From an uncultured Eubacteriales bacterium (lineage in GTDB: Bacteria > Acidobacteriota > Aminicenantia > Aminicenantales > Saccharicenantaceae), in NCBI GenBank assembly GCA_964607985.1, contig CAZSMW010000465.1, positions 1 to 44,791 on the forward strand: DNA of 44,791 nt, read 5' to 3'. Below the pieces are notes generated by a model that was given only the letters and a program-made list of their open reading frames with translations, had not been told where the DNA came from and did not search any database. The translations under genes were made by a program, and so were the position numbers. Shown piece by piece: positions 1 through 44,791 of the stretch (position 1 is the first letter of the stretch; the number at the start of each line of letters is the position of its first letter).

Positions 1-788
1 TTCTTGGCGACGGCGAAGGCGAAGACGATGAGCATCGGGAGCAGGAGCAGGACGTGGAACCGGAAGCTCCCGCGGAGCGTGTCGGTGATGAGGACGAGCG
101 CGTCGGACCGGACGGCTTCGCCGCCGTATCGCAGCCCGGCGAAGAGATAGAGGACGAGGCCGGCCAGCCAGGCGGGTCCGCCCGACCAGAGCATATGCCG
201 GATGTGGTCGAAGAGGTTGGCTCCGGCCGTGACCGAGGCGAGGTTGGGGATGTCCGATAGGGGGGACATCTTGTCCCCGAAGTAGGCGCCGGCGACGATG
301 GCCCCGGCCGCGGGCCCCAGCGGGACTCCCAGCCCCATGGCGATCCCGATAAAGGCGACACCGAGGGTCCCTATGGTCCCCCACGAAGTCCCGGTGGCCA
401 GCGAGGTGATCGTGCAGACCAGACATGCCGTCACCAGGAAGAACTTGGGTGAGATGAGCTTCAGCCCATAATAGATGACCATGGGGATCGTCCCGCAGGA
501 GATCCAGGCGCCGATGAGGACTCCGACGCAGAGCATGATCAGGATGGCCGGCATCGCCTTGTGGATGCTGTCTACGATGCCCCGCTCCATGTCCTTCCAG
601 GAGAAGCGCAGGAGGAACCCCACGCAGCCCGTGAGGAAGGCGGCGACCACGAGGAGGACCTGGGGTTTGATCTTGTAGATCCCGTACCCGATGCCGAGGA
701 GGAGCCCCATGAGGACGAGGGGAACGAGGGCGACGGCGAAACTCGGGCGCTGCGGGGCCCGGCCGTCCGGCGTTTTCAGCTCTTCCAT
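1..788 (-). CDS. NhaC-family Na+/H+ antiporter, N-terminal part (gene runs off the window start)
   Basis: Not in the ORF track because it is open at the window edge. Own translation of the minus strand from ATG 788..786 gives MEELKTPDGRAPQRPSFAVALVPLVLMGLLLGIGYG...HKAMPAILIMLCVGVLIGAWISCGTIPMVIYYGLKLISPKFFLVTACLVCTITSLATGTSWGTIGTLGVAFIGIAMGLGVPLGPAAGAIVAGAYFGDKMSPLSDIPNLA. This is the conserved NhaC core. 16-nt gap after the iadA stop, same strand. Confidence 0.75.
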   Translation of the reverse strand, partial: MEELKTPDGRAPQRPSFAVALVPLVLMGLLLGIGYGIYKIKPQVLLVVAAFLTGCVGFLLRFSWKDMERGIVDSIHKAMPAILIMLCVGVLIGAWISCGTIPMVIYYGLKLISPKFFLVTACLVCTITSLATGTSWGTIGTLGVAFIGIAMGLGVPLGPAAGAIVAGAYFGDKMSPLSDIPNLASVTAGANLFDHIRHMLWSGGPAWLAGLVLYLFAGLRYGGEAVRSDALVLITDTLRGSFRFHVLLLLPMLIVFAFAVAK

Positions 789-804
789 GATCCTTTTCCC
801 GGGG

Positions 805-1977
805 TCAGGCGCTGAACGTTCCCCGGGCGATGACCTTACCGTTCTCCATCATTCGGCGGCCTCCGGCGATGACCGTGTCGAGCTCCAGGTTTTCGTTCAG
901 GATGAGGACGTCCGCGTCCAGGCCCTCGGCGATCCGGCCTTTACGGGCGAGCTTATAGAAGTCGGCGGCGTTCGTCGCAAACGGCCGGAGCGCGTCCTCG
1001 AGCTTCAAGAGGCCTTTCCGGACGACGTCGAGGAACTTCCGGAAGAGGTCCTTCTGCGAGGCGATGGTCAAGGCGACGAGCTTGCAGCTCTTATCGAAGA
1101 TCGGGAAGCTGCCGTTCGAATCCGAGCTCACCGTCCAGCGGTCCACCGGCACTCCGTTCTCTTGGAAGAGGCGGGCGCAGTCTTCGATGGAGACATCGGG
1201 TTCCTTAGCGGGATCGGGGTCGGGACCGGTCGTTAGGTCGACGAATCCTCCCGCCTTGATCCACCGGATGCCTTCCTCGAAGAGCTCGCGATTGCGGTTG
1301 ATGTGGGTGGGCATGACCTGGGTCGGCGGGATTTCCGTCTCCCCGATGAGCCGGAAGAAGTAGTCCAGCTTTCGCGGCCCGTCCCCGAGGTGGCAGTGGA
1401 GGATGCCCGCCTTGCCGCCGAGCATCCCCCCGACCCGGCATTCGGCTGCCAGCCGGGCGAACTCCTCGAACGTCGGTTGAGAGGAGCGATGGTCGGAAAC
1501 GGCGATCTCTCCGGCGCCGATGACCTTGTCGATGAGGATGAGGTCCGTCCGGACGCTCCCCGTGAATGTCCGAACAGGGACCTCATAGGAGCCGGAGTAG
1601 ATGAAGGTCGAGATCCCCTCGGCCTCGAGCCCGCGGGCCTTGGCCAGGAGGGACTCCATGTGCCGAGTAGTGCCGTCGGTGCCGAGGCAGCCGACGAGCG
1701 TCGTGACGCCGCTCCCGATGATGTCCTCGACCCGGATCTCGGGGGCCCTCGTGGCCGGCCCGCCTTCGCCCCCTCCCCCCAGGATGTGGACGTGCGTGTC
1801 GATGAGACCCGGAACGACATATTTTCCGGAGGCGTCGATCGTCGTCATGTCCGTCCCGCTCACCCGGACCGACCCGGGCCCCCGGACGGCGGCGAGCCTC
1901 CCCCCGGCGATCAGGACATCCTTAACGCCCAGAGGCTCCGGTGCGAAGACCTGCCCGTTTTTTATGAGCGTGATCAT
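805..1977 (-). CDS. iadA: isoaspartyl dipeptidase (amidohydrolase superfamily)
   Basis: Inside ORF 805..2385. Start moved to ATG 1977 (MITLIKNGQVF...) with GGGAGGAcaccATG upstream. GLIDTHVHILGGGGEGGPATRAPE, HCHLGDG and PTHINRN closely parallel E. coli IadA along the full 390 aa. Confidence 0.88.
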   Translation of the reverse strand: MITLIKNGQVFAPEPLGVKDVLIAGGRLAAVRGPGSVRVSGTDMTTIDASGKYVVPGLIDTHVHILGGGGEGGPATRAPEIRVEDIIGSGVTTLVGCLGTDGTTRHMESLLAKARGLEAEGISTFIYSGSYEVPVRTFTGSVRTDLILIDKVIGAGEIAVSDHRSSQPTFEEFARLAAECRVGGMLGGKAGILHCHLGDGPRKLDYFFRLIGETEIPPTQVMPTHINRNRELFEEGIRWIKAGGFVDLTTGPDPDPAKEPDVSIEDCARLFQENGVPVDRWTVSSDSNGSFPIFDKSCKLVALTIASQKDLFRKFLDVVRKGLLKLEDALRPFATNAADFYKLARKGRIAEGLDADVLILNENLELDTVIAGGRRMMENGKVIARGTFSA

Positions 1978-2031
1978 GGTGTCCTCCCGGCCGTTCATTG
2001 AGATGCTATAAATTATCACTCTTCGCGGCGA

Positions 2032-2060
2032 TTGACAAGGCCCGCACGGGCTCATACAAT
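2032..2060 (+). promoter_or_regulatory. sigma70-type promoter TTGACA-17-TACAAT, 14 nt before the ATG at 2075
   Basis: TTGACA at 2032..2037, a 17-nt spacer, TACAAT at 2055..2060. No SD in the 14 nt (gaacttcccaaatc) before the start codon. Confidence 0.5.
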
Positions 2061-2074
2061 GAACTTCCCAAATC

Positions 2075-2833
2075 ATGACCAGGTTTGAAAGCGAGCTGAA
2101 GCGGCTGGAAAAGGGCGTCCTGCGCCTGACCAACCTTGCCCTTTTTCCCAAGAGAATCGAGGTCCGGGGAGGGGAGAACTTCGTCCTCCAGGGCCCCAAC
2201 ATCATTGTCGGGAACCACATCGGGAGCCAAAAGGACGTTGGCCTGCTGTTCAAGATTGTGCCCCGCCCCATCTTCTTCACGGCCAACAAGATGATCTTCA
2301 ACAAGGGTGATTTCAGCTTCCTCGTCCGCGAGCACCTCCATCGGCACCTGAAGGGCTTTGGCCTCGTCCTCCACCTCCTCCTCAATCCGTTCTACGCCCT
2401 GGTCGTCAACTACATCTCGTCCAACATTGCCAGGGTCGGAAGTATCCCTGTGGACCTGGATGGCGGCCGGGCCGAGGCCATTAAGAAGTGCGAAGACTAC
2501 CTCAAGAAGGGCCGGGCCATCATCGCCCTCCAAGGGCGCGGCCGCATCGACCCCAAGGACGCCAACCCCTATGTCAAGCGCTTCAGGCGCGGCGCCTCGC
2601 TCATGGCCTTTGATCTTTATCAGGGAGAGCGCATCTCGGTCCCCGTGACCCCCCTGGCCATGTTCGGGACCCACCTCCCGTTTCCTGTCCCCGGGACCGT
2701 CAAGATCAACGTCGGCGAGCCCATGTTCGTCAAGGACCACATGAAGGACACCTCCGCCGAAACCATCGAGGCCTTCAGGAACGCCCTCGAGAACCGCGTG
2801 AAATCGCTTTTTCTGGATATCATCCGAACGTGA
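2075..2833 (+). CDS. lysophospholipid (PlsC-like) acyltransferase family protein
   Basis: 252-aa ORF. The GNHIGSQKD block resembles the acyltransferase HxxxxD motif but with one extra residue. ALQGRGR and PVTPLAMFG blocks resemble later PlsC-family motifs. Confidence 0.55.
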   Translation: MTRFESELKRLEKGVLRLTNLALFPKRIEVRGGENFVLQGPNIIVGNHIGSQKDVGLLFKIVPRPIFFTANKMIFNKGDFSFLVREHLHRHLKGFGLVLHLLLNPFYALVVNYISSNIARVGSIPVDLDGGRAEAIKKCEDYLKKGRAIIALQGRGRIDPKDANPYVKRFRRGASLMAFDLYQGERISVPVTPLAMFGTHLPFPVPGTVKINVGEPMFVKDHMKDTSAETIEAFRNALENRVKSLFLDIIRT

Positions 2834-2937
2834 AATCGTACTTTACAAATCAGGTGAAAAATCCCGGCGCTTGTCTTATAATAGGGCTCCGTTGAGACCG
2901 TTTCCTGCCATTTCAAATCTTTGTTTAAGGGTGGTGC

Positions 2938-4623
2938 ATGATGTTTAAAGGGCATCCCAAGGGACTGTTCGTCGCTTTTTTGGCCAACATGGGCGAGCGC
3001 TTCGGCTTCTACACGATGATCAGCATCTTCGTCCTGTTCCTCCAGGCGAAGTACGGTCTGAGCACCGGCGGCGCGGCCCTCATCTATTCCGTGTTCGTGT
3101 CCTGCGTCTATTTTCTGCCGCTCCTCGGCGGCTTACTGGCCGATAAGGTCCTCGGCTACGGAAAAACCGTCAGCATCGGCCTCGTGACGATGTTCCTCGG
3201 CTATGCCCTTCTGGCGCTTCCGTCCAAGATGGCCACCGGTTTTCCCCTCGTTATCGGCGCCTTGGCCGTCATCGCCATGGGAACCGGTCTTTTCAAAGGG
3301 AACCTGCAGGCGCTGGTCGGGAACCTCTATGACGATCCCAAATACAGCCCCCTCCGGGACAGGGCTTTCAGTATTTTTTATATGGGCATCAATGTCGGCG
3401 CCATGTTCGCGCCGACGGCCTCGGAAAAGGTGGTCAATTGGGTCCTGTCCTTGTCCCATTATTTCTATGACGCGAGGATTCCAGCGCTGGCTAACGATTT
3501 TGTCAAAGAGAAGCTGGCGGATGCCTCTGCCTACCTGACGATCGCCCAAAGCCAGGACATGGGCGTGACGCTCGGAACCCTCAAGACTTTTTCCGAACAA
3601 TATCTCAACGCCCTCAGCAAGTCCTACCATTACGGTTTCGGAGTGGCCTGCCTCAGCCTGATCATTTCCATGCTGATCTTCTGGGGTTTCCGGAAGTACT
3701 ACAGCCATGCCGACCTCAGCGAAAAACAGAAGTCGAAGTCCGAGGCTCTCCGCGGCCAGATGGTGGAGCTGACCCCACAGGAAACCAAGGAACGGCTCGT
3801 CGTGCTTGGCCTGGTCTTTTTTGTCGTCATCTTCTTTTGGATGGCCTTCCAGGAGAGCGCTGTCACCATGACGTATTTCGCCCGCGATTATACCGTGCCC
3901 GCGGTCGGCAAGCTGACGAACCTCTGGTTCGACCTAACCGGGCTCCTAACTGTCTTTCTATCAGCCATCGGGCTGGTTTTCCTGCTGAAGAAGAAATCGA
4001 GCTCCCTGTCCAGAGCCATCGGCGGCGTGGCCTTCGCCGGTTTCGCCGTTCTGGCTTATCTGCGTTATCGCGGCTACATGGACATCAACCCCTTCCAGCC
4101 GCAGCGGTTCCAGCATTTCAACCCGTTCTTCATCGTCGCCCTGACGCCCATTCTCATCGGTATCTTCAGCACCATGAACAGGAAGGGCAAGGAACCTTCA
4201 TCCCCTAGGAAAATCGGCTTCGGCATGCTGCTGACGGCACTGGCTTTCGCTATTCTCGTCGTCGGCTCCGTGGGCCTTCCCAGCCCAAAGTCACTCGGCG
4301 GCCAGGTTGCCCCTCCCGCTTCGCAGGTTTCGGTCACCTGGCTGATCTCGACCTATTTTCTGCTGACGATCGCCGAGCTTTTTTTGAGCCCTATCGGCAT
4401 CTCCTTCGTTTCCAGGGTTGCCCCGCCCAAATACAAAGGTCTCATGCAGGGCGGGTGGTTCGCAGCCACCGGCATCGGCATCCTCCTCGTCGGGCTTATG
4501 GGTGGGCTGTGGATGGCCCTCCCGCTGTGGCTTCTATGGCTGATCCTAGTTGTGGCTTGTCTGCTCTCGGCGACCTTCATCTTCTCGATCATGAAGCGGC
4601 TGGAGAAGGCGTCGAACATCTGA
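2938..4623 (+). CDS. POT/PTR2-family proton-dependent di/tripeptide transporter
   Basis: 561-aa polytopic ORF. The N-terminus GHPKGLFVAFLANMGERFGFYTM matches the POT signature (HPKGL...ExxERFxYY). AAGGGTGG lies before the ATG. Confidence 0.85.
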   Translation: MMFKGHPKGLFVAFLANMGERFGFYTMISIFVLFLQAKYGLSTGGAALIYSVFVSCVYFLPLLGGLLADKVLGYGKTVSIGLVTMFLGYALLALPSKMATGFPLVIGALAVIAMGTGLFKGNLQALVGNLYDDPKYSPLRDRAFSIFYMGINVGAMFAPTASEKVVNWVLSLSHYFYDARIPALANDFVKEKLADASAYLTIAQSQDMGVTLGTLKTFSEQYLNALSKSYHYGFGVACLSLIISMLIFWGFRKYYSHADLSEKQKSKSEALRGQMVELTPQETKERLVVLGLVFFVVIFFWMAFQESAVTMTYFARDYTVPAVGKLTNLWFDLTGLLTVFLSAIGLVFLLKKKSSSLSRAIGGVAFAGFAVLAYLRYRGYMDINPFQPQRFQHFNPFFIVALTPILIGIFSTMNRKGKEPSSPRKIGFGMLLTALAFAILVVGSVGLPSPKSLGGQVAPPASQVSVTWLISTYFLLTIAELFLSPIGISFVSRVAPPKYKGLMQGGWFAATGIGILLVGLMGGLWMALPLWLLWLILVVACLLSATFIFSIMKRLEKASNI

Positions 4624-4630
4624 TCGTCCT

Positions 4631-5281
4631 ATGCGGTTTTCATCGGTCATCTTCGACCTGGACGGGACCCTCCTCGACACCATCGAAGACATTGCCCTGA
4701 CCATGAACCTCGTGTTCGGCAGGCGCGGTTTCTCGCCTTTCTCGATCGCGGACTGCATGCGGATGGTCGGGGACGGTATGGAGGTCCTCGTCATGAGGGC
4801 CCTGCCGGGCGGGTTCGGTGATGAGGCTCTTGTCGGGGAGATCGTCCAGGAGTACAGGGAGGCGTACGGCCGGGCGTGGGGGGACCACAGCCGGCCCTAT
4901 CCGGGCGTTCCGGAGCTTCTGGATGGATTAAAGGCCCGGGGCGTCCGAAGCGCCGTCCTCTCGAACAAATCCCATCCCTTTACGGAAACCATGATCCGGG
5001 AGCTCCTCCCGTTTGATTTCGATGTCGTTCTGGGAGCGCTCCCCGGCGTGCCGTTCAAACCGGATCCGTCGGCGGCCCTGCGGATCGCCTCCGAGATGGA
5101 CGTTCCTCCGGCCGAGTTCGTCTTCGTCGGGGACACGGACATCGATATGAAAACCGCCCGGGCGGCGGGTATGTACCCGGCGGGGGCGCTCTGGGGCTTC
5201 CGCGACGCCGCGAACCTCAAGGCCGGTGGGGCCTCGGTCCTTCTCGCTTTACCGGGGGATCTTCTTCGTCTCTTCGATTGA
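4631..5281 (+). CDS. HAD-superfamily hydrolase, phosphoglycolate-phosphatase-like
   Basis: 216 aa. Motif I VIFDLDGTLLDT, motif II LSNK, motifs III/IV KPDP...FVGDTDIDMKTARAAG. Confidence 0.8.
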   Translation: MRFSSVIFDLDGTLLDTIEDIALTMNLVFGRRGFSPFSIADCMRMVGDGMEVLVMRALPGGFGDEALVGEIVQEYREAYGRAWGDHSRPYPGVPELLDGLKARGVRSAVLSNKSHPFTETMIRELLPFDFDVVLGALPGVPFKPDPSAALRIASEMDVPPAEFVFVGDTDIDMKTARAAGMYPAGALWGFRDAANLKAGGASVLLALPGDLLRLFD

Positions 5282-5310
5282 GAAGAAAGAATCCTATCGG
5301 CAATTTTGGG
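5282..5310 (+). repeat. intergenic repeat copy A (GAAGAAAGAATCCTATCGGCAATTTTGGG)
   Basis: 26 nt (5282..5307) are identical to the reverse complement of 33516..33541. CTATCGGCAATTTTGGG (5294..5310) is identical to the reverse complement of 35294..35310. Starts 1 nt after the HAD stop and is followed by TATAAT at 5312..5317. Confidence 0.9.
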
Positions 5311-5345
5311 TTATAATAGAATTAGGGGAAATGAAGGAGGCGGCG

Positions 5346-8312
5346 ATGTCTTCCAGGCTTCAACGTGCATTTTTCGATCTATTTCTAGTGGCTCTGACTG
5401 GGGGCGTCATGGCCTGCGGTCCAAAGGCGAAATCCCTTTCGATCGTGATCGCGAAGGACGCCTCATCCCTTGAACGCTACGCGGCGGCGGAGCTTAAACG
5501 TTACATCTACCTCCGAACGGGAGATCTCCCCTCCGTCCTGGTGAAACAAAAATTGGAGGAGGCTCATGATAATGCGATCATCTTGGCAGGCACAGGCCGG
5601 CCGTTCTCCGGCATCTCCGGGCTCGGACCCGAAGAATATCGCCTGAAAACTGTCTCTCGGGATAGCGGAAAGTCCGTGGTCATCGCGGGCGGCGACGGGC
5701 CGGGGGTCCTCTATGGGACGTATATGTTTCTCGAGAAGCTGGGGATCCGTTTCTACCTCGAGGGCGACGTCGTGCCCGATGAGAGGATCAGGTTTTCCAT
5801 GCCGGACCTCGACGAAACCGGCCGTCCGCTCTTCGCCGTCCGGGGCATCCAACCTTTTCACGATTTCCCGGAGGGGCCGGATTGGTGGGACGTCGATAAC
5901 TACAAGGCCATTCTCGGCCAGCTTCCGAAGCTGCGGATGAACTTCTTCGGCCTTCACACCTACCCGGAGAAAGGGCCGAATGCGGAGCCGACGGTCTGGA
6001 TCGGCCGCTCCGGGGATAGCCAAGCCGACGGCGTCGTAACATCCAGCTACCCCTCGAGTTATCAGAACAGCCTGCGCGGGAACTGGGGCTACGAACCCAG
6101 GAGGACAGGAGATTACCATTTCGGCGCTTCCATGCTCTTTGAACGCGACGATTACGGCAACGACGTCATGGAAGGGATGGTCCCGGAGCCGAAGACCCCT
6201 GACGCTTCCAACGCCGTGTTCAACCGGGCGGCCGCGGTCTTCAAGGACGCCTTCGGGTTCGCCCGGGCCCTGGGCGTGAAAACGTGCGTCGGAACGGAAA
6301 CAGCCCTGACCGTGCCCGAGCCCGTCCGGCAGAGGCTCCGGGATGAGGGCAAAGATCCTAAGGATCCGGCCGTGGTCCGTGAGCTTTACAGGGGGATCTT
6401 CAGCCGCATCGCGGCCGCCTATCCCATCGATACCTACTGGCTTTGGACGGACGAAAGCTGGACCTGGAGCGACGCTTCGCCCGATCGGATCAAGGCCGTG
6501 GTCTCGGACCTCGAGCAGGCGGTCGCGGCCCACCGGGAGTCGGGCGTTCCCTTCGGCCTGGCCACTTGCGGCTGGGTCCTCGGGCCGCCGTCAAGCCGGA
6601 CCTTGTTCGACCAGGTCCTGCCGAAATCCATGGCCGTAAGCACCATCAATCGTGAAGTGGGGAAGGCGCCTGTCGACCCCGGCTTCGCCCGCATCGCGGG
6701 ACGATCCAAGTGGGCCATCCCCTGGATGGAGGACGACCCTTCGTTGACCTCCCCGCAGCTTTGGGCTGGCCGGATGAGACGCGACGCGGCCGACGCGCTG
6801 AGGTACGGTTGTGACGGCCTCCTCGGTATCCACTGGAGGACGCGAGTCCTCTCCGGAAACGTTCTGGCCCTGGCCCGGGCGGCCTGGGATCAGAGCTGGA
6901 ACGAGCTTCCCCGGAATCTCATGGATGAGACGGGGCCCATCACCGGACAATACGTTGCGTTTCAAGATAAGAAGATCCAGGGCACGGCGGAAGAGGCCGT
7001 CTATAGGGATGTCCGGGACAGGGTATTCGCCTATTATATTCCCGTTCCTGATGGGACTTACGTGGTGAACCTCAAGTTTTGCGAGGGCGAGATCGACAAG
7101 AAAGGCGGGCGGGTGTTCGACATCCTGCTCCAGGGAAAGAAAGCGGCCGAGGCCGTCGACATTTTTGCCCGGGTCGGACGGTTCAGGGCCTTTGACATGA
7201 CGTTCCAGAACATCGCGGTGACGGACGGACGGCTGTCCATCGAATTCGCCGACCGGATCCAATATCCATCGCTGGCCGGGATCGGCATCGAGGGCATAGG
7301 CTTCCGGAAAAAGATCAACTGCGGCGGGCCGGCGGTCCTCGACTATGAAGCGGACTGGCCGGAGACGCCGCGCCACCTCCCGGCGCTCGACTTCTATCGG
7401 GACTGGGCGGAGAACCAGTTCGGAAAGGCCGCCGCGGAGGAAGCCGCCGCGATCTTCTCGAGGATGGACGGCAGACTGCCTATTCCCGTGGTCTGGACGA
7501 ACGGACCGGGCGGGATCGTTCCCAACCCGAGGTCATCTGAGGAGATCCTCAGGGATTACTCTTTTGTGGACGAGTTCGCGGCCCTCGGAGCCATGGTCAC
7601 AGGCAAGGGATGCCAAGAGCGGTTCGACTACTGGCTGAAGACTTTCGAGTATATGCGCGAAGTTGCGCTCTTCACCTGCCTGTGGAGGGAATATAACGCG
7701 GCGATGGAAAAGGCCAACTCGGAAAAAGACGGGGCGTCGCGGACGAAGCTGGCCGAAGCTACGGCGCTTCCCGTGCGCGTCAGGATGGCGGCCTCGCTGA
7801 AGAAGATCTACGGATGCCTCCTGGCTACGGTCAGCAACACCGGCGAGATGGGGACCATCATGAACTGGGAGTCTCATATCCTACCCGCGGCCTTCGACAA
7901 GCCGGGGGATGAACTGGCCCGGGTCCTGGGCAGGGAGCTCCCGGCGGAGGCGCGGCTTGCCGCGGCTTATGACGGACCGCCGCGCGTCTTCGTCACGGCC
8001 CAGAGGACGAGCCTCGAGCCCGGGGAAAGGCTCAAGCTCAAGGTTGAAGTGCTGACCAGGGGAGCGCCCGCCGAAGTGAATCTCTTCTGGAGGGATATGG
8101 GCAAGGGCCGTTACCAATCCATGCCGTTGACCCGGCTGGGCCGCGGCGTTTTCACCGTGACCTGTCCGGCAAAGGATGTCGAGCTGGAATATTACGTCAA
8201 GGTGACGGCCGAAGGCCTGGAGGTCTTCTGGCCTGCAACCGCCCCGGAGATGAACCAGACCGTGGTCATCTTCGGTCCACCACCCGTTGGCGCCGTGAAG
8301 CGAACGACCTGA
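5346..8312 (+). CDS. secreted lipoprotein, putative glycoside hydrolase with malectin-like carbohydrate-binding domain
   Basis: ORF 5226..8312. Start set to ATG 5346, with GGAGG 5 nt upstream. Signal/lipobox-like MSSRLQRAFFDLFLVALTGGVMAC. The N-terminal block VVIAGGDGPGVLYGTYMFLEKLGIRFY is typical of the GH67/GH115/GH20b-type N-domain. The middle segment YYIPVPDGTYVVNLKFCEGEIDKKGGRVFDILLQGKK...DGRLSIEF...IEG looks like a malectin domain. Confidence 0.6.
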   Translation: MSSRLQRAFFDLFLVALTGGVMACGPKAKSLSIVIAKDASSLERYAAAELKRYIYLRTGDLPSVLVKQKLEEAHDNAIILAGTGRPFSGISGLGPEEYRLKTVSRDSGKSVVIAGGDGPGVLYGTYMFLEKLGIRFYLEGDVVPDERIRFSMPDLDETGRPLFAVRGIQPFHDFPEGPDWWDVDNYKAILGQLPKLRMNFFGLHTYPEKGPNAEPTVWIGRSGDSQADGVVTSSYPSSYQNSLRGNWGYEPRRTGDYHFGASMLFERDDYGNDVMEGMVPEPKTPDASNAVFNRAAAVFKDAFGFARALGVKTCVGTETALTVPEPVRQRLRDEGKDPKDPAVVRELYRGIFSRIAAAYPIDTYWLWTDESWTWSDASPDRIKAVVSDLEQAVAAHRESGVPFGLATCGWVLGPPSSRTLFDQVLPKSMAVSTINREVGKAPVDPGFARIAGRSKWAIPWMEDDPSLTSPQLWAGRMRRDAADALRYGCDGLLGIHWRTRVLSGNVLALARAAWDQSWNELPRNLMDETGPITGQYVAFQDKKIQGTAEEAVYRDVRDRVFAYYIPVPDGTYVVNLKFCEGEIDKKGGRVFDILLQGKKAAEAVDIFARVGRFRAFDMTFQNIAVTDGRLSIEFADRIQYPSLAGIGIEGIGFRKKINCGGPAVLDYEADWPETPRHLPALDFYRDWAENQFGKAAAEEAAAIFSRMDGRLPIPVVWTNGPGGIVPNPRSSEEILRDYSFVDEFAALGAMVTGKGCQERFDYWLKTFEYMREVALFTCLWREYNAAMEKANSEKDGASRTKLAEATALPVRVRMAASLKKIYGCLLATVSNTGEMGTIMNWESHILPAAFDKPGDELARVLGRELPAEARLAAAYDGPPRVFVTAQRTSLEPGERLKLKVEVLTRGAPAEVNLFWRDMGKGRYQSMPLTRLGRGVFTVTCPAKDVELEYYVKVTAEGLEVFWPATAPEMNQTVVIFGPPPVGAVKRTT

Positions 8313-8376
8313 AAATCCTTGTCGGCATTTCTGGTTCTCTTCCATTTAGTGTGGGCTGGGTCAATAGTTTGGACGG

Positions 8377-8398
8377 AACGGCCCTCCAAGGCCGTTTT
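8377..8398 (+). terminator. candidate intrinsic terminator after the lipoprotein gene
   Basis: AACGGCC-ctccaa-GGCCGTT hairpin (7-bp stem) followed by TTTTGG, in a convergent intergenic region. Confidence 0.5.
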
Positions 8399-8503
8399 GG
8401 CCTCACCCCATCTTACTATTCAGCAACCCGCAACAAACGTGAGAGAACCTCGAGCCTACATGTCCCTCCTGTTAGGAAAGACGGTTAGAAACCAGAAAAT
8501 TTT

Positions 8504-9837
8504 TCAGCGTGCTTTGATCCAGCGCTTTTCGATCTCCTCGAGCGTTTTTCCCTTGGTCTCGGGCAGGAAGAAGAACATGAAGACGAAGTCGACGGCGCAC
8601 ATCGCGGCGTAGAGCCAAAAGGCCGTGGATTCGTTGAGGCGGTCGGCGATGACCGGAAAGCTCAGGGTCACGGCGAAGTCCGAGACCCAGAGGATGACCG
8701 TGGCGATGGCCATGGCACTGCCCCGCATCCGCGTCGGGAAGATCTCGGCCATGACCACCCAGACGATCGGCCCCATCGCCATCGCGAAGAAGGCGATGTA
8801 AAGGAGAATGAGGCCGAGGATGAGAGGGCCCGAGAACGCTTGCGATCTAAAGGCCGCGCCGAGGAGGAGGAGAGAGATGCCCATCCCGCCCGCGGCCGTG
8901 AGGAGGAGCGGCTTGCGTCCGATCCGGTCCACGAGGACGATGGCCACGATCGTGAAGAGGATGTTGACGAAACCGACGATCGTCGACTGCCCGATAGCCG
9001 ACATCCGGGTGAAGCCGGCCCGTTCGAAAATCCTCGGGGCGTAGTAGAGGACGGCGTTGATCCCGGTGATCTGCTGAAGGATGGCCAGAACGACGGCGAT
9101 GAGGAGCGCCCGGCGGAACCCCGGTCTGAAGAGTTCGGCCAGGGAGCCCTTTTCCATGACCAGCGTTTCCTTGATGCTCAAGACCTCCGCGGCCGCGAGG
9201 TCGGCCGTGTTGACGCGGCTGAGGACGCCCAAGGCCTCGCTTTCCCGGCCCTGCTTGACCAGCCAGCGCGGGCTCTCCGGAACGCGGAGGAGGAGGATGA
9301 AGAAGATGACGGAGGGCAGGGCCCCGGCGGCATACATCCAACGCCAATTGGACGGACCGACGCCGGCGAAGGCCCAGTTGACGAAATAGGCGAGGAGGAT
9401 GCCCGTGACGATGGCCAGCTGGTTTACGGAGACGAGGGCCCCCCGAATCCTGGCCGGCGCGATCTCAGAGATATAAAGAGGGGCGAGGATGGAGGCCGAG
9501 CCGATGCCCAGGCCGCCGATGAACCGGAAGACGACGAATTCCGCGATGGTCCGGGAAGCGCGCAGCCGACCGCCGAGACGAGGAAGAGGACCGCCGAGAC
9601 GAGCATGAACCGCTTCCGCCCGATCCGGTCGCTGATCGTCCCGGAGATTCCGGCCCCGAACATGCAGCCCATGAGGACGACGCTGACCGCCCAGCCCTCC
9701 TGGATCGAGGTCAAGGCGAACTGGTCCTTGAGGTAACGGGTGGCTCCGGCGACGATGGCAGTGTCGAACCCGAAGAGGAGGCCGCCGATGGCGGCGATGA
9801 CGGTTACGAAGATGATGTAAAACGAGCTTTTTTTCAT
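8504..9837 (-). pseudogene. MFS sugar-porter family transporter interrupted by a 1-nt frameshift (or an assembly error)
   Basis: The N-terminal 90-odd aa (MKKSSFYIIFVTVIAAIGGLLFGFDTAIVAGA...SDRIGRKRFMLVSAVLFLVSAVGCA) are in the frame of ORF 9424..9837. The rest (SRTIAEFVVFRFIGGLGIGSASILAPLYISEIAPARIRGALVSVNQL...PESPRWL...PETKGKTLEEIE) is in the frame of ORF 8504..10234. The span is 1334 nt, which is 3n-1. The frame switch lies at the GCGCGC run 9558..9563. Confidence 0.8.
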
Positions 9838-9858
9838 GCTGCCCTTTAAGCCATTTCC

Positions 9859-11115
9859 TTATTTTCCGTTGAACTCTTTGACGGCTTCGAACATGGCGAC
9901 GACGTTTCGGGCCGGAACATTGGCCTGGATGTTGTGGACGGCGTTGAAGATAAAGCCGCCGTCCTTTCCGAAGGTCCCGCACCGCTCGAGGACTTCGGCG
10001 CGGACGTCCCCGGGCGTCCCGAACATCAACGTTTTCTGCGTGTCGACGCCGCCGCCCCAGAAAACGATGTCTTTGCCGTATTTTGACTTGAGCTTTCCCG
10101 CATCCATGCCGGCGGCCGAAACCTGGACGGGGTTGAGGATGTCGAAGCCGGATTCGATGAAAGCGGGAATGAGCGTCTCGACGGCGCCGCAGGAATGCTT
10201 GAAGGTCTTCCAGGGAGTGTTCTCGTGGACCCAAGCGTTGACTTGCTTGTAGTAAGGCATATAGAGCGAACGGAAAGTATCCACCGAGCAGAAGGTGGAT
10301 CTCTGGGTTCCGAAATCCGTTCCGCAGATGAAGACAGCCTGGACCCGGTCGCCGACCCGGGCCTTGATCTTTTCAAGGTTCGACAGGGCGACTTCCGCCT
10401 GCTTTTCAAAGACAGCGTGGATGTACGGTTGCCGGGTCAGAGTTGAGACATACCACTCTTCGATGTCCCGGATGCCCTTCGGATGCTTGAGGAAAGGGGC
10501 CGGGACGAGGGCGATGTCGCCGAAGGCCGTTCCGCCGAAGGTCGCGATGACGCCCCGGCCGGTCGCGTCGGCTTCCCGGGTTGCCCGGTCAAAATAAGAC
10601 AGGTCGGCGTCCGAGATCGGCCCGAACTCCTCGAGGTTAGCCCCGGGGTCGAGCCTGGCCTCGTCGATGGGTTCCTGCCGGACGATGGTGTCGAAAAAGA
10701 AGCCGTCCTTGGGCAGGCGGCCCGAGGGTGGTGCGGACAGGTCTCCCTTGGGATAGATGAGCGTGTCGCCGTTTCGGTCCCGGGTCGTCAGGAAATGCTC
10801 AGAGACCAGGACCTCCGTTCCATTATCCATGCGCCAAGGCTTCCAGTTCTCGTTGCGGAACCCGAAGATGGTTTCCGCGCCGTAAACGCCCTCGAAGTCG
10901 ATCCCCAGCGCCCGCTTCAAGTCCTCGTCGATGAAGCCGAGCATTTGGTAGGGCTCATGGACCTTGACCGGCCTCTTTTCCAGGCCGTAGCGGTCTCGGA
11001 GGGCGATGACGATATCGACGTGCATGCCCGTGACCGCCGTCCCGCCGAAATCCACGGGGACCGCGTCAGGCTCCTTGTGGTTAAGCGCCGCCAAAACCCG
11101 TTCCTTGCCGGTCAT
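9859..11115 (-). CDS. uroporphyrinogen decarboxylase (URO-D)/MtaA-like family protein
   Basis: 418 aa. The N-terminus MTGKERVLAALNHKEPDAVPVDFGGT and the overall layout resemble URO-D-family proteins seen in catabolic clusters. ATGA overlap with the stop of the upstream permease. Confidence 0.6.
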   Translation of the reverse strand: MTGKERVLAALNHKEPDAVPVDFGGTAVTGMHVDIVIALRDRYGLEKRPVKVHEPYQMLGFIDEDLKRALGIDFEGVYGAETIFGFRNENWKPWRMDNGTEVLVSEHFLTTRDRNGDTLIYPKGDLSAPPSGRLPKDGFFFDTIVRQEPIDEARLDPGANLEEFGPISDADLSYFDRATREADATGRGVIATFGGTAFGDIALVPAPFLKHPKGIRDIEEWYVSTLTRQPYIHAVFEKQAEVALSNLEKIKARVGDRVQAVFICGTDFGTQRSTFCSVDTFRSLYMPYYKQVNAWVHENTPWKTFKHSCGAVETLIPAFIESGFDILNPVQVSAAGMDAGKLKSKYGKDIVFWGGGVDTQKTLMFGTPGDVRAEVLERCGTFGKDGGFIFNAVHNIQANVPARNVVAMFEAVKEFNGK

Positions 11116-12428
11116 GTCACCCGCCGCATGAGCCGGAAAATGGGATAACCCGAGGCGAAGAAGACCAGGCCGACCAGGGCCTCACGCGTCTGGGTCAGGA
11201 ACACGTTCACGGAGATGCCGAGCAGGAACAGGACGAAGACGGCCGGAACGACCGGATAGAGAGGCACGCGGTAGCCCGAATATGCCTCGCCTGTGCGCGC
11301 GGCTTTTCTCCTCAGGACGAAGAGGGTCGAGGCCACCAGGGCGATGTTGAGGCTGTCGAGAAACATGACATAGTTGACGATGGACTCGAAGGTCCCCAGA
11401 AAGAAGATCGAAAAGATGATCATCCCGCCCAGAAAAAGAAGCCCGAACTCCTGGGTCTGCGTCTTCGGGTTGACCTGCTTGAAGGGCTTGGGCAGGGTCC
11501 GGTCCTCCGCCATGGCGTAATAGGCGCGAGGCATCTGCATGAGGGTGACGTTGAGAAAACCCAGCGCGGACAGGCCGATGGCCAGGGAAACGAACAGCCG
11601 GCCGAAGGTCCCGAATGAGACGCGAGCGGTCTCTGCGGCCACGAGCTTCGCCTCGGCGACGCCCGGGAGGCCGAGGGCCTTCACGTAGGCCGCGTTGACG
11701 AGGAGGTAACAGACGATGATGATGAGGACGCCGGTAACGATGGCCCGGGGCATGTTCCGACGGGTGTCCTTGACATCGGCGCCGAAGTTGATGGTCGAAT
11801 GATAACCTCCGTAGGTGTAAAAAACGGAGATGAAACCGATGGCCAGGCCGACCCACCAAGGCTTCACAAGCGGCAGCGAAGAGCTCCCGGCGGGCGCGCT
11901 TTTGAAGGCGAAGGCTGCGGCCGCCAGCAGGGCGATCATTCCGATCTTGAGCAGGCTCAGGACGTTCTGGGCCCAGGCGCCGATCCGGATACCCAGGAAG
12001 TTAACGACGATCAGGCTGATGGTCAAGCCGGCCGCGGCGAGCTGCACGGCTAGGCGTGTTTGGGCACCGGCCGGTAGAAGGATAGGCGTCAGGTACTCAG
12101 CGCCGATGATGGCCACGGCCGCAACCCCGGCGCCGTTGACGATGACGACGTTGGTCCAATTGAGCATAAAGGCCGGGACGGAGCCGTAGTTCTCGGCGGC
12201 GGCTTTGTAGAAGGCCCCGGGCTTGGCGACCCGCGCCCCGACCTCGGCGAAGGTGAGGGCGCCGAGGAGGCTGATGAGTCCGCCGAGGCCCCAGGCCAGG
12301 AAGAAGAGGAACGGCGTCCGGGCGGCCGAAGCGACCATGGCCGGCGTCCGGAAGATGCCGATGCCGATGACAAGGCTCACCACGATCATGGTGGCGTCAA
12401 ACGTGTTGAGTTTAGGCTTTATGGCCAT
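11112..12428 (-). CDS. APC-superfamily amino acid permease
   Basis: ORF 11112..12458. Start preferred at ATG 12428 (MAIKPKLNTFDATMIVVSLVIGIGIFRTP...). About 12 hydrophobic segments. GIGIF and FAEVG blocks are typical of APC permeases. Confidence 0.8.
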   Translation of the reverse strand: MAIKPKLNTFDATMIVVSLVIGIGIFRTPAMVASAARTPFLFFLAWGLGGLISLLGALTFAEVGARVAKPGAFYKAAAENYGSVPAFMLNWTNVVIVNGAGVAAVAIIGAEYLTPILLPAGAQTRLAVQLAAAGLTISLIVVNFLGIRIGAWAQNVLSLLKIGMIALLAAAAFAFKSAPAGSSSLPLVKPWWVGLAIGFISVFYTYGGYHSTINFGADVKDTRRNMPRAIVTGVLIIIVCYLLVNAAYVKALGLPGVAEAKLVAAETARVSFGTFGRLFVSLAIGLSALGFLNVTLMQMPRAYYAMAEDRTLPKPFKQVNPKTQTQEFGLLFLGGMIIFSIFFLGTFESIVNYVMFLDSLNIALVASTLFVLRRKAARTGEAYSGYRVPLYPVVPAVFVLFLLGISVNVFLTQTREALVGLVFFASGYPIFRLMRRVT

Positions 12429-13605
12429 TGCACCACAGCGCGTTGACGGCCTTTTCAATGCGCTCGAGGGCTTCCCGGAGAGTCGAACGCGGGCAGGCCA
12501 GGTTCATCCGCTCGAAGCCCCGGAGTTCCTCCCCGAAGATCGTTCCTTCATCGAAGAGAACCCCGGCCTTCCTCAGGAAGAAATCGTCGAGGGCCTCCTG
12601 ATTCATCCCCAGGATACGGCAGTCGAGCAGGGCCAGATATGTTCCCTCGGGCCTCAGAAATCTGATCTTAGGGACCCGGGTTTCGAAGAATGCGGCCGCG
12701 AGGTCGATGTTCGCTTCAAGATAGGGAAGGAGTTGGTCCAGCCACTCCGCGCCTTGCGTGTAGGCCGCCTCGAGGGCGACGATGCCGAAAGTGTTTCCGA
12801 AGGTGAGTCCGGATTTCTCCGCCTGCGTATCGAAGAGGCCGAGGAGCTTCGGGTTGGAGGCGATGACGACCGAGGTCGAGAGCCCGGCGACGTTGAACGT
12901 CTTGCTCGGGGCAAGGCAAGTTATGGTCCGTTCGGCCAGTTCCGGGGAAACCGAGGCCGCGGGCACGTGCTTGTGTCCGTTGAAAACGAGGTCGCCGTGG
13001 ATCTCGTCCGAGATGACTAGGAGGTCTTTCCGGACGCAGATCCTGCCCAGCCTCTCGATCTCTTCCTTAGTCCAGACACGGCCGACGGGATTGTGCGGGC
13101 TGCAGAGGATGAGCATCCGGGTCCGGCCGTCGATCCGCTTCTCCAGGTCCTTGGTGTCCATGAGATAGCGGCCGTTCTCGACTATGAGCGGATTGCGGAT
13201 GATGCGCCTTCCGTTGTTCTCCACTGCCGAGAAGAAGGGATGATAAACGGGCGTCTGGATGACCACCTTATCGCCGGGACGGCTGAAAGCCTGGACGCAG
13301 AGGTTGAGGGCCGGAACGACGCCGGGGGACTTGGAGAGCCATTCCCGCCGGACATCCCAGCCGTGGCGGGCCTTCATCCAGCGGATAATGGATTCCCAAT
13401 AGGACGCCGGGGCCAACGTGTAACCGTAGGCCGGGTGTTCGGCACGCTTTTTTAGGGCCTCGACGATCGGTTGGGGGGCGGGGAGGTCCATGTCAGCCAC
13501 CCACATGGGGATGATGTCCTTCAGCCCATATTCGAGCTCGCAGAAATCGCACTTCAGGGAATCCGTGTTCCTCCTGTCCAGATAGGCGTCGAAATCGTAT
13601 CTCAA
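12412..13605 (-). CDS. PLP-dependent C-S lyase / aminotransferase, PatB/MalY family
   Basis: 397 aa with a TTG start 1 nt after the upstream stop. RYDFDAYLDRRNTDSLKCD...IPMWVADMDLPAP...YGY...NPVGRVW...SDEIHGDLV...SKTFNVAGL is the PatB/MalY pattern, including the PLP-lysine context SKTFN. Confidence 0.85.
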   Translation of the reverse strand: MRYDFDAYLDRRNTDSLKCDFCELEYGLKDIIPMWVADMDLPAPQPIVEALKKRAEHPAYGYTLAPASYWESIIRWMKARHGWDVRREWLSKSPGVVPALNLCVQAFSRPGDKVVIQTPVYHPFFSAVENNGRRIIRNPLIVENGRYLMDTKDLEKRIDGRTRMLILCSPHNPVGRVWTKEEIERLGRICVRKDLLVISDEIHGDLVFNGHKHVPAASVSPELAERTITCLAPSKTFNVAGLSTSVVIASNPKLLGLFDTQAEKSGLTFGNTFGIVALEAAYTQGAEWLDQLLPYLEANIDLAAAFFETRVPKIRFLRPEGTYLALLDCRILGMNQEALDDFFLRKAGVLFDEGTIFGEELRGFERMNLACPRSTLREALERIEKAVNALWCNGHKA

Positions 13606-13606
13606 T

Positions 13607-14554
13607 TTAAATCATGAACTTCCCGTTCTGCGCGATGATTCTCCCCTTGGCCCGGATCGTCACCTTGTCCACGAGGGCGTCGTAGTGGTGCTTGCTCTTG
13701 TTCTTCCCGATGCCGTAGGAGTCGCCGATGGCGAAGTGGACGGTGCCGAAGGCCTTCTCGGCCTCGAGCATGTTGGGGCAGATCCTGGCGCCCTTGTTCG
13801 TGCCGACGCCGAACTCGCCGACGACGAAGCCCGTTTCATCCGTCCCGATGTTCTTGACGATGGCCTCGATGCCCTTGCCCTTCCACCGGACGAGGCGGCC
13901 CTGCTTGAATTCCATCTCGCCTCGGCCGAGCTTATCGTCGATGAGGCTGATGACGAGTTTCCCCGTGAACGTCTCTTCTACGGGGCATGTGTAACACTCT
14001 CCGGCCGGAAGGTTGCCGTGCTTGCCTTTATGCGAAATGTTGCCGTTGTCGTTGTCCCACTTCCGTCCCTTGACGCTGAATTCAATGCGGGTCCCGGCGG
14101 CGTTCTCGATGATGACGTCATCGGCGTCCTTGAGAGCCCGGACGACCTTTCTGGTGAAAGCGTCCATGTCCTTGAAATCGATGTTGACGAGGCGCTCCAT
14201 CATGTCCCGCGTGATGCCCGGCATCATGCAGATCCGCGAGCGTTTCATCCCCTCGCCGACCATGAAGCTGCGGAACGGCTTCTCCTCGATCCTGGCGTCG
14301 AGCATGTAGACGAAGACCGACGCCCTTTTCGTGAGTTCCTTGAAGAGCTTTGTGGGCCCCGTGATCGGCCGCAAGGTCTCGGTCATAAGGTAGGTTGTCG
14401 TCTCGGCGCCCGCCTTCTTGGCCCAATAGGCCAGGGCTTCGGCGATCTCCATCTTCTGCTTGTCCGTGACGAGCAGGAAATTCTCGCCGGGCCGGATCTT
14501 CAAGGACTGATTGACGGCCCTGTCGGCCGCCTGGAACAATTTGATCATGGCCAT
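13607..14554 (-). CDS. M29-family aminopeptidase (AmpS/PepS-like)
   Basis: 315 aa. LLVTD...AGAE, GNLPAGECYTCP, GVGTN and HFAIGDSYG blocks are typical of thermophilic metalloprotease family M29. Confidence 0.75.
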   Translation of the reverse strand: MAMIKLFQAADRAVNQSLKIRPGENFLLVTDKQKMEIAEALAYWAKKAGAETTTYLMTETLRPITGPTKLFKELTKRASVFVYMLDARIEEKPFRSFMVGEGMKRSRICMMPGITRDMMERLVNIDFKDMDAFTRKVVRALKDADDVIIENAAGTRIEFSVKGRKWDNDNGNISHKGKHGNLPAGECYTCPVEETFTGKLVISLIDDKLGRGEMEFKQGRLVRWKGKGIEAIVKNIGTDETGFVVGEFGVGTNKGARICPNMLEAEKAFGTVHFAIGDSYGIGKNKSKHHYDALVDKVTIRAKGRIIAQNGKFMI

Positions 14555-14611
14555 GATTTTTTCTTTCAGAGATCTATTTATCGGAAAGATTCAAGACTCA
14601 GCCCGGTCCCG

Positions 14612-16537
14612 TCATTCTCCAGAGAACCTGTTCATGACCTCCGTGCTCATTTGCATATAGAGGTCGTAATTGACCTTGACCTTCTTCTCGTCCTTGGCCT
14701 TGACCATGTAAGATTGAAGGAACCTGCTCTTCTGGGACTCCAGGAGCGTCGATCGTTCCGTATCCCTGGCCTTGGCGAACTCTTCTTTCGTGACCAGCTT
14801 GCGGTCCAGGACACGGACGACGGCGTATCCGCTCTCGACCTCGAGGGGACGGCTCGGTTCCTTGATCGGGAGGGAGAAGGCCAGGTTGTCCACTTCCGGG
14901 TTCTCCCCGATGAGGCTCAGGTACTGCTCGCGCTTATGGGCTTCGACGGCCTTGATCTGGAGGCCGTTCTTCTGGGCGGCCTCCTCCCAGTTGTCCTTGA
15001 GCCCGGCCACGACCCCGGCGAGTTTCTCCAGGGACTTTTCCTTCTTCCGGACGTCCAGAATGTCCTTCTCAACGGCGTCCCGGACCTCCTCGAGCTTGGC
15101 CGGTCTCTCGGGTTCGGTCTTCTGGAGCTGGGCGAGGCCGACTCCCGTGTAGGTGTAGATAGGCGCCGAGATCTCCTTATCCTTCAGCGTGAAGAGAGAC
15201 TGGCTGATCGACCCGGAGGGGTCGAAGTCCTCCAGGGCGTCAGCCTGTTTGAGAGGGCCGGTGCTCTTGACCTTGAGCCCTTCCTTCTGGGCGGCCACGT
15301 CCAGGCTCTTTTGCCTGCGGGCTTCCTTTTCGGCCCGGGTTGCCTTGTCCGCGGCCATCTCGCGGGCCTTCTGATCTTCCAGGATGTTCTTGACCGTGAT
15401 CTTGACCTCGGTCAAAGCCCTGGTGATCGCAGCCGTCTTTTCGGTTACCTTGAGGATCGCCGCCCCGGTGTCCGTTTCGATGACATCGCTTGTCTTGCCG
15501 GCGTCCAAATTCCTGGCCTCGTCGGTCTCCTTGGCGGGCAGGGCGGTCCAGGCCGTCAGGCCCCAATCGCCGCCCTCTTTGGCCTTGTCGTCCTTGGAGA
15601 ATTTTCTGGCCAGATCGGCGAAGTCCTCTCCGGCCCGGGCCCTTTTCATCACGTCGGCGGCCTGGGCCAGGACCTGGGGCTTATCCATGTCCGTGTAGGG
15701 GAGGAAGATGCGGCTGACCTTGATCTTTTCCGGTTCCTGGAACTGGCTGAGATTGTCCTTGTAGTACTTTTCGATCTCGGATTCATCGACCTTGACCTGT
15801 TTCTTGAGGTCGTCGGTCCTGAAGAAAAGGTAATCCGCAGTCCTCTTCTCGGGGACTTTGTACGCGGTTTTGTTCTTTTCGAAATGGGCCTGGATCGCGG
15901 CGGCATCCGGCTTGTCGGTCACCTCGATCTTGTCCTTCTCGGCCACCAGATACTCGATCTTGGCCGATTCGTTCTGCTTCTTATAGTTGTCCCAGACCAC
16001 CTCGTCGGAGACCGTGATGCCGGCGGTCAGGAGCTTGACGACCTTGTCGATCAGGATCTCCTTCTTCAGGCTGTCCTCGAAATCGGCGAGGGGGATCCTG
16101 TTCCAATCCAGGACCTGCTTGTATTCCTTGAAGCCGATAAACTTGCCGTCCTTCTGGAAGACGGGGTAGGAGATGATCCTGTCCCGGACCTCAGGATCGG
16201 TGGCGTCGAGCTTCATGTCTTCTGCGATCTGGAGGAGGAGCGCCTGCTCGACCATCTGCTGGAGGACCTGTTGCGGGATGTTGAGCTGCTGGATGAGGGC
16301 CTTGTTCAGCTGGCTGTATTCCTTTTTCATGGCCTCGAGACGCTGTCTCAGGGTCTGAAAATAGGCGTCCGAGGAGATCCGCTTCTTTCCGATCGTCACC
16401 AGGATGTTGCTCCGGTTGGTTTCTCCGAGACGGCCGGCGCCTCCCCAGATGGCGAAAATGGCGATGATGAATGTGGCGATGATGATCCAGAGGGTGGGTT
16501 TCAGGGTCTTGACATTCTTTCTCATCGTTTTTAGCAT
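14612..16537 (-). CDS. ppiD: periplasmic chaperone / peptidyl-prolyl isomerase PpiD-like
   Basis: 641 aa. N-terminal membrane anchor MLKTMRKNVKTLKPTLWIIIATFIIAIFAIWGG, a SurA-N-like region, and a parvulin block FSKDDKAKEGGDWGL. GGTGA lies before the ATG. Confidence 0.8.
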   Translation of the reverse strand: MLKTMRKNVKTLKPTLWIIIATFIIAIFAIWGGAGRLGETNRSNILVTIGKKRISSDAYFQTLRQRLEAMKKEYSQLNKALIQQLNIPQQVLQQMVEQALLLQIAEDMKLDATDPEVRDRIISYPVFQKDGKFIGFKEYKQVLDWNRIPLADFEDSLKKEILIDKVVKLLTAGITVSDEVVWDNYKKQNESAKIEYLVAEKDKIEVTDKPDAAAIQAHFEKNKTAYKVPEKRTADYLFFRTDDLKKQVKVDESEIEKYYKDNLSQFQEPEKIKVSRIFLPYTDMDKPQVLAQAADVMKRARAGEDFADLARKFSKDDKAKEGGDWGLTAWTALPAKETDEARNLDAGKTSDVIETDTGAAILKVTEKTAAITRALTEVKITVKNILEDQKAREMAADKATRAEKEARRQKSLDVAAQKEGLKVKSTGPLKQADALEDFDPSGSISQSLFTLKDKEISAPIYTYTGVGLAQLQKTEPERPAKLEEVRDAVEKDILDVRKKEKSLEKLAGVVAGLKDNWEEAAQKNGLQIKAVEAHKREQYLSLIGENPEVDNLAFSLPIKEPSRPLEVESGYAVVRVLDRKLVTKEEFAKARDTERSTLLESQKSRFLQSYMVKAKDEKKVKVNYDLYMQMSTEVMNRFSGE

Positions 16538-16541
16538 GGTG

Positions 16542-17081
16542 TCACCTCGATTGGGATGGGTCCTCTTCTTTGCGTGTCCGGCGTGCGGTGCGCTTCCGTT
16601 CTTTTTCGAACAGGGGGAAAAGGCGTTCGTACGTCGTGTCCAGATCTTCCGTCAGGACCCTCGTCCGCCCGACCAGCGGCATGAAATTGGAATCTCCCGT
16701 CCAGCGGGGGATGACGTGAAGATGGTAATGGTCGGCGACACCTGCCCCGGCGCTCCGCCCGAGATTCATCCCGGCGTTGAAGCCCTGGGGATGGTAGTGG
16801 GCCCCGAGGACCCTGACGGCCAGCTTCAGCAGGCCGGCCAGCTCCGAAGCCGCGGCCGGGCTTGTCCGGGCGAAATCCGCCGTGTGCCGGAGGGGGGCGA
16901 TCATCAGGTGCCCCGGCGTGTAGGGGAACGTGTTGAGGATGATGAAGTGGTGGGTCCCCCGGTAGAGGATGTAAGCCTCCTTGTCGGCCCCGCGTTTCAG
17001 CGCGCCGCAGAGGACACATCCCTTCGTTTTCAGGGCGTTTTTGACGTACCGTTCTCTCCAGGGGGCCGGGATGTACTGCAT
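16542..17081 (-). CDS. HIT-family (histidine triad) protein
   Basis: ORF 16542..17084. The ATG at 17081 overlaps the ihfB stop (TGATG). Histidine triad HYHLHVIPR. Confidence 0.85.
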   Translation of the reverse strand: MQYIPAPWRERYVKNALKTKGCVLCGALKRGADKEAYILYRGTHHFIILNTFPYTPGHLMIAPLRHTADFARTSPAAASELAGLLKLAVRVLGAHYHPQGFNAGMNLGRSAGAGVADHYHLHVIPRWTGDSNFMPLVGRTRVLTEDLDTTYERLFPLFEKERKRTARRTRKEEDPSQSR

Positions 17082-17356
17082 CACTTGTTGATCAGCTCTT
17101 TAAGCAGCTTGCTCGGCTTGAAGTAGAGGACCTTCTTCGGGGGGACCTTGACCGGCTCACCGGTCCTCGGGTTCCGCCCGGAACGGGATGTCCGCTTGCG
17201 GAAGCGGAAGCTCCCGAAGCCGCGGATCTCGATCTCTTCCCCCTTGAGGATGGCTTCTTTGATCATGTCGAAGAACAGGTTCACCCCCTCTTCGGCTTCC
17301 TGCTTGGGGATGCGCAATTCCTGCGAGATCTTGTTGATAAGATCTGCTTTGATCAT
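17081..17356 (-). CDS. ihfB: integration host factor beta-like protein (HU/IHF family)
   Basis: ORF 17081..17392 trimmed to ATG 17356, with AAGGAGGAAtaacATG upstream. MIKADLINKIS...IEIRGFGSF...GRNPRTGEPV...FKPSK is the HU/IHF fold signature. It lies directly downstream of rpsA, as in the E. coli rpsA-ihfB arrangement. Confidence 0.8.
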   Translation of the reverse strand: MIKADLINKISQELRIPKQEAEEGVNLFFDMIKEAILKGEEIEIRGFGSFRFRKRTSRSGRNPRTGEPVKVPPKKVLYFKPSKLLKELINK

Positions 17357-17357
17357 G

Positions 17358-19094
17358 TTATTCCTCCTTTTTGCTGACTTTTTTAGGAGCATGAAATTGC
17401 TTAAGCTGGTCCTTCATGATATCCCCCAGGGTGTGCCCATGATCCTGGTGGTCCATGTATTTCTGGAACTCCTGGCGCTGGATGTCGAACTGGGCCTGCC
17501 TGAAGCTCAGGGAAATCTTATTGGCCTTCGGATTCATCTTGATGATCTTGGCGTTCCGCTCCTCGCCGACGGTGAAGAAATCCGAAGGTTTCTCGATCTT
17601 CTTTTCGTCGAGCTCGGAAAGGAAAACGACGCCCTCGATGCCGGGGACGATCTCGACGAAGACGCCGAAATCCGTGATCCGGACGATCTTGACCTTGACG
17701 ATGTCGCCCATCTTCTGGCGGGCGAAAAAGTCCTCCCAGATGTCCCCTTCGAGCTGCTTGATGCCCAACGAGACCTTCTGCTTCTCGACGTCGATGTTCA
17801 AGATGACGACCTCGACCTCGTCTCCCACCTTGAGCTTGTCCGAGGGGTGCTTGATCTTCTCCCAGCTGATGTCCGAGATGTGGACGAGTCCTTCGATCCC
17901 CTTCTCGACCTCGACGAAGGCGCCAAAGTCGGTGACGCTCGTCACGGGGCCCTTGACGCGGGAGCCGATGTTGTACTTCTGCTTGAAGACCTCGAGGGGG
18001 TGAGGCATCGCCTGCTTGAGACCCAGGGAGATCCGCTTCGTGACCGGGTTGATCTCGAGGATGGTGACCACGACCTCCTGGCCCGGCGTGAGGACCTTCT
18101 TAGGGTGGATGAGCTTGCGGGACCAGCTCAGGTCTGAAATGTGGACGAGACCTTCGACCCCCTTTTCCATCTCGACGAAGGCGCCGAAATCGGTCAGGCT
18201 GACGACCTTGCCGGTGATTTTCTGTCCGGCCATGTATCTCTGGTCGAGGTCGGCCCATGGGTCCTGGGTCAGCTGCTTGGTCCCAAGGGAGATCTTCTCT
18301 TCCTTTTCATTGAAGTCGAGGATGACGACATCGACCTCCTGCCCGACCTGGAATAGCTCCGCCGGATGGGCCACCTTTCCCCAACTCATGTCGGAGACAT
18401 GGAGGAGGCCCTCCACCCCTCCGATGTCGACGAAGGCCCCGAAGTTGGTCAGGGTCCTGACATGGCCCTTGATCTTTTGTCCCTGGACTATGTGGCTGAA
18501 GACGCGGTGGCGCTTTTTATCGCGCTCGTCCTGGAGGAAGAGCCTGCGGGAGACGACCGCGTTCTCGCTCTTCCGGTCGAACTTCATGACCTTGAACTTG
18601 AAGCTTTGCCCGACGAGAGCGCCGGGGTCCCTGATGGTCTTGATGTCGGCGTGGGATTCGGGCAGGAAAGCCTCGATCCCCACGTCCACGGTATAACCGC
18701 CCTTCGACCTTTCCTTGATGATGCCTGTGACCCAGCCGTTGCGTTCGAGGGCTTTTTCCAAGTTGTTCAGGGCCCGGATCTCGTCTGCCCTTTTCTTGGA
18801 CAGGATGAAATATCCGTCCTTAGGGTCGGTCCTCTCCAGTGTGGCTTCCACCTCGCCTCCCGGCTTCAGCTCGGCGATCTCGGGCTCGCGGAAATCCTCC
18901 ATGGGGATGACACCTTCGGTCTTCAGCCCGATATCCACGAGGACATGGGTCGGGGTTATTTTCATGATCCGGCCTTTGACGACCGTGCCCTGGGTGATCT
19001 CCTTGGTGCTGAACTGGTAGTGGTCCAGAAGATCCTCATAGGCCTCGGACGACATCTTTTCGTCTTTTTCAGGATGCTTGTTTACGTCTGTCAT
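17358..19094 (-). CDS. rpsA: 30S ribosomal protein S1
   Basis: 578 aa with six repeated S1 domains (G.VV.G.V..I..FGAFV.I.G.EGL.HISD..W motif recurs). Confidence 0.95.
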   Translation of the reverse strand: MTDVNKHPEKDEKMSSEAYEDLLDHYQFSTKEITQGTVVKGRIMKITPTHVLVDIGLKTEGVIPMEDFREPEIAELKPGGEVEATLERTDPKDGYFILSKKRADEIRALNNLEKALERNGWVTGIIKERSKGGYTVDVGIEAFLPESHADIKTIRDPGALVGQSFKFKVMKFDRKSENAVVSRRLFLQDERDKKRHRVFSHIVQGQKIKGHVRTLTNFGAFVDIGGVEGLLHVSDMSWGKVAHPAELFQVGQEVDVVILDFNEKEEKISLGTKQLTQDPWADLDQRYMAGQKITGKVVSLTDFGAFVEMEKGVEGLVHISDLSWSRKLIHPKKVLTPGQEVVVTILEINPVTKRISLGLKQAMPHPLEVFKQKYNIGSRVKGPVTSVTDFGAFVEVEKGIEGLVHISDISWEKIKHPSDKLKVGDEVEVVILNIDVEKQKVSLGIKQLEGDIWEDFFARQKMGDIVKVKIVRITDFGVFVEIVPGIEGVVFLSELDEKKIEKPSDFFTVGEERNAKIIKMNPKANKISLSFRQAQFDIQRQEFQKYMDHQDHGHTLGDIMKDQLKQFHAPKKVSKKEE

Positions 19095-19117
19095 GGAACA
19101 CTCTTCTCCCTATGAAT

Positions 19118-19960
19118 TTATTGTTCGAAGTCGGTCTTGATCCTCGCGGCAGCTTCTTGAAGGGCCTCGGGGGGGGTGGATGCCCCTCCCGAGATCCCGA
19201 TCGTCCTCGCTCCCCGGAGCATTTTCGGTGTGATCTCGTCTGCGGTCTCGATGAAAAACGTCCGGGGCAGGATCCGCTTCGAGATCCGATAGAGCTTGCG
19301 GGTGTTGGAGCTCGCCCGGCCGCCGACGATGAACAGGGTGTCCACCCGGGACGCGAGCTCGGAGGTCGATGTCTGCCGGGTCCGGGTGGATCGGCAGATC
19401 GTGTTGTGGACGGAAAGCTCGTCCGTCCGATCGACCAGGGCGGCGATGATCCTTTCAAAGAGCTCGATGTCCAAGGTCGATTGGGCCACCACGGCCCGCG
19501 TCTTTCGGCGGGGGAGCTCCCTGGCTTGGGCCTCGTTCTCCACGATGATCCCCCTGGAGCGGCTGTGGCCGATGAGCCCCCGGATCTCGGGGTGTTCCCT
19601 GTCGCCGACGATGATGATCTCCATGTTCTTCCGAGTCAGGGATTCGATGAGCTTCTGGATCTCCTTGACGATGGGGCAGGTCGCGTCCACGATCTCAAGG
19701 TTCTTCCGGGCCAGGGCCCTGTAAATCGCGGGGGAGACACCGTGGCTGCGGATGATGACCGTTCCTTCCTTGATGTCCCGGGCGGTCTCCGCAGAGCTGA
19801 CGCCGCGGTTTCGAAGGTCGGCGACGACGCGGGGGTTGTGGATGAGGTCCCCCAGCGTCGAGACCGGTCCGATGACCGCGCGCCGCGTACGTCTGGCAAT
19901 GTTCAAGGCTCTCTTGACTCCATAACAGAGTCCGGTGTTCTCGGCAATGATGATTTCCAT
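19118..19960 (-). CDS. ispH: 4-hydroxy-3-methylbut-2-enyl diphosphate reductase
   Basis: ORF 19118..19966 has a TTG at 19966. ATG 19960 is preferred (MEIIIAENTGLCYGVKRAL...). Conserved blocks are G.LIHNP, ATCP.V.K and GG..SSNT. Confidence 0.9.
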   Translation of the reverse strand: MEIIIAENTGLCYGVKRALNIARRTRRAVIGPVSTLGDLIHNPRVVADLRNRGVSSAETARDIKEGTVIIRSHGVSPAIYRALARKNLEIVDATCPIVKEIQKLIESLTRKNMEIIIVGDREHPEIRGLIGHSRSRGIIVENEAQARELPRRKTRAVVAQSTLDIELFERIIAALVDRTDELSVHNTICRSTRTRQTSTSELASRVDTLFIVGGRASSNTRKLYRISKRILPRTFFIETADEITPKMLRGARTIGISGGASTPPEALQEAAARIKTDFEQ

Positions 19961-19987
19961 TCTCAAGCGAAATCAGAATAGGGGTTT

Positions 19988-20016
19988 ATCCTATACGAGA
20001 CCGGTCGCTTTGTCAA
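19988..20016 (-). promoter_or_regulatory. sigma70-type promoter TTGACA-17-TAGGAT upstream of ispH
   Basis: On the minus strand, TTGACA is at 20016..20011, followed by a 17-nt spacer and TAGGAT at 19993..19988. About 28 nt before the ispH ATG. Confidence 0.45.
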
Positions 20017-20048
20017 CTCTAAGTGTAGGTGAAACCTGAACTTAGCGG

Positions 20049-20597
20049 CTACGGCTCGGAGGTCTTCTCCTCCTGGAGGATCTTTGCGATCTCCTCCTCC
20101 GAGGGGAGCTCATCGAGGCTGTTCAACCCGAAATACTGAAGGAACTTTTCCGAAGTCCTGTAAACCAGCGGGTTTCCCGGCGCCTTTTTCCGCCCGACGA
20201 TCTTGATCAGCTTCTTTTCGAGGAGCGTCTTCAGCGTGGAGGTCGAATCGACGCCCCTCAGGGCCGAGATCTCGGCCTGGGTGACCGGCTGGTGGTAGGC
20301 CACCGAACACAGGGTCTCCAGACCTGCCGGGGAGAGCTTGTTCTTGCGTTCGATTTGGAGCAGCCGCCGGACCGGACGGTCTTGGTCCGGCTTGGTCGCG
20401 AAGATATACCCGCCGCCTGTCTGAATGATCCGGATCCCGTGTTCCGGCGAATCGTAGCTCAGGACGAGTCCGTCGATCGCTTCCCGGATGTCCTCGGCGG
20501 CGGCGTCCTCCAGGACGCTCTGGATCTTGTCCGGGGTCAAGGGGTCCTGCGATATGAAGATCAGGGATTCGATGATCTCTTTGAGATGGTCAGTCAT
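20049..20597 (-). CDS. scpB: segregation and condensation protein B
   Basis: 182 aa. IIESLIFIS..PLT, LS.AGLETL..VAYHQPVT.AEI..LRGVDS and GRKK.PG.P..Y.T are ScpB signatures. 8-nt overlap with scpA. Confidence 0.9.
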   Translation of the reverse strand: MTDHLKEIIESLIFISQDPLTPDKIQSVLEDAAAEDIREAIDGLVLSYDSPEHGIRIIQTGGGYIFATKPDQDRPVRRLLQIERKNKLSPAGLETLCSVAYHQPVTQAEISALRGVDSTSTLKTLLEKKLIKIVGRKKAPGNPLVYRTSEKFLQYFGLNSLDELPSEEEIAKILQEEKTSEP

Positions 20598-21339
20598 GGA
20601 CGTGGGTCCTGCGGGGGTCTTTGCGGAGCCAGACCTTGATGGTTTGGAAGATCTCGTCCTGAACGGCCAGGACCGTCCTCGAATTGATGAGGTCCAAGAG
20701 GCAGAAGAACGAGACGAGGGCTTCTTCGAGGGACCCTTGGCGCTCGAAATATTCCAGGAAATCGAGGGGGGGGTCTTTTTCGAGGGCGGCGAGAATCTCC
20801 TTCGTCTTCCCCTCGAGCGAAACGTCCTTGCTCTTAATGATCCGGAAATCCTCCGCGGCTCTCCTCTTCATCATCACGAAGAAGGATTCCGCCAGATCGA
20901 AGAGCGAAACCTCGGTGAAGTCCAGGTCATCTTCGCCCGGCAGGGGCGGGAGGAAGCCGCGCTTCCACTGCTGGAGCTGGTCGTCCTCTTTCTCGCGGAG
21001 CAGGGAGCAGGCGGCTTTGACCTTCTGGAACTCGATGAGCCGGTTGACCAGGATCTGCCGGGGGTCCTCCTCCTCGGCCAGGTCCTTTTCTCGCGGCAGC
21101 AGCATCTGCGACTTGATATAGATGAGGAGGGCGGCGACGAACAGGAACTCGGCCTCCCGGTCAAGGTTGATCTGCTCCTTACGTTCGAGGTACTCCAGGT
21201 AGTCCCGGGTGATCGCGGCGATCGGGATGTCATGGATCTCGATCTTTTTTTTTCGGATCAGGAATAGGAGAAGGTCCAGGGGGCCCTCGAAGATATCGAG
21301 CCTGACCTGGTAACCTTCCGTCGTTTCGATCGCGCTCAT
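20590..21339 (-). CDS. scpA: segregation and condensation protein A
   Basis: 249 aa. L..FEGPLDLLL.LI.K.KI.I.DIPIA.IT.QYL is the ScpA N-terminal signature. Confidence 0.9.
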   Translation of the reverse strand: MSAIETTEGYQVRLDIFEGPLDLLLFLIRKKKIEIHDIPIAAITRDYLEYLERKEQINLDREAEFLFVAALLIYIKSQMLLPREKDLAEEEDPRQILVNRLIEFQKVKAACSLLREKEDDQLQQWKRGFLPPLPGEDDLDFTEVSLFDLAESFFVMMKRRAAEDFRIIKSKDVSLEGKTKEILAALEKDPPLDFLEYFERQGSLEEALVSFFCLLDLINSRTVLAVQDEIFQTIKVWLRKDPRRTHVHD

Positions 21340-21364
21340 GGGATTGCCGGCTCGATGGACCCGT

Positions 21365-22357
21365 CTAGAGACCGATGGCGGACCTCACGTCCTCCATGGT
21401 CTTCCGCGCAGCCCGCCGGGCCTTGGTATTTCCTTCTTCGAGAATCTCCCACACCCGGCCGGGGTTCGCTTCGAAAGCCCCCCGCTTCTCCCAGTAGGGA
21501 GTGAGGAGCCGGACGAGGCTGTCGATGACCACCTTCTTGCACTCCAGGCAGCCCACCGTCGCCGAGCGGCAGTCGGCGGCCAGCCCATCCCTGGTCTCCT
21601 TGTCCACGAAAGCTCTGTGGAGGGTGAAGACCGGGCAGTCGTCGGGCTCCCCGGGGTCCGACCGCCTTTTCCGCCTCGTGTCCGTAACCATGGGAGAGAT
21701 CTTCTTGCGGATGACCTCCGCCGAGTCCTTGAGGTAGATGGCGTTGCTGTAGGACTTGCTCATTTTGCGTCCGTCCGTCCCGGCCAGCTTGGGGACCTCG
21801 GTCAGGAGTATCTGGGGCTCGGGGAAGACGGGGCCGTAGAACCGGTTGAAGCGCCGGGTGATCTCCCGGGCCAGCTCCAGGTGGCAAGCCTGGTCCTCGC
21901 CGACGGGGACGACCTCGGCCTTGTAGATGATGATGTCGGCCGTCTGGAGGAGCGGATAGCCCAGGAAGCCGTAGGTGTTGAGCTCCTTTTCGGCGAGCTC
22001 CTGCTGCTGCTCTTTGAATGTCGGCACGCGCTCCAGCCAGGGGAGGGGTGTGATCATGGACAGGAGGAGGTGGAGTTCGGCGTGCTCCTTGATCTGTGAT
22101 TGGACGAAGAGGACGCATTTTTCGGGGTCGAGGCCCAAGCTGAGGAGGTCACAGGCGACCTCGAACGTGAAGCCTTTGATGACCTTCGAATCGGCGTACT
22201 CCGAACTCAGGGCGTGCCAGTCCACGATGGAATAGAAGCACCGGTAGTCGTCCTGGAGCCGGACCCAATTCCGGAGCGCGCCGACATAGTCGCCGAGATG
22301 GGCCGCCCCCGTGGGCCGGATGCCGCTCAAAACCGTCTTTTTTGCTTGTTCGTTCAT
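21365..22357 (-). CDS. trpS: tryptophan--tRNA ligase
   Basis: 330 aa. The class I signature GIRPTGAAHLGDYVG is HIGH-like, and KMSKS is present. Confidence 0.95.
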   Translation of the reverse strand: MNEQAKKTVLSGIRPTGAAHLGDYVGALRNWVRLQDDYRCFYSIVDWHALSSEYADSKVIKGFTFEVACDLLSLGLDPEKCVLFVQSQIKEHAELHLLLSMITPLPWLERVPTFKEQQQELAEKELNTYGFLGYPLLQTADIIIYKAEVVPVGEDQACHLELAREITRRFNRFYGPVFPEPQILLTEVPKLAGTDGRKMSKSYSNAIYLKDSAEVIRKKISPMVTDTRRKRRSDPGEPDDCPVFTLHRAFVDKETRDGLAADCRSATVGCLECKKVVIDSLVRLLTPYWEKRGAFEANPGRVWEILEEGNTKARRAARKTMEDVRSAIGL

Positions 22358-22367
22358 GTCCGTTTCG

Positions 22368-23048
22368 TCAGAAGAAGATCATCGTGAAAATGAAGAGTTG
22401 AAGGGGCCGGATGATGATGTCCAGGAACCCCAGATAGATCAGGATGAGGACGATGAGGAAGCCGAAGGGCCGGATGCGGTCGTACCTCCGCGCCGCTTCG
22501 TCCGGGAGGAGGCCGGCTAGAACCCCGCTCCCGTCCAATGGTGGAATGGGGATGAGGTTGAAGACCGCTAGATAGGTGTTGATGAGGACGGCGTAGAAGA
22601 GGATCAGGGCCAGGCCCTGAAGGGGATAGAAGCCGCGCGGGAACCCTTGTTTGTAGACCAGAAAGCTCCTGAGGAATCCGGTCAGGCCGGGGCTCAGGAG
22701 TTTGAGGATGAGGATCGAGATCAGGGCCGCGGCGGCAGCGGTCATGTTGGCGGCGGGACCGGCGAGGGAGATCCAGAGGTTATCGCGGCGGGGGTTCTTC
22801 AGGTTGTAGGGATTGACCATCACGGGCTTAGCCCAACCGAAGGCCGGGGCGCCGATGAGCACGAGGACGAGCGGCAGGAGCACCGTCCCGATCGGGTCGA
22901 TATGAGCTATCGGGTTGAGGGAGACCCGCCCCATGCCGTAGGCCGTCTGGTCGCCCATCTTGTAGGCCGCCAAGGCGTGGGACGCCTCGTGAATCGTGAT
23001 GGCGAAAAGCAACACAAAAAGACTGATGACGATCGATAGATAATCCAT
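22368..23048 (-). CDS. M50 site-2-protease-family membrane metalloprotease
   Basis: 226 aa, polytopic. HEASHAL (HExxH) lies in the first TM segment, followed by NP.AHIDP.GT. Confidence 0.8.
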   Translation of the reverse strand: MDYLSIVISLFVLLFAITIHEASHALAAYKMGDQTAYGMGRVSLNPIAHIDPIGTVLLPLVLVLIGAPAFGWAKPVMVNPYNLKNPRRDNLWISLAGPAANMTAAAAALISILILKLLSPGLTGFLRSFLVYKQGFPRGFYPLQGLALILFYAVLINTYLAVFNLIPIPPLDGSGVLAGLLPDEAARRYDRIRPFGFLIVLILIYLGFLDIIIRPLQLFIFTMIFF

Positions 23049-23063
23049 GTTGATCCGCCGCTA

Positions 23064-23092
23064 TTTATAGCACATCCGCGGCGGTCTGGAAA
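23064..23092 (-). promoter_or_regulatory. candidate promoter TTTCCA-17-TATAAA for the M50 protease gene, bracketed by a CCGCCGC/GCGGCGG inverted repeat
   Basis: On the minus strand, TTTCCA is at 23092..23087, followed by a 17-nt spacer and TATAAA at 23069..23064. The ATG is 15 nt further on, with no SD. Inverted-repeat arms are at 23055..23061 and 23078..23084. Confidence 0.4.
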
Positions 23093-23095
23093 TAG

Positions 23096-24676
23096 CTATC
23101 CTTTTAATATGCTGTCGACCTCGTCCTTATCGACATCCATGATGTAATGGATTCCGCTGATCCGAGCGGCGTCCTGGGTCAGGGCGGCGATATCGCCCCG
23201 GGTGATGTATTCGAGCGCGAATTTGCGTTCCCCGGCCATCATCTGCCGAAGACCCTGGCTCAGCCGTTTGAAATAGGTGTAGACGCCTATCGCGCCGGTG
23301 GGAAGATCGTTGAACCGTGTTTTATACTTCAGCTTGAGCTCGGGCGCCGTAACGAAAATCTCCTCAGCCGAGCTGCCGAAGCGCTCGACGTAGACCGGGA
23401 TCTGTCCGTCCTTGACCCGGCTGCCGATGGTCTTGCCGACCATGGCCGCGGCCATGGGGCTGCGGGCCATTCCGATCGCCTTGACGTAGGGCGCGCCGAG
23501 GGCCAGGGCCTTGAAGATCTGGTCCTCGAAGGTGATTCCGCCGGCGAAGGCGATGTCCGGGACGTACTCGCCGGCCTTGGCCAGCCGGTCGGCGTAGTTA
23601 TAGGTCAGCGACCAGATCTCGACGCTCGGGATGCCCCACTCGTTCATCATCCGCCAGGGGCTCATCCCCGTGCCGCCGCCGGCCCCGTCCACGGTCAGGA
23701 AGTCGATCTTCGCCTTTGAGGCGAACTTCACGGCCCGGGCCAGGTCGGCGGGCCTGTAAGCCCCCGTCTTGAGGAAAACGTACTTGGCGCCGGCCTTTCG
23801 GAGCGCTTCGACACGCTTCATGAAGCCCTCTTCCTCGACCATTCCCAGGCGGGAATGACGCTCGAACTCCTTGAAGCTTCCCTTCTCGAAGGCCTGGATG
23901 ACGTTCGGCTCCTCGGGATCCGGCAGGACGATATAGCCTCGCTTCTTGAGCTCCTGGGCCTTCTTGAGGCTCTTGATCTTGACCTCGCCGCCGATGTCCT
24001 TTGCCCCCTGACCCCATTTCAGCTCGACGATCTCGATGCCTAGCTTTTCGATGGCATATTCCTGGACGCCGAGTCGCGTGTCTTCGACATTGGCCTGGAC
24101 GACGACGGCGCCGTAGCCGTCGTCCTGCCAGTCCTTGAAGCTTCGAATCCGGAACTCCATATCCGGGGAGCGGACGACCCGGCCACTCTTGAACTCGGAG
24201 CCCTCGTCCATGCCGCAGACGTTCTCGCCGATCGTCAAGATGGTTCCGGAGATGGCCGCTCCCGCGGCCAGCCCTTCCCAGTTTTGTTTGGCCACGTTGG
24301 TCGAGCCCATGCCGCCCAAAACGAAGGGCACGCGGAGCTTGATGGCCTTGTTGCGGCCGATCCGGGTCTCTATTTCAACCTTCTCGAAAGTGGCCTTATC
24401 CGAATCGGCTTCGACGCCCCAGGCGCCCGCGGCCGTCCCCATGATGCTGAAGTGGGACAGGTCCACCGGATATTCTTTTTCCGACGCAGCCGTGATGATC
24501 CCGAAGGGTTGGGGATAGAGGACCTCGGCCCCGCGGTAGGCCGATTTCCCGATCTCGCACATGCCGATGCATCCGTCGACACAGGTCACGCACATCCCGC
24601 TGAACGGGCTGATGGACCCCTCGGTCCGGTTCTTGGTCAAAGTTGCCGCGCTCCTGTTGAGCCTCGTGTAAGACAT
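23096..24676 (-). CDS. glutamate-synthase-related FMN-binding protein (GltB central domain only)
   Basis: 526 aa. VPFVLGGMG, ELKWGQGAKDIGGE, TVDGAGGGTGMSP and IAFAGGI blocks match the GltB FMN/TIM-barrel domain. N-terminal Cys cluster CVTCVDGCIGMC. No amidotransferase domain and no GXGXG C-terminal domain. AGGAGG lies 8 nt before the ATG. Confidence 0.8.
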   Translation of the reverse strand: MSYTRLNRSAATLTKNRTEGSISPFSGMCVTCVDGCIGMCEIGKSAYRGAEVLYPQPFGIITAASEKEYPVDLSHFSIMGTAAGAWGVEADSDKATFEKVEIETRIGRNKAIKLRVPFVLGGMGSTNVAKQNWEGLAAGAAISGTILTIGENVCGMDEGSEFKSGRVVRSPDMEFRIRSFKDWQDDGYGAVVVQANVEDTRLGVQEYAIEKLGIEIVELKWGQGAKDIGGEVKIKSLKKAQELKKRGYIVLPDPEEPNVIQAFEKGSFKEFERHSRLGMVEEEGFMKRVEALRKAGAKYVFLKTGAYRPADLARAVKFASKAKIDFLTVDGAGGGTGMSPWRMMNEWGIPSVEIWSLTYNYADRLAKAGEYVPDIAFAGGITFEDQIFKALALGAPYVKAIGMARSPMAAAMVGKTIGSRVKDGQIPVYVERFGSSAEEIFVTAPELKLKYKTRFNDLPTGAIGVYTYFKRLSQGLRQMMAGERKFALEYITRGDIAALTQDAARISGIHYIMDVDKDEVDSILKG

Positions 24677-24737
24677 GATTCGTTACCTCCTTGTCATCTC
24701 TTTCTTTAGATTCCTATATCCCATGGTTAGGTGAAAA

Positions 24738-25418
24738 CTACTTTTTTTCCTGGACGCAGGTGCCGCACCGCCCGGCGTCGTACATCCAGCACTGAAGCTC
24801 ATCGTAGTGGTCCAGACAGCTGGGGTCCATCGTCAGGCAGGCATTGCATACGGGCGTCTCGGCGTTCGGCCCCTGGCAGCGGAGCGAACAAGCCGGGCAG
24901 ATGTAGATGCAGGCGCCGCACAGCCGGCATTCCTCGGACTTGATGTCGAAAGGCGTCGAGATCTTCCGCTTGTGGCCGCGGTTCTGGAAACCGATCGCCC
25001 GGGCGTCCATCTGCTCATCGCAAATCCGAATGCAGAGGCCGCAGGAGACGCACTCCTCGTTGCGCGGTTTGAACCGCTGCTGTGTCACACCGAACTTTGA
25101 GGCCAGGTCCTGGATCTCCTTGGAATAGGGGGCCGTCGAGAGCATGAGCTCGATCATCATCCGTCGCGATTCGATGACGCGCCGCGTGTCCGTCCGGACG
25201 ATCAGGCCCCTTTCTACCGTGCGCGTGCAGGAGCTGACGAGCTTCGATGCCGGCTCCTTTCCGATCTCGACCAGGCAGAGCCGGCACCCCCCGTATGGGG
25301 CCAGCCCCTCGTTCCAGCAGAGCGTCGGGATCTCGAGCCCGTAGAACTTGGCCGCTTCGAGGATGGTCCAACCCTCCTCGGCCTGAACCTCCAAACCGTT
25401 CAAGATGAATGGGATCAT
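24738..25418 (-). CDS. 2Fe-2S plus 2x[4Fe-4S] iron-sulfur protein, NuoG/HydA N-terminal-like, with no catalytic domain
   Basis: 226 aa. Plant-type 2Fe-2S pattern LCWNEGLAPYGGCRLCLVEI...SSC. Two ferredoxin motifs, CVSCGLCIRIC and CRLCGACIYICP. An additional Cys-rich C-terminus. No H-cluster motifs. ATGA overlap with the upstream NuoF-GltD stop. Confidence 0.8.
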   Translation of the reverse strand: MIPFILNGLEVQAEEGWTILEAAKFYGLEIPTLCWNEGLAPYGGCRLCLVEIGKEPASKLVSSCTRTVERGLIVRTDTRRVIESRRMMIELMLSTAPYSKEIQDLASKFGVTQQRFKPRNEECVSCGLCIRICDEQMDARAIGFQNRGHKRKISTPFDIKSEECRLCGACIYICPACSLRCQGPNAETPVCNACLTMDPSCLDHYDELQCWMYDAGRCGTCVQEKK

Positions 25419-28400
25419 TTTGTCCTTCCTGTGGATATCTTGCCGTCCTCGGTTTGCAGATCACACCGCAGGCAGCGCCTCGCCTCCTGGACGGCCATCT
25501 CCTCGGTCAAGCCCATCTCGACCTCCTTGAAGTTCTTCCTCCGCTGGGAGACGGAGAGGTGTTTCATCTTAGGCCTCCTGGCTTTATCCACCTCCTCTTC
25601 TCCGAGCATTTCCGGCGCGACGTACATCGAAGGCCGGGTGAGAGGATACTCGCGGCGGAGGGGCCGCCCGCCGGCATATTTCTCGATGGTTTCGGCGGCA
25701 AGCTTTCCGGCGGCCATGGCCTCGATAACGGTACGCGGACCGGTAACGGCGTCACCGCCGGCAAAAACTCCATCCCACGTCGTCATGGCTGTCTCCCCGT
25801 CGATGACGATATTCTCCCGGTCCCTGCGGATGCCGTCCGCCTCGACGATATATGAGGTGTCGGGCCGCTCGCTGATCGCCAGGATGAGCGTATCGAGCGA
25901 AGTGGTGAAATTGGATCCCTCGATGGGCACCGGCCTCGGGCGGCCGCTCGCGTCTTTCTCGCCGAGCTTCATGCGGACGCATTCGATGGCGACCGCCTTC
26001 CCGTTCTTCGTGACAACCTTTACCGGCGCCACGAGGAACTGGATATCTATGCCCTCGTCGATGGCGGCATCGACCTCTTCGGCCAACGCCGGCATCTCGG
26101 CCTTGGTCCGCCGGTAGAAGATCGCCACGTTCTCGCAGTTCTTATCGCGAAGGGCGGCACGGGCGGCGTCGATGGCCGAGTTCCCTCCTCCTACGACGCA
26201 CACCCGCTTGCCGATCGGGACTTTCTTGCCGAGATTCAACTCTCTCAGGTACTCCACGGAGTGGAGAACCCCCCCGGCATCTTCCCCGGGAATGCCCATC
26301 AGCATGGACTTGCCTGCCCCCGTGGCGCAAAATACGGAGTGGTAGCCGGACTTGAATAACCCCTCGATGGTGATATCCCGGCCCATGATGATGCCGGTCC
26401 GGATCTCGACGCCGGCAGCCTTGATCCTCTCGATCTCTTTGTCGATGACGGGCTTCGGCAGACGATGGTCGGGGATCCCTACGGCCAACATTCCGCCCGC
26501 AACCGGCAGCGCCTCGAAGATCGTCGGCCGGAAGCCCTTTCTGGCGAGGAAATAGCCGGCCGCTAATCCCGACGGCCCGGCGCCGATGATCGCGATCCTC
26601 TCCCGGTTCTGTTCGACGGGCTCCGGAATATAGTTGATGCCGTTCCGGTCCGCCCAATCCATGACGAATCGTTTGAGGCTGCGGATGGAGATGGGGTCTC
26701 CCGTTTCGCCGGCCGCGCAGACCTTCTCGCAGGGATGGTGGCAGACCCGGCCGCAGACCGAAGGCAGAGGATTGTCCTTCATGATGACCCGGAAGGCCTC
26801 CTCGAAGTTCCTCTGGGCGATGAGGGCGATGTAGGTCGAAGCCTCCTGGTCAATGGGGCACGCGTATTGGCAAGGAGACGACACGAGCTCCTTGCAGACC
26901 ATGGCCGGGCACCTTTTCAGCTTGATGTGGGCTTCATACTCGTCCCGGAAATAACGGAGGGTGGAGAGGATCGGATTGGCGGCCGTTTGTCCCAAACCGC
27001 ACAAGGAGGCGTCCTTGACCACTTTGGCCAGCTCTTCGAGGAGAGCCAGGTCCTTCTCCTTTGCCTGGCCTTCCGTGATGTCCTTGAGGATCTCCCACAT
27101 TCTTTGCGTTCCCTCCCGACAGGAGAGGCACTTGCCGCAGGATTCGTCGCGGAGGAAGTTGAGGAAATATTTGGCCAGGTCAACCATGCAGGTCTTGTCG
27201 TCCAAGACGATCATGCCGCCCGAACCCATCATGGCCCCGGCCCCGGTCAGGCTTTCGTAATCGACGGGTAGATCAAGGAGTTTGGCGGGGATACAGCCGC
27301 CCGAAGGGCCGCCGATCTGGATGGCCTTGAATTCCCTGTCCTGGGGAATGCCGCCGCCGATGCCGTAAACGATGTCCCGGAGCGTGATTCCCATCGGAAC
27401 TTCGACCAGCCCCGTGTTGTTGATCTTGCCGACGAGGGAGAAGATCTTCGTCCCTTTGCTCGTTTCCGTCCCGAGGCTCGCAAGCCACTGGCCACCGCGG
27501 CGGATGATATTCGGGACGGTGGCCCAGGTCTCGACATTGTTGATCACTGTCGGCTTTCCCCAGAGACCCTTTTGGGCGGGGTAGGGAGGTCTTTGCCGGG
27601 GCGTCGCGATCCGCCCTTCCACGGAGGCGATCAGGGCGGTCTCTTCTCCGGAGACGAAGGCCCCGGCGCCCTGGACGATTTCGATATCGAAATCGAATCC
27701 CGTCCCAAGGATGTCCTTTCCGAGCAGGCCGTATTCCTGCGCCTGGCGGATGGCGATGTCGACGCGCTCGATCGCCAGGGGGTATTCGTTCCGGATGTAG
27801 ATGAATCCCTTCTCGGCGCCGATCGCTTTGGCCCCGATGACCATTCCTTCGAGAACAGCGTGGGGATCGGCCTCAAGAACGGAACGGTCCATGAACGCGC
27901 CCGGATCCCCCTCGTCGCCGTTACAGATGATGTATTTGGGCGTCGCCGTTTCTTTACGGCAGGATTCCCATTTCTTACCCGTGGGGAATCCGGCGCCGCC
28001 TCTCCCGCGGAGCCCGGAGGCGCTGATTTCGGCGATGACCTCCTCCGGGGTCATCTCCGCCAGAACCTTGGCCATGGCCTCATAGCCATCGAAGCCGATG
28101 TAGTCGTCGATCTTTTCGGGGTCGATGCGGCCGCGGTTCCGGAGGACGATGAGCCGTTGGTGCTTGAAGAACGCGATGTCCTTCATTTTGGGGATCGGCT
28201 CTTCCTCCTTGGGCGGGATGTACATGAATTTTTTTACCGGTCTCCCTTTGAGAAGATGCTCTTCGACGAGGAGGGGGACGTCTTCGACCTTGAGCTGCTG
28301 ATAGAAGATGCCTTCCGGCTGAACCAAGAGAATGGGGCCCCTCTCGCAAAATCCGTTGCATCCCGTAGCGATGACCAGGACCTCATCCTGAAGGTTCCGT

Positions 28401-28501
28401 TTCCGGACCTCCTTTTCGAGGGCCTCTTTGATCTTGAAGGACCCGCAGGAAACACATCCGGTGCCGGCGCAGATTAATAAGTGAGCTCGATATTGTTTCA
28501 A
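25415..28501 (-). CDS. fusion protein: thioredoxin-like 2Fe-2S domain + NuoF/HydB-like NADH-FMN module + GltD/NfnB-like FAD-NAD(P)H module
   Basis: ORF 25415..28534. Start preferred at TTG 28501, where GAAGGGGGAccc lies just upstream and immediately after the previous stop. Domains in order: HLLICAGTGC...ATGCNGFC (2Fe-2S), GLRGRGGAGFPTGKKW (FMN/NADH), ESCGKCLSCREG (N3-type 4Fe-4S). Then SSPCQYACP and CGRVCHHPCEKVC (GltD-type clusters), IAIIGAGPSGLAAG (FAD) and VCVVGGGNSAIDAAR (NAD(P)H). Confidence 0.85.
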   Translation of the reverse strand: MKQYRAHLLICAGTGCVSCGSFKIKEALEKEVRKRNLQDEVLVIATGCNGFCERGPILLVQPEGIFYQQLKVEDVPLLVEEHLLKGRPVKKFMYIPPKEEEPIPKMKDIAFFKHQRLIVLRNRGRIDPEKIDDYIGFDGYEAMAKVLAEMTPEEVIAEISASGLRGRGGAGFPTGKKWESCRKETATPKYIICNGDEGDPGAFMDRSVLEADPHAVLEGMVIGAKAIGAEKGFIYIRNEYPLAIERVDIAIRQAQEYGLLGKDILGTGFDFDIEIVQGAGAFVSGEETALIASVEGRIATPRQRPPYPAQKGLWGKPTVINNVETWATVPNIIRRGGQWLASLGTETSKGTKIFSLVGKINNTGLVEVPMGITLRDIVYGIGGGIPQDREFKAIQIGGPSGGCIPAKLLDLPVDYESLTGAGAMMGSGGMIVLDDKTCMVDLAKYFLNFLRDESCGKCLSCREGTQRMWEILKDITEGQAKEKDLALLEELAKVVKDASLCGLGQTAANPILSTLRYFRDEYEAHIKLKRCPAMVCKELVSSPCQYACPIDQEASTYIALIAQRNFEEAFRVIMKDNPLPSVCGRVCHHPCEKVCAAGETGDPISIRSLKRFVMDWADRNGINYIPEPVEQNRERIAIIGAGPSGLAAGYFLARKGFRPTIFEALPVAGGMLAVGIPDHRLPKPVIDKEIERIKAAGVEIRTGIIMGRDITIEGLFKSGYHSVFCATGAGKSMLMGIPGEDAGGVLHSVEYLRELNLGKKVPIGKRVCVVGGGNSAIDAARAALRDKNCENVAIFYRRTKAEMPALAEEVDAAIDEGIDIQFLVAPVKVVTKNGKAVAIECVRMKLGEKDASGRPRPVPIEGSNFTTSLDTLILAISERPDTSYIVEADGIRRDRENIVIDGETAMTTWDGVFAGGDAVTGPRTVIEAMAAGKLAAETIEKYAGGRPLRREYPLTRPSMYVAPEMLGEEEVDKARRPKMKHLSVSQRRKNFKEVEMGLTEEMAVQEARRCLRCDLQTEDGKISTGRTK

Positions 28502-28511
28502 GGGTCCCCCT

Positions 28512-28904
28512 TCAATATAAAGTTTCGCTTCCAACCGCCAGGGCGTATTCGGTCGCCGGCCGGCCGCCCAGGACGTGTTTGACCAAGATCTTCCGCATCT
28601 TCGTCGGAGTGAGATCGAAATACTTGACCGGCGGCTGGTCTTTGAGCTCGACCGTGGCCATCGGCTCCCGGTTGCACAGCCCCGCGCAGCCGGATGTCGT
28701 CACGATCACGTCCTTGGCCTTCTTTTTCTTCATCTCGTCCAGGAGGGCGTCCATGATCTCGCGGGCGCCCGCCGCGATCCCGCACGTGCCCATATGGACC
28801 GTGACCTTGGCCCGGCCCCGGCCCTCCCGGATGGTCGATAAGCTCCTGGTTTTTTCCCGGATTTTCGCCAAGTCCTGGATACGGAGTTTTTTCTTTTCTG
28901 CCAT
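28512..28904 (-). CDS. thioredoxin-like [2Fe-2S] ferredoxin (HydD-like small subunit)
   Basis: 130 aa. VTVHMGTCGIAAGAREI...TTSGCAGLCNREP is the thioredoxin-like 2Fe-2S pattern. Confidence 0.8.
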   Translation of the reverse strand: MAEKKKLRIQDLAKIREKTRSLSTIREGRGRAKVTVHMGTCGIAAGAREIMDALLDEMKKKKAKDVIVTTSGCAGLCNREPMATVELKDQPPVKYFDLTPTKMRKILVKHVLGGRPATEYALAVGSETLY

Positions 28905-28979
28905 CAGCTTTCCTTTCCTTCGATCGTGTTCTTCTGATTCTCCTCGGGCCGGTTTGAAGAGGCGTTAGGACCGCCCCGG

Positions 28980-29498
28980 TCAGGGGGTTGCGCTTCTTGA
29001 CGATCTTGATTTCTGCGTTCTTGCTCCTCTTCTTCGGGGTTTCCGATACTTGTTCAAAATCGTTCCGACTTTCCGGACGGTAGCGTGACCGTGGTATTCC
29101 TTGTCGATGACGACGACGGGTCCGATGGCGCAGCAGCCGAGACAGGCGAGGGTCTCCAGGGTGAATTGGCCGTCTTTGGTCGTTTCACCGGCGCGGACGT
29201 CGAGCTGCCGTTCGAACTCATCCAGAATCTTCGGTCCGCCCCGGACATGACAGGCCGTCCCCAGGCAAACCAAGCACGTGTGTTTGCCGCGGGGGGTGAG
29301 GCTGAAAGCGCGGAAGAATGTGGCGACGCCGATGGCGTCGATTAGAGGAATCCCGAGCCCGCTCGCGACCAGACGGAGGGATTCCGGAGGAAGATAATTG
29401 TAGGCGGCTTGGATATCAAGAAGAATGGCGATGAGGTTCTTTTTTAGACTCTTGTGTGACTTGATGATGGATTGGATTTTTTCTTTCTTGATGACCAA
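28980..29498 (-). CDS. NuoE/HydC-like 24-kDa-type [2Fe-2S] subunit
   Basis: ORF 28980..29519. Start preferred at TTG 29498, with GGAGGG 6 nt upstream. LIAILLDIQAAYNYLP...CLGTACHVRG...LACLGCCAIGPVV is the NuoE signature. Confidence 0.85.
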   Translation of the reverse strand: MVIKKEKIQSIIKSHKSLKKNLIAILLDIQAAYNYLPPESLRLVASGLGIPLIDAIGVATFFRAFSLTPRGKHTCLVCLGTACHVRGGPKILDEFERQLDVRAGETTKDGQFTLETLACLGCCAIGPVVVIDKEYHGHATVRKVGTILNKYRKPRRRGARTQKSRSSRSATP

Positions 29499-29705
29499 TG
29501 CAATCCCTCCAAAATGCAAAATTGAACTCTGGGCGAATGGATAGATCGGTGCGGTTCAGGGAAGCCGTCCCCGCGGGTTCTGAGGGGGACGTCCTGCCGA
29601 GGGAGATGGGACATGAGCGCCGTTCGCGGGCCGACGATACGACCGGCATGGGTGATGCCGCGCTCTCGACCTTGATAATCTCGTGCATGTAAAAATAAGA
29701 CGTCA

Positions 29706-29735
29706 TATATATCAGAATAAATTTGCGTTTGTCAA
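29706..29735 (-). promoter_or_regulatory. internal sigma70-type promoter (TTGACA-17/18-ATATAT/TATATA) ahead of a leader of about 200 nt for the nuoE-like operon
   Basis: On the minus strand, TTGACA is at 29735..29730, directly after the HATPase gene stop (29740). An AT-rich -10 lies at 29712..29706. The start codon of the nuoE-like gene is at 29498. Confidence 0.5.
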
Positions 29736-29739
29736 GCCA

Positions 29740-30285
29740 TTAAGTTCTTCCGATCGCGCGCAGGCCGGTTCGAAGCGTTTTATCGATCCGTCCGATGAGA
29801 ACCGGGTCCGTCCATGAAGCCTGCCCGGATTTCCGGAAAAAACGGCGGCTCGCGAATCTGAAGACCCGTCCGTTCCGAAGGTGGCAATAGCGGAAATCGA
29901 TCTCGGGGTGGCCGAAGACGAGGACCATCATCGTCCCCCTCATGTTTGTCAGGGGCGGCCGGTCGATGTGGCCATGACGGAAACGCGCCGCGACCCTGGC
30001 CCCTTTCATGGGACCTGTCGTGATGGTCAGGTCCCCGCCGCACAGCTCGGCCGTCTGGGTCAGGAGCGGGAGTCCGAGGCCGGTCCGTTTTCCTTTCGTC
30101 GTGAAGAACGGGTCGAGGGCACGTCGCAGGGCTTCGGGCGCGAATCCCGGTCCGTTGTCCGACACCCGGATAGCCAGGAGATCGCGACCTTCGTTCTCGT
30201 TGATGGTCACGGTGATCCGAGTCGCTCCGGCCGTAATCGCGTTCTCCGCGATATCAAGGATGTGGAGGGACAGGTCTTCCATCAT
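29740..30285 (-). CDS. HATPase_c-domain ATP-binding protein (kinase-like, no HisKA domain)
   Basis: 181 aa. N-box HILDIAENAI, G1 SDNGPGF, G2 GLGLPL. ATGA overlap with the PHP gene stop. Confidence 0.75.
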   Translation of the reverse strand: MMEDLSLHILDIAENAITAGATRITVTINENEGRDLLAIRVSDNGPGFAPEALRRALDPFFTTKGKRTGLGLPLLTQTAELCGGDLTITTGPMKGARVAARFRHGHIDRPPLTNMRGTMMVLVFGHPEIDFRYCHLRNGRVFRFASRRFFRKSGQASWTDPVLIGRIDKTLRTGLRAIGRT

Positions 30286-31028
30286 GATTCCCTGATCCTC
30301 CTTCCGTCCGTTCCCTTCAAGGCCAGCCGGATCTCGTCCAGAAGAGGGGACGCGAGAAGGAAACCGGTTGTTGTCTTGCCGATCTCCTCCGGCCGATGGG
30401 CGTCGGAAAAACGGACCAGCGGGAGATGGGCCCAGGCCTCGCCGGCCGCCCGGGCCCCGGCGATCGTCACCCTGGGGGAAACCTCCAAGGCGTCGAGTTC
30501 CAAGTCGGGAGGCATGAAACCCAGCTGAGAGATCAGCCCGAAAGCCTCCCGGTCGATGTGCGAGGCGATCGCAAGTCCGCCGTGACGGTGGACGAGTTCG
30601 ACGATCTCATAGACGTCGAGTTGCGTCGCGGCCAGGAGACAGTGCGGACTAAAGCCCATCACTTCATCATCCTCGTTGACGATCACCTGATCCTCGATGA
30701 ACTTTTTTTTCGAGGCGACCTCGGGAAGTTTTCGGAAAACCTCCTCCTGCAGGGGGAGGACGTCGTCCATGCTTTCAAAAAGGCCCAGGATGTGGACTTC
30801 TTCTTCGGACGTAAGCTCCATTCCGGGAAGGACCGCCAGCCCCGTTCCCGCCGCAGCCCGGATCGCCGCCGCCGCGTTTTCCGCGGTGTTATGATCGCAT
30901 AGGGCGATGATGTCCAGCCCTTCCGCGAGGGCTTGCTTGACGATACGGCGCGGAGACATCGTCAATTCCCCGCACGGCGAGAGGCAGGAATGAATGTGGA
31001 GGTCGGCCCGGAAGCGCCTGAGCGCCAT
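30282..31028 (-). CDS. PHP-domain phosphoesterase
   Basis: ORF 30282..31070 trimmed to ATG 31028, which overlaps the upstream stop as TAATG. ADLHIHSCLSPCG...ALCDHNT...SHIDR...SDAH are the PHP metal-binding motifs. Confidence 0.8.
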   Translation of the reverse strand: MALRRFRADLHIHSCLSPCGELTMSPRRIVKQALAEGLDIIALCDHNTAENAAAAIRAAAGTGLAVLPGMELTSEEEVHILGLFESMDDVLPLQEEVFRKLPEVASKKKFIEDQVIVNEDDEVMGFSPHCLLAATQLDVYEIVELVHRHGGLAIASHIDREAFGLISQLGFMPPDLELDALEVSPRVTIAGARAAGEAWAHLPLVRFSDAHRPEEIGKTTTGFLLASPLLDEIRLALKGTDGRRIRES

Positions 31029-31369
31029 TAATGTCCTTGGATCCCCAGTCCATAAAGTCTTCCCACGCATTCAAAAGCGCTGAGAGGGCTTCCGAGGATG
31101 GGAATCCGTTCTTTTTCCGCCCGTTCGACGGTTTCCGCGGAGGGTTCGCGTCCGTTGACGAGAAGGACCGCCGCCAGATCCTTGAGGACGGCGACCGCGA
31201 CGATGTTCGGATGGACCTGGAGGGTGACCCAGAGATCGTCTTTCCGGCCGTGGGCGATGACATCGCTCAAAAGATCGCTTGCGTAGCCGCCGCCGATCGA
31301 CCGGGACAGGTCCTTCCCTCCCGTATGGATCTTGAGGTCGAGCCTTTCAACAAGCTCCTTGAGATTCAT
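31028..31369 (-). CDS. DRTGG-domain protein (second copy)
   Basis: ORF 31028..31462 trimmed to ATG 31369 (AAGGAGGAcccATG, ATGA overlap with the HydS-like stop). GGGYASDLLSDVIAHGRKDDLWVTLQVHPNIVAVAVL is typical of DRTGG proteins in hydrogenase-sensor clusters. Confidence 0.75.
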   Translation of the reverse strand: MNLKELVERLDLKIHTGGKDLSRSIGGGYASDLLSDVIAHGRKDDLWVTLQVHPNIVAVAVLKDLAAVLLVNGREPSAETVERAEKERIPILGSPLSAFECVGRLYGLGIQGH

Positions 31370-32640
31370 GGGTCCTCCTTCTTTATGAACGGACAGTCGG
31401 CGAGGTTCGCCGTGCCGCGAACGACGTCTTCGGCGAGTGTCCGGCAATCCGGGGCGCCGCAAGCCCCGCAGTCCTTATGCGGCAGCTGCCTGAAGAGCTT
31501 GTTCCGCTTCCGGGCCTTTTGAATGGCCCGGGCCCGGTCGGCGTCAAGGGGAGGAGTTCCCACAGGCATCACCGGATGGTGGAAGGACAGGAAATCCTCG
31601 TTATAGAGGAGGTTCATGTCGGTTTGGTTGATGATGGTCCGCTCTCCCATCGCGCTGACCAGGCGAAGGATCCGGCTTTTTGCCAGGAAGCGATTCTCAA
31701 TGGCCAACGGGCCTCCCACGCAGCCGTCGGGACAGACCATGCATTCAAGCAGGTCCACGTCCTTGAGAAGCCCCGATTCGACCTGGTCCAGGACGCGGAT
31801 GGTGTCCCGGACTCCCGAGACGGCGACGGTTCGATGGTTTTTCAACCCGCGCGTCTCTCCTCCCGAGAGCGCCGTGCCCAGACCCATCCCGCTGAAGAGG
31901 ATCTCCGGGAAGAGATGACACATGATCGTGTCTTCCTGGCTTTGCCGGAGGGCCTGAAGGATCGGTCCATAGATGTCCCGGATCGAAATGGCGCCGTTGA
32001 GATAGGACCTATCCATCGTGGCCGGGCGATTGATCGAAACCATTTTCGCGGGACAGGGAGTGATGTGGATGATCCCGATTTCGGCCGGCGGCATTTTGAG
32101 CACCCGGGGAAGTGTCGTTCTCAGGATTTTGGCGGCGATCTCACGAGGCGGTTCGATGGGGGCGATCAGTTCGCAGAGCGAGGGATAACGGCGCTGGATG
32201 AGGCGGACGACCACGGGGCACGTCGAGGCGATGAGCGGGCGGGGCTTGTGGTGGTCGTTGAGGTATTTCTCGATGGCGGCATTGTTGAGCTCGCAGATCG
32301 TGCTGAGTTCGTAAACATAGTCAAACCCGACCCGGCGCAGGGCGAAGAGGATCTCACTGGGAAGGGTGACGTTGTCGAATTGCCCGTAGAGGACCGTCGC
32401 CGGGATGGCGACCTTATACTTGAAGGCGCTAAGGTCCGAGAACGATGTCGTGCGGGCTTCTATGGCGTCGTGGGGACAAAAGCGGATGCATTCCCCGCAG
32501 TCGATGCAAAGCTCGCTGATGATCCGGGCCTTGCCGTCCTTGATGCGGATGGCCTTCGTCGGGCAGGAGGTCAGGCAATGGACGCAGCCGATGCACTTCT
32601 CGGCGGTGACATGCAGCGAAGGGAGAGGATTTTCAATCAT
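31366..32640 (-). CDS. sensory-type [FeFe]-hydrogenase homologue (HydS/HfsB-like) with 2x[4Fe-4S] N-domain and RnfB-type C-terminal Fe-S motif
   Basis: 424 aa. N-terminus CIGCVHCLTSCP and CIDCGECIRFCP. H-cluster motifs are LIASTCPVV (variant of TSCCP), ITPCPAKM (MPCxxK) and ECMVCPDGCVGGP (ExMxCxxGCxxG). C-terminus CGACGAPDC-x16-CP. Confidence 0.85.
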   Translation of the reverse strand: MIENPLPSLHVTAEKCIGCVHCLTSCPTKAIRIKDGKARIISELCIDCGECIRFCPHDAIEARTTSFSDLSAFKYKVAIPATVLYGQFDNVTLPSEILFALRRVGFDYVYELSTICELNNAAIEKYLNDHHKPRPLIASTCPVVVRLIQRRYPSLCELIAPIEPPREIAAKILRTTLPRVLKMPPAEIGIIHITPCPAKMVSINRPATMDRSYLNGAISIRDIYGPILQALRQSQEDTIMCHLFPEILFSGMGLGTALSGGETRGLKNHRTVAVSGVRDTIRVLDQVESGLLKDVDLLECMVCPDGCVGGPLAIENRFLAKSRILRLVSAMGERTIINQTDMNLLYNEDFLSFHHPVMPVGTPPLDADRARAIQKARKRNKLFRQLPHKDCGACGAPDCRTLAEDVVRGTANLADCPFIKKEDP

Positions 32641-33083
32641 TCCAGCCTCTGTCCGTTCGTCAGGATCGTTATCTCAAGCCTTGTCCCGCGGTCCGGATCG
32701 GAAATGATCCGGAAATCATCGGAATTTTTTTTGATGTTGGGAAGTCCCATGCCGGCCCCGAACCCTAGCTCCCGCATTTCCTCTGTTGCCGTCGAGTAGC
32801 CCTCCCGCATGGCGAGATCGACGTTTTCGATGCCGGGGCCCCGATCTTCGACGATGATCCGTATCTTTTGCGGGGTGATGAGGAGGTCGACTTGCCCCTC
32901 CCAGGCATACATGATGACGTTCATCTCAGCTTCATAGGCGGCGATGGCGACGCGGCGGACGACCTGGGAGTTGAGTCCGAGCTCCTTCAAGAGATTTTTG
33001 ATCTCGCAGGACACCTTGCCCGCCCCGGTGAAGTCCCCTCCCTTGATCAGAAAGTCCTGCTGGAAAGAGGCGTCTTCTTTCAT
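32637..33083 (-). CDS. anti-sigma-factor-like serine kinase (RsbW/SpoIIAB-type HATPase)
   Basis: ORF 32637..33353 trimmed to ATG 33083 (ATGA overlap with the upstream stop). AIAAYEAEMNVIMYA...IVEDRGPGI...GFGAGMGLPNI is the GHKL kinase pattern of partner-switching kinases. Confidence 0.75.
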   Translation of the reverse strand: MKEDASFQQDFLIKGGDFTGAGKVSCEIKNLLKELGLNSQVVRRVAIAAYEAEMNVIMYAWEGQVDLLITPQKIRIIVEDRGPGIENVDLAMREGYSTATEEMRELGFGAGMGLPNIKKNSDDFRIISDPDRGTRLEITILTNGQRLE

Positions 33084-33430
33084 CGGGCGCGTTCCGGAAA
33101 GGACTGAGCGAGCCTCGAGCATGCCTCGAACATGCTCAATCCCGTCGAAATGACGGGCAGGTTTTTCTCCCTGGCCTCGTCGACGACCTTCATGTCCGGC
33201 CTTTTTCCCTGAACAAAAACAATGGCCGTGACGTCCGTCAGACAGGCGGTGCGGACCGCATGGCAATGGATCAGGCCGGTTAACAGGACGGAACCGGGAT
33301 TGATGAAGGTCAAGACGTCGCTCATCAAATCCGAGGCGAAAATCCCCGGGCATTCGATCCCGATATCCATCTCCGGCGTCAGCAATTCTCCGTCGACCAG
33401 CGCCAGGATGTCTTTCAGAGTCATCGTCAT
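33080..33430 (-). CDS. DRTGG-domain protein (first copy)
   Basis: ORF 33080..33670 trimmed to ATG 33430 (MTMTLKDILALVDGELLTPE...). ASDLMSDVLTFINPGSVLLTGL...AIVFVQGKRP is the DRTGG pattern. Confidence 0.7.
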   Translation of the reverse strand: MTMTLKDILALVDGELLTPEMDIGIECPGIFASDLMSDVLTFINPGSVLLTGLIHCHAVRTACLTDVTAIVFVQGKRPDMKVVDEAREKNLPVISTGLSMFEACSRLAQSFPERAR

Positions 33431-33473
33431 GCTGCGGCGGAAAAGAGGCTCTTTTTCTCGTCCGCCGCTTCCT

Positions 33474-33502
33474 ATTATATTAGGTTCGAGGACGTCAAGC
33501 AA
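33474..33502 (-). promoter_or_regulatory. sigma70-type promoter TTGCTT-17-TATAAT of the sensory operon
   Basis: On the minus strand, TTGCTT is at 33502..33497, followed by a 17-nt spacer and TATAAT at 33479..33474. The inverted repeat GCGGCGGA-N19-TCCGCCGC (33468..33434) lies between the -10 and the ATG at 33430. Confidence 0.6.
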
Positions 33503-33512
33503 CTGAACTTGT

Positions 33513-33541
33513 CCTAAAATTGCCGATAGGATTCTTTCTTC
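33513..33541 (-). repeat. intergenic repeat copy B (GAAGAAAGAATCCTATCGGCAATTTTAGG on the minus strand)
   Basis: The reverse complement of 33516..33541 is identical to 5282..5307. The copy lies 10 nt upstream of the -35 of the sensory-operon promoter. Confidence 0.9.
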
Positions 33542-33551
33542 AGACTCACGT

Positions 33552-33569
33552 CTTATCGGCGATTTGGGG
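33552..33569 (+). repeat. degenerate repeat copy D (CTTATCGGCGATTTGGGG), inverted partner of copy B
   Basis: 15 of 18 positions match CCTATCGGCAATTTTGGG. It is in the opposite orientation to copy B, 21 nt away, and the two form an imperfect inverted repeat. Confidence 0.6.
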
Positions 33570-33589
33570 TGGAAGAACGAGACACGTGA

Positions 33590-33620
33590 GGAAAAAGAGC
33601 TAGACAGGCTAGCCTGTCTA
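33590..33620 (-). terminator. intrinsic terminator of glnA (20-bp perfect palindrome plus U-tract)
   Basis: TAGACAGGCTAGCCTGTCTA (33601..33620) is a perfect palindrome. On the minus strand it is followed by GCTCTTTTTCC. It lies 213 nt downstream of the glnA stop. Confidence 0.65.
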
Positions 33621-33833
33621 ACCTGTCCAATACGAACGCAACAAAGAAAGTTACAATGTATGAACGGCACTGAATGCCGTCCTCAAGCCCCCGTAGCGGA
33701 GGGGGGACCCGTCGGCTTTTTCGACGGGGGGAACCGACGGGACTGGTTCCCTGGGGGGCCGGGGGAGTGAGGGCGGCTTCAGGCCGCTTAAAGTCAGATG
33801 TCAAACTATTCAATGCGTTTGTATTAGCCCTTC

Positions 33834-35240
33834 TTATAGAAACGGCAGATATTTCTTGATCTCATATTCGCTGACCTGCTTGTCGAATTCCCCGGAGACA
33901 TTCCGGTTGTATTCCTCGATCTCCTGCCGCTTATTGGCCAGGAACCGGGAGAAGATGTGGCCGCCCAGGATGTCTTTCATGAGATCGCTCTTTTCCATGA
34001 TCCTGGTGGCTTCGCCGAGGTCCCGCGGCAGAGTCCCAATCTCGAACTTCCGCTGGCGCGAAGGGCTCATCTCATAGATGTTCTCTTCGACAGGAGCGGG
34101 AAGAACGCCCCCTTCCTTAATCCCGCTTAGGCCGGCGGAGAACATGACGGCCAGGGCGAGATAGATATTGCATCCGGGGTCGGGGCAGCGGAGTTCGATG
34201 CGTGTCGCGTGTTCCTTCCCCGGCTGGTACTCGGGGACCCGGATGTATGCCGACCTGTTCTTCTGGCCCCAGGCCACATAGACCGGAGCTTCATAACCTT
34301 CGATGAGCCGCTTGTAGGAGTTCACCCATTGGCTGAGGACGGCCGACATCTCCCGGGCGTGGGTCATCAATCCGGCCATGTATGACCGGGCGGTCCCCGA
34401 AAGATGGTAGGGGCCTTTCGGGTCAAAGAACACGTTCTTCCCTTTCTTCCAGAGAGACTGGTGGACGTGCATGCCGCTTCCGTTGATGCCGTTGATGGGC
34501 TTGGGCATGAACGTGGCATAGAGCCCGTGCATGCGGGCGACCTTCTTCACCATGTAACGGAAGAGCATGGCCGAATCGGCCATCTCCAGGGCCGTCGTGT
34601 ACTTGAGGTCGATCTCGTGCTGGCTGGGAGCGTTCTCGTGGTGGTCGAACTCGGACTCGATCCCCATGTTCTTGAGATGGAGCTGGATCTCCTTGCGAAG
34701 CTCTCCGTGCCGGCCGCTGAAGAAGTAGCCGCCCTCGTCCGTGAGGGTGGCCTCTTTGTCGCTCGGAAAGATGAAGAACTCGAGCTCGGGCCCGCACTTG
34801 AAATCCTCGATGCCGAATTCTTGCTTCCCCTTGTGCAGGGCTTTCTTGAGGACCCGGCGGGAGTCCCCCTCGTAGGGCACGCCGTCGGGGGTCAGGATGT
34901 CGCCGAAAAGGATCGCCTCCCGCCAGCGGACCTGGTCATCGAATCCCTTGTATTCCCAGGGCAGGACCCTGAAGGTCGAAGGGTCGGGCTTGATGATGAG
35001 GTCGCTCTCCTCGATCCGGACAAACCCCTCGACGGATGAGCCGTCGAACCCTTTGCCTTCCCGGAAGGCCTTGCCGAGCTCCGAGCCGGGGAAGGCGAAG
35101 TCCATGGGCCGTCCGAGGATGTCCGGGAACATGACCCGGACGAACTCTATGCCGTTACCCGGGTCGAGGATGATGTCCAGAACCTCTTTCTCGGTTTGGC
35201 AGCCGAAGCTCTTGAACGTGCCCCTGGTTTTCTCGGTCAT
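33834..35240 (-). CDS. glnA: glutamine synthetase, type I
   Basis: 468 aa. GFDGSS, GPELEFF, HHE.A.QHEID, NGSGMH.H.S, YEAP and IE.R.PD are canonical GSI blocks. GAGGAG lies 6 nt before the ATG at 35240. Confidence 0.93.
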   Translation of the reverse strand: MTEKTRGTFKSFGCQTEKEVLDIILDPGNGIEFVRVMFPDILGRPMDFAFPGSELGKAFREGKGFDGSSVEGFVRIEESDLIIKPDPSTFRVLPWEYKGFDDQVRWREAILFGDILTPDGVPYEGDSRRVLKKALHKGKQEFGIEDFKCGPELEFFIFPSDKEATLTDEGGYFFSGRHGELRKEIQLHLKNMGIESEFDHHENAPSQHEIDLKYTTALEMADSAMLFRYMVKKVARMHGLYATFMPKPINGINGSGMHVHQSLWKKGKNVFFDPKGPYHLSGTARSYMAGLMTHAREMSAVLSQWVNSYKRLIEGYEAPVYVAWGQKNRSAYIRVPEYQPGKEHATRIELRCPDPGCNIYLALAVMFSAGLSGIKEGGVLPAPVEENIYEMSPSRQRKFEIGTLPRDLGEATRIMEKSDLMKDILGGHIFSRFLANKRQEIEEYNRNVSGEFDKQVSEYEIKKYLPFL

Positions 35241-35262
35241 ATCAGCTCCTCTTTGAATACAA

Positions 35263-35291
35263 AGATTATCAGCGTTCCATCATGCCGTCAA
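35263..35291 (-). promoter_or_regulatory. sigma70-type promoter TTGACG-17-TAATCT of glnA
   Basis: On the minus strand, TTGACG is at 35291..35286, followed by a 17-nt spacer and TAATCT at 35268..35263. Repeat copy C ends 2 nt upstream of the -35. Confidence 0.5.
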
Positions 35292-35293
35292 GG

Positions 35294-35310
35294 CCCAAAA
35301 TTGCCGATAG
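35294..35310 (-). repeat. intergenic repeat copy C (CTATCGGCAATTTTGGG on the minus strand)
   Basis: The reverse complement of 35294..35310 is identical to 5294..5310. Confidence 0.85.
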
Positions 35311-35328
35311 ATGCCGGGAATTCATTTC

Positions 35329-35357
35329 TTGACAGATCCAGCGGTTGTGCCATAATC
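35329..35357 (+). promoter_or_regulatory. sigma70-type promoter TTGACA-17-ATAATC of speD
   Basis: TTGACA at 35329..35334, a 17-nt spacer, ATAATC at 35352..35357. GAGGAG lies 6 nt before the ATG at 35385. Confidence 0.5.
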
Positions 35358-35384
35358 AATTTACCTTCAATCGAGGAGAAAAAA

Positions 35385-35834
35385 ATGACCAAGACGGTCC
35401 ATCCTTCGATCGGTCATCATTATATCGTCGAAGCCTCCGGCTGCGATCCCAACGTCATCGGAAGCGTGGAGAAGGTCCAGCAGATCCTGGTCAAGGCCGC
35501 CGAGATTGCCGGCGCCCATGTCTGGTCGATCTCTTTCAACCGCTTCCCTCCGAACGGCGTCAGCGGCGTCGTCGTCATCTCGGAATCCCACATCTCCACC
35601 CACACCTGGCCGGAGTTCGGCTACGGGGCCCTTGATATCTACACGTGCGGAAACAACATCGACCCGGAGAAGGCGGTCATTTTCGCGGTCGGGGCCTTCG
35701 GGGCCTCGACGTCCCATATCACGGAGATCACGCGGGGCATCGACGAAGGGGACTGCATCTTCTATCACAGCTTCGTGACCTGGGAAGAGTATCTCAAGAA
35801 AGAGGGAATCAAGAAGGAGGAGGCCAAGCCGTGA
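35385..35834 (+). CDS. speD: S-adenosylmethionine decarboxylase proenzyme (pyruvoyl type)
   Basis: ORF 35196..35834 trimmed to ATG 35385. 149 aa. HYIVEASGC...VVVISESHISTHTWPE contains the Glu-Ser self-cleavage site. Confidence 0.85.
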   Translation: MTKTVHPSIGHHYIVEASGCDPNVIGSVEKVQQILVKAAEIAGAHVWSISFNRFPPNGVSGVVVISESHISTHTWPEFGYGALDIYTCGNNIDPEKAVIFAVGAFGASTSHITEITRGIDEGDCIFYHSFVTWEEYLKKEGIKKEEAKP

Positions 35835-36136
35835 TTGCCGAGTTCAGCGTCGTCCCCGTCGGGAAGGGGGAGGAGCTGGCGGAGCTCGTCGCCGGCGTCG
35901 TGGACATCATCGACAGGAGCGGCCTTCCCTACCAGTTGACGGCCATGGGCACGCTCGTGGAAGGGGAGTGGGACGTCGTCCTCGCCCTCATCAAGGAGTG
36001 CCACGACAAGATGCGTCGGCATGGCGCCCGCGTTCTGACCAGGATCTCCATCGACGATCGTGAAAATGCCGTGAACAGGCTGACCGGAAAGGTCCGGGAC
36101 GTGGAAAAGGCCCTGGGCCGCGAGCTCAAAAAATGA
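35831..36136 (+). CDS. MTH1187/YkoF-family (UPF0045) thiamine-binding-like protein
   Basis: GTG start at 35831 overlapping the speD stop (GTGA), with GGAGGAGG upstream. VIAEFSVVPVGKGEEL...LPYQLTAMGTLVEGEWDVVLALIKECH...RISIDDRE is the family pattern. Confidence 0.75.
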   Translation: MIAEFSVVPVGKGEELAELVAGVVDIIDRSGLPYQLTAMGTLVEGEWDVVLALIKECHDKMRRHGARVLTRISIDDRENAVNRLTGKVRDVEKALGRELKK

Positions 36137-36145
36137 CCTTCTTTT

Positions 36146-36162
36146 TGTAAACGAAGTTTACA
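36146..36162. promoter_or_regulatory. 17-bp palindrome TGTAAACGAAGTTTACA, candidate upstream activator site
   Basis: 7-bp inverted arms with a 3-nt centre, located 61 nt upstream of the sigma54-like element. A further TGTAA half-site is at 36166..36170. The palindrome also fits the pattern TGTNAN7TNACA. Confidence 0.45.
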
Positions 36163-36222
36163 TCCTGTAAAAATCTTTGGGTATTTTCCGCATTTTCGGC
36201 CGGGACGATCGGCGGTGTCCGT

Positions 36223-36238
36223 TGGCACAAATCCTGCA
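36223..36238 (+). promoter_or_regulatory. sigma54-type promoter element TGGCAC-N5-CTGCA
   Basis: TTGGCACAAATCCTGCAAT. GG is at 36224..36225 and GC at 36236..36237, with the exact consensus spacing (TGGCAC-N5-TTGCW, one mismatch). It lies about 50 nt before the GTG start of the M1 peptidase. An NtrC-family GAFTGA activator is encoded next to that gene. Confidence 0.55.
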
Positions 36239-36270
36239 ATCGAGATGGCTGATGGTTTTACCCATGAATA

Positions 36271-36279
36271 TGTTATAAT
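36271..36279 (+). promoter_or_regulatory. extended -10 element TGTTATAAT, 9 nt before the GTG start
   Basis: TGtTATAAT at 36271..36279, with the GTG at 36289. The predicted transcript is therefore leaderless or nearly so. Confidence 0.45.
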
Positions 36280-36288
36280 ATAAAAAAG

Positions 36289-38913
36289 GTGAAAAAGAAC
36301 CTCTCCCGGCCGCTTCCCCTTTTGCTGGCGGCCCTCCTTATCCTTATCATGATCCCGCCCGTCCGGTCCTCCGATCAGACTATTGAGGCTTTCACCTGCC
36401 AATTCCAAAAGTCCCTTGAGGGCCGTAACCTTCCCGCCTACTTGAACGCATTCTCCCCCGAAGCCCGGGAGGACGAAGGCATTGCCCTGGCCTCCTATTT
36501 CGAGCGGGCCGGGATGAGATCCGTCAAGTCACGCTTGGCCGGCCAGAGGGCGGAAAAGTCCGGCGAGCCGACGGTCTTCCTCCAGGTCCTCTTTGAGAAC
36601 GCTTTTTCGGCGATGGTAGAGGTCTGGCAGCTCCACCTCACACCCGTGGACGGTCGATGGCAGGTCCGGAAAAGGGAGGTTTCAGGGAGCATCCACAACC
36701 TTTATAAGGTCCAACTGCCGGCCGAGGAGACCGAGAGGGCTGAGAGCGTTGAGATCAACCATGCCGATTTCCGCCTCACGTTCGAGAACGCCCTCGTCTT
36801 CCACGACAACATCCCCGGCCTGGAAACGGCCCTCATCATCTTCGGCAGGGGCCGGGTCCGCTTCACGCCCTCCGACCCCATCGAGAGGCACCAGCTCCAG
36901 CTCGCCTATAAGAATCCCTCCCTCGATGACCGCGTTTCCTATGCCTATATCCGCTGCTCCAACAGCTTCTTCCAGACGAATGTCGTCATCAAGAAACAGG
37001 AAGGCGGACGGGCCCGGCCGGTCAGCCAGGACGAGAAGGCTAAAGCCTCCGCACTCTTCGCCAAGAGTTATCCCCGCTCCTTCACCATCCAGAATTCGAT
37101 GACCGGCGAGTACCTTTCCTTCCTGCCCCAGGGAGAGGAGGCCTCTTTCGAGTTTAAAGGCGAAAGAACGGGGGAGCTGACCTACATCTACTATCCTTAC
37201 TCCGAAGAAGAAGTGAACCTCTTCGACAGGTCCCGCCAGCGCATCGTCAACCTCTATTCGCCCCGAAAGGAGGGTGAAACCGAAGGCCGGAAACTCTTCA
37301 TCAGCATGGGCGAGCGGTTCGACGTCCAGAGCTACGAGATCGATCTGGACTACAACCCGGCCAAGTCCTATCTATCCGCCAAGGCCAGGATCAAGATCAT
37401 GCCCTTGACCGAGAGCTTGGATGGTTTGAAGTTCCGCTTCAGTCCCGACCTTGAGATCCTCCGAATCTGCGACGAGGAAAAGCGGGAACTTTTCTACACC
37501 ACGGATAAGCTGCGCAAGTTCCTCTATATCTACTTCGTCCAGCCGCCTCCCCGCCGGACGTCGACCTGGATCGAGGTCTATTACCGGGGCAAGCTCGCCC
37601 CCGTTCCACCGACGACGGACGTCCTCGGCCAGTCGAGCGCGGGCGAGAACCACTACGTCCTGCAGCCCCGGTACGAAACCTATTTCTATACCCACTCGGC
37701 ATTTTGGTATCCTGGCCCGGCCGACGACGATTACTTCACCTCCCGGCTCAAGATCATCGTCCCTCCCGAATACCGGTGCGTCTCGAATGGGGATCTCATC
37801 GAACGGGGGCGCCTGAAGGGCATGGAAGAGGTCGTTGAGATCGAAAAGATGGGAAGCTCCACATTCACATTCCAGACGAAGGCGCCGCTGAAGTACTTGT
37901 CGTTCATCGTCGGGAAGTTCACGACACTCGGCGAGGGAATGGACCCCGTGCCGCTCCAGTCGATCAGTTCGTCGGACATCATGGTCCAGAAAAAGACCTT
38001 CTATGACGAGGCCAAAGATGTTCTCGAGAGCTTCATCGGCTGGTTCGGGCCGTTCCCCTTCGAGAAGCTGAGCGTTGTCCAACGGCTTTGGCCCCAGAGC
38101 GGCGGCCACAGCCCGGCTTCCTTTGTTGTCCTCAACGAGCTTCCCTGGATCGATAAGCGGGCTTTCCCCGTGAACATGAACAGCCCCGTGGACCTCTCTC
38201 GCTGGAGGGAGTACTTCCTAGCCCACGAGATCGCCCACCAGTGGTGGGGGCAGGGCGTGACCGCGGGGACCTACCGAGATCAATGGCTCAGCGAGGGCAT
38301 GGCCCAGTTCGCGGCCACCCTTTACCTGCGGAAGAAGTACGGTGAAGAGGCCTACGCCTCGATCTTGAAGAGGTTCTCCCTGTGGACGGAGAAGAAGTCC
38401 AACAAGGGGCCGATATCGCTTGGGTCGCGCCTGAGTTTCTTCGATTTCGACGCCTACCAGGCGATCATCTACGACAAGTCGGCCTTGGCCTTGAACATGC
38501 TCCGTGAGATCCTCGGCGACGAGGCCTTCTTCAAGGGCCTCCGGGACTTTTATGGGACCTACAAGTTCGGGGCCGCCCGGACGGGACAGTTCCGGAACAT
38601 CATGGAGAAAGTCTCCGGAAGGGACCTCGAAGGCTTCTTCAAGGGATGGTTCTTTTCCTATGAGCTGCCCGAGGTCCGGGTCTCCACGATGGAAGAGAAG
38701 CTGGGCGAGGAAGGCGTGCTCCTGGTCAGGGTCGCCCAGGCCAAAAGGACGTTTGTCTTCCCCCTTTGGATCGAGTGGCAGAGCGGGGGAAAGGTCTTCC
38801 GGGAGAAGGTCGTCGTGGACTCCCCGAACCAGGAGTTCAGGTTGAAACTCTCCGGAAAGCCCTCCAGGATCCGCGTCAATCCCGACAAAGCCGTTCCGGG
38901 CAAGTTCACCTGA
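36289..38913 (+). CDS. secreted M1-family zinc metallopeptidase (aminopeptidase N-like)
   Basis: 874 aa. Signal peptide KKNLSRPLPLLLAALLILIMIPPVRSS. Zinc motif HEIAHQWWG with downstream WLSEGMAQF. Confidence 0.85.
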   Translation: MKKNLSRPLPLLLAALLILIMIPPVRSSDQTIEAFTCQFQKSLEGRNLPAYLNAFSPEAREDEGIALASYFERAGMRSVKSRLAGQRAEKSGEPTVFLQVLFENAFSAMVEVWQLHLTPVDGRWQVRKREVSGSIHNLYKVQLPAEETERAESVEINHADFRLTFENALVFHDNIPGLETALIIFGRGRVRFTPSDPIERHQLQLAYKNPSLDDRVSYAYIRCSNSFFQTNVVIKKQEGGRARPVSQDEKAKASALFAKSYPRSFTIQNSMTGEYLSFLPQGEEASFEFKGERTGELTYIYYPYSEEEVNLFDRSRQRIVNLYSPRKEGETEGRKLFISMGERFDVQSYEIDLDYNPAKSYLSAKARIKIMPLTESLDGLKFRFSPDLEILRICDEEKRELFYTTDKLRKFLYIYFVQPPPRRTSTWIEVYYRGKLAPVPPTTDVLGQSSAGENHYVLQPRYETYFYTHSAFWYPGPADDDYFTSRLKIIVPPEYRCVSNGDLIERGRLKGMEEVVEIEKMGSSTFTFQTKAPLKYLSFIVGKFTTLGEGMDPVPLQSISSSDIMVQKKTFYDEAKDVLESFIGWFGPFPFEKLSVVQRLWPQSGGHSPASFVVLNELPWIDKRAFPVNMNSPVDLSRWREYFLAHEIAHQWWGQGVTAGTYRDQWLSEGMAQFAATLYLRKKYGEEAYASILKRFSLWTEKKSNKGPISLGSRLSFFDFDAYQAIIYDKSALALNMLREILGDEAFFKGLRDFYGTYKFGAARTGQFRNIMEKVSGRDLEGFFKGWFFSYELPEVRVSTMEEKLGEEGVLLVRVAQAKRTFVFPLWIEWQSGGKVFREKVVVDSPNQEFRLKLSGKPSRIRVNPDKAVPGKFT

Positions 38914-38916
38914 GTT

Positions 38917-40305
38917 TTAGGCGGTATTATCGACGTCGATCTCGAGGCGCTTGATCATCTCGTTGAGGGTCGTGGGTTTGACCCCGAGCATCCGGGCCGC
39001 CTTTCTCTGGACTCCCTTGGTCTTCTTGAGCGCCGTCCGGATGATCTTTTTCTGGTAATAACGGGTCCGCTCCTTGAAGTCGAGCGAGCCATCCAGCGAA
39101 TCCAGCCCCTCTTCTTCCGCCGCTTCCTCTCTTAGGAAGAAGGGCGGCAGGGAGCTCCGGGTGATGATCTTGGACTTGGAGAGGACGACGGCCCGCTCCA
39201 TGAGGTTCTCCAGTTCCCGGACGTTGCCCGGCCAATTGTACTCGTCGAGGATCTCGAAGACGTCCTCGCTGATCCCCTCGATCTCCTTTTTATTTTCACG
39301 GCTGTAGATATCGATGAAATGCCTGGCGAGGAGGGGGATATCCTCCTTGCGGTCACGGAGCGGCGGGAGCTCGATCTTGATGACGTTCAGCCGGTAGAAG
39401 AGGTCCTTGCGGAAGGTCTTCTGCCGGATGAGCTCTTCGATGTTCGTGTTCGTGGCGGTGATGATCCGAACGTCGACCTTGATGGTCTTCGTTCCCCCCA
39501 GCCTCATGAATTCTCTCTCTTGGAGGACCCGCAGAAGCTTGGCCTGGGTCTCGATGTTCAGAGAGGAGATCTCGTCGAAAAAAATGCTCCCCTTGTCCGC
39601 CGCCTCGAACAAACCCATTTTGAGAGATACGGCCCCGGTGAAAGCCCCCTTGACGTGGCCGAAGAGGTGGCTTTCGAGGAGATCGGGAGGGAGGGACCCG
39701 CTGTTGACGATGATGAAGGGGAAATCCGCCCGTTCGCTGTGCAGATGGAGGGCCCGGGCGACAAGCTCCTTGCCCGTCCCGCTCTCTCCTTGGAGGAGGA
39801 TGGTGCTCCTGGTCGGGGCGACGGCCTTGACGAGATCGAAAACGTTCTTCATGACCTTGCTTTTCCCGATGATATTCTCGAAGCTGAACTTCTGCCGGAG
39901 CTCGTCCTTGAGCCGGATGTTCTCGTCCTGGAGACGCTTGTGCTCCAGGGCCCTGTGGATGGTCATCAGGAGGTCGTCGTGCTTGAAGGGCTTTTGAACG
40001 TAGTCGAAGGCGCCTATCTTCATGGCGGAGATGGCCGACTCGACCGAGGCATAGGCCGTGATGATGATGACCATTGCCTGGGGATCGATCCTCTTGATTC
40101 GTTTAAGGACCTCGATTCCGTCCAATCCGGGCATGAGCAGATCCAGGAGGATAAGGTCGAAGGCTTGGGAGGAATGCTTGGCGAGCGCTTCCTCTCCGGA
40201 CATGGAAGGCTCGACCTCGTAACCCTCGGAGGTCAGGAGCTGCCCCAGGACGTCGTGGATGATCGGCTCGTCATCGATGATGTGAATGATCCCTCGTGTG
40301 GACAT
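38917..40305 (-). CDS. sigma54-dependent response regulator (NtrC family)
   Basis: ORF 38917..40311 has a GTG. ATG 40305 is preferred, with GAGGAAG upstream. Receiver domain (IIDDEP...LILLDLLMPGLDG), AAA+ domain with GESGTGKE and GAFTGA, and a Fis-type HTH (KAARMLGVKPTTLNEMIKRL). Confidence 0.9.
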   Translation of the reverse strand: MSTRGIIHIIDDEPIIHDVLGQLLTSEGYEVEPSMSGEEALAKHSSQAFDLILLDLLMPGLDGIEVLKRIKRIDPQAMVIIITAYASVESAISAMKIGAFDYVQKPFKHDDLLMTIHRALEHKRLQDENIRLKDELRQKFSFENIIGKSKVMKNVFDLVKAVAPTRSTILLQGESGTGKELVARALHLHSERADFPFIIVNSGSLPPDLLESHLFGHVKGAFTGAVSLKMGLFEAADKGSIFFDEISSLNIETQAKLLRVLQEREFMRLGGTKTIKVDVRIITATNTNIEELIRQKTFRKDLFYRLNVIKIELPPLRDRKEDIPLLARHFIDIYSRENKKEIEGISEDVFEILDEYNWPGNVRELENLMERAVVLSKSKIITRSSLPPFFLREEAAEEEGLDSLDGSLDFKERTRYYQKKIIRTALKKTKGVQRKAARMLGVKPTTLNEMIKRLEIDVDNTA

Positions 40306-40307
40306 GG

Positions 40308-43148
40308 TCACTTCCTCTTTATGGATGGATCTTCGATCTTGCGCACGTGCAGATCCATGGGGATGACGATCGTGAAGCTCGACCCCTTCCCCGGCTCGCT
40401 TTCCACCTGGATCCGGCCTTCGTGCTCTTTGATGATCGCGTAGCTGATGGACAGCCCGAGCCCCGTCCCTTTCCCGATGCCCTTGGTCGTGAAGAAGGGG
40501 TCGAAGATGTGGGCGAGGTGCTCGGCCTTGATCCCCGCTCCCGTGTCCGTGATCCTCACGGCCGCCTCCCGTCCTGTTTGGAACAGCTCGATCCTGAGCT
40601 TACCGCCTTGGGGCATGGCATCCAGGGCGTTGAGGATGATGTTGATGTAAACTTGCTGGAGCCGTTCCCCCTGGGCATGGAGGGGGGGGACGGGGGCGAG
40701 GACAAGCTCCAGTTCGATGTTCATGTTCTTCAGTTTGTAATCGATGAGGGAGATGATCTCCTGAAGGCTCTCCTTCAGATCGACGCGCCGGAAGGAGGAA
40801 TCCTGGGGGTTCCGGGCGAAATTCAGGAGGTTCTTGATGATCCTGCCCACCCGGTCCGTCTGCGTCTCGATCTTCTCCAGGATCTTGGCGTAAGGCGGAT
40901 CGGTGAGTTTCTTCTGGAGCATCTGGACGTAGCTCGAGATTCCGGTCAGGGGCGTGTTGATCTCGTGGGCGACACCCGCCGAGAGGAGGCCGATAGAGGC
41001 CAATTTCTCCGCCGTCAGCAGCTGCTGCTGGAGGCTGATCTTCTCGGTGATATCCTCGAAGACGATGATGGTTCCGTAGGGCTTCATCTGGTTGTCGAGA
41101 AGGGGAGTCTTGACGATGTCGAAGATTCTCTTCCTCTCGCCGGGGAGGTCCATGCCGAGATCGGTCAAGGGTCGGAAGTCCTGACTGGTGTCGGTCGGGA
41201 AGATAGCCGAGTAATTCTTTCCTCCCAGAACGTCCGCCAGCTTACGGTTGAGGGCGTGCTCTTTTTTCAGCCCGAATTGGGCCTCAAGGACCCTGTTCCA
41301 GCCGATGATGGTCCCCGTTCGGTCGACGACGGCGACGCCCACGGTCAGGCTCTCGATGATGTTCTCGCTGTAGTCCTTGAGCCTTTGCATCTCCAGGGTC
41401 CGAACGCTCTCCTGGCTGTAAAGGTAGGCGTTCTCGAGGGCCAGGGCGACGGAAGGGGAGATGGTCGTCAGGAGTTCCCAGTCCTCGCTGGTGAGATAGG
41501 TCCCGTCATGCTTCCGTCCCATGGCCAGACAGCCGATGATCTTCTCTTCGACCCGGAGGGGCAGGAAATGGTAGAAGCCGAAGGGGATGAAGCGCTCGAT
41601 CTGTTTCTGGACGCCTTTCCGGTCCTGAAGGGCATAATAAGAAAGGTAGTCGCTCTCCCGCATCTGATTGAAGAGGGGTTCATCGAACGTTATCGAAGGT
41701 GGGGCGGACGCCGCCTCTCCCCAGCTCCGGAGAAGGCGGAACGTGCGGGGGTCCGCGTCCTCGGCAAGCAGGAGGGCAATCGTCCGGAGGGAGAGGGCGT
41801 TGGCGATCGAGTTCAGGAGGGATTGGGATAGGTTCTGGAGGTCCCGCTCCCGGCTGAGTTCCTTGCTGATGAAGAGGAGCGTTTTCCGGTATTCGTAGCT
41901 CCTCCTGTAGATGGCCCGGTCGAGGAGTGTCTGGACGAGCTTCTTCAGCGGGGTGAACAGGGAAGCGCCGAGGATGATGGCCAGGATCCCGAGGATGATG
42001 GTGTTCAACCTGTTCTCGGAGAAGATCCTGGTCTGGGAGCTGACGACATAGTAAACGAGAGCGATGACGAAGAAAGCGACGATGAGGGTGACGGCCTTCT
42101 TGAGGAGGATCTCAAAATCCATGAGCTTGTAGCGCGATATGGAGTAGGCGAAGGTCAGGGGGATAAGGGCTTGAAGGAGCACGGTTAGTTCAGCGGGAGT
42201 CGATGGGGCGCGGCCGGCCAGGAACGGCACGGCGTAAAAGACGGTGAACGGGACGATGCCCATTCCCAATCCCGAAACGATGAACTTGAGCTGTTTCTTG
42301 TGGAAGACGCTCTGAGGGTGCCGGGAGCTGTGGATGACGGTTGCCAGGGTGATGAGGGTGAAGACCGTGAAATGAAGGAGGTCCAGGCGCTCGATCCTTG
42401 CCTGGAACCGGAGAGCTTGGGCGTCGGCCCAGCCCCGGGATAAAACGGCGTGAAAAAGGGCCCTCGTGCCGAGAAGGAGTGTTCCCGGAAGGTAGACTAG
42501 GAAGAGAAAGGCGGGCCTATGCTTGAGGAATTTTTTGCGCTGGGGGAAGATCAGAAAAAAGTGGAGGAGAAGAGGCGGAAAAACGAGGAAACCGACCTTG
42601 TCGATGATATAGAACAGGCTGTCGAGGAAGTCCAGGTTTCCCGTCGGCGAAAACGTATAAAATGAATAAAAGGCCAGGGTCAGGAGATAGAAATAGACAT
42701 ACGGCAAGGAGAGGCGCCGGCGGGAGTTGAAGAAAACGATGAGCCCGATGACCAGGGCGGTCAGACCCACCAGGGCCAGGTAGAAATAGACCAGGTTGAC
42801 GCCCTTCTTCTGGAGATAGAACGATGGCGTGATGATCTCGCCCTCCCGGCCGATCTGGTAGCTGACCTTCTGGTCCGCGTCCCTGGCGATCCAGAGGGTC
42901 TTGAGGAGGTCGATCTTGGTCTTGATGGGGATGTTGTTGATGGAATAGAGAATGTCCCCCTTCTTGATGCTGGCCAGGTATGCCGGGCTGTTGACCTCGA
43001 CCTTGAGGGCTGTGAGGCCGTTGGGTTTTTGGCCCCAGATCACCCCGTCCGTGGGTTCTTGCCAGGTGATGTTCTTGTAAACGTTGATGGCGCCCAGTAT
43101 GACAAGGATGAGCACGGGCGCTAGGGCTAGGTAAAGCTTCTTTTTCAT
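40308..43148 (-). CDS. membrane sensor histidine kinase: N-terminal PDZ, multi-TM block, GAF, PAS, HisKA, HATPase_c
   Basis: 946 aa. PDZ-like LKVEVNSPAYLASIKKGDILYSINNIPIKT follows a signal anchor. About 8 hydrophobic segments. A GAF-like region and a PAS-like region (LTVGVAVVDRTGTIIGWN). H-box AGVAHEINTPL, plus DTGAGI and GTGLGL. Confidence 0.85.
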   Translation of the reverse strand: MKKKLYLALAPVLILVILGAINVYKNITWQEPTDGVIWGQKPNGLTALKVEVNSPAYLASIKKGDILYSINNIPIKTKIDLLKTLWIARDADQKVSYQIGREGEIITPSFYLQKKGVNLVYFYLALVGLTALVIGLIVFFNSRRRLSLPYVYFYLLTLAFYSFYTFSPTGNLDFLDSLFYIIDKVGFLVFPPLLLHFFLIFPQRKKFLKHRPAFLFLVYLPGTLLLGTRALFHAVLSRGWADAQALRFQARIERLDLLHFTVFTLITLATVIHSSRHPQSVFHKKQLKFIVSGLGMGIVPFTVFYAVPFLAGRAPSTPAELTVLLQALIPLTFAYSISRYKLMDFEILLKKAVTLIVAFFVIALVYYVVSSQTRIFSENRLNTIILGILAIILGASLFTPLKKLVQTLLDRAIYRRSYEYRKTLLFISKELSRERDLQNLSQSLLNSIANALSLRTIALLLAEDADPRTFRLLRSWGEAASAPPSITFDEPLFNQMRESDYLSYYALQDRKGVQKQIERFIPFGFYHFLPLRVEEKIIGCLAMGRKHDGTYLTSEDWELLTTISPSVALALENAYLYSQESVRTLEMQRLKDYSENIIESLTVGVAVVDRTGTIIGWNRVLEAQFGLKKEHALNRKLADVLGGKNYSAIFPTDTSQDFRPLTDLGMDLPGERKRIFDIVKTPLLDNQMKPYGTIIVFEDITEKISLQQQLLTAEKLASIGLLSAGVAHEINTPLTGISSYVQMLQKKLTDPPYAKILEKIETQTDRVGRIIKNLLNFARNPQDSSFRRVDLKESLQEIISLIDYKLKNMNIELELVLAPVPPLHAQGERLQQVYINIILNALDAMPQGGKLRIELFQTGREAAVRITDTGAGIKAEHLAHIFDPFFTTKGIGKGTGLGLSISYAIIKEHEGRIQVESEPGKGSSFTIVIPMDLHVRKIEDPSIKRK

Positions 43149-43223
43149 CCTGGCGGCGCCTATTTTAACTCGAATCTCAAGAAAAATCCAAAAATTTGAA
43201 TTCCGGACGCAAAAAAATGGAGA

Positions 43224-43505
43224 CTAATCCAGGATATGCCGCAATCCCGCCCGAACCGCCCAGCTGGCCCGTGGTTGACGGAGCAGCCGCTTCATGATCA
43301 GGTCTTCCTTTAATCCAAGAGGTTTTCTCCCCCTGAGGAAGGTGCTCATGTAATCGAACTTGGGTTTCTGCTCCGGGAAGTCCTGGGGCGAGGCCGTGCT
43401 TCCGAGGGCCGGGGAATCGGAGCGGGCGGGAACCGAGGCCGGGCTCAAGAAACAAAACGCAAGGACAAGCATGAAAAAGAATCGCCAAAAGGCTTTTCTG
43501 AGCAC
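43224..43505 (-). CDS. small hypothetical secreted protein
   Basis: Within ORF 43224..43742. GTG at 43505 gives (M)LRKAFWRFFFMLVLAFCFLSPASVPA-RS, a plausible signal peptide. An alternative ATG is at 43472. No recognisable family. Confidence 0.35.
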   Translation of the reverse strand: MLRKAFWRFFFMLVLAFCFLSPASVPARSDSPALGSTASPQDFPEQKPKFDYMSTFLRGRKPLGLKEDLIMKRLLRQPRASWAVRAGLRHILD

Positions 43506-43511
43506 CCTTAT

Positions 43512-43540
43512 TAAATAAGGTAATCCGGGTCTGATGTCAA
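43512..43540 (-). promoter_or_regulatory. sigma70-type promoter TTGACA-17-TATTTA, 6 nt before GTG 43505
   Basis: On the minus strand, TTGACA is at 43540..43535, followed by a 17-nt spacer and TATTTA at 43517..43512. Confidence 0.45.
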
Positions 43541-43735
43541 CTTGCTTTCGGGATCGGCGGGTCCCTCTCTGACCGTCGAACAGTTTGACCAAGGAGAGAC
43601 GCAAAAATTCCGAAAATTCCGGGGACACAATCCCTTTTCGGGAGAAAAGGGTTATGTCCCGAATTTTCAGGATCGTAGCTCTGAATTTCCAGGGCAAGAA
43701 TCTCGAAACTGCTCGACGGTCAGGGTTCCTCCCGT

Positions 43736-43764
43736 TTGACAACCGCCGACCGATGGCCTAATAT
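43736..43764 (+). promoter_or_regulatory. sigma70-type promoter TTGACA-17-TAATAT, 8 nt before ATG 43773
   Basis: TTGACA at 43736..43741, a 17-nt spacer, TAATAT at 43759..43764, then ttgctcac and the ATG. No SD. Confidence 0.55.
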
Positions 43765-43772
43765 TTGCTCAC

Positions 43773-44791
43773 ATGCCCTATTATATTTGCCGCCTGGCAG
43801 GCGAGGATGGACGGCTCCTGTCCCGGTCCGTTCTGGCCGCTTCCCCCGACGAATGCCAAAAACTCTACGAGTCGGAGGGATTCTGTATCCTTTCGGTGGC
43901 CAGGGACTGGAAGAAGATTCGTGTCCGGCCATTCGGGAAAAAGATCCGGGACAAGGACTTCATCCTGTTCAACCAGGAGCTGATGGCGCTCATCAGGTCG
44001 GGTTATCCCATCCTCAAGAGCATCGAGACGATCGCCGGCCGGGCCAAGAACATCCATCTCAAAGAGCTCCTGCTCAAGATAGAAGCAGACATACGGTCCG
44101 GGAAGTCCCTTTCCGAGGCTTTCCTCCCTTACGAGGACATGTTTTCAAAAGTCTACACGGCCTCCCTGATGGCCGGCGAGAAGAGCGCCAACCTGGCCGG
44201 GACGATCGGCCGTTACGTCCAGTATGCCAAGATCGTCTCCCAGACGAAATCAAAGATCCGTTCGGCCCTGATCTACCCGACGCTCCTCATCATCTTTTCC
44301 TTCATCCTTGTGGGCGTCCTGATCAATTTCATCCTGCCCCGCTTCGCGACGTTCTACCAGGATTATCAAGCCGAGATGCCGGCCATCACGACTGCCCTCA
44401 TTTCCTTCGCCATGGCCGTCCGTCGCAACTTGGCCTTTATCCTGCTTTTTTTCGCTCTCCTGTTCTTGGTCTTTCTGCGCTTTCGGAAAAATGAAGAAGC
44501 CCAGGTCGCCTTCGACAGGTTCAAGCTCAAAATCCCATACGGCCGGACCCTCTTGCGGGAGTCAAGCGTTTCGCTCTTCAGCCGGACACTGGGTCTGCTT
44601 CTCGAGGCGGGCATCTCGCTTCTCTCGGCTATCGGCATCGCCTGCCAGGCCATGCCGAACAAATTCCTTGTCCGGAGCATGAAAGGAATGCCTGATTCGA
44701 TAAAGAACGGTCAGAGCCTGACCGAGTCCCTGGCCGCGACGGCCGCCTTTCCCGGGCTGGCCCTGGACATGGTCCGGATCGGCGAGACATC
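43773..44791 (+). CDS. type II secretion / type IV pilus platform protein, GspF/PilC family (5' part, runs off the window end)
   Basis: Not in the ORF track because it is open at the window end. Own translation gives MPYYICRLAGEDGRLLSRSV...FNQELMALIRSGYPILKSIETIAGRAKN...LKIEADIRSGKSLSEAF...MAGEKSANLAGTIGRY...LIYPTLLIIFSFILVGVLINFILPRFATFY...LFSRTLGLLLEAGISLLSAI. These are the GspF repeat-domain signatures. Confidence 0.8.
   Translation, partial: MPYYICRLAGEDGRLLSRSVLAASPDECQKLYESEGFCILSVARDWKKIRVRPFGKKIRDKDFILFNQELMALIRSGYPILKSIETIAGRAKNIHLKELLLKIEADIRSGKSLSEAFLPYEDMFSKVYTASLMAGEKSANLAGTIGRYVQYAKIVSQTKSKIRSALIYPTLLIIFSFILVGVLINFILPRFATFYQDYQAEMPAITTALISFAMAVRRNLAFILLFFALLFLVFLRFRKNEEAQVAFDRFKLKIPYGRTLLRESSVSLFSRTLGLLLEAGISLLSAIGIACQAMPNKFLVRSMKGMPDSIKNGQSLTESLAATAAFPGLALDMVRIGET

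Follow-up and report, generated by a model that had tools for sequence, protein, structure and literature searches.

Genes for group-D [FeFe]-hydrogenases have been described upstream of those for HydABC hydrogenases. TamHydS, whose sensory role is putative, catalyzes reversibly but slowly (PMC8163306). Operons for Bfu-family enzymes regularly include a 'hisK' gene, and an H-cluster subunit encoded apart from BfuA has precedent among them (Schut 2022). In WorABCSL, the small BfuA protein WorA acts as an adaptor that docks extra catalytic subunits (PMC12318220), and a HydB carrying a GltA-like domain has been described in archaeal hybrid hydrogenases (PMC11216029). The literature searched gave no description of the arrangement reported here, in which a group-D cassette accompanies a Bfu operon that ends in a GltB-like gene.

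Layout of the locus

The window (i.e., the whole 44.8-kb stretch of DNA analyzed) comes from an Aminicenantes bacterium, and all genes of the locus lie on its minus strand, in the order glnA, a six-gene cassette, a promoter, and genes for a NuoE-like subunit, a HydD-like ferredoxin, a NuoF-GltD fusion, a BfuA, and a Glu_synthase-family FMN protein. Every gene was found where the original prediction had placed it, and the domain identities it claimed were upheld by Pfam and NCBIfam profile scans of the ORFs. The predicted lack of a HydA partner was likewise borne out, as Pfam and tblastn searches of the entire window returned neither a HydA-like ORF nor a second H-domain. The region from glnA to the cassette contains:

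33834..35240, minus strand: glnA, encoding a 468-aa type I glutamine synthetase (Gln-synt_N and Gln-synt_C; TIGR00653, 457 bits with the cutoff at 429)
33598..33630, minus strand: terminator-like hairpin, 11–13 bp stem, then CTCTTTTTCC (consensus scan; a pattern match only)
33474..33502, minus strand: putative cassette promoter TTGCTT-17-TATAAT, ∼45 nt ahead of the first DRTGG gene

Because the 403-nt gap between glnA and the cassette contains the terminator-like hairpin with its T-run (33630–33598) and a TATAAT box (33479–33474), glnA is a neighbor and not demonstrably a member of the same operon. In relatives of types A and B, the cassette is preceded by a TATAAT box at the equivalent place. 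Adjacency of glnA to the cassette is confined to one Aminicenantes subclade. The predicted succession of glnA and cassette on one strand thus holds as lineage-specific adjacency but not demonstrably as a shared operon. The cassette itself comprises:

33080..33430, minus strand: DRTGG protein 1, 116 aa (PF07085, E = 6.6e-07)
32637..33083, minus strand: RsbW/SpoIIAB-like small HATPase_c_2/HATPase_c protein, 148 aa (PF13581, 33.3 bits; PF02518, 34.4 bits)
31366..32640, minus strand: group-D/M2e [FeFe]-hydrogenase-like protein ('HydS'), 424 aa (Fe_hyd_lg_C, E = 4.8e-26; PF04060 FeS)
31028..31369, minus strand: DRTGG protein 2, 113 aa (PF07085, E = 2.1e-05; weak Hpr_kinase_N match)
30282..31028, minus strand: PHP-family metal-dependent phosphoesterase, 248 aa from a MALRRF start (PF02811 and PHP_C)
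29740..30285, minus strand: HATPase_c protein lacking HisKA, 181 aa (PF02518, E = 1e-17)

The claimed translational coupling of these six genes is real, with junction overlaps of 4, 4, 4, 1, and 4 nt (the start of the RsbW-like gene, whose relatives are called at 147–149 aa, overlaps the stop of the first DRTGG gene in an ATGA junction), and the Aminicenantes cassette forms a transcription unit by itself. The two DRTGG proteins are 31% identical to one another, the closest solved relatives of the PHP protein are pAp/oligonucleotide phosphoesterases of the TrpH/YciV type, and the HATPase_c protein is the counterpart of the 'hisK' product of other Bfu operons. A spacer separates the last cassette gene from nuoE; its predicted promoter is present and conserved, but its length is 220 nt rather than 240 nt.

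The Bfu operon and its candidate third-substrate site

Downstream of the cassette lie the following features:

29707..29735, minus strand: conserved sigma-70-type promoter TTGACA-17-(TG)ATATAT of the NuoE-to-GltB-like operon (invariant in eight species)
28980..29519, minus strand: BfuC/HydC, NuoE-like [2Fe-2S] subunit, ∼172–179 aa (PF01257 2Fe-2S_thioredx, E = 1.2e-45; HoxE/NuoE NCBIfam matches)
28512..28904, minus strand: HydD-like thioredoxin-fold [2Fe-2S] ferredoxin, 130 aa (partial PF01257; NF041612)
25415..28534, minus strand: BfuB/HydB, NuoF-like (residues 1–552) fused to a GltD/NfnB-like module (553–1039), 1039 aa (Pfam and PDB matches)
24738..25418, minus strand: Fe-S-only truncated BfuA, 226 aa (Fer2_4 and Fer4_7)
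23096..24676, minus strand: GltB2-like FMN protein (GltBl), 526 aa (PF01645 Glu_synthase, 65 bits against a 20.4-bit cutoff)

The promoter motif is unchanged in eight species, while the remaining leader is ∼52% identical, and the HydD-like ferredoxin is 62–81% identical across loci. The 1039-aa protein contains an N-terminal [2Fe-2S] domain followed by Complex1_51K, SLBB, NADH_4Fe-4S, Fer4_20, and Pyr_redox_2 domains. Its residues 15–552 match subunit B of the A. mobile NiFe-Bfu enzyme (7t2r_B, E = 1e-235) with conserved Cys motifs, and this part is ∼65% identical to structurally characterized bifurcating BfuB subunits. All top PDB matches are Bfu enzymes, in support of the predicted BfuBC type of the NuoE/NuoF pair. 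Residues 553–1025, in a module equipped with two [4Fe-4S] clusters, FAD, and an NAD(P)H site, best match the GltD-like module of StnC/NfnA (9bov_A, 8oh5_C, 9n5u_A). GltD here stands in place of the canonical C-terminal two-[4Fe-4S] domain, so that a feature called invariant in Bfu enzymes is altered; given the archaeal HydB with a GltA-like domain, the fusion as such has precedent. The truncated BfuA, whose start overlaps the stop of the fusion gene (ATGA junction), carries one [2Fe-2S] and two [4Fe-4S] sites and a Cys-rich tail, and its best PDB match is WorA (9mqx_A, 247 aa).

The predicted GltB-type FMN-domain protein does close the operon, although its assignment to Glu_synthase is a distant one: Pfam matches it only in part, the best stretch being confined to residues 279–408; the PDB sequence search gave no match; and Foldseek, run with a model of pLDDT 71, returned generic FMN TIM barrels only (TM ∼0.35) for the predicted TIM-barrel FMN fold. 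Four cysteines (C29, C32, C36, and C40) cluster at the N terminus of the protein, which also carries the motifs KWGQGAKDIGGE and DGAGGGTGMSPW and has neither an amidotransferase nor a GXGXG domain. It belongs to a small family, with 1105 representatives at 50% identity, and is the best conserved protein of the set, at 80–88% identity within Aminicenantes and 72–74% to WOR-3.

Neighborhoods were surveyed for 80 species-representative loci of the HydS clade found in the window, 67 of them long enough to judge. The NuoE-ferredoxin-NuoF(±GltD)-BfuA-GltBl row adjoins the cassette in 50 of these 67, and HydA occurs in none of the surveyed loci. The arrangement is not a one-off; the pairing of cassette and GltB-like flavoenzyme turns up in dozens of species of uncultured bacteria and is conserved in Aminicenantes, WOR-3, and other phyla. 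GltD is fused in 19 of the Bfu-plus-GltB-like loci versus unfused in 21. The fusion to a full GltD module is thus present in the window but is not a fixed design, and the original prediction's treatment of three departures (no HydA, GltD fusion, terminal GltB-like gene) as one design does not stand.

We propose, with moderate confidence, that a type-2 Bfu complex resembling WorABCSL delivers electrons to a GltB2-type glutamate synthase, with a BfuBC-associated HydS module alongside. In this explanation, the operon would encode a Bfu-family (HydABC-like) flavin/iron-sulfur complex whose BfuBC core, made up of the NuoE-like subunit and the NuoF-like subunit with its extra N-terminal [2Fe-2S] domain and complemented by the HydD-like ferredoxin, would trade electrons with NADH and ferredoxin and, in this genome, also with NADP(H) through the GltD/NfnB module at the BfuB C terminus. 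The WorA-like BfuA would serve as an Fe-S adaptor passing electrons to GltBl, the putative 'third-substrate' site in place of a hydrogenase domain, which most likely converts 2-oxoglutarate to glutamate by reductive amination with ammonia or separately supplied amide nitrogen. Such a complex would act as a glutamate synthase linked to NADH/ferredoxin(/NADPH), alongside glutamine synthetase and glutamate dehydrogenase (GDH). The absence of the hisK and hydD products from the purified A. mobile Bfu holoenzyme counts against this proposal, as do the distant Glu_synthase match, the missing amidotransferase and GXGXG domains, the altered BfuB C terminus, the stand-alone GltBl genes elsewhere, the uncoupled bfuA-GltBl junction in the window, the separate transcription of the cassette in Aminicenantes, and the nine loci in which the cassette has no Bfu genes within 9–10 kb.

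The GltD match to StnC/NfnA is also consistent with a self-contained Nfn/Stn-type transhydrogenase in which GltD has moved from BfuA to BfuB, with GltBl merely cotranscribed as a glutamate synthase in its own right, dependent on ferredoxin or NADPH, rather than a subunit. The reaction of such a transhydrogenase would be NADH + reduced ferredoxin + 2 NADP+ ↔ NAD+ + oxidized ferredoxin + 2 NADPH. The uncoupled 61-nt gap between bfuA and the GltBl gene in the window fits this alternative, as does the usual stand-alone occurrence of GltBl elsewhere (Firmicutes, Nitrospirota, Planctomycetes, and most metagenome loci). However, the order BfuA-GltBl is maintained across phyla, small WorA-like BfuA proteins are adaptors for extra catalytic subunits, and 21 species have the same operon without the GltD module, which leaves BfuABC with no third substrate unless GltBl, the sole candidate site there, provides one. 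We regard an independent transhydrogenase as possible but unlikely.

The [FeFe]-hydrogenase-like protein

By published criteria (PMC8163306), the 424-aa protein belongs to the M2e/group-D [FeFe]-hydrogenases, which upholds its predicted H-domain family placement. It has two N-terminal [4Fe-4S] motifs, no PAS domain, an H-domain with the motifs ASTCP (139), TPCPAK (194), and ECMVCPDGCVGG (299), and a C-terminal Cx2Cx4Cx16C motif from residue 391 that, like the H-cluster cysteines, is conserved throughout the HydS clade. Lys199 probably corresponds to K358, as judged from a HydA2 alignment and our reading of CpI numbering. A motif scan for HydF only found no maturase gene in the window or across the 1.4 Mb of loci fetched, which is weak evidence. 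Together with the lack of a catalytic hydrogenase nearby and the putative status of sensing even for TamHydS, this would suit a protein without the [2Fe] subcluster, i.e., an Fe-S sensor of redox state, O2, or NO, or a plain electron-transfer protein. Against such a role, the four H-cluster cysteines, Lys199, and the motifs around them do not vary among ∼77 species, which is hard to account for without the cofactor, and some genomes with the cassette additionally contain a histidine kinase fused to a HydS-like domain. We consider a protein lacking the subcluster improbable, and an H-cluster is presumably in place.

Loci of WOR-3 and relatives read GDH-NuoE-[cassette]-ferredoxin-NuoF∼GltD-BfuA-GltBl with short gaps, which places the cassette inside the operon. 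This position, the N-terminal two-[4Fe-4S] relay like that of catalytic M2 enzymes, the reversible if slow catalysis of TamHydS, and the precedent for an H-cluster subunit apart from BfuA are compatible with a catalytic subunit comparable to HytA, the separate subunit of FdhFeFe-Bfu, that feeds H2 electrons into the Bfu complex or vents them from it, yielding an H2-linked glutamate synthase or transhydrogenase. Yet the proton-relay cysteine is absent clade-wide (usually replaced by Thr, and occasionally by Val, Ile, Met, Ala, or Ser), the kinase-like, DRTGG, and PHP genes that always flank the gene are typical of signaling, the cassette is a separate transcription unit in Aminicenantes, and cassettes also occur apart from any Bfu genes. 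We consider a catalytic role very improbable.

Cassette partners and nitrogen metabolism

Nine loci have the cassette with no Bfu genes within 9–10 kb, and GDH or glnA flanks the cassette even at loci of this kind. The cassette adjoins glnA without Bfu genes in two loci, GDH or GDH2 genes in four, and an NfnAB fusion in one, as expected if it regulated glutamate and nitrogen metabolism generally (glutamine synthetase, GDH, and GltB-like proteins), its adjacency to Bfu genes being secondary. However, the WOR-3-type cassette separates nuoE from the ferredoxin and nuoF genes, six loci combine it with a molybdopterin-type BfuA and NfnAB and contain no glutamate genes, published group-D genes lie upstream of HydABC hydrogenases, and the 'hisK' counterpart is a regular Bfu-operon member. 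A general nitrogen regulator thus seems rather unlikely. In our proposal, the cassette may instead be a general companion of BfuBC cores, known upstream of HydABC and found here with GltB-like and molybdopterin/Nfn-type Bfu enzymes.

Independent contexts lend support to the suggested connection with nitrogen and glutamate metabolism. Genes for GDH, glnA, NrpR, P-II, and NadE recur beside the cassette or GltB-like homologues in other phyla; next to GltBl genes, NrpR occurs in 17 of 85 loci, GdhA/GDH in ∼13, and glnA, NadE, and P-II in several, and NfnA-GltD-GltBl rows also occur. Even apart from Bfu, the GltBl family is linked with nitrogen assimilation. The M2e protein, the absence of HydA, the BfuBC type, the conserved pairing, and the nitrogen link of the original interpretation all stood, but the adjacency of glnA and the GltD fusion proved weaker points than claimed, and 'recruited to control' and 'H2 status' were overstated. 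We infer that the cassette senses H2 or low-potential redox state and would act on the Bfu complex or glutamate metabolism by a post-translational or nucleotide signal, through its RsbW-like ATPase/kinase, DRTGG proteins, PHP phosphoesterase, and HATPase_c protein. The pairing hints that nitrogen assimilation may be tied to the hydrogen or redox state of the cell.

Gene content and transcription units of the locus

Open reading frame (ORF) listing and Pfam/NCBIfam scans recovered every gene named in the original prediction, all on the minus strand. The six genes of the cassette overlap by 1–4 nt at their junctions, bearing out the translational coupling that had been proposed for them.

Genes (ORF listing with Pfam/NCBIfam scans) and transcription signals of the locus
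35240-33834, minus strand: glnA
33630-33598, minus strand: strong terminator-like hairpin and T-run between glnA and the cassette (consensus scan)
33502-33474, minus strand: promoter-like TTGCTT-17-TATAAT, 5' of the cassette
33430-33080, minus strand: DRTGG protein 1 (first cassette gene)
33083-32637, minus strand: small HATPase_c_2/HATPase_c protein
32640-31366, minus strand: HydS, 424 aa, Fe_hyd_lg_C
31369-31028, minus strand: DRTGG protein 2
31028-30282, minus strand: PHP phosphoesterase
30285-29740, minus strand: HATPase_c protein without HisKA (last cassette gene)
29519-28980, minus strand: NuoE-like protein
28904-28512, minus strand: thioredoxin-like [2Fe-2S] ferredoxin (Fd)
28534-25415, minus strand: NuoF-GltD fusion, 1039 aa
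25418-24738, minus strand: 226-aa protein with [2Fe-2S] and two [4Fe-4S] motifs (BfuA)
24676-23096, minus strand: GltB-like protein (GltBl), 526 aa, PF01645 Glu_synthase

Pfam scans and tblastn across the 44.8-kb window detected no HydA (the catalytic H-cluster subunit of HydABC), maturases, amidotransferase or GXGXG glutamate synthase parts; the remainder of the window encodes transporters, housekeeping genes, and one two-component system. An assembly chimera or a one-off arrangement is argued against by a 96%-identical locus (L003; L numbers denote surveyed relative loci) and by dozens of syntenic species. The closest relatives of HydS are annotated as Candidatus Aminicenantes (Acidobacteriota), the window contig itself being among the matches.

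The 403-nt gap between glnA and the cassette holds the terminator-like hairpin and the promoter-like element, whose TATAAT box occupies the same place in relatives whether the upstream neighbor is glnA or the flavoenzyme operon. Where the flavoenzyme operon lies upstream of the cassette, a hairpin and T-run follow 3' of the GltB-like gene. The nuoE leader, a 220-nt spacer, carries TTGACA-17-(TG)ATATAT, which is invariant in eight species while the remaining leader is only ~52% identical. Together, the hairpin and the conserved promoter-like sites indicate that the locus is divided in the Aminicenantes lineage into three neighboring, separately transcribed units, namely glnA, the cassette, and the flavoenzyme operon. 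A cassette operon headed by glnA was rejected on account of the terminator-like hairpin and conserved −10 box between them and of the relatives, most of which have the flavoenzyme operon rather than glnA upstream of the cassette. No family reached threshold in an Rfam scan of the whole window, so neither of the two long leaders contains a riboswitch of a known family.

An NtrC-type sigma-54 response regulator and a 946-aa PDZ/7TM/GAF/PAS histidine kinase are encoded at 38917-43148 (minus strand), and the same genes keep their position relative to glnA in L001 and L002; the pair may be a nitrogen or redox two-component system of the region. An AsnC/Lrp-family regulator gene is divergent from glnA in these two loci (L001:7066-7509, minus strand; L002:7030-7473, minus strand). 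In the window, no AsnC/Lrp-family gene is present at 35240-35400, and glnA abuts an AdoMet-decarboxylase gene.

The hydrogenase-like protein and its cassette partners

HydS matches Fe_hyd_lg_C (Pfam, E = 4.8e-26) and, in alignment to solved [FeFe]-hydrogenases, has each of the four ligand cysteines in its three H-cluster motifs (STCP, TPCPAK, and ECMVCPDGCVGG); against HydA2 of 7qv7, STCP, PCPAK, and MVCPDGC align with TSCCP, MPCTCK, and MTCPEGC. The H-cluster-binding cysteines are invariant in a 17-sequence alignment and in 77 loci, although the second and third motifs (L2 and L3) served as scan patterns for the 77-species set, so only the first motif (L1) and the C-terminal motif are independent checks. 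Threonine occupies both the Cys299 proton-relay position (ASTCP), which is cysteine in none of the 77 species, and the Met353 position (TPCPAK). Two N-terminal [4Fe-4S] motifs were detected (Fer4 families, PF04060) and no PAS match (Pfam), and a C-terminal Cx2Cx4Cx16C motif (CGACGAPDC-x16-C, from residue 391) is kept in 73 of 77 relatives. Judged by motifs and domains, HydS thus appears to belong to the H-domain family, as originally predicted, and agrees in these features with the description of group D (M2e) by Land et al. 2020 (PMC8163306), namely the H-cluster motifs, two N-terminal [4Fe-4S] motifs, the C-terminal Cx2Cx4Cx16C motif, no PAS domain, absence of Cys299, and replacement of Met353 by Ser/Thr. 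A regular-expression scan of 1.4 Mb of fetched locus DNA for the HydF motif CxHx(40-58)HCxxC gave no match and is uninformative.

The only characterized group D enzyme is TamHydS of Thermoanaerobacter mathranii (PMC8163306, PMC13104023), and the function of the group is still termed undefined or putative in papers of 2024–2026. HydS resembles TamHydS in its two [4Fe-4S] motifs, H-domain, C-terminal Cx2Cx4Cx16C motif and lack of PAS, in the missing Cys299, and in the hydroxyl residue at Met353; the Met497 position is methionine in the window but leucine in TamHydS. Genomic context also differs. TamHydS lies upstream of a group A3 HydABC, the usual though not a defining setting of group D, whereas no HydA was found in the window or adjacent to any of 80 surveyed loci (13 on contigs too short to judge); the partners are instead GltB-like or molybdopterin/Nfn-type enzymes of the HydABC-type bifurcating family (Bfu), together with glutamine synthetase (GS) and glutamate dehydrogenase (GDH) genes. 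The “sensory” label of TamHydS derives mainly from hydrogenase adjacency. That the HydS clade is never beside a hydrogenase, but is found beside or inside other operons encoding the BfuBC core (NuoE-like BfuC and NuoF-like BfuB), points to the BfuBC core or redox homeostasis as its target.

A second set of HydS-like domains, 25–27% identical, is fused to HisKA and HATPase_c in a 695-aa protein with two [4Fe-4S] motifs, the H-domain, and the FeS motif, with response-regulator genes following it. By its domain content, this fusion is a putative histidine-kinase-fused H2 sensor in the same genomes as the cassette.

Loci encoding the HisKA-fused HydS-like protein
L019:2063-4150, minus strand
L056:~2282-4357, minus strand
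L082:2904-4889, plus strand

Pfam detected no DNA-binding domain in the cassette. The small HATPase protein retrieved nothing in a search of the PDB and the PHP protein only nucleotide phosphoesterases, which weakens its reading as a protein phosphatase. DRTGG domains occur in nucleotide-regulated enzymes. Given these three features, Ser/Thr phosphorylation is no more likely as the output than a mechanism based on nucleotides or protein-protein contact. The cassette is reminiscent of RsbW/SpoIIAB partner switching in combining a small HATPase_c_2 protein with small putative partners, a phosphoesterase, and no DNA-binding output domain. However, the likeness to RsbW itself consists of a HATPase_c_2 match (33 bits), with neither a STAS-domain substrate nor a PP2C phosphatase in the cassette, which instead encodes DRTGG proteins and a PHP enzyme; the nearest solved relatives of the latter cleave nucleotides, not phosphoproteins. 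The products of hisK (counterpart of the cassette HATPase_c gene) and hydD (counterpart of the Fd gene) of A. mobile are absent from the purified holoenzyme (Schut 2022, PMC9304861), which fits an accessory role. In L067 (6213-8614) and L073 (2012-4579), a tandem duplicate of the front half of the cassette (DRTGG-DRTGG-HATPase-HydS-like, 34–35% identical) lies immediately upstream of NuoE and the full cassette.

The flavoenzyme genes and the GltB-like protein

The NuoE-like protein matches PF01257 (E = 1.2e-45), as expected of BfuC, and residues 15–552 of the NuoF-GltD fusion can be aligned over their whole length to the BfuB subunit in the solved A. mobile NiFe-Bfu (7t2r_B, E = 1e-235). The extra N-terminal [2Fe-2S] site of BfuB, absent from nonbifurcating homologs, is kept, CxGTGC...CxGxC and ESCGKC..C...LCGLG are conserved, and the top PDB matches of the NuoF part are all bifurcating Bfu proteins (HydB, NfnB, StnB, and WorB), ahead of respiratory NuoF. 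The pair is therefore probably of the bifurcating BfuBC type, in line with the original assignment. The alignment ends at residue 552, where the BfuB C-terminal two-[4Fe-4S] domain, counted among the “invariant” B-clusters of the family, would start; a GltD module (Fer4_20 and Pyr_redox_2) occupies residues 553–1039 in its place, and unfused relatives retain the canonical domain.

The 226-aa BfuA carries [2Fe-2S] and two [4Fe-4S] motifs with no match to NADH-G_4Fe-4S_3 (the His-ligated cluster), and it scores best in the PDB against WorA (9MQX chain A, 247 aa); in WorABCSL, WorA is a truncated BfuA and the adaptor on which extra catalytic subunits dock (PMC12318220). WorABCSL, a type 2 Bfu and tungsten aldehyde oxidoreductase, likewise combines a BfuBC core with a small BfuA (~230–250 aa) in which the C-terminal alpha/beta/alpha domain is missing; its WorB subunit ranks with the best matches to the NuoF part. 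With its WorA-like BfuA and BfuBC core, the locus looks like a type-2 Bfu enzyme in the classes of Schut et al., the 526-aa protein being the presumptive added subunit. In contrast to WorABCSL, the presumptive extra module is a Glu_synthase-family FMN protein rather than WorSL, and BfuB of the window has the GltD module instead of a C-terminal ferredoxin domain. A Cys-rich tail of ~45 residues (CQGPNAETPVCNACLTMDPSCLDHYDELQCWMYDAGRCGTC) lies outside the Pfam domains of BfuA (window 25415-25418, 24738-24676); by analogy to the zinc-finger/adaptor helix of WorA, it could hold a further cluster or zinc and form a docking site.

The GltD module is most similar to the GltD/NfnB-like FAD-NADP(H) modules inside StnC/NfnA, its best solved relatives, and the Nfn-Bfu/Stn enzymes (NfnABC of Caldicellulosiruptor and Thermococcus, StnABC of Sporomusa; PMC7483475, PMC10482914, PMC11829005) share the BfuBC core. 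Placement of the module distinguishes the two. In Nfn/Stn it follows the [2Fe-2S] domain of a BfuA that keeps its large C-terminal domain, whereas in the window it is at the C terminus of BfuB, BfuA is separate and truncated, and a GltB-like protein follows; half of the relatives also lack the module. Since HydB with a GltA-like domain has been described in archaeal hybrid hydrogenases (PMC11216029), the NuoF-GltD fusion by itself is not new.

GltBl passes the PF01645 gathering score (65.2 versus 20.4 bits), with its best stretch confined to profile positions 185–308, and matched no NCBIfam model. PDB searches with phmmer and a family profile retrieved designed TIM barrels only and no GltS. 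The AlphaFold2 model is an FMN-type TIM barrel (pLDDT 71) for which Foldseek returned generic FMN TIM barrels (lactate/glycolate oxidases and IMPDH; TM ~0.35), supporting the fold class without discriminating the substrate. An exhaustive search of 1.84 billion cluster representatives yielded 1105 relatives at E <= 1e-3, consistent with a small and distinct family. An N-terminal Cys motif is near-invariant in family alignments (C29, C32, C40, and usually C36), and the alignments also show the motifs KWGQGAK.IGGE and DGAGGGTGMSPW, which resemble QGAKPGEGG and DGxxGGTGASP of GltB. GltBl is the most conserved protein of the locus in Aminicenantes (80–97% identical) and is 72–74% identical to the WOR-3 copies.

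The known systems for comparison are NADPH-glutamate synthase GltBD and the split archaeal-type GltB1/GltB2/GltB3. With GltBD, GltBl shares the PF01645 FMN-domain family and motifs (QGAK..GGE and DG.GGTG.SP), a GltD-type partner (fused in the window, a neighbor in some metagenome loci), and nearby glnA, P-II, NrpR, and GDH genes. GltBl differs in that GATase_2 (amidotransferase) and GXGXG domains were found by Pfam in neither the protein nor any neighboring gene, the Fe-S motif is N terminal (Cx2Cx3Cx3C) rather than an internal [3Fe-4S] site, canonical GltB is too dissimilar to it for detection by phmmer, and its electrons appear to be supplied by a Bfu module.

Distribution, nitrogen-gene context, and proposed role

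Relatives of the HydS clade were surveyed in one genome per GTDB species with a HydS alignment, and loci were mapped by tblastn with the window proteins. Approximately 60 of the 80 loci are from Aminicenantes and the rest from WOR-3, KSB1, Gemmatimonadota, Edwardsbacteria, and further lineages.

Arrangements among the 80 HydS-clade loci
19 loci: NuoE-Fd-NuoF-BfuA-GltBl operon beside the cassette, GltD fused
21 loci: same operon beside the cassette, GltD absent (unfused)
10 loci: same operon beside the cassette, nuoF out of view
6 loci: NuoE-[cassette]-Fd-NuoF-(773-aa molybdopterin-type BfuA)-NfnA-NfnB (Pfam)
9 loci: cassette with no Bfu genes within 9–10 kb
2 loci: NuoF seen, rest out of view
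13 loci: contig too short to judge
0 loci of 80 (13 contigs too short to judge): HydA adjacent

The predicted association of the cassette with a hydrogenase-less Bfu-type enzyme and a glutamate-synthase-like protein thus recurs in dozens of species from several phyla, far from a chance arrangement. Adjacency of glnA and the GltD fusion proved to be variable details. Aminicenantes loci come in three arrangements, namely glnA-cassette-operon (that of the window), operon-cassette, and glnA-cassette without the operon. Separated by short gaps, the genes run GDH-NuoE-[cassette]-Fd-NuoF~GltD-BfuA-GltBl in WOR-3 and relatives. HydABC(D) loci with “hisK” and “hydD” (A. mobile NiFe-HydABCSL and related bifurcating hydrogenases; Schut 2022, PMC9304861) encode NuoE, HATPase_c, a small [2Fe-2S] ferredoxin, NuoF, and BfuA, and this order is unchanged in the WOR-3 loci apart from an insertion of five further cassette genes behind nuoE. 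No other evidence speaks as strongly for the cassette and BfuBC core belonging together as this match to the canonical HydC-hisK-HydD-HydB order; an exclusive link is opposed mainly by the cassette-only loci. Two differences from HydABC(D) are a presumptive third-substrate module other than a hydrogenase and, in the window, a HATPase_c gene that stays with the cassette, upstream of the operon promoter.

In L036, L038, L039, L067, L073, and L078, the cassette lies within NuoE-...-Fd-NuoF operons whose BfuA is a 773–776-aa NuoG/formate-dehydrogenase-like molybdopterin protein, followed by NfnA (PyrK-like) and NfnB. Such operons, with a molybdopterin-type BfuA and NfnAB, give the HydS clade a second type of Bfu partner that lacks a hydrogenase. 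The tblastn matches to NuoF, BfuA, GltBl, and HydS are split into frame-shifted pieces in L027, L031, L058, and L060, more likely from long-read assembly indels than from pseudogenes.

In gene context, the proposed link to nitrogen is real. An ELFV glutamate dehydrogenase gene immediately precedes nuoE in four WOR-3-type loci; such a gene also separates GltBl from the cassette in L076, follows the cassette in L057, and immediately precedes a Bfu-less cassette in L079; the Bfu-less cassettes of L019, L056, and L029 are flanked by gdhA and a GDH2 N-terminal-domain gene, and in L072 an NfnAB fusion precedes the cassette. Distant GltB-like genes (~50–70% identical) mostly stand alone (Firmicutes [Calderihabitans], Nitrospirota, Planctomycetes, and 80 metagenome loci). 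Among 85 mapped GltB-like loci, an NrpR-type repressor gene is a neighbor in 17, gdhA/GDH in ~13, and glnA, NadE, or P-II in several. These nitrogen-gene neighbors, found in several phyla, support a glutamate-synthase-like role of the GltBl family in nitrogen assimilation, and a GltD-type partner recurs in NfnA-GltD-GltBl rows. Some of the distant GltB-like genes follow NfnA-GltD pairs or NuoE-NuoF-BfuA with no cassette, such that the Bfu module seems to be one of several electron-input solutions.

The NrpR (PF01995) genes adjoin stand-alone GltB-like genes on bacterial metagenome contigs (L086:6467-7447, minus strand; 17 of 85 loci, L088-L167), which suggests 2-oxoglutarate-responsive control of the family. 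Tandem GltB-like paralogs occur at L120:2562-9378 (~69% and 50% identical to the window protein) and L160:8001-11338 (~51% and 57%), and the L120 pair comes immediately behind NuoE-NuoF-BfuA, the 2.5 kb upstream containing no cassette. Calderihabitans maritimus, a cultured Firmicute and thus a tractable organism for the function of the family, has a stand-alone GltB-like gene (68% identical) that is immediately preceded by a response-regulator/ANTAR antiterminator gene (L083:9140-9739, plus strand).

What is observed at the locus is its gene content, its motifs and promoters, and its synteny between phyla. Mechanistically, BfuBC would exchange electrons with NADH and ferredoxin, the WorA-like BfuA would wire them to the N-terminal cluster and FMN of GltBl, and GltBl would reduce 2-iminoglutarate to glutamate; where GltD is fused, NADP(H) might additionally donate or accept electrons in the manner of Nfn/Stn or classical GltBD. 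Compared with NADH, the 2-oxoglutarate/NH4+/glutamate couple lies at a far more positive potential, so NADH and reduced ferredoxin could both be donors, or NADH oxidation could drive ferredoxin reduction. H2-dependent control of the Bfu enzyme is a hypothesis. In its broadest form, which we consider possible but rather unlikely, the HydS cassette would be a general governor of the BfuBC core by H2 or low-potential redox state rather than a hydrogenase regulator, gating in Aminicenantes, WOR-3, and allied phyla a “Glt-Bfu” with 2-oxoglutarate and ammonia as third substrate, such that ammonium assimilation or glutamate catabolism tracks H2 partial pressure and the ferredoxin/NADH state.

The system joins two known kinds of component, a group D HydS cassette and a type-2 Bfu enzyme. 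Published Bfu third substrates comprise H2, formate, NADPH, F420, CO, pyruvate, aldehydes, quinone, H2O2, and benzoyl-CoA, with no amino-acid or nitrogen reaction, and Schut et al. 2022 (PMC9304861) with its supplement contains no glutamate-related Bfu. The literature searched, which covers older work only in part, contained no description of a “Glt-Bfu” or of group D cassettes on non-hydrogenase Bfu enzymes, nor of the arrangement under Aminicenantes hydrogenases, DRTGG with hydrogenase, or group D genomic context. Loci with and without Bfu genes, and with GltD fused and unfused, form natural comparison sets. If GltBl is only a cotranscribed neighbor, the finding shrinks to a variant of the Nfn type together with a new glutamate-synthase-like family that stands alone. 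If the proposal is true, a glutamate-synthase-type Bfu would be a direct link between electron bifurcation and the assimilation of nitrogen in uncultured bacteria that are abundant in sediments and digesters.
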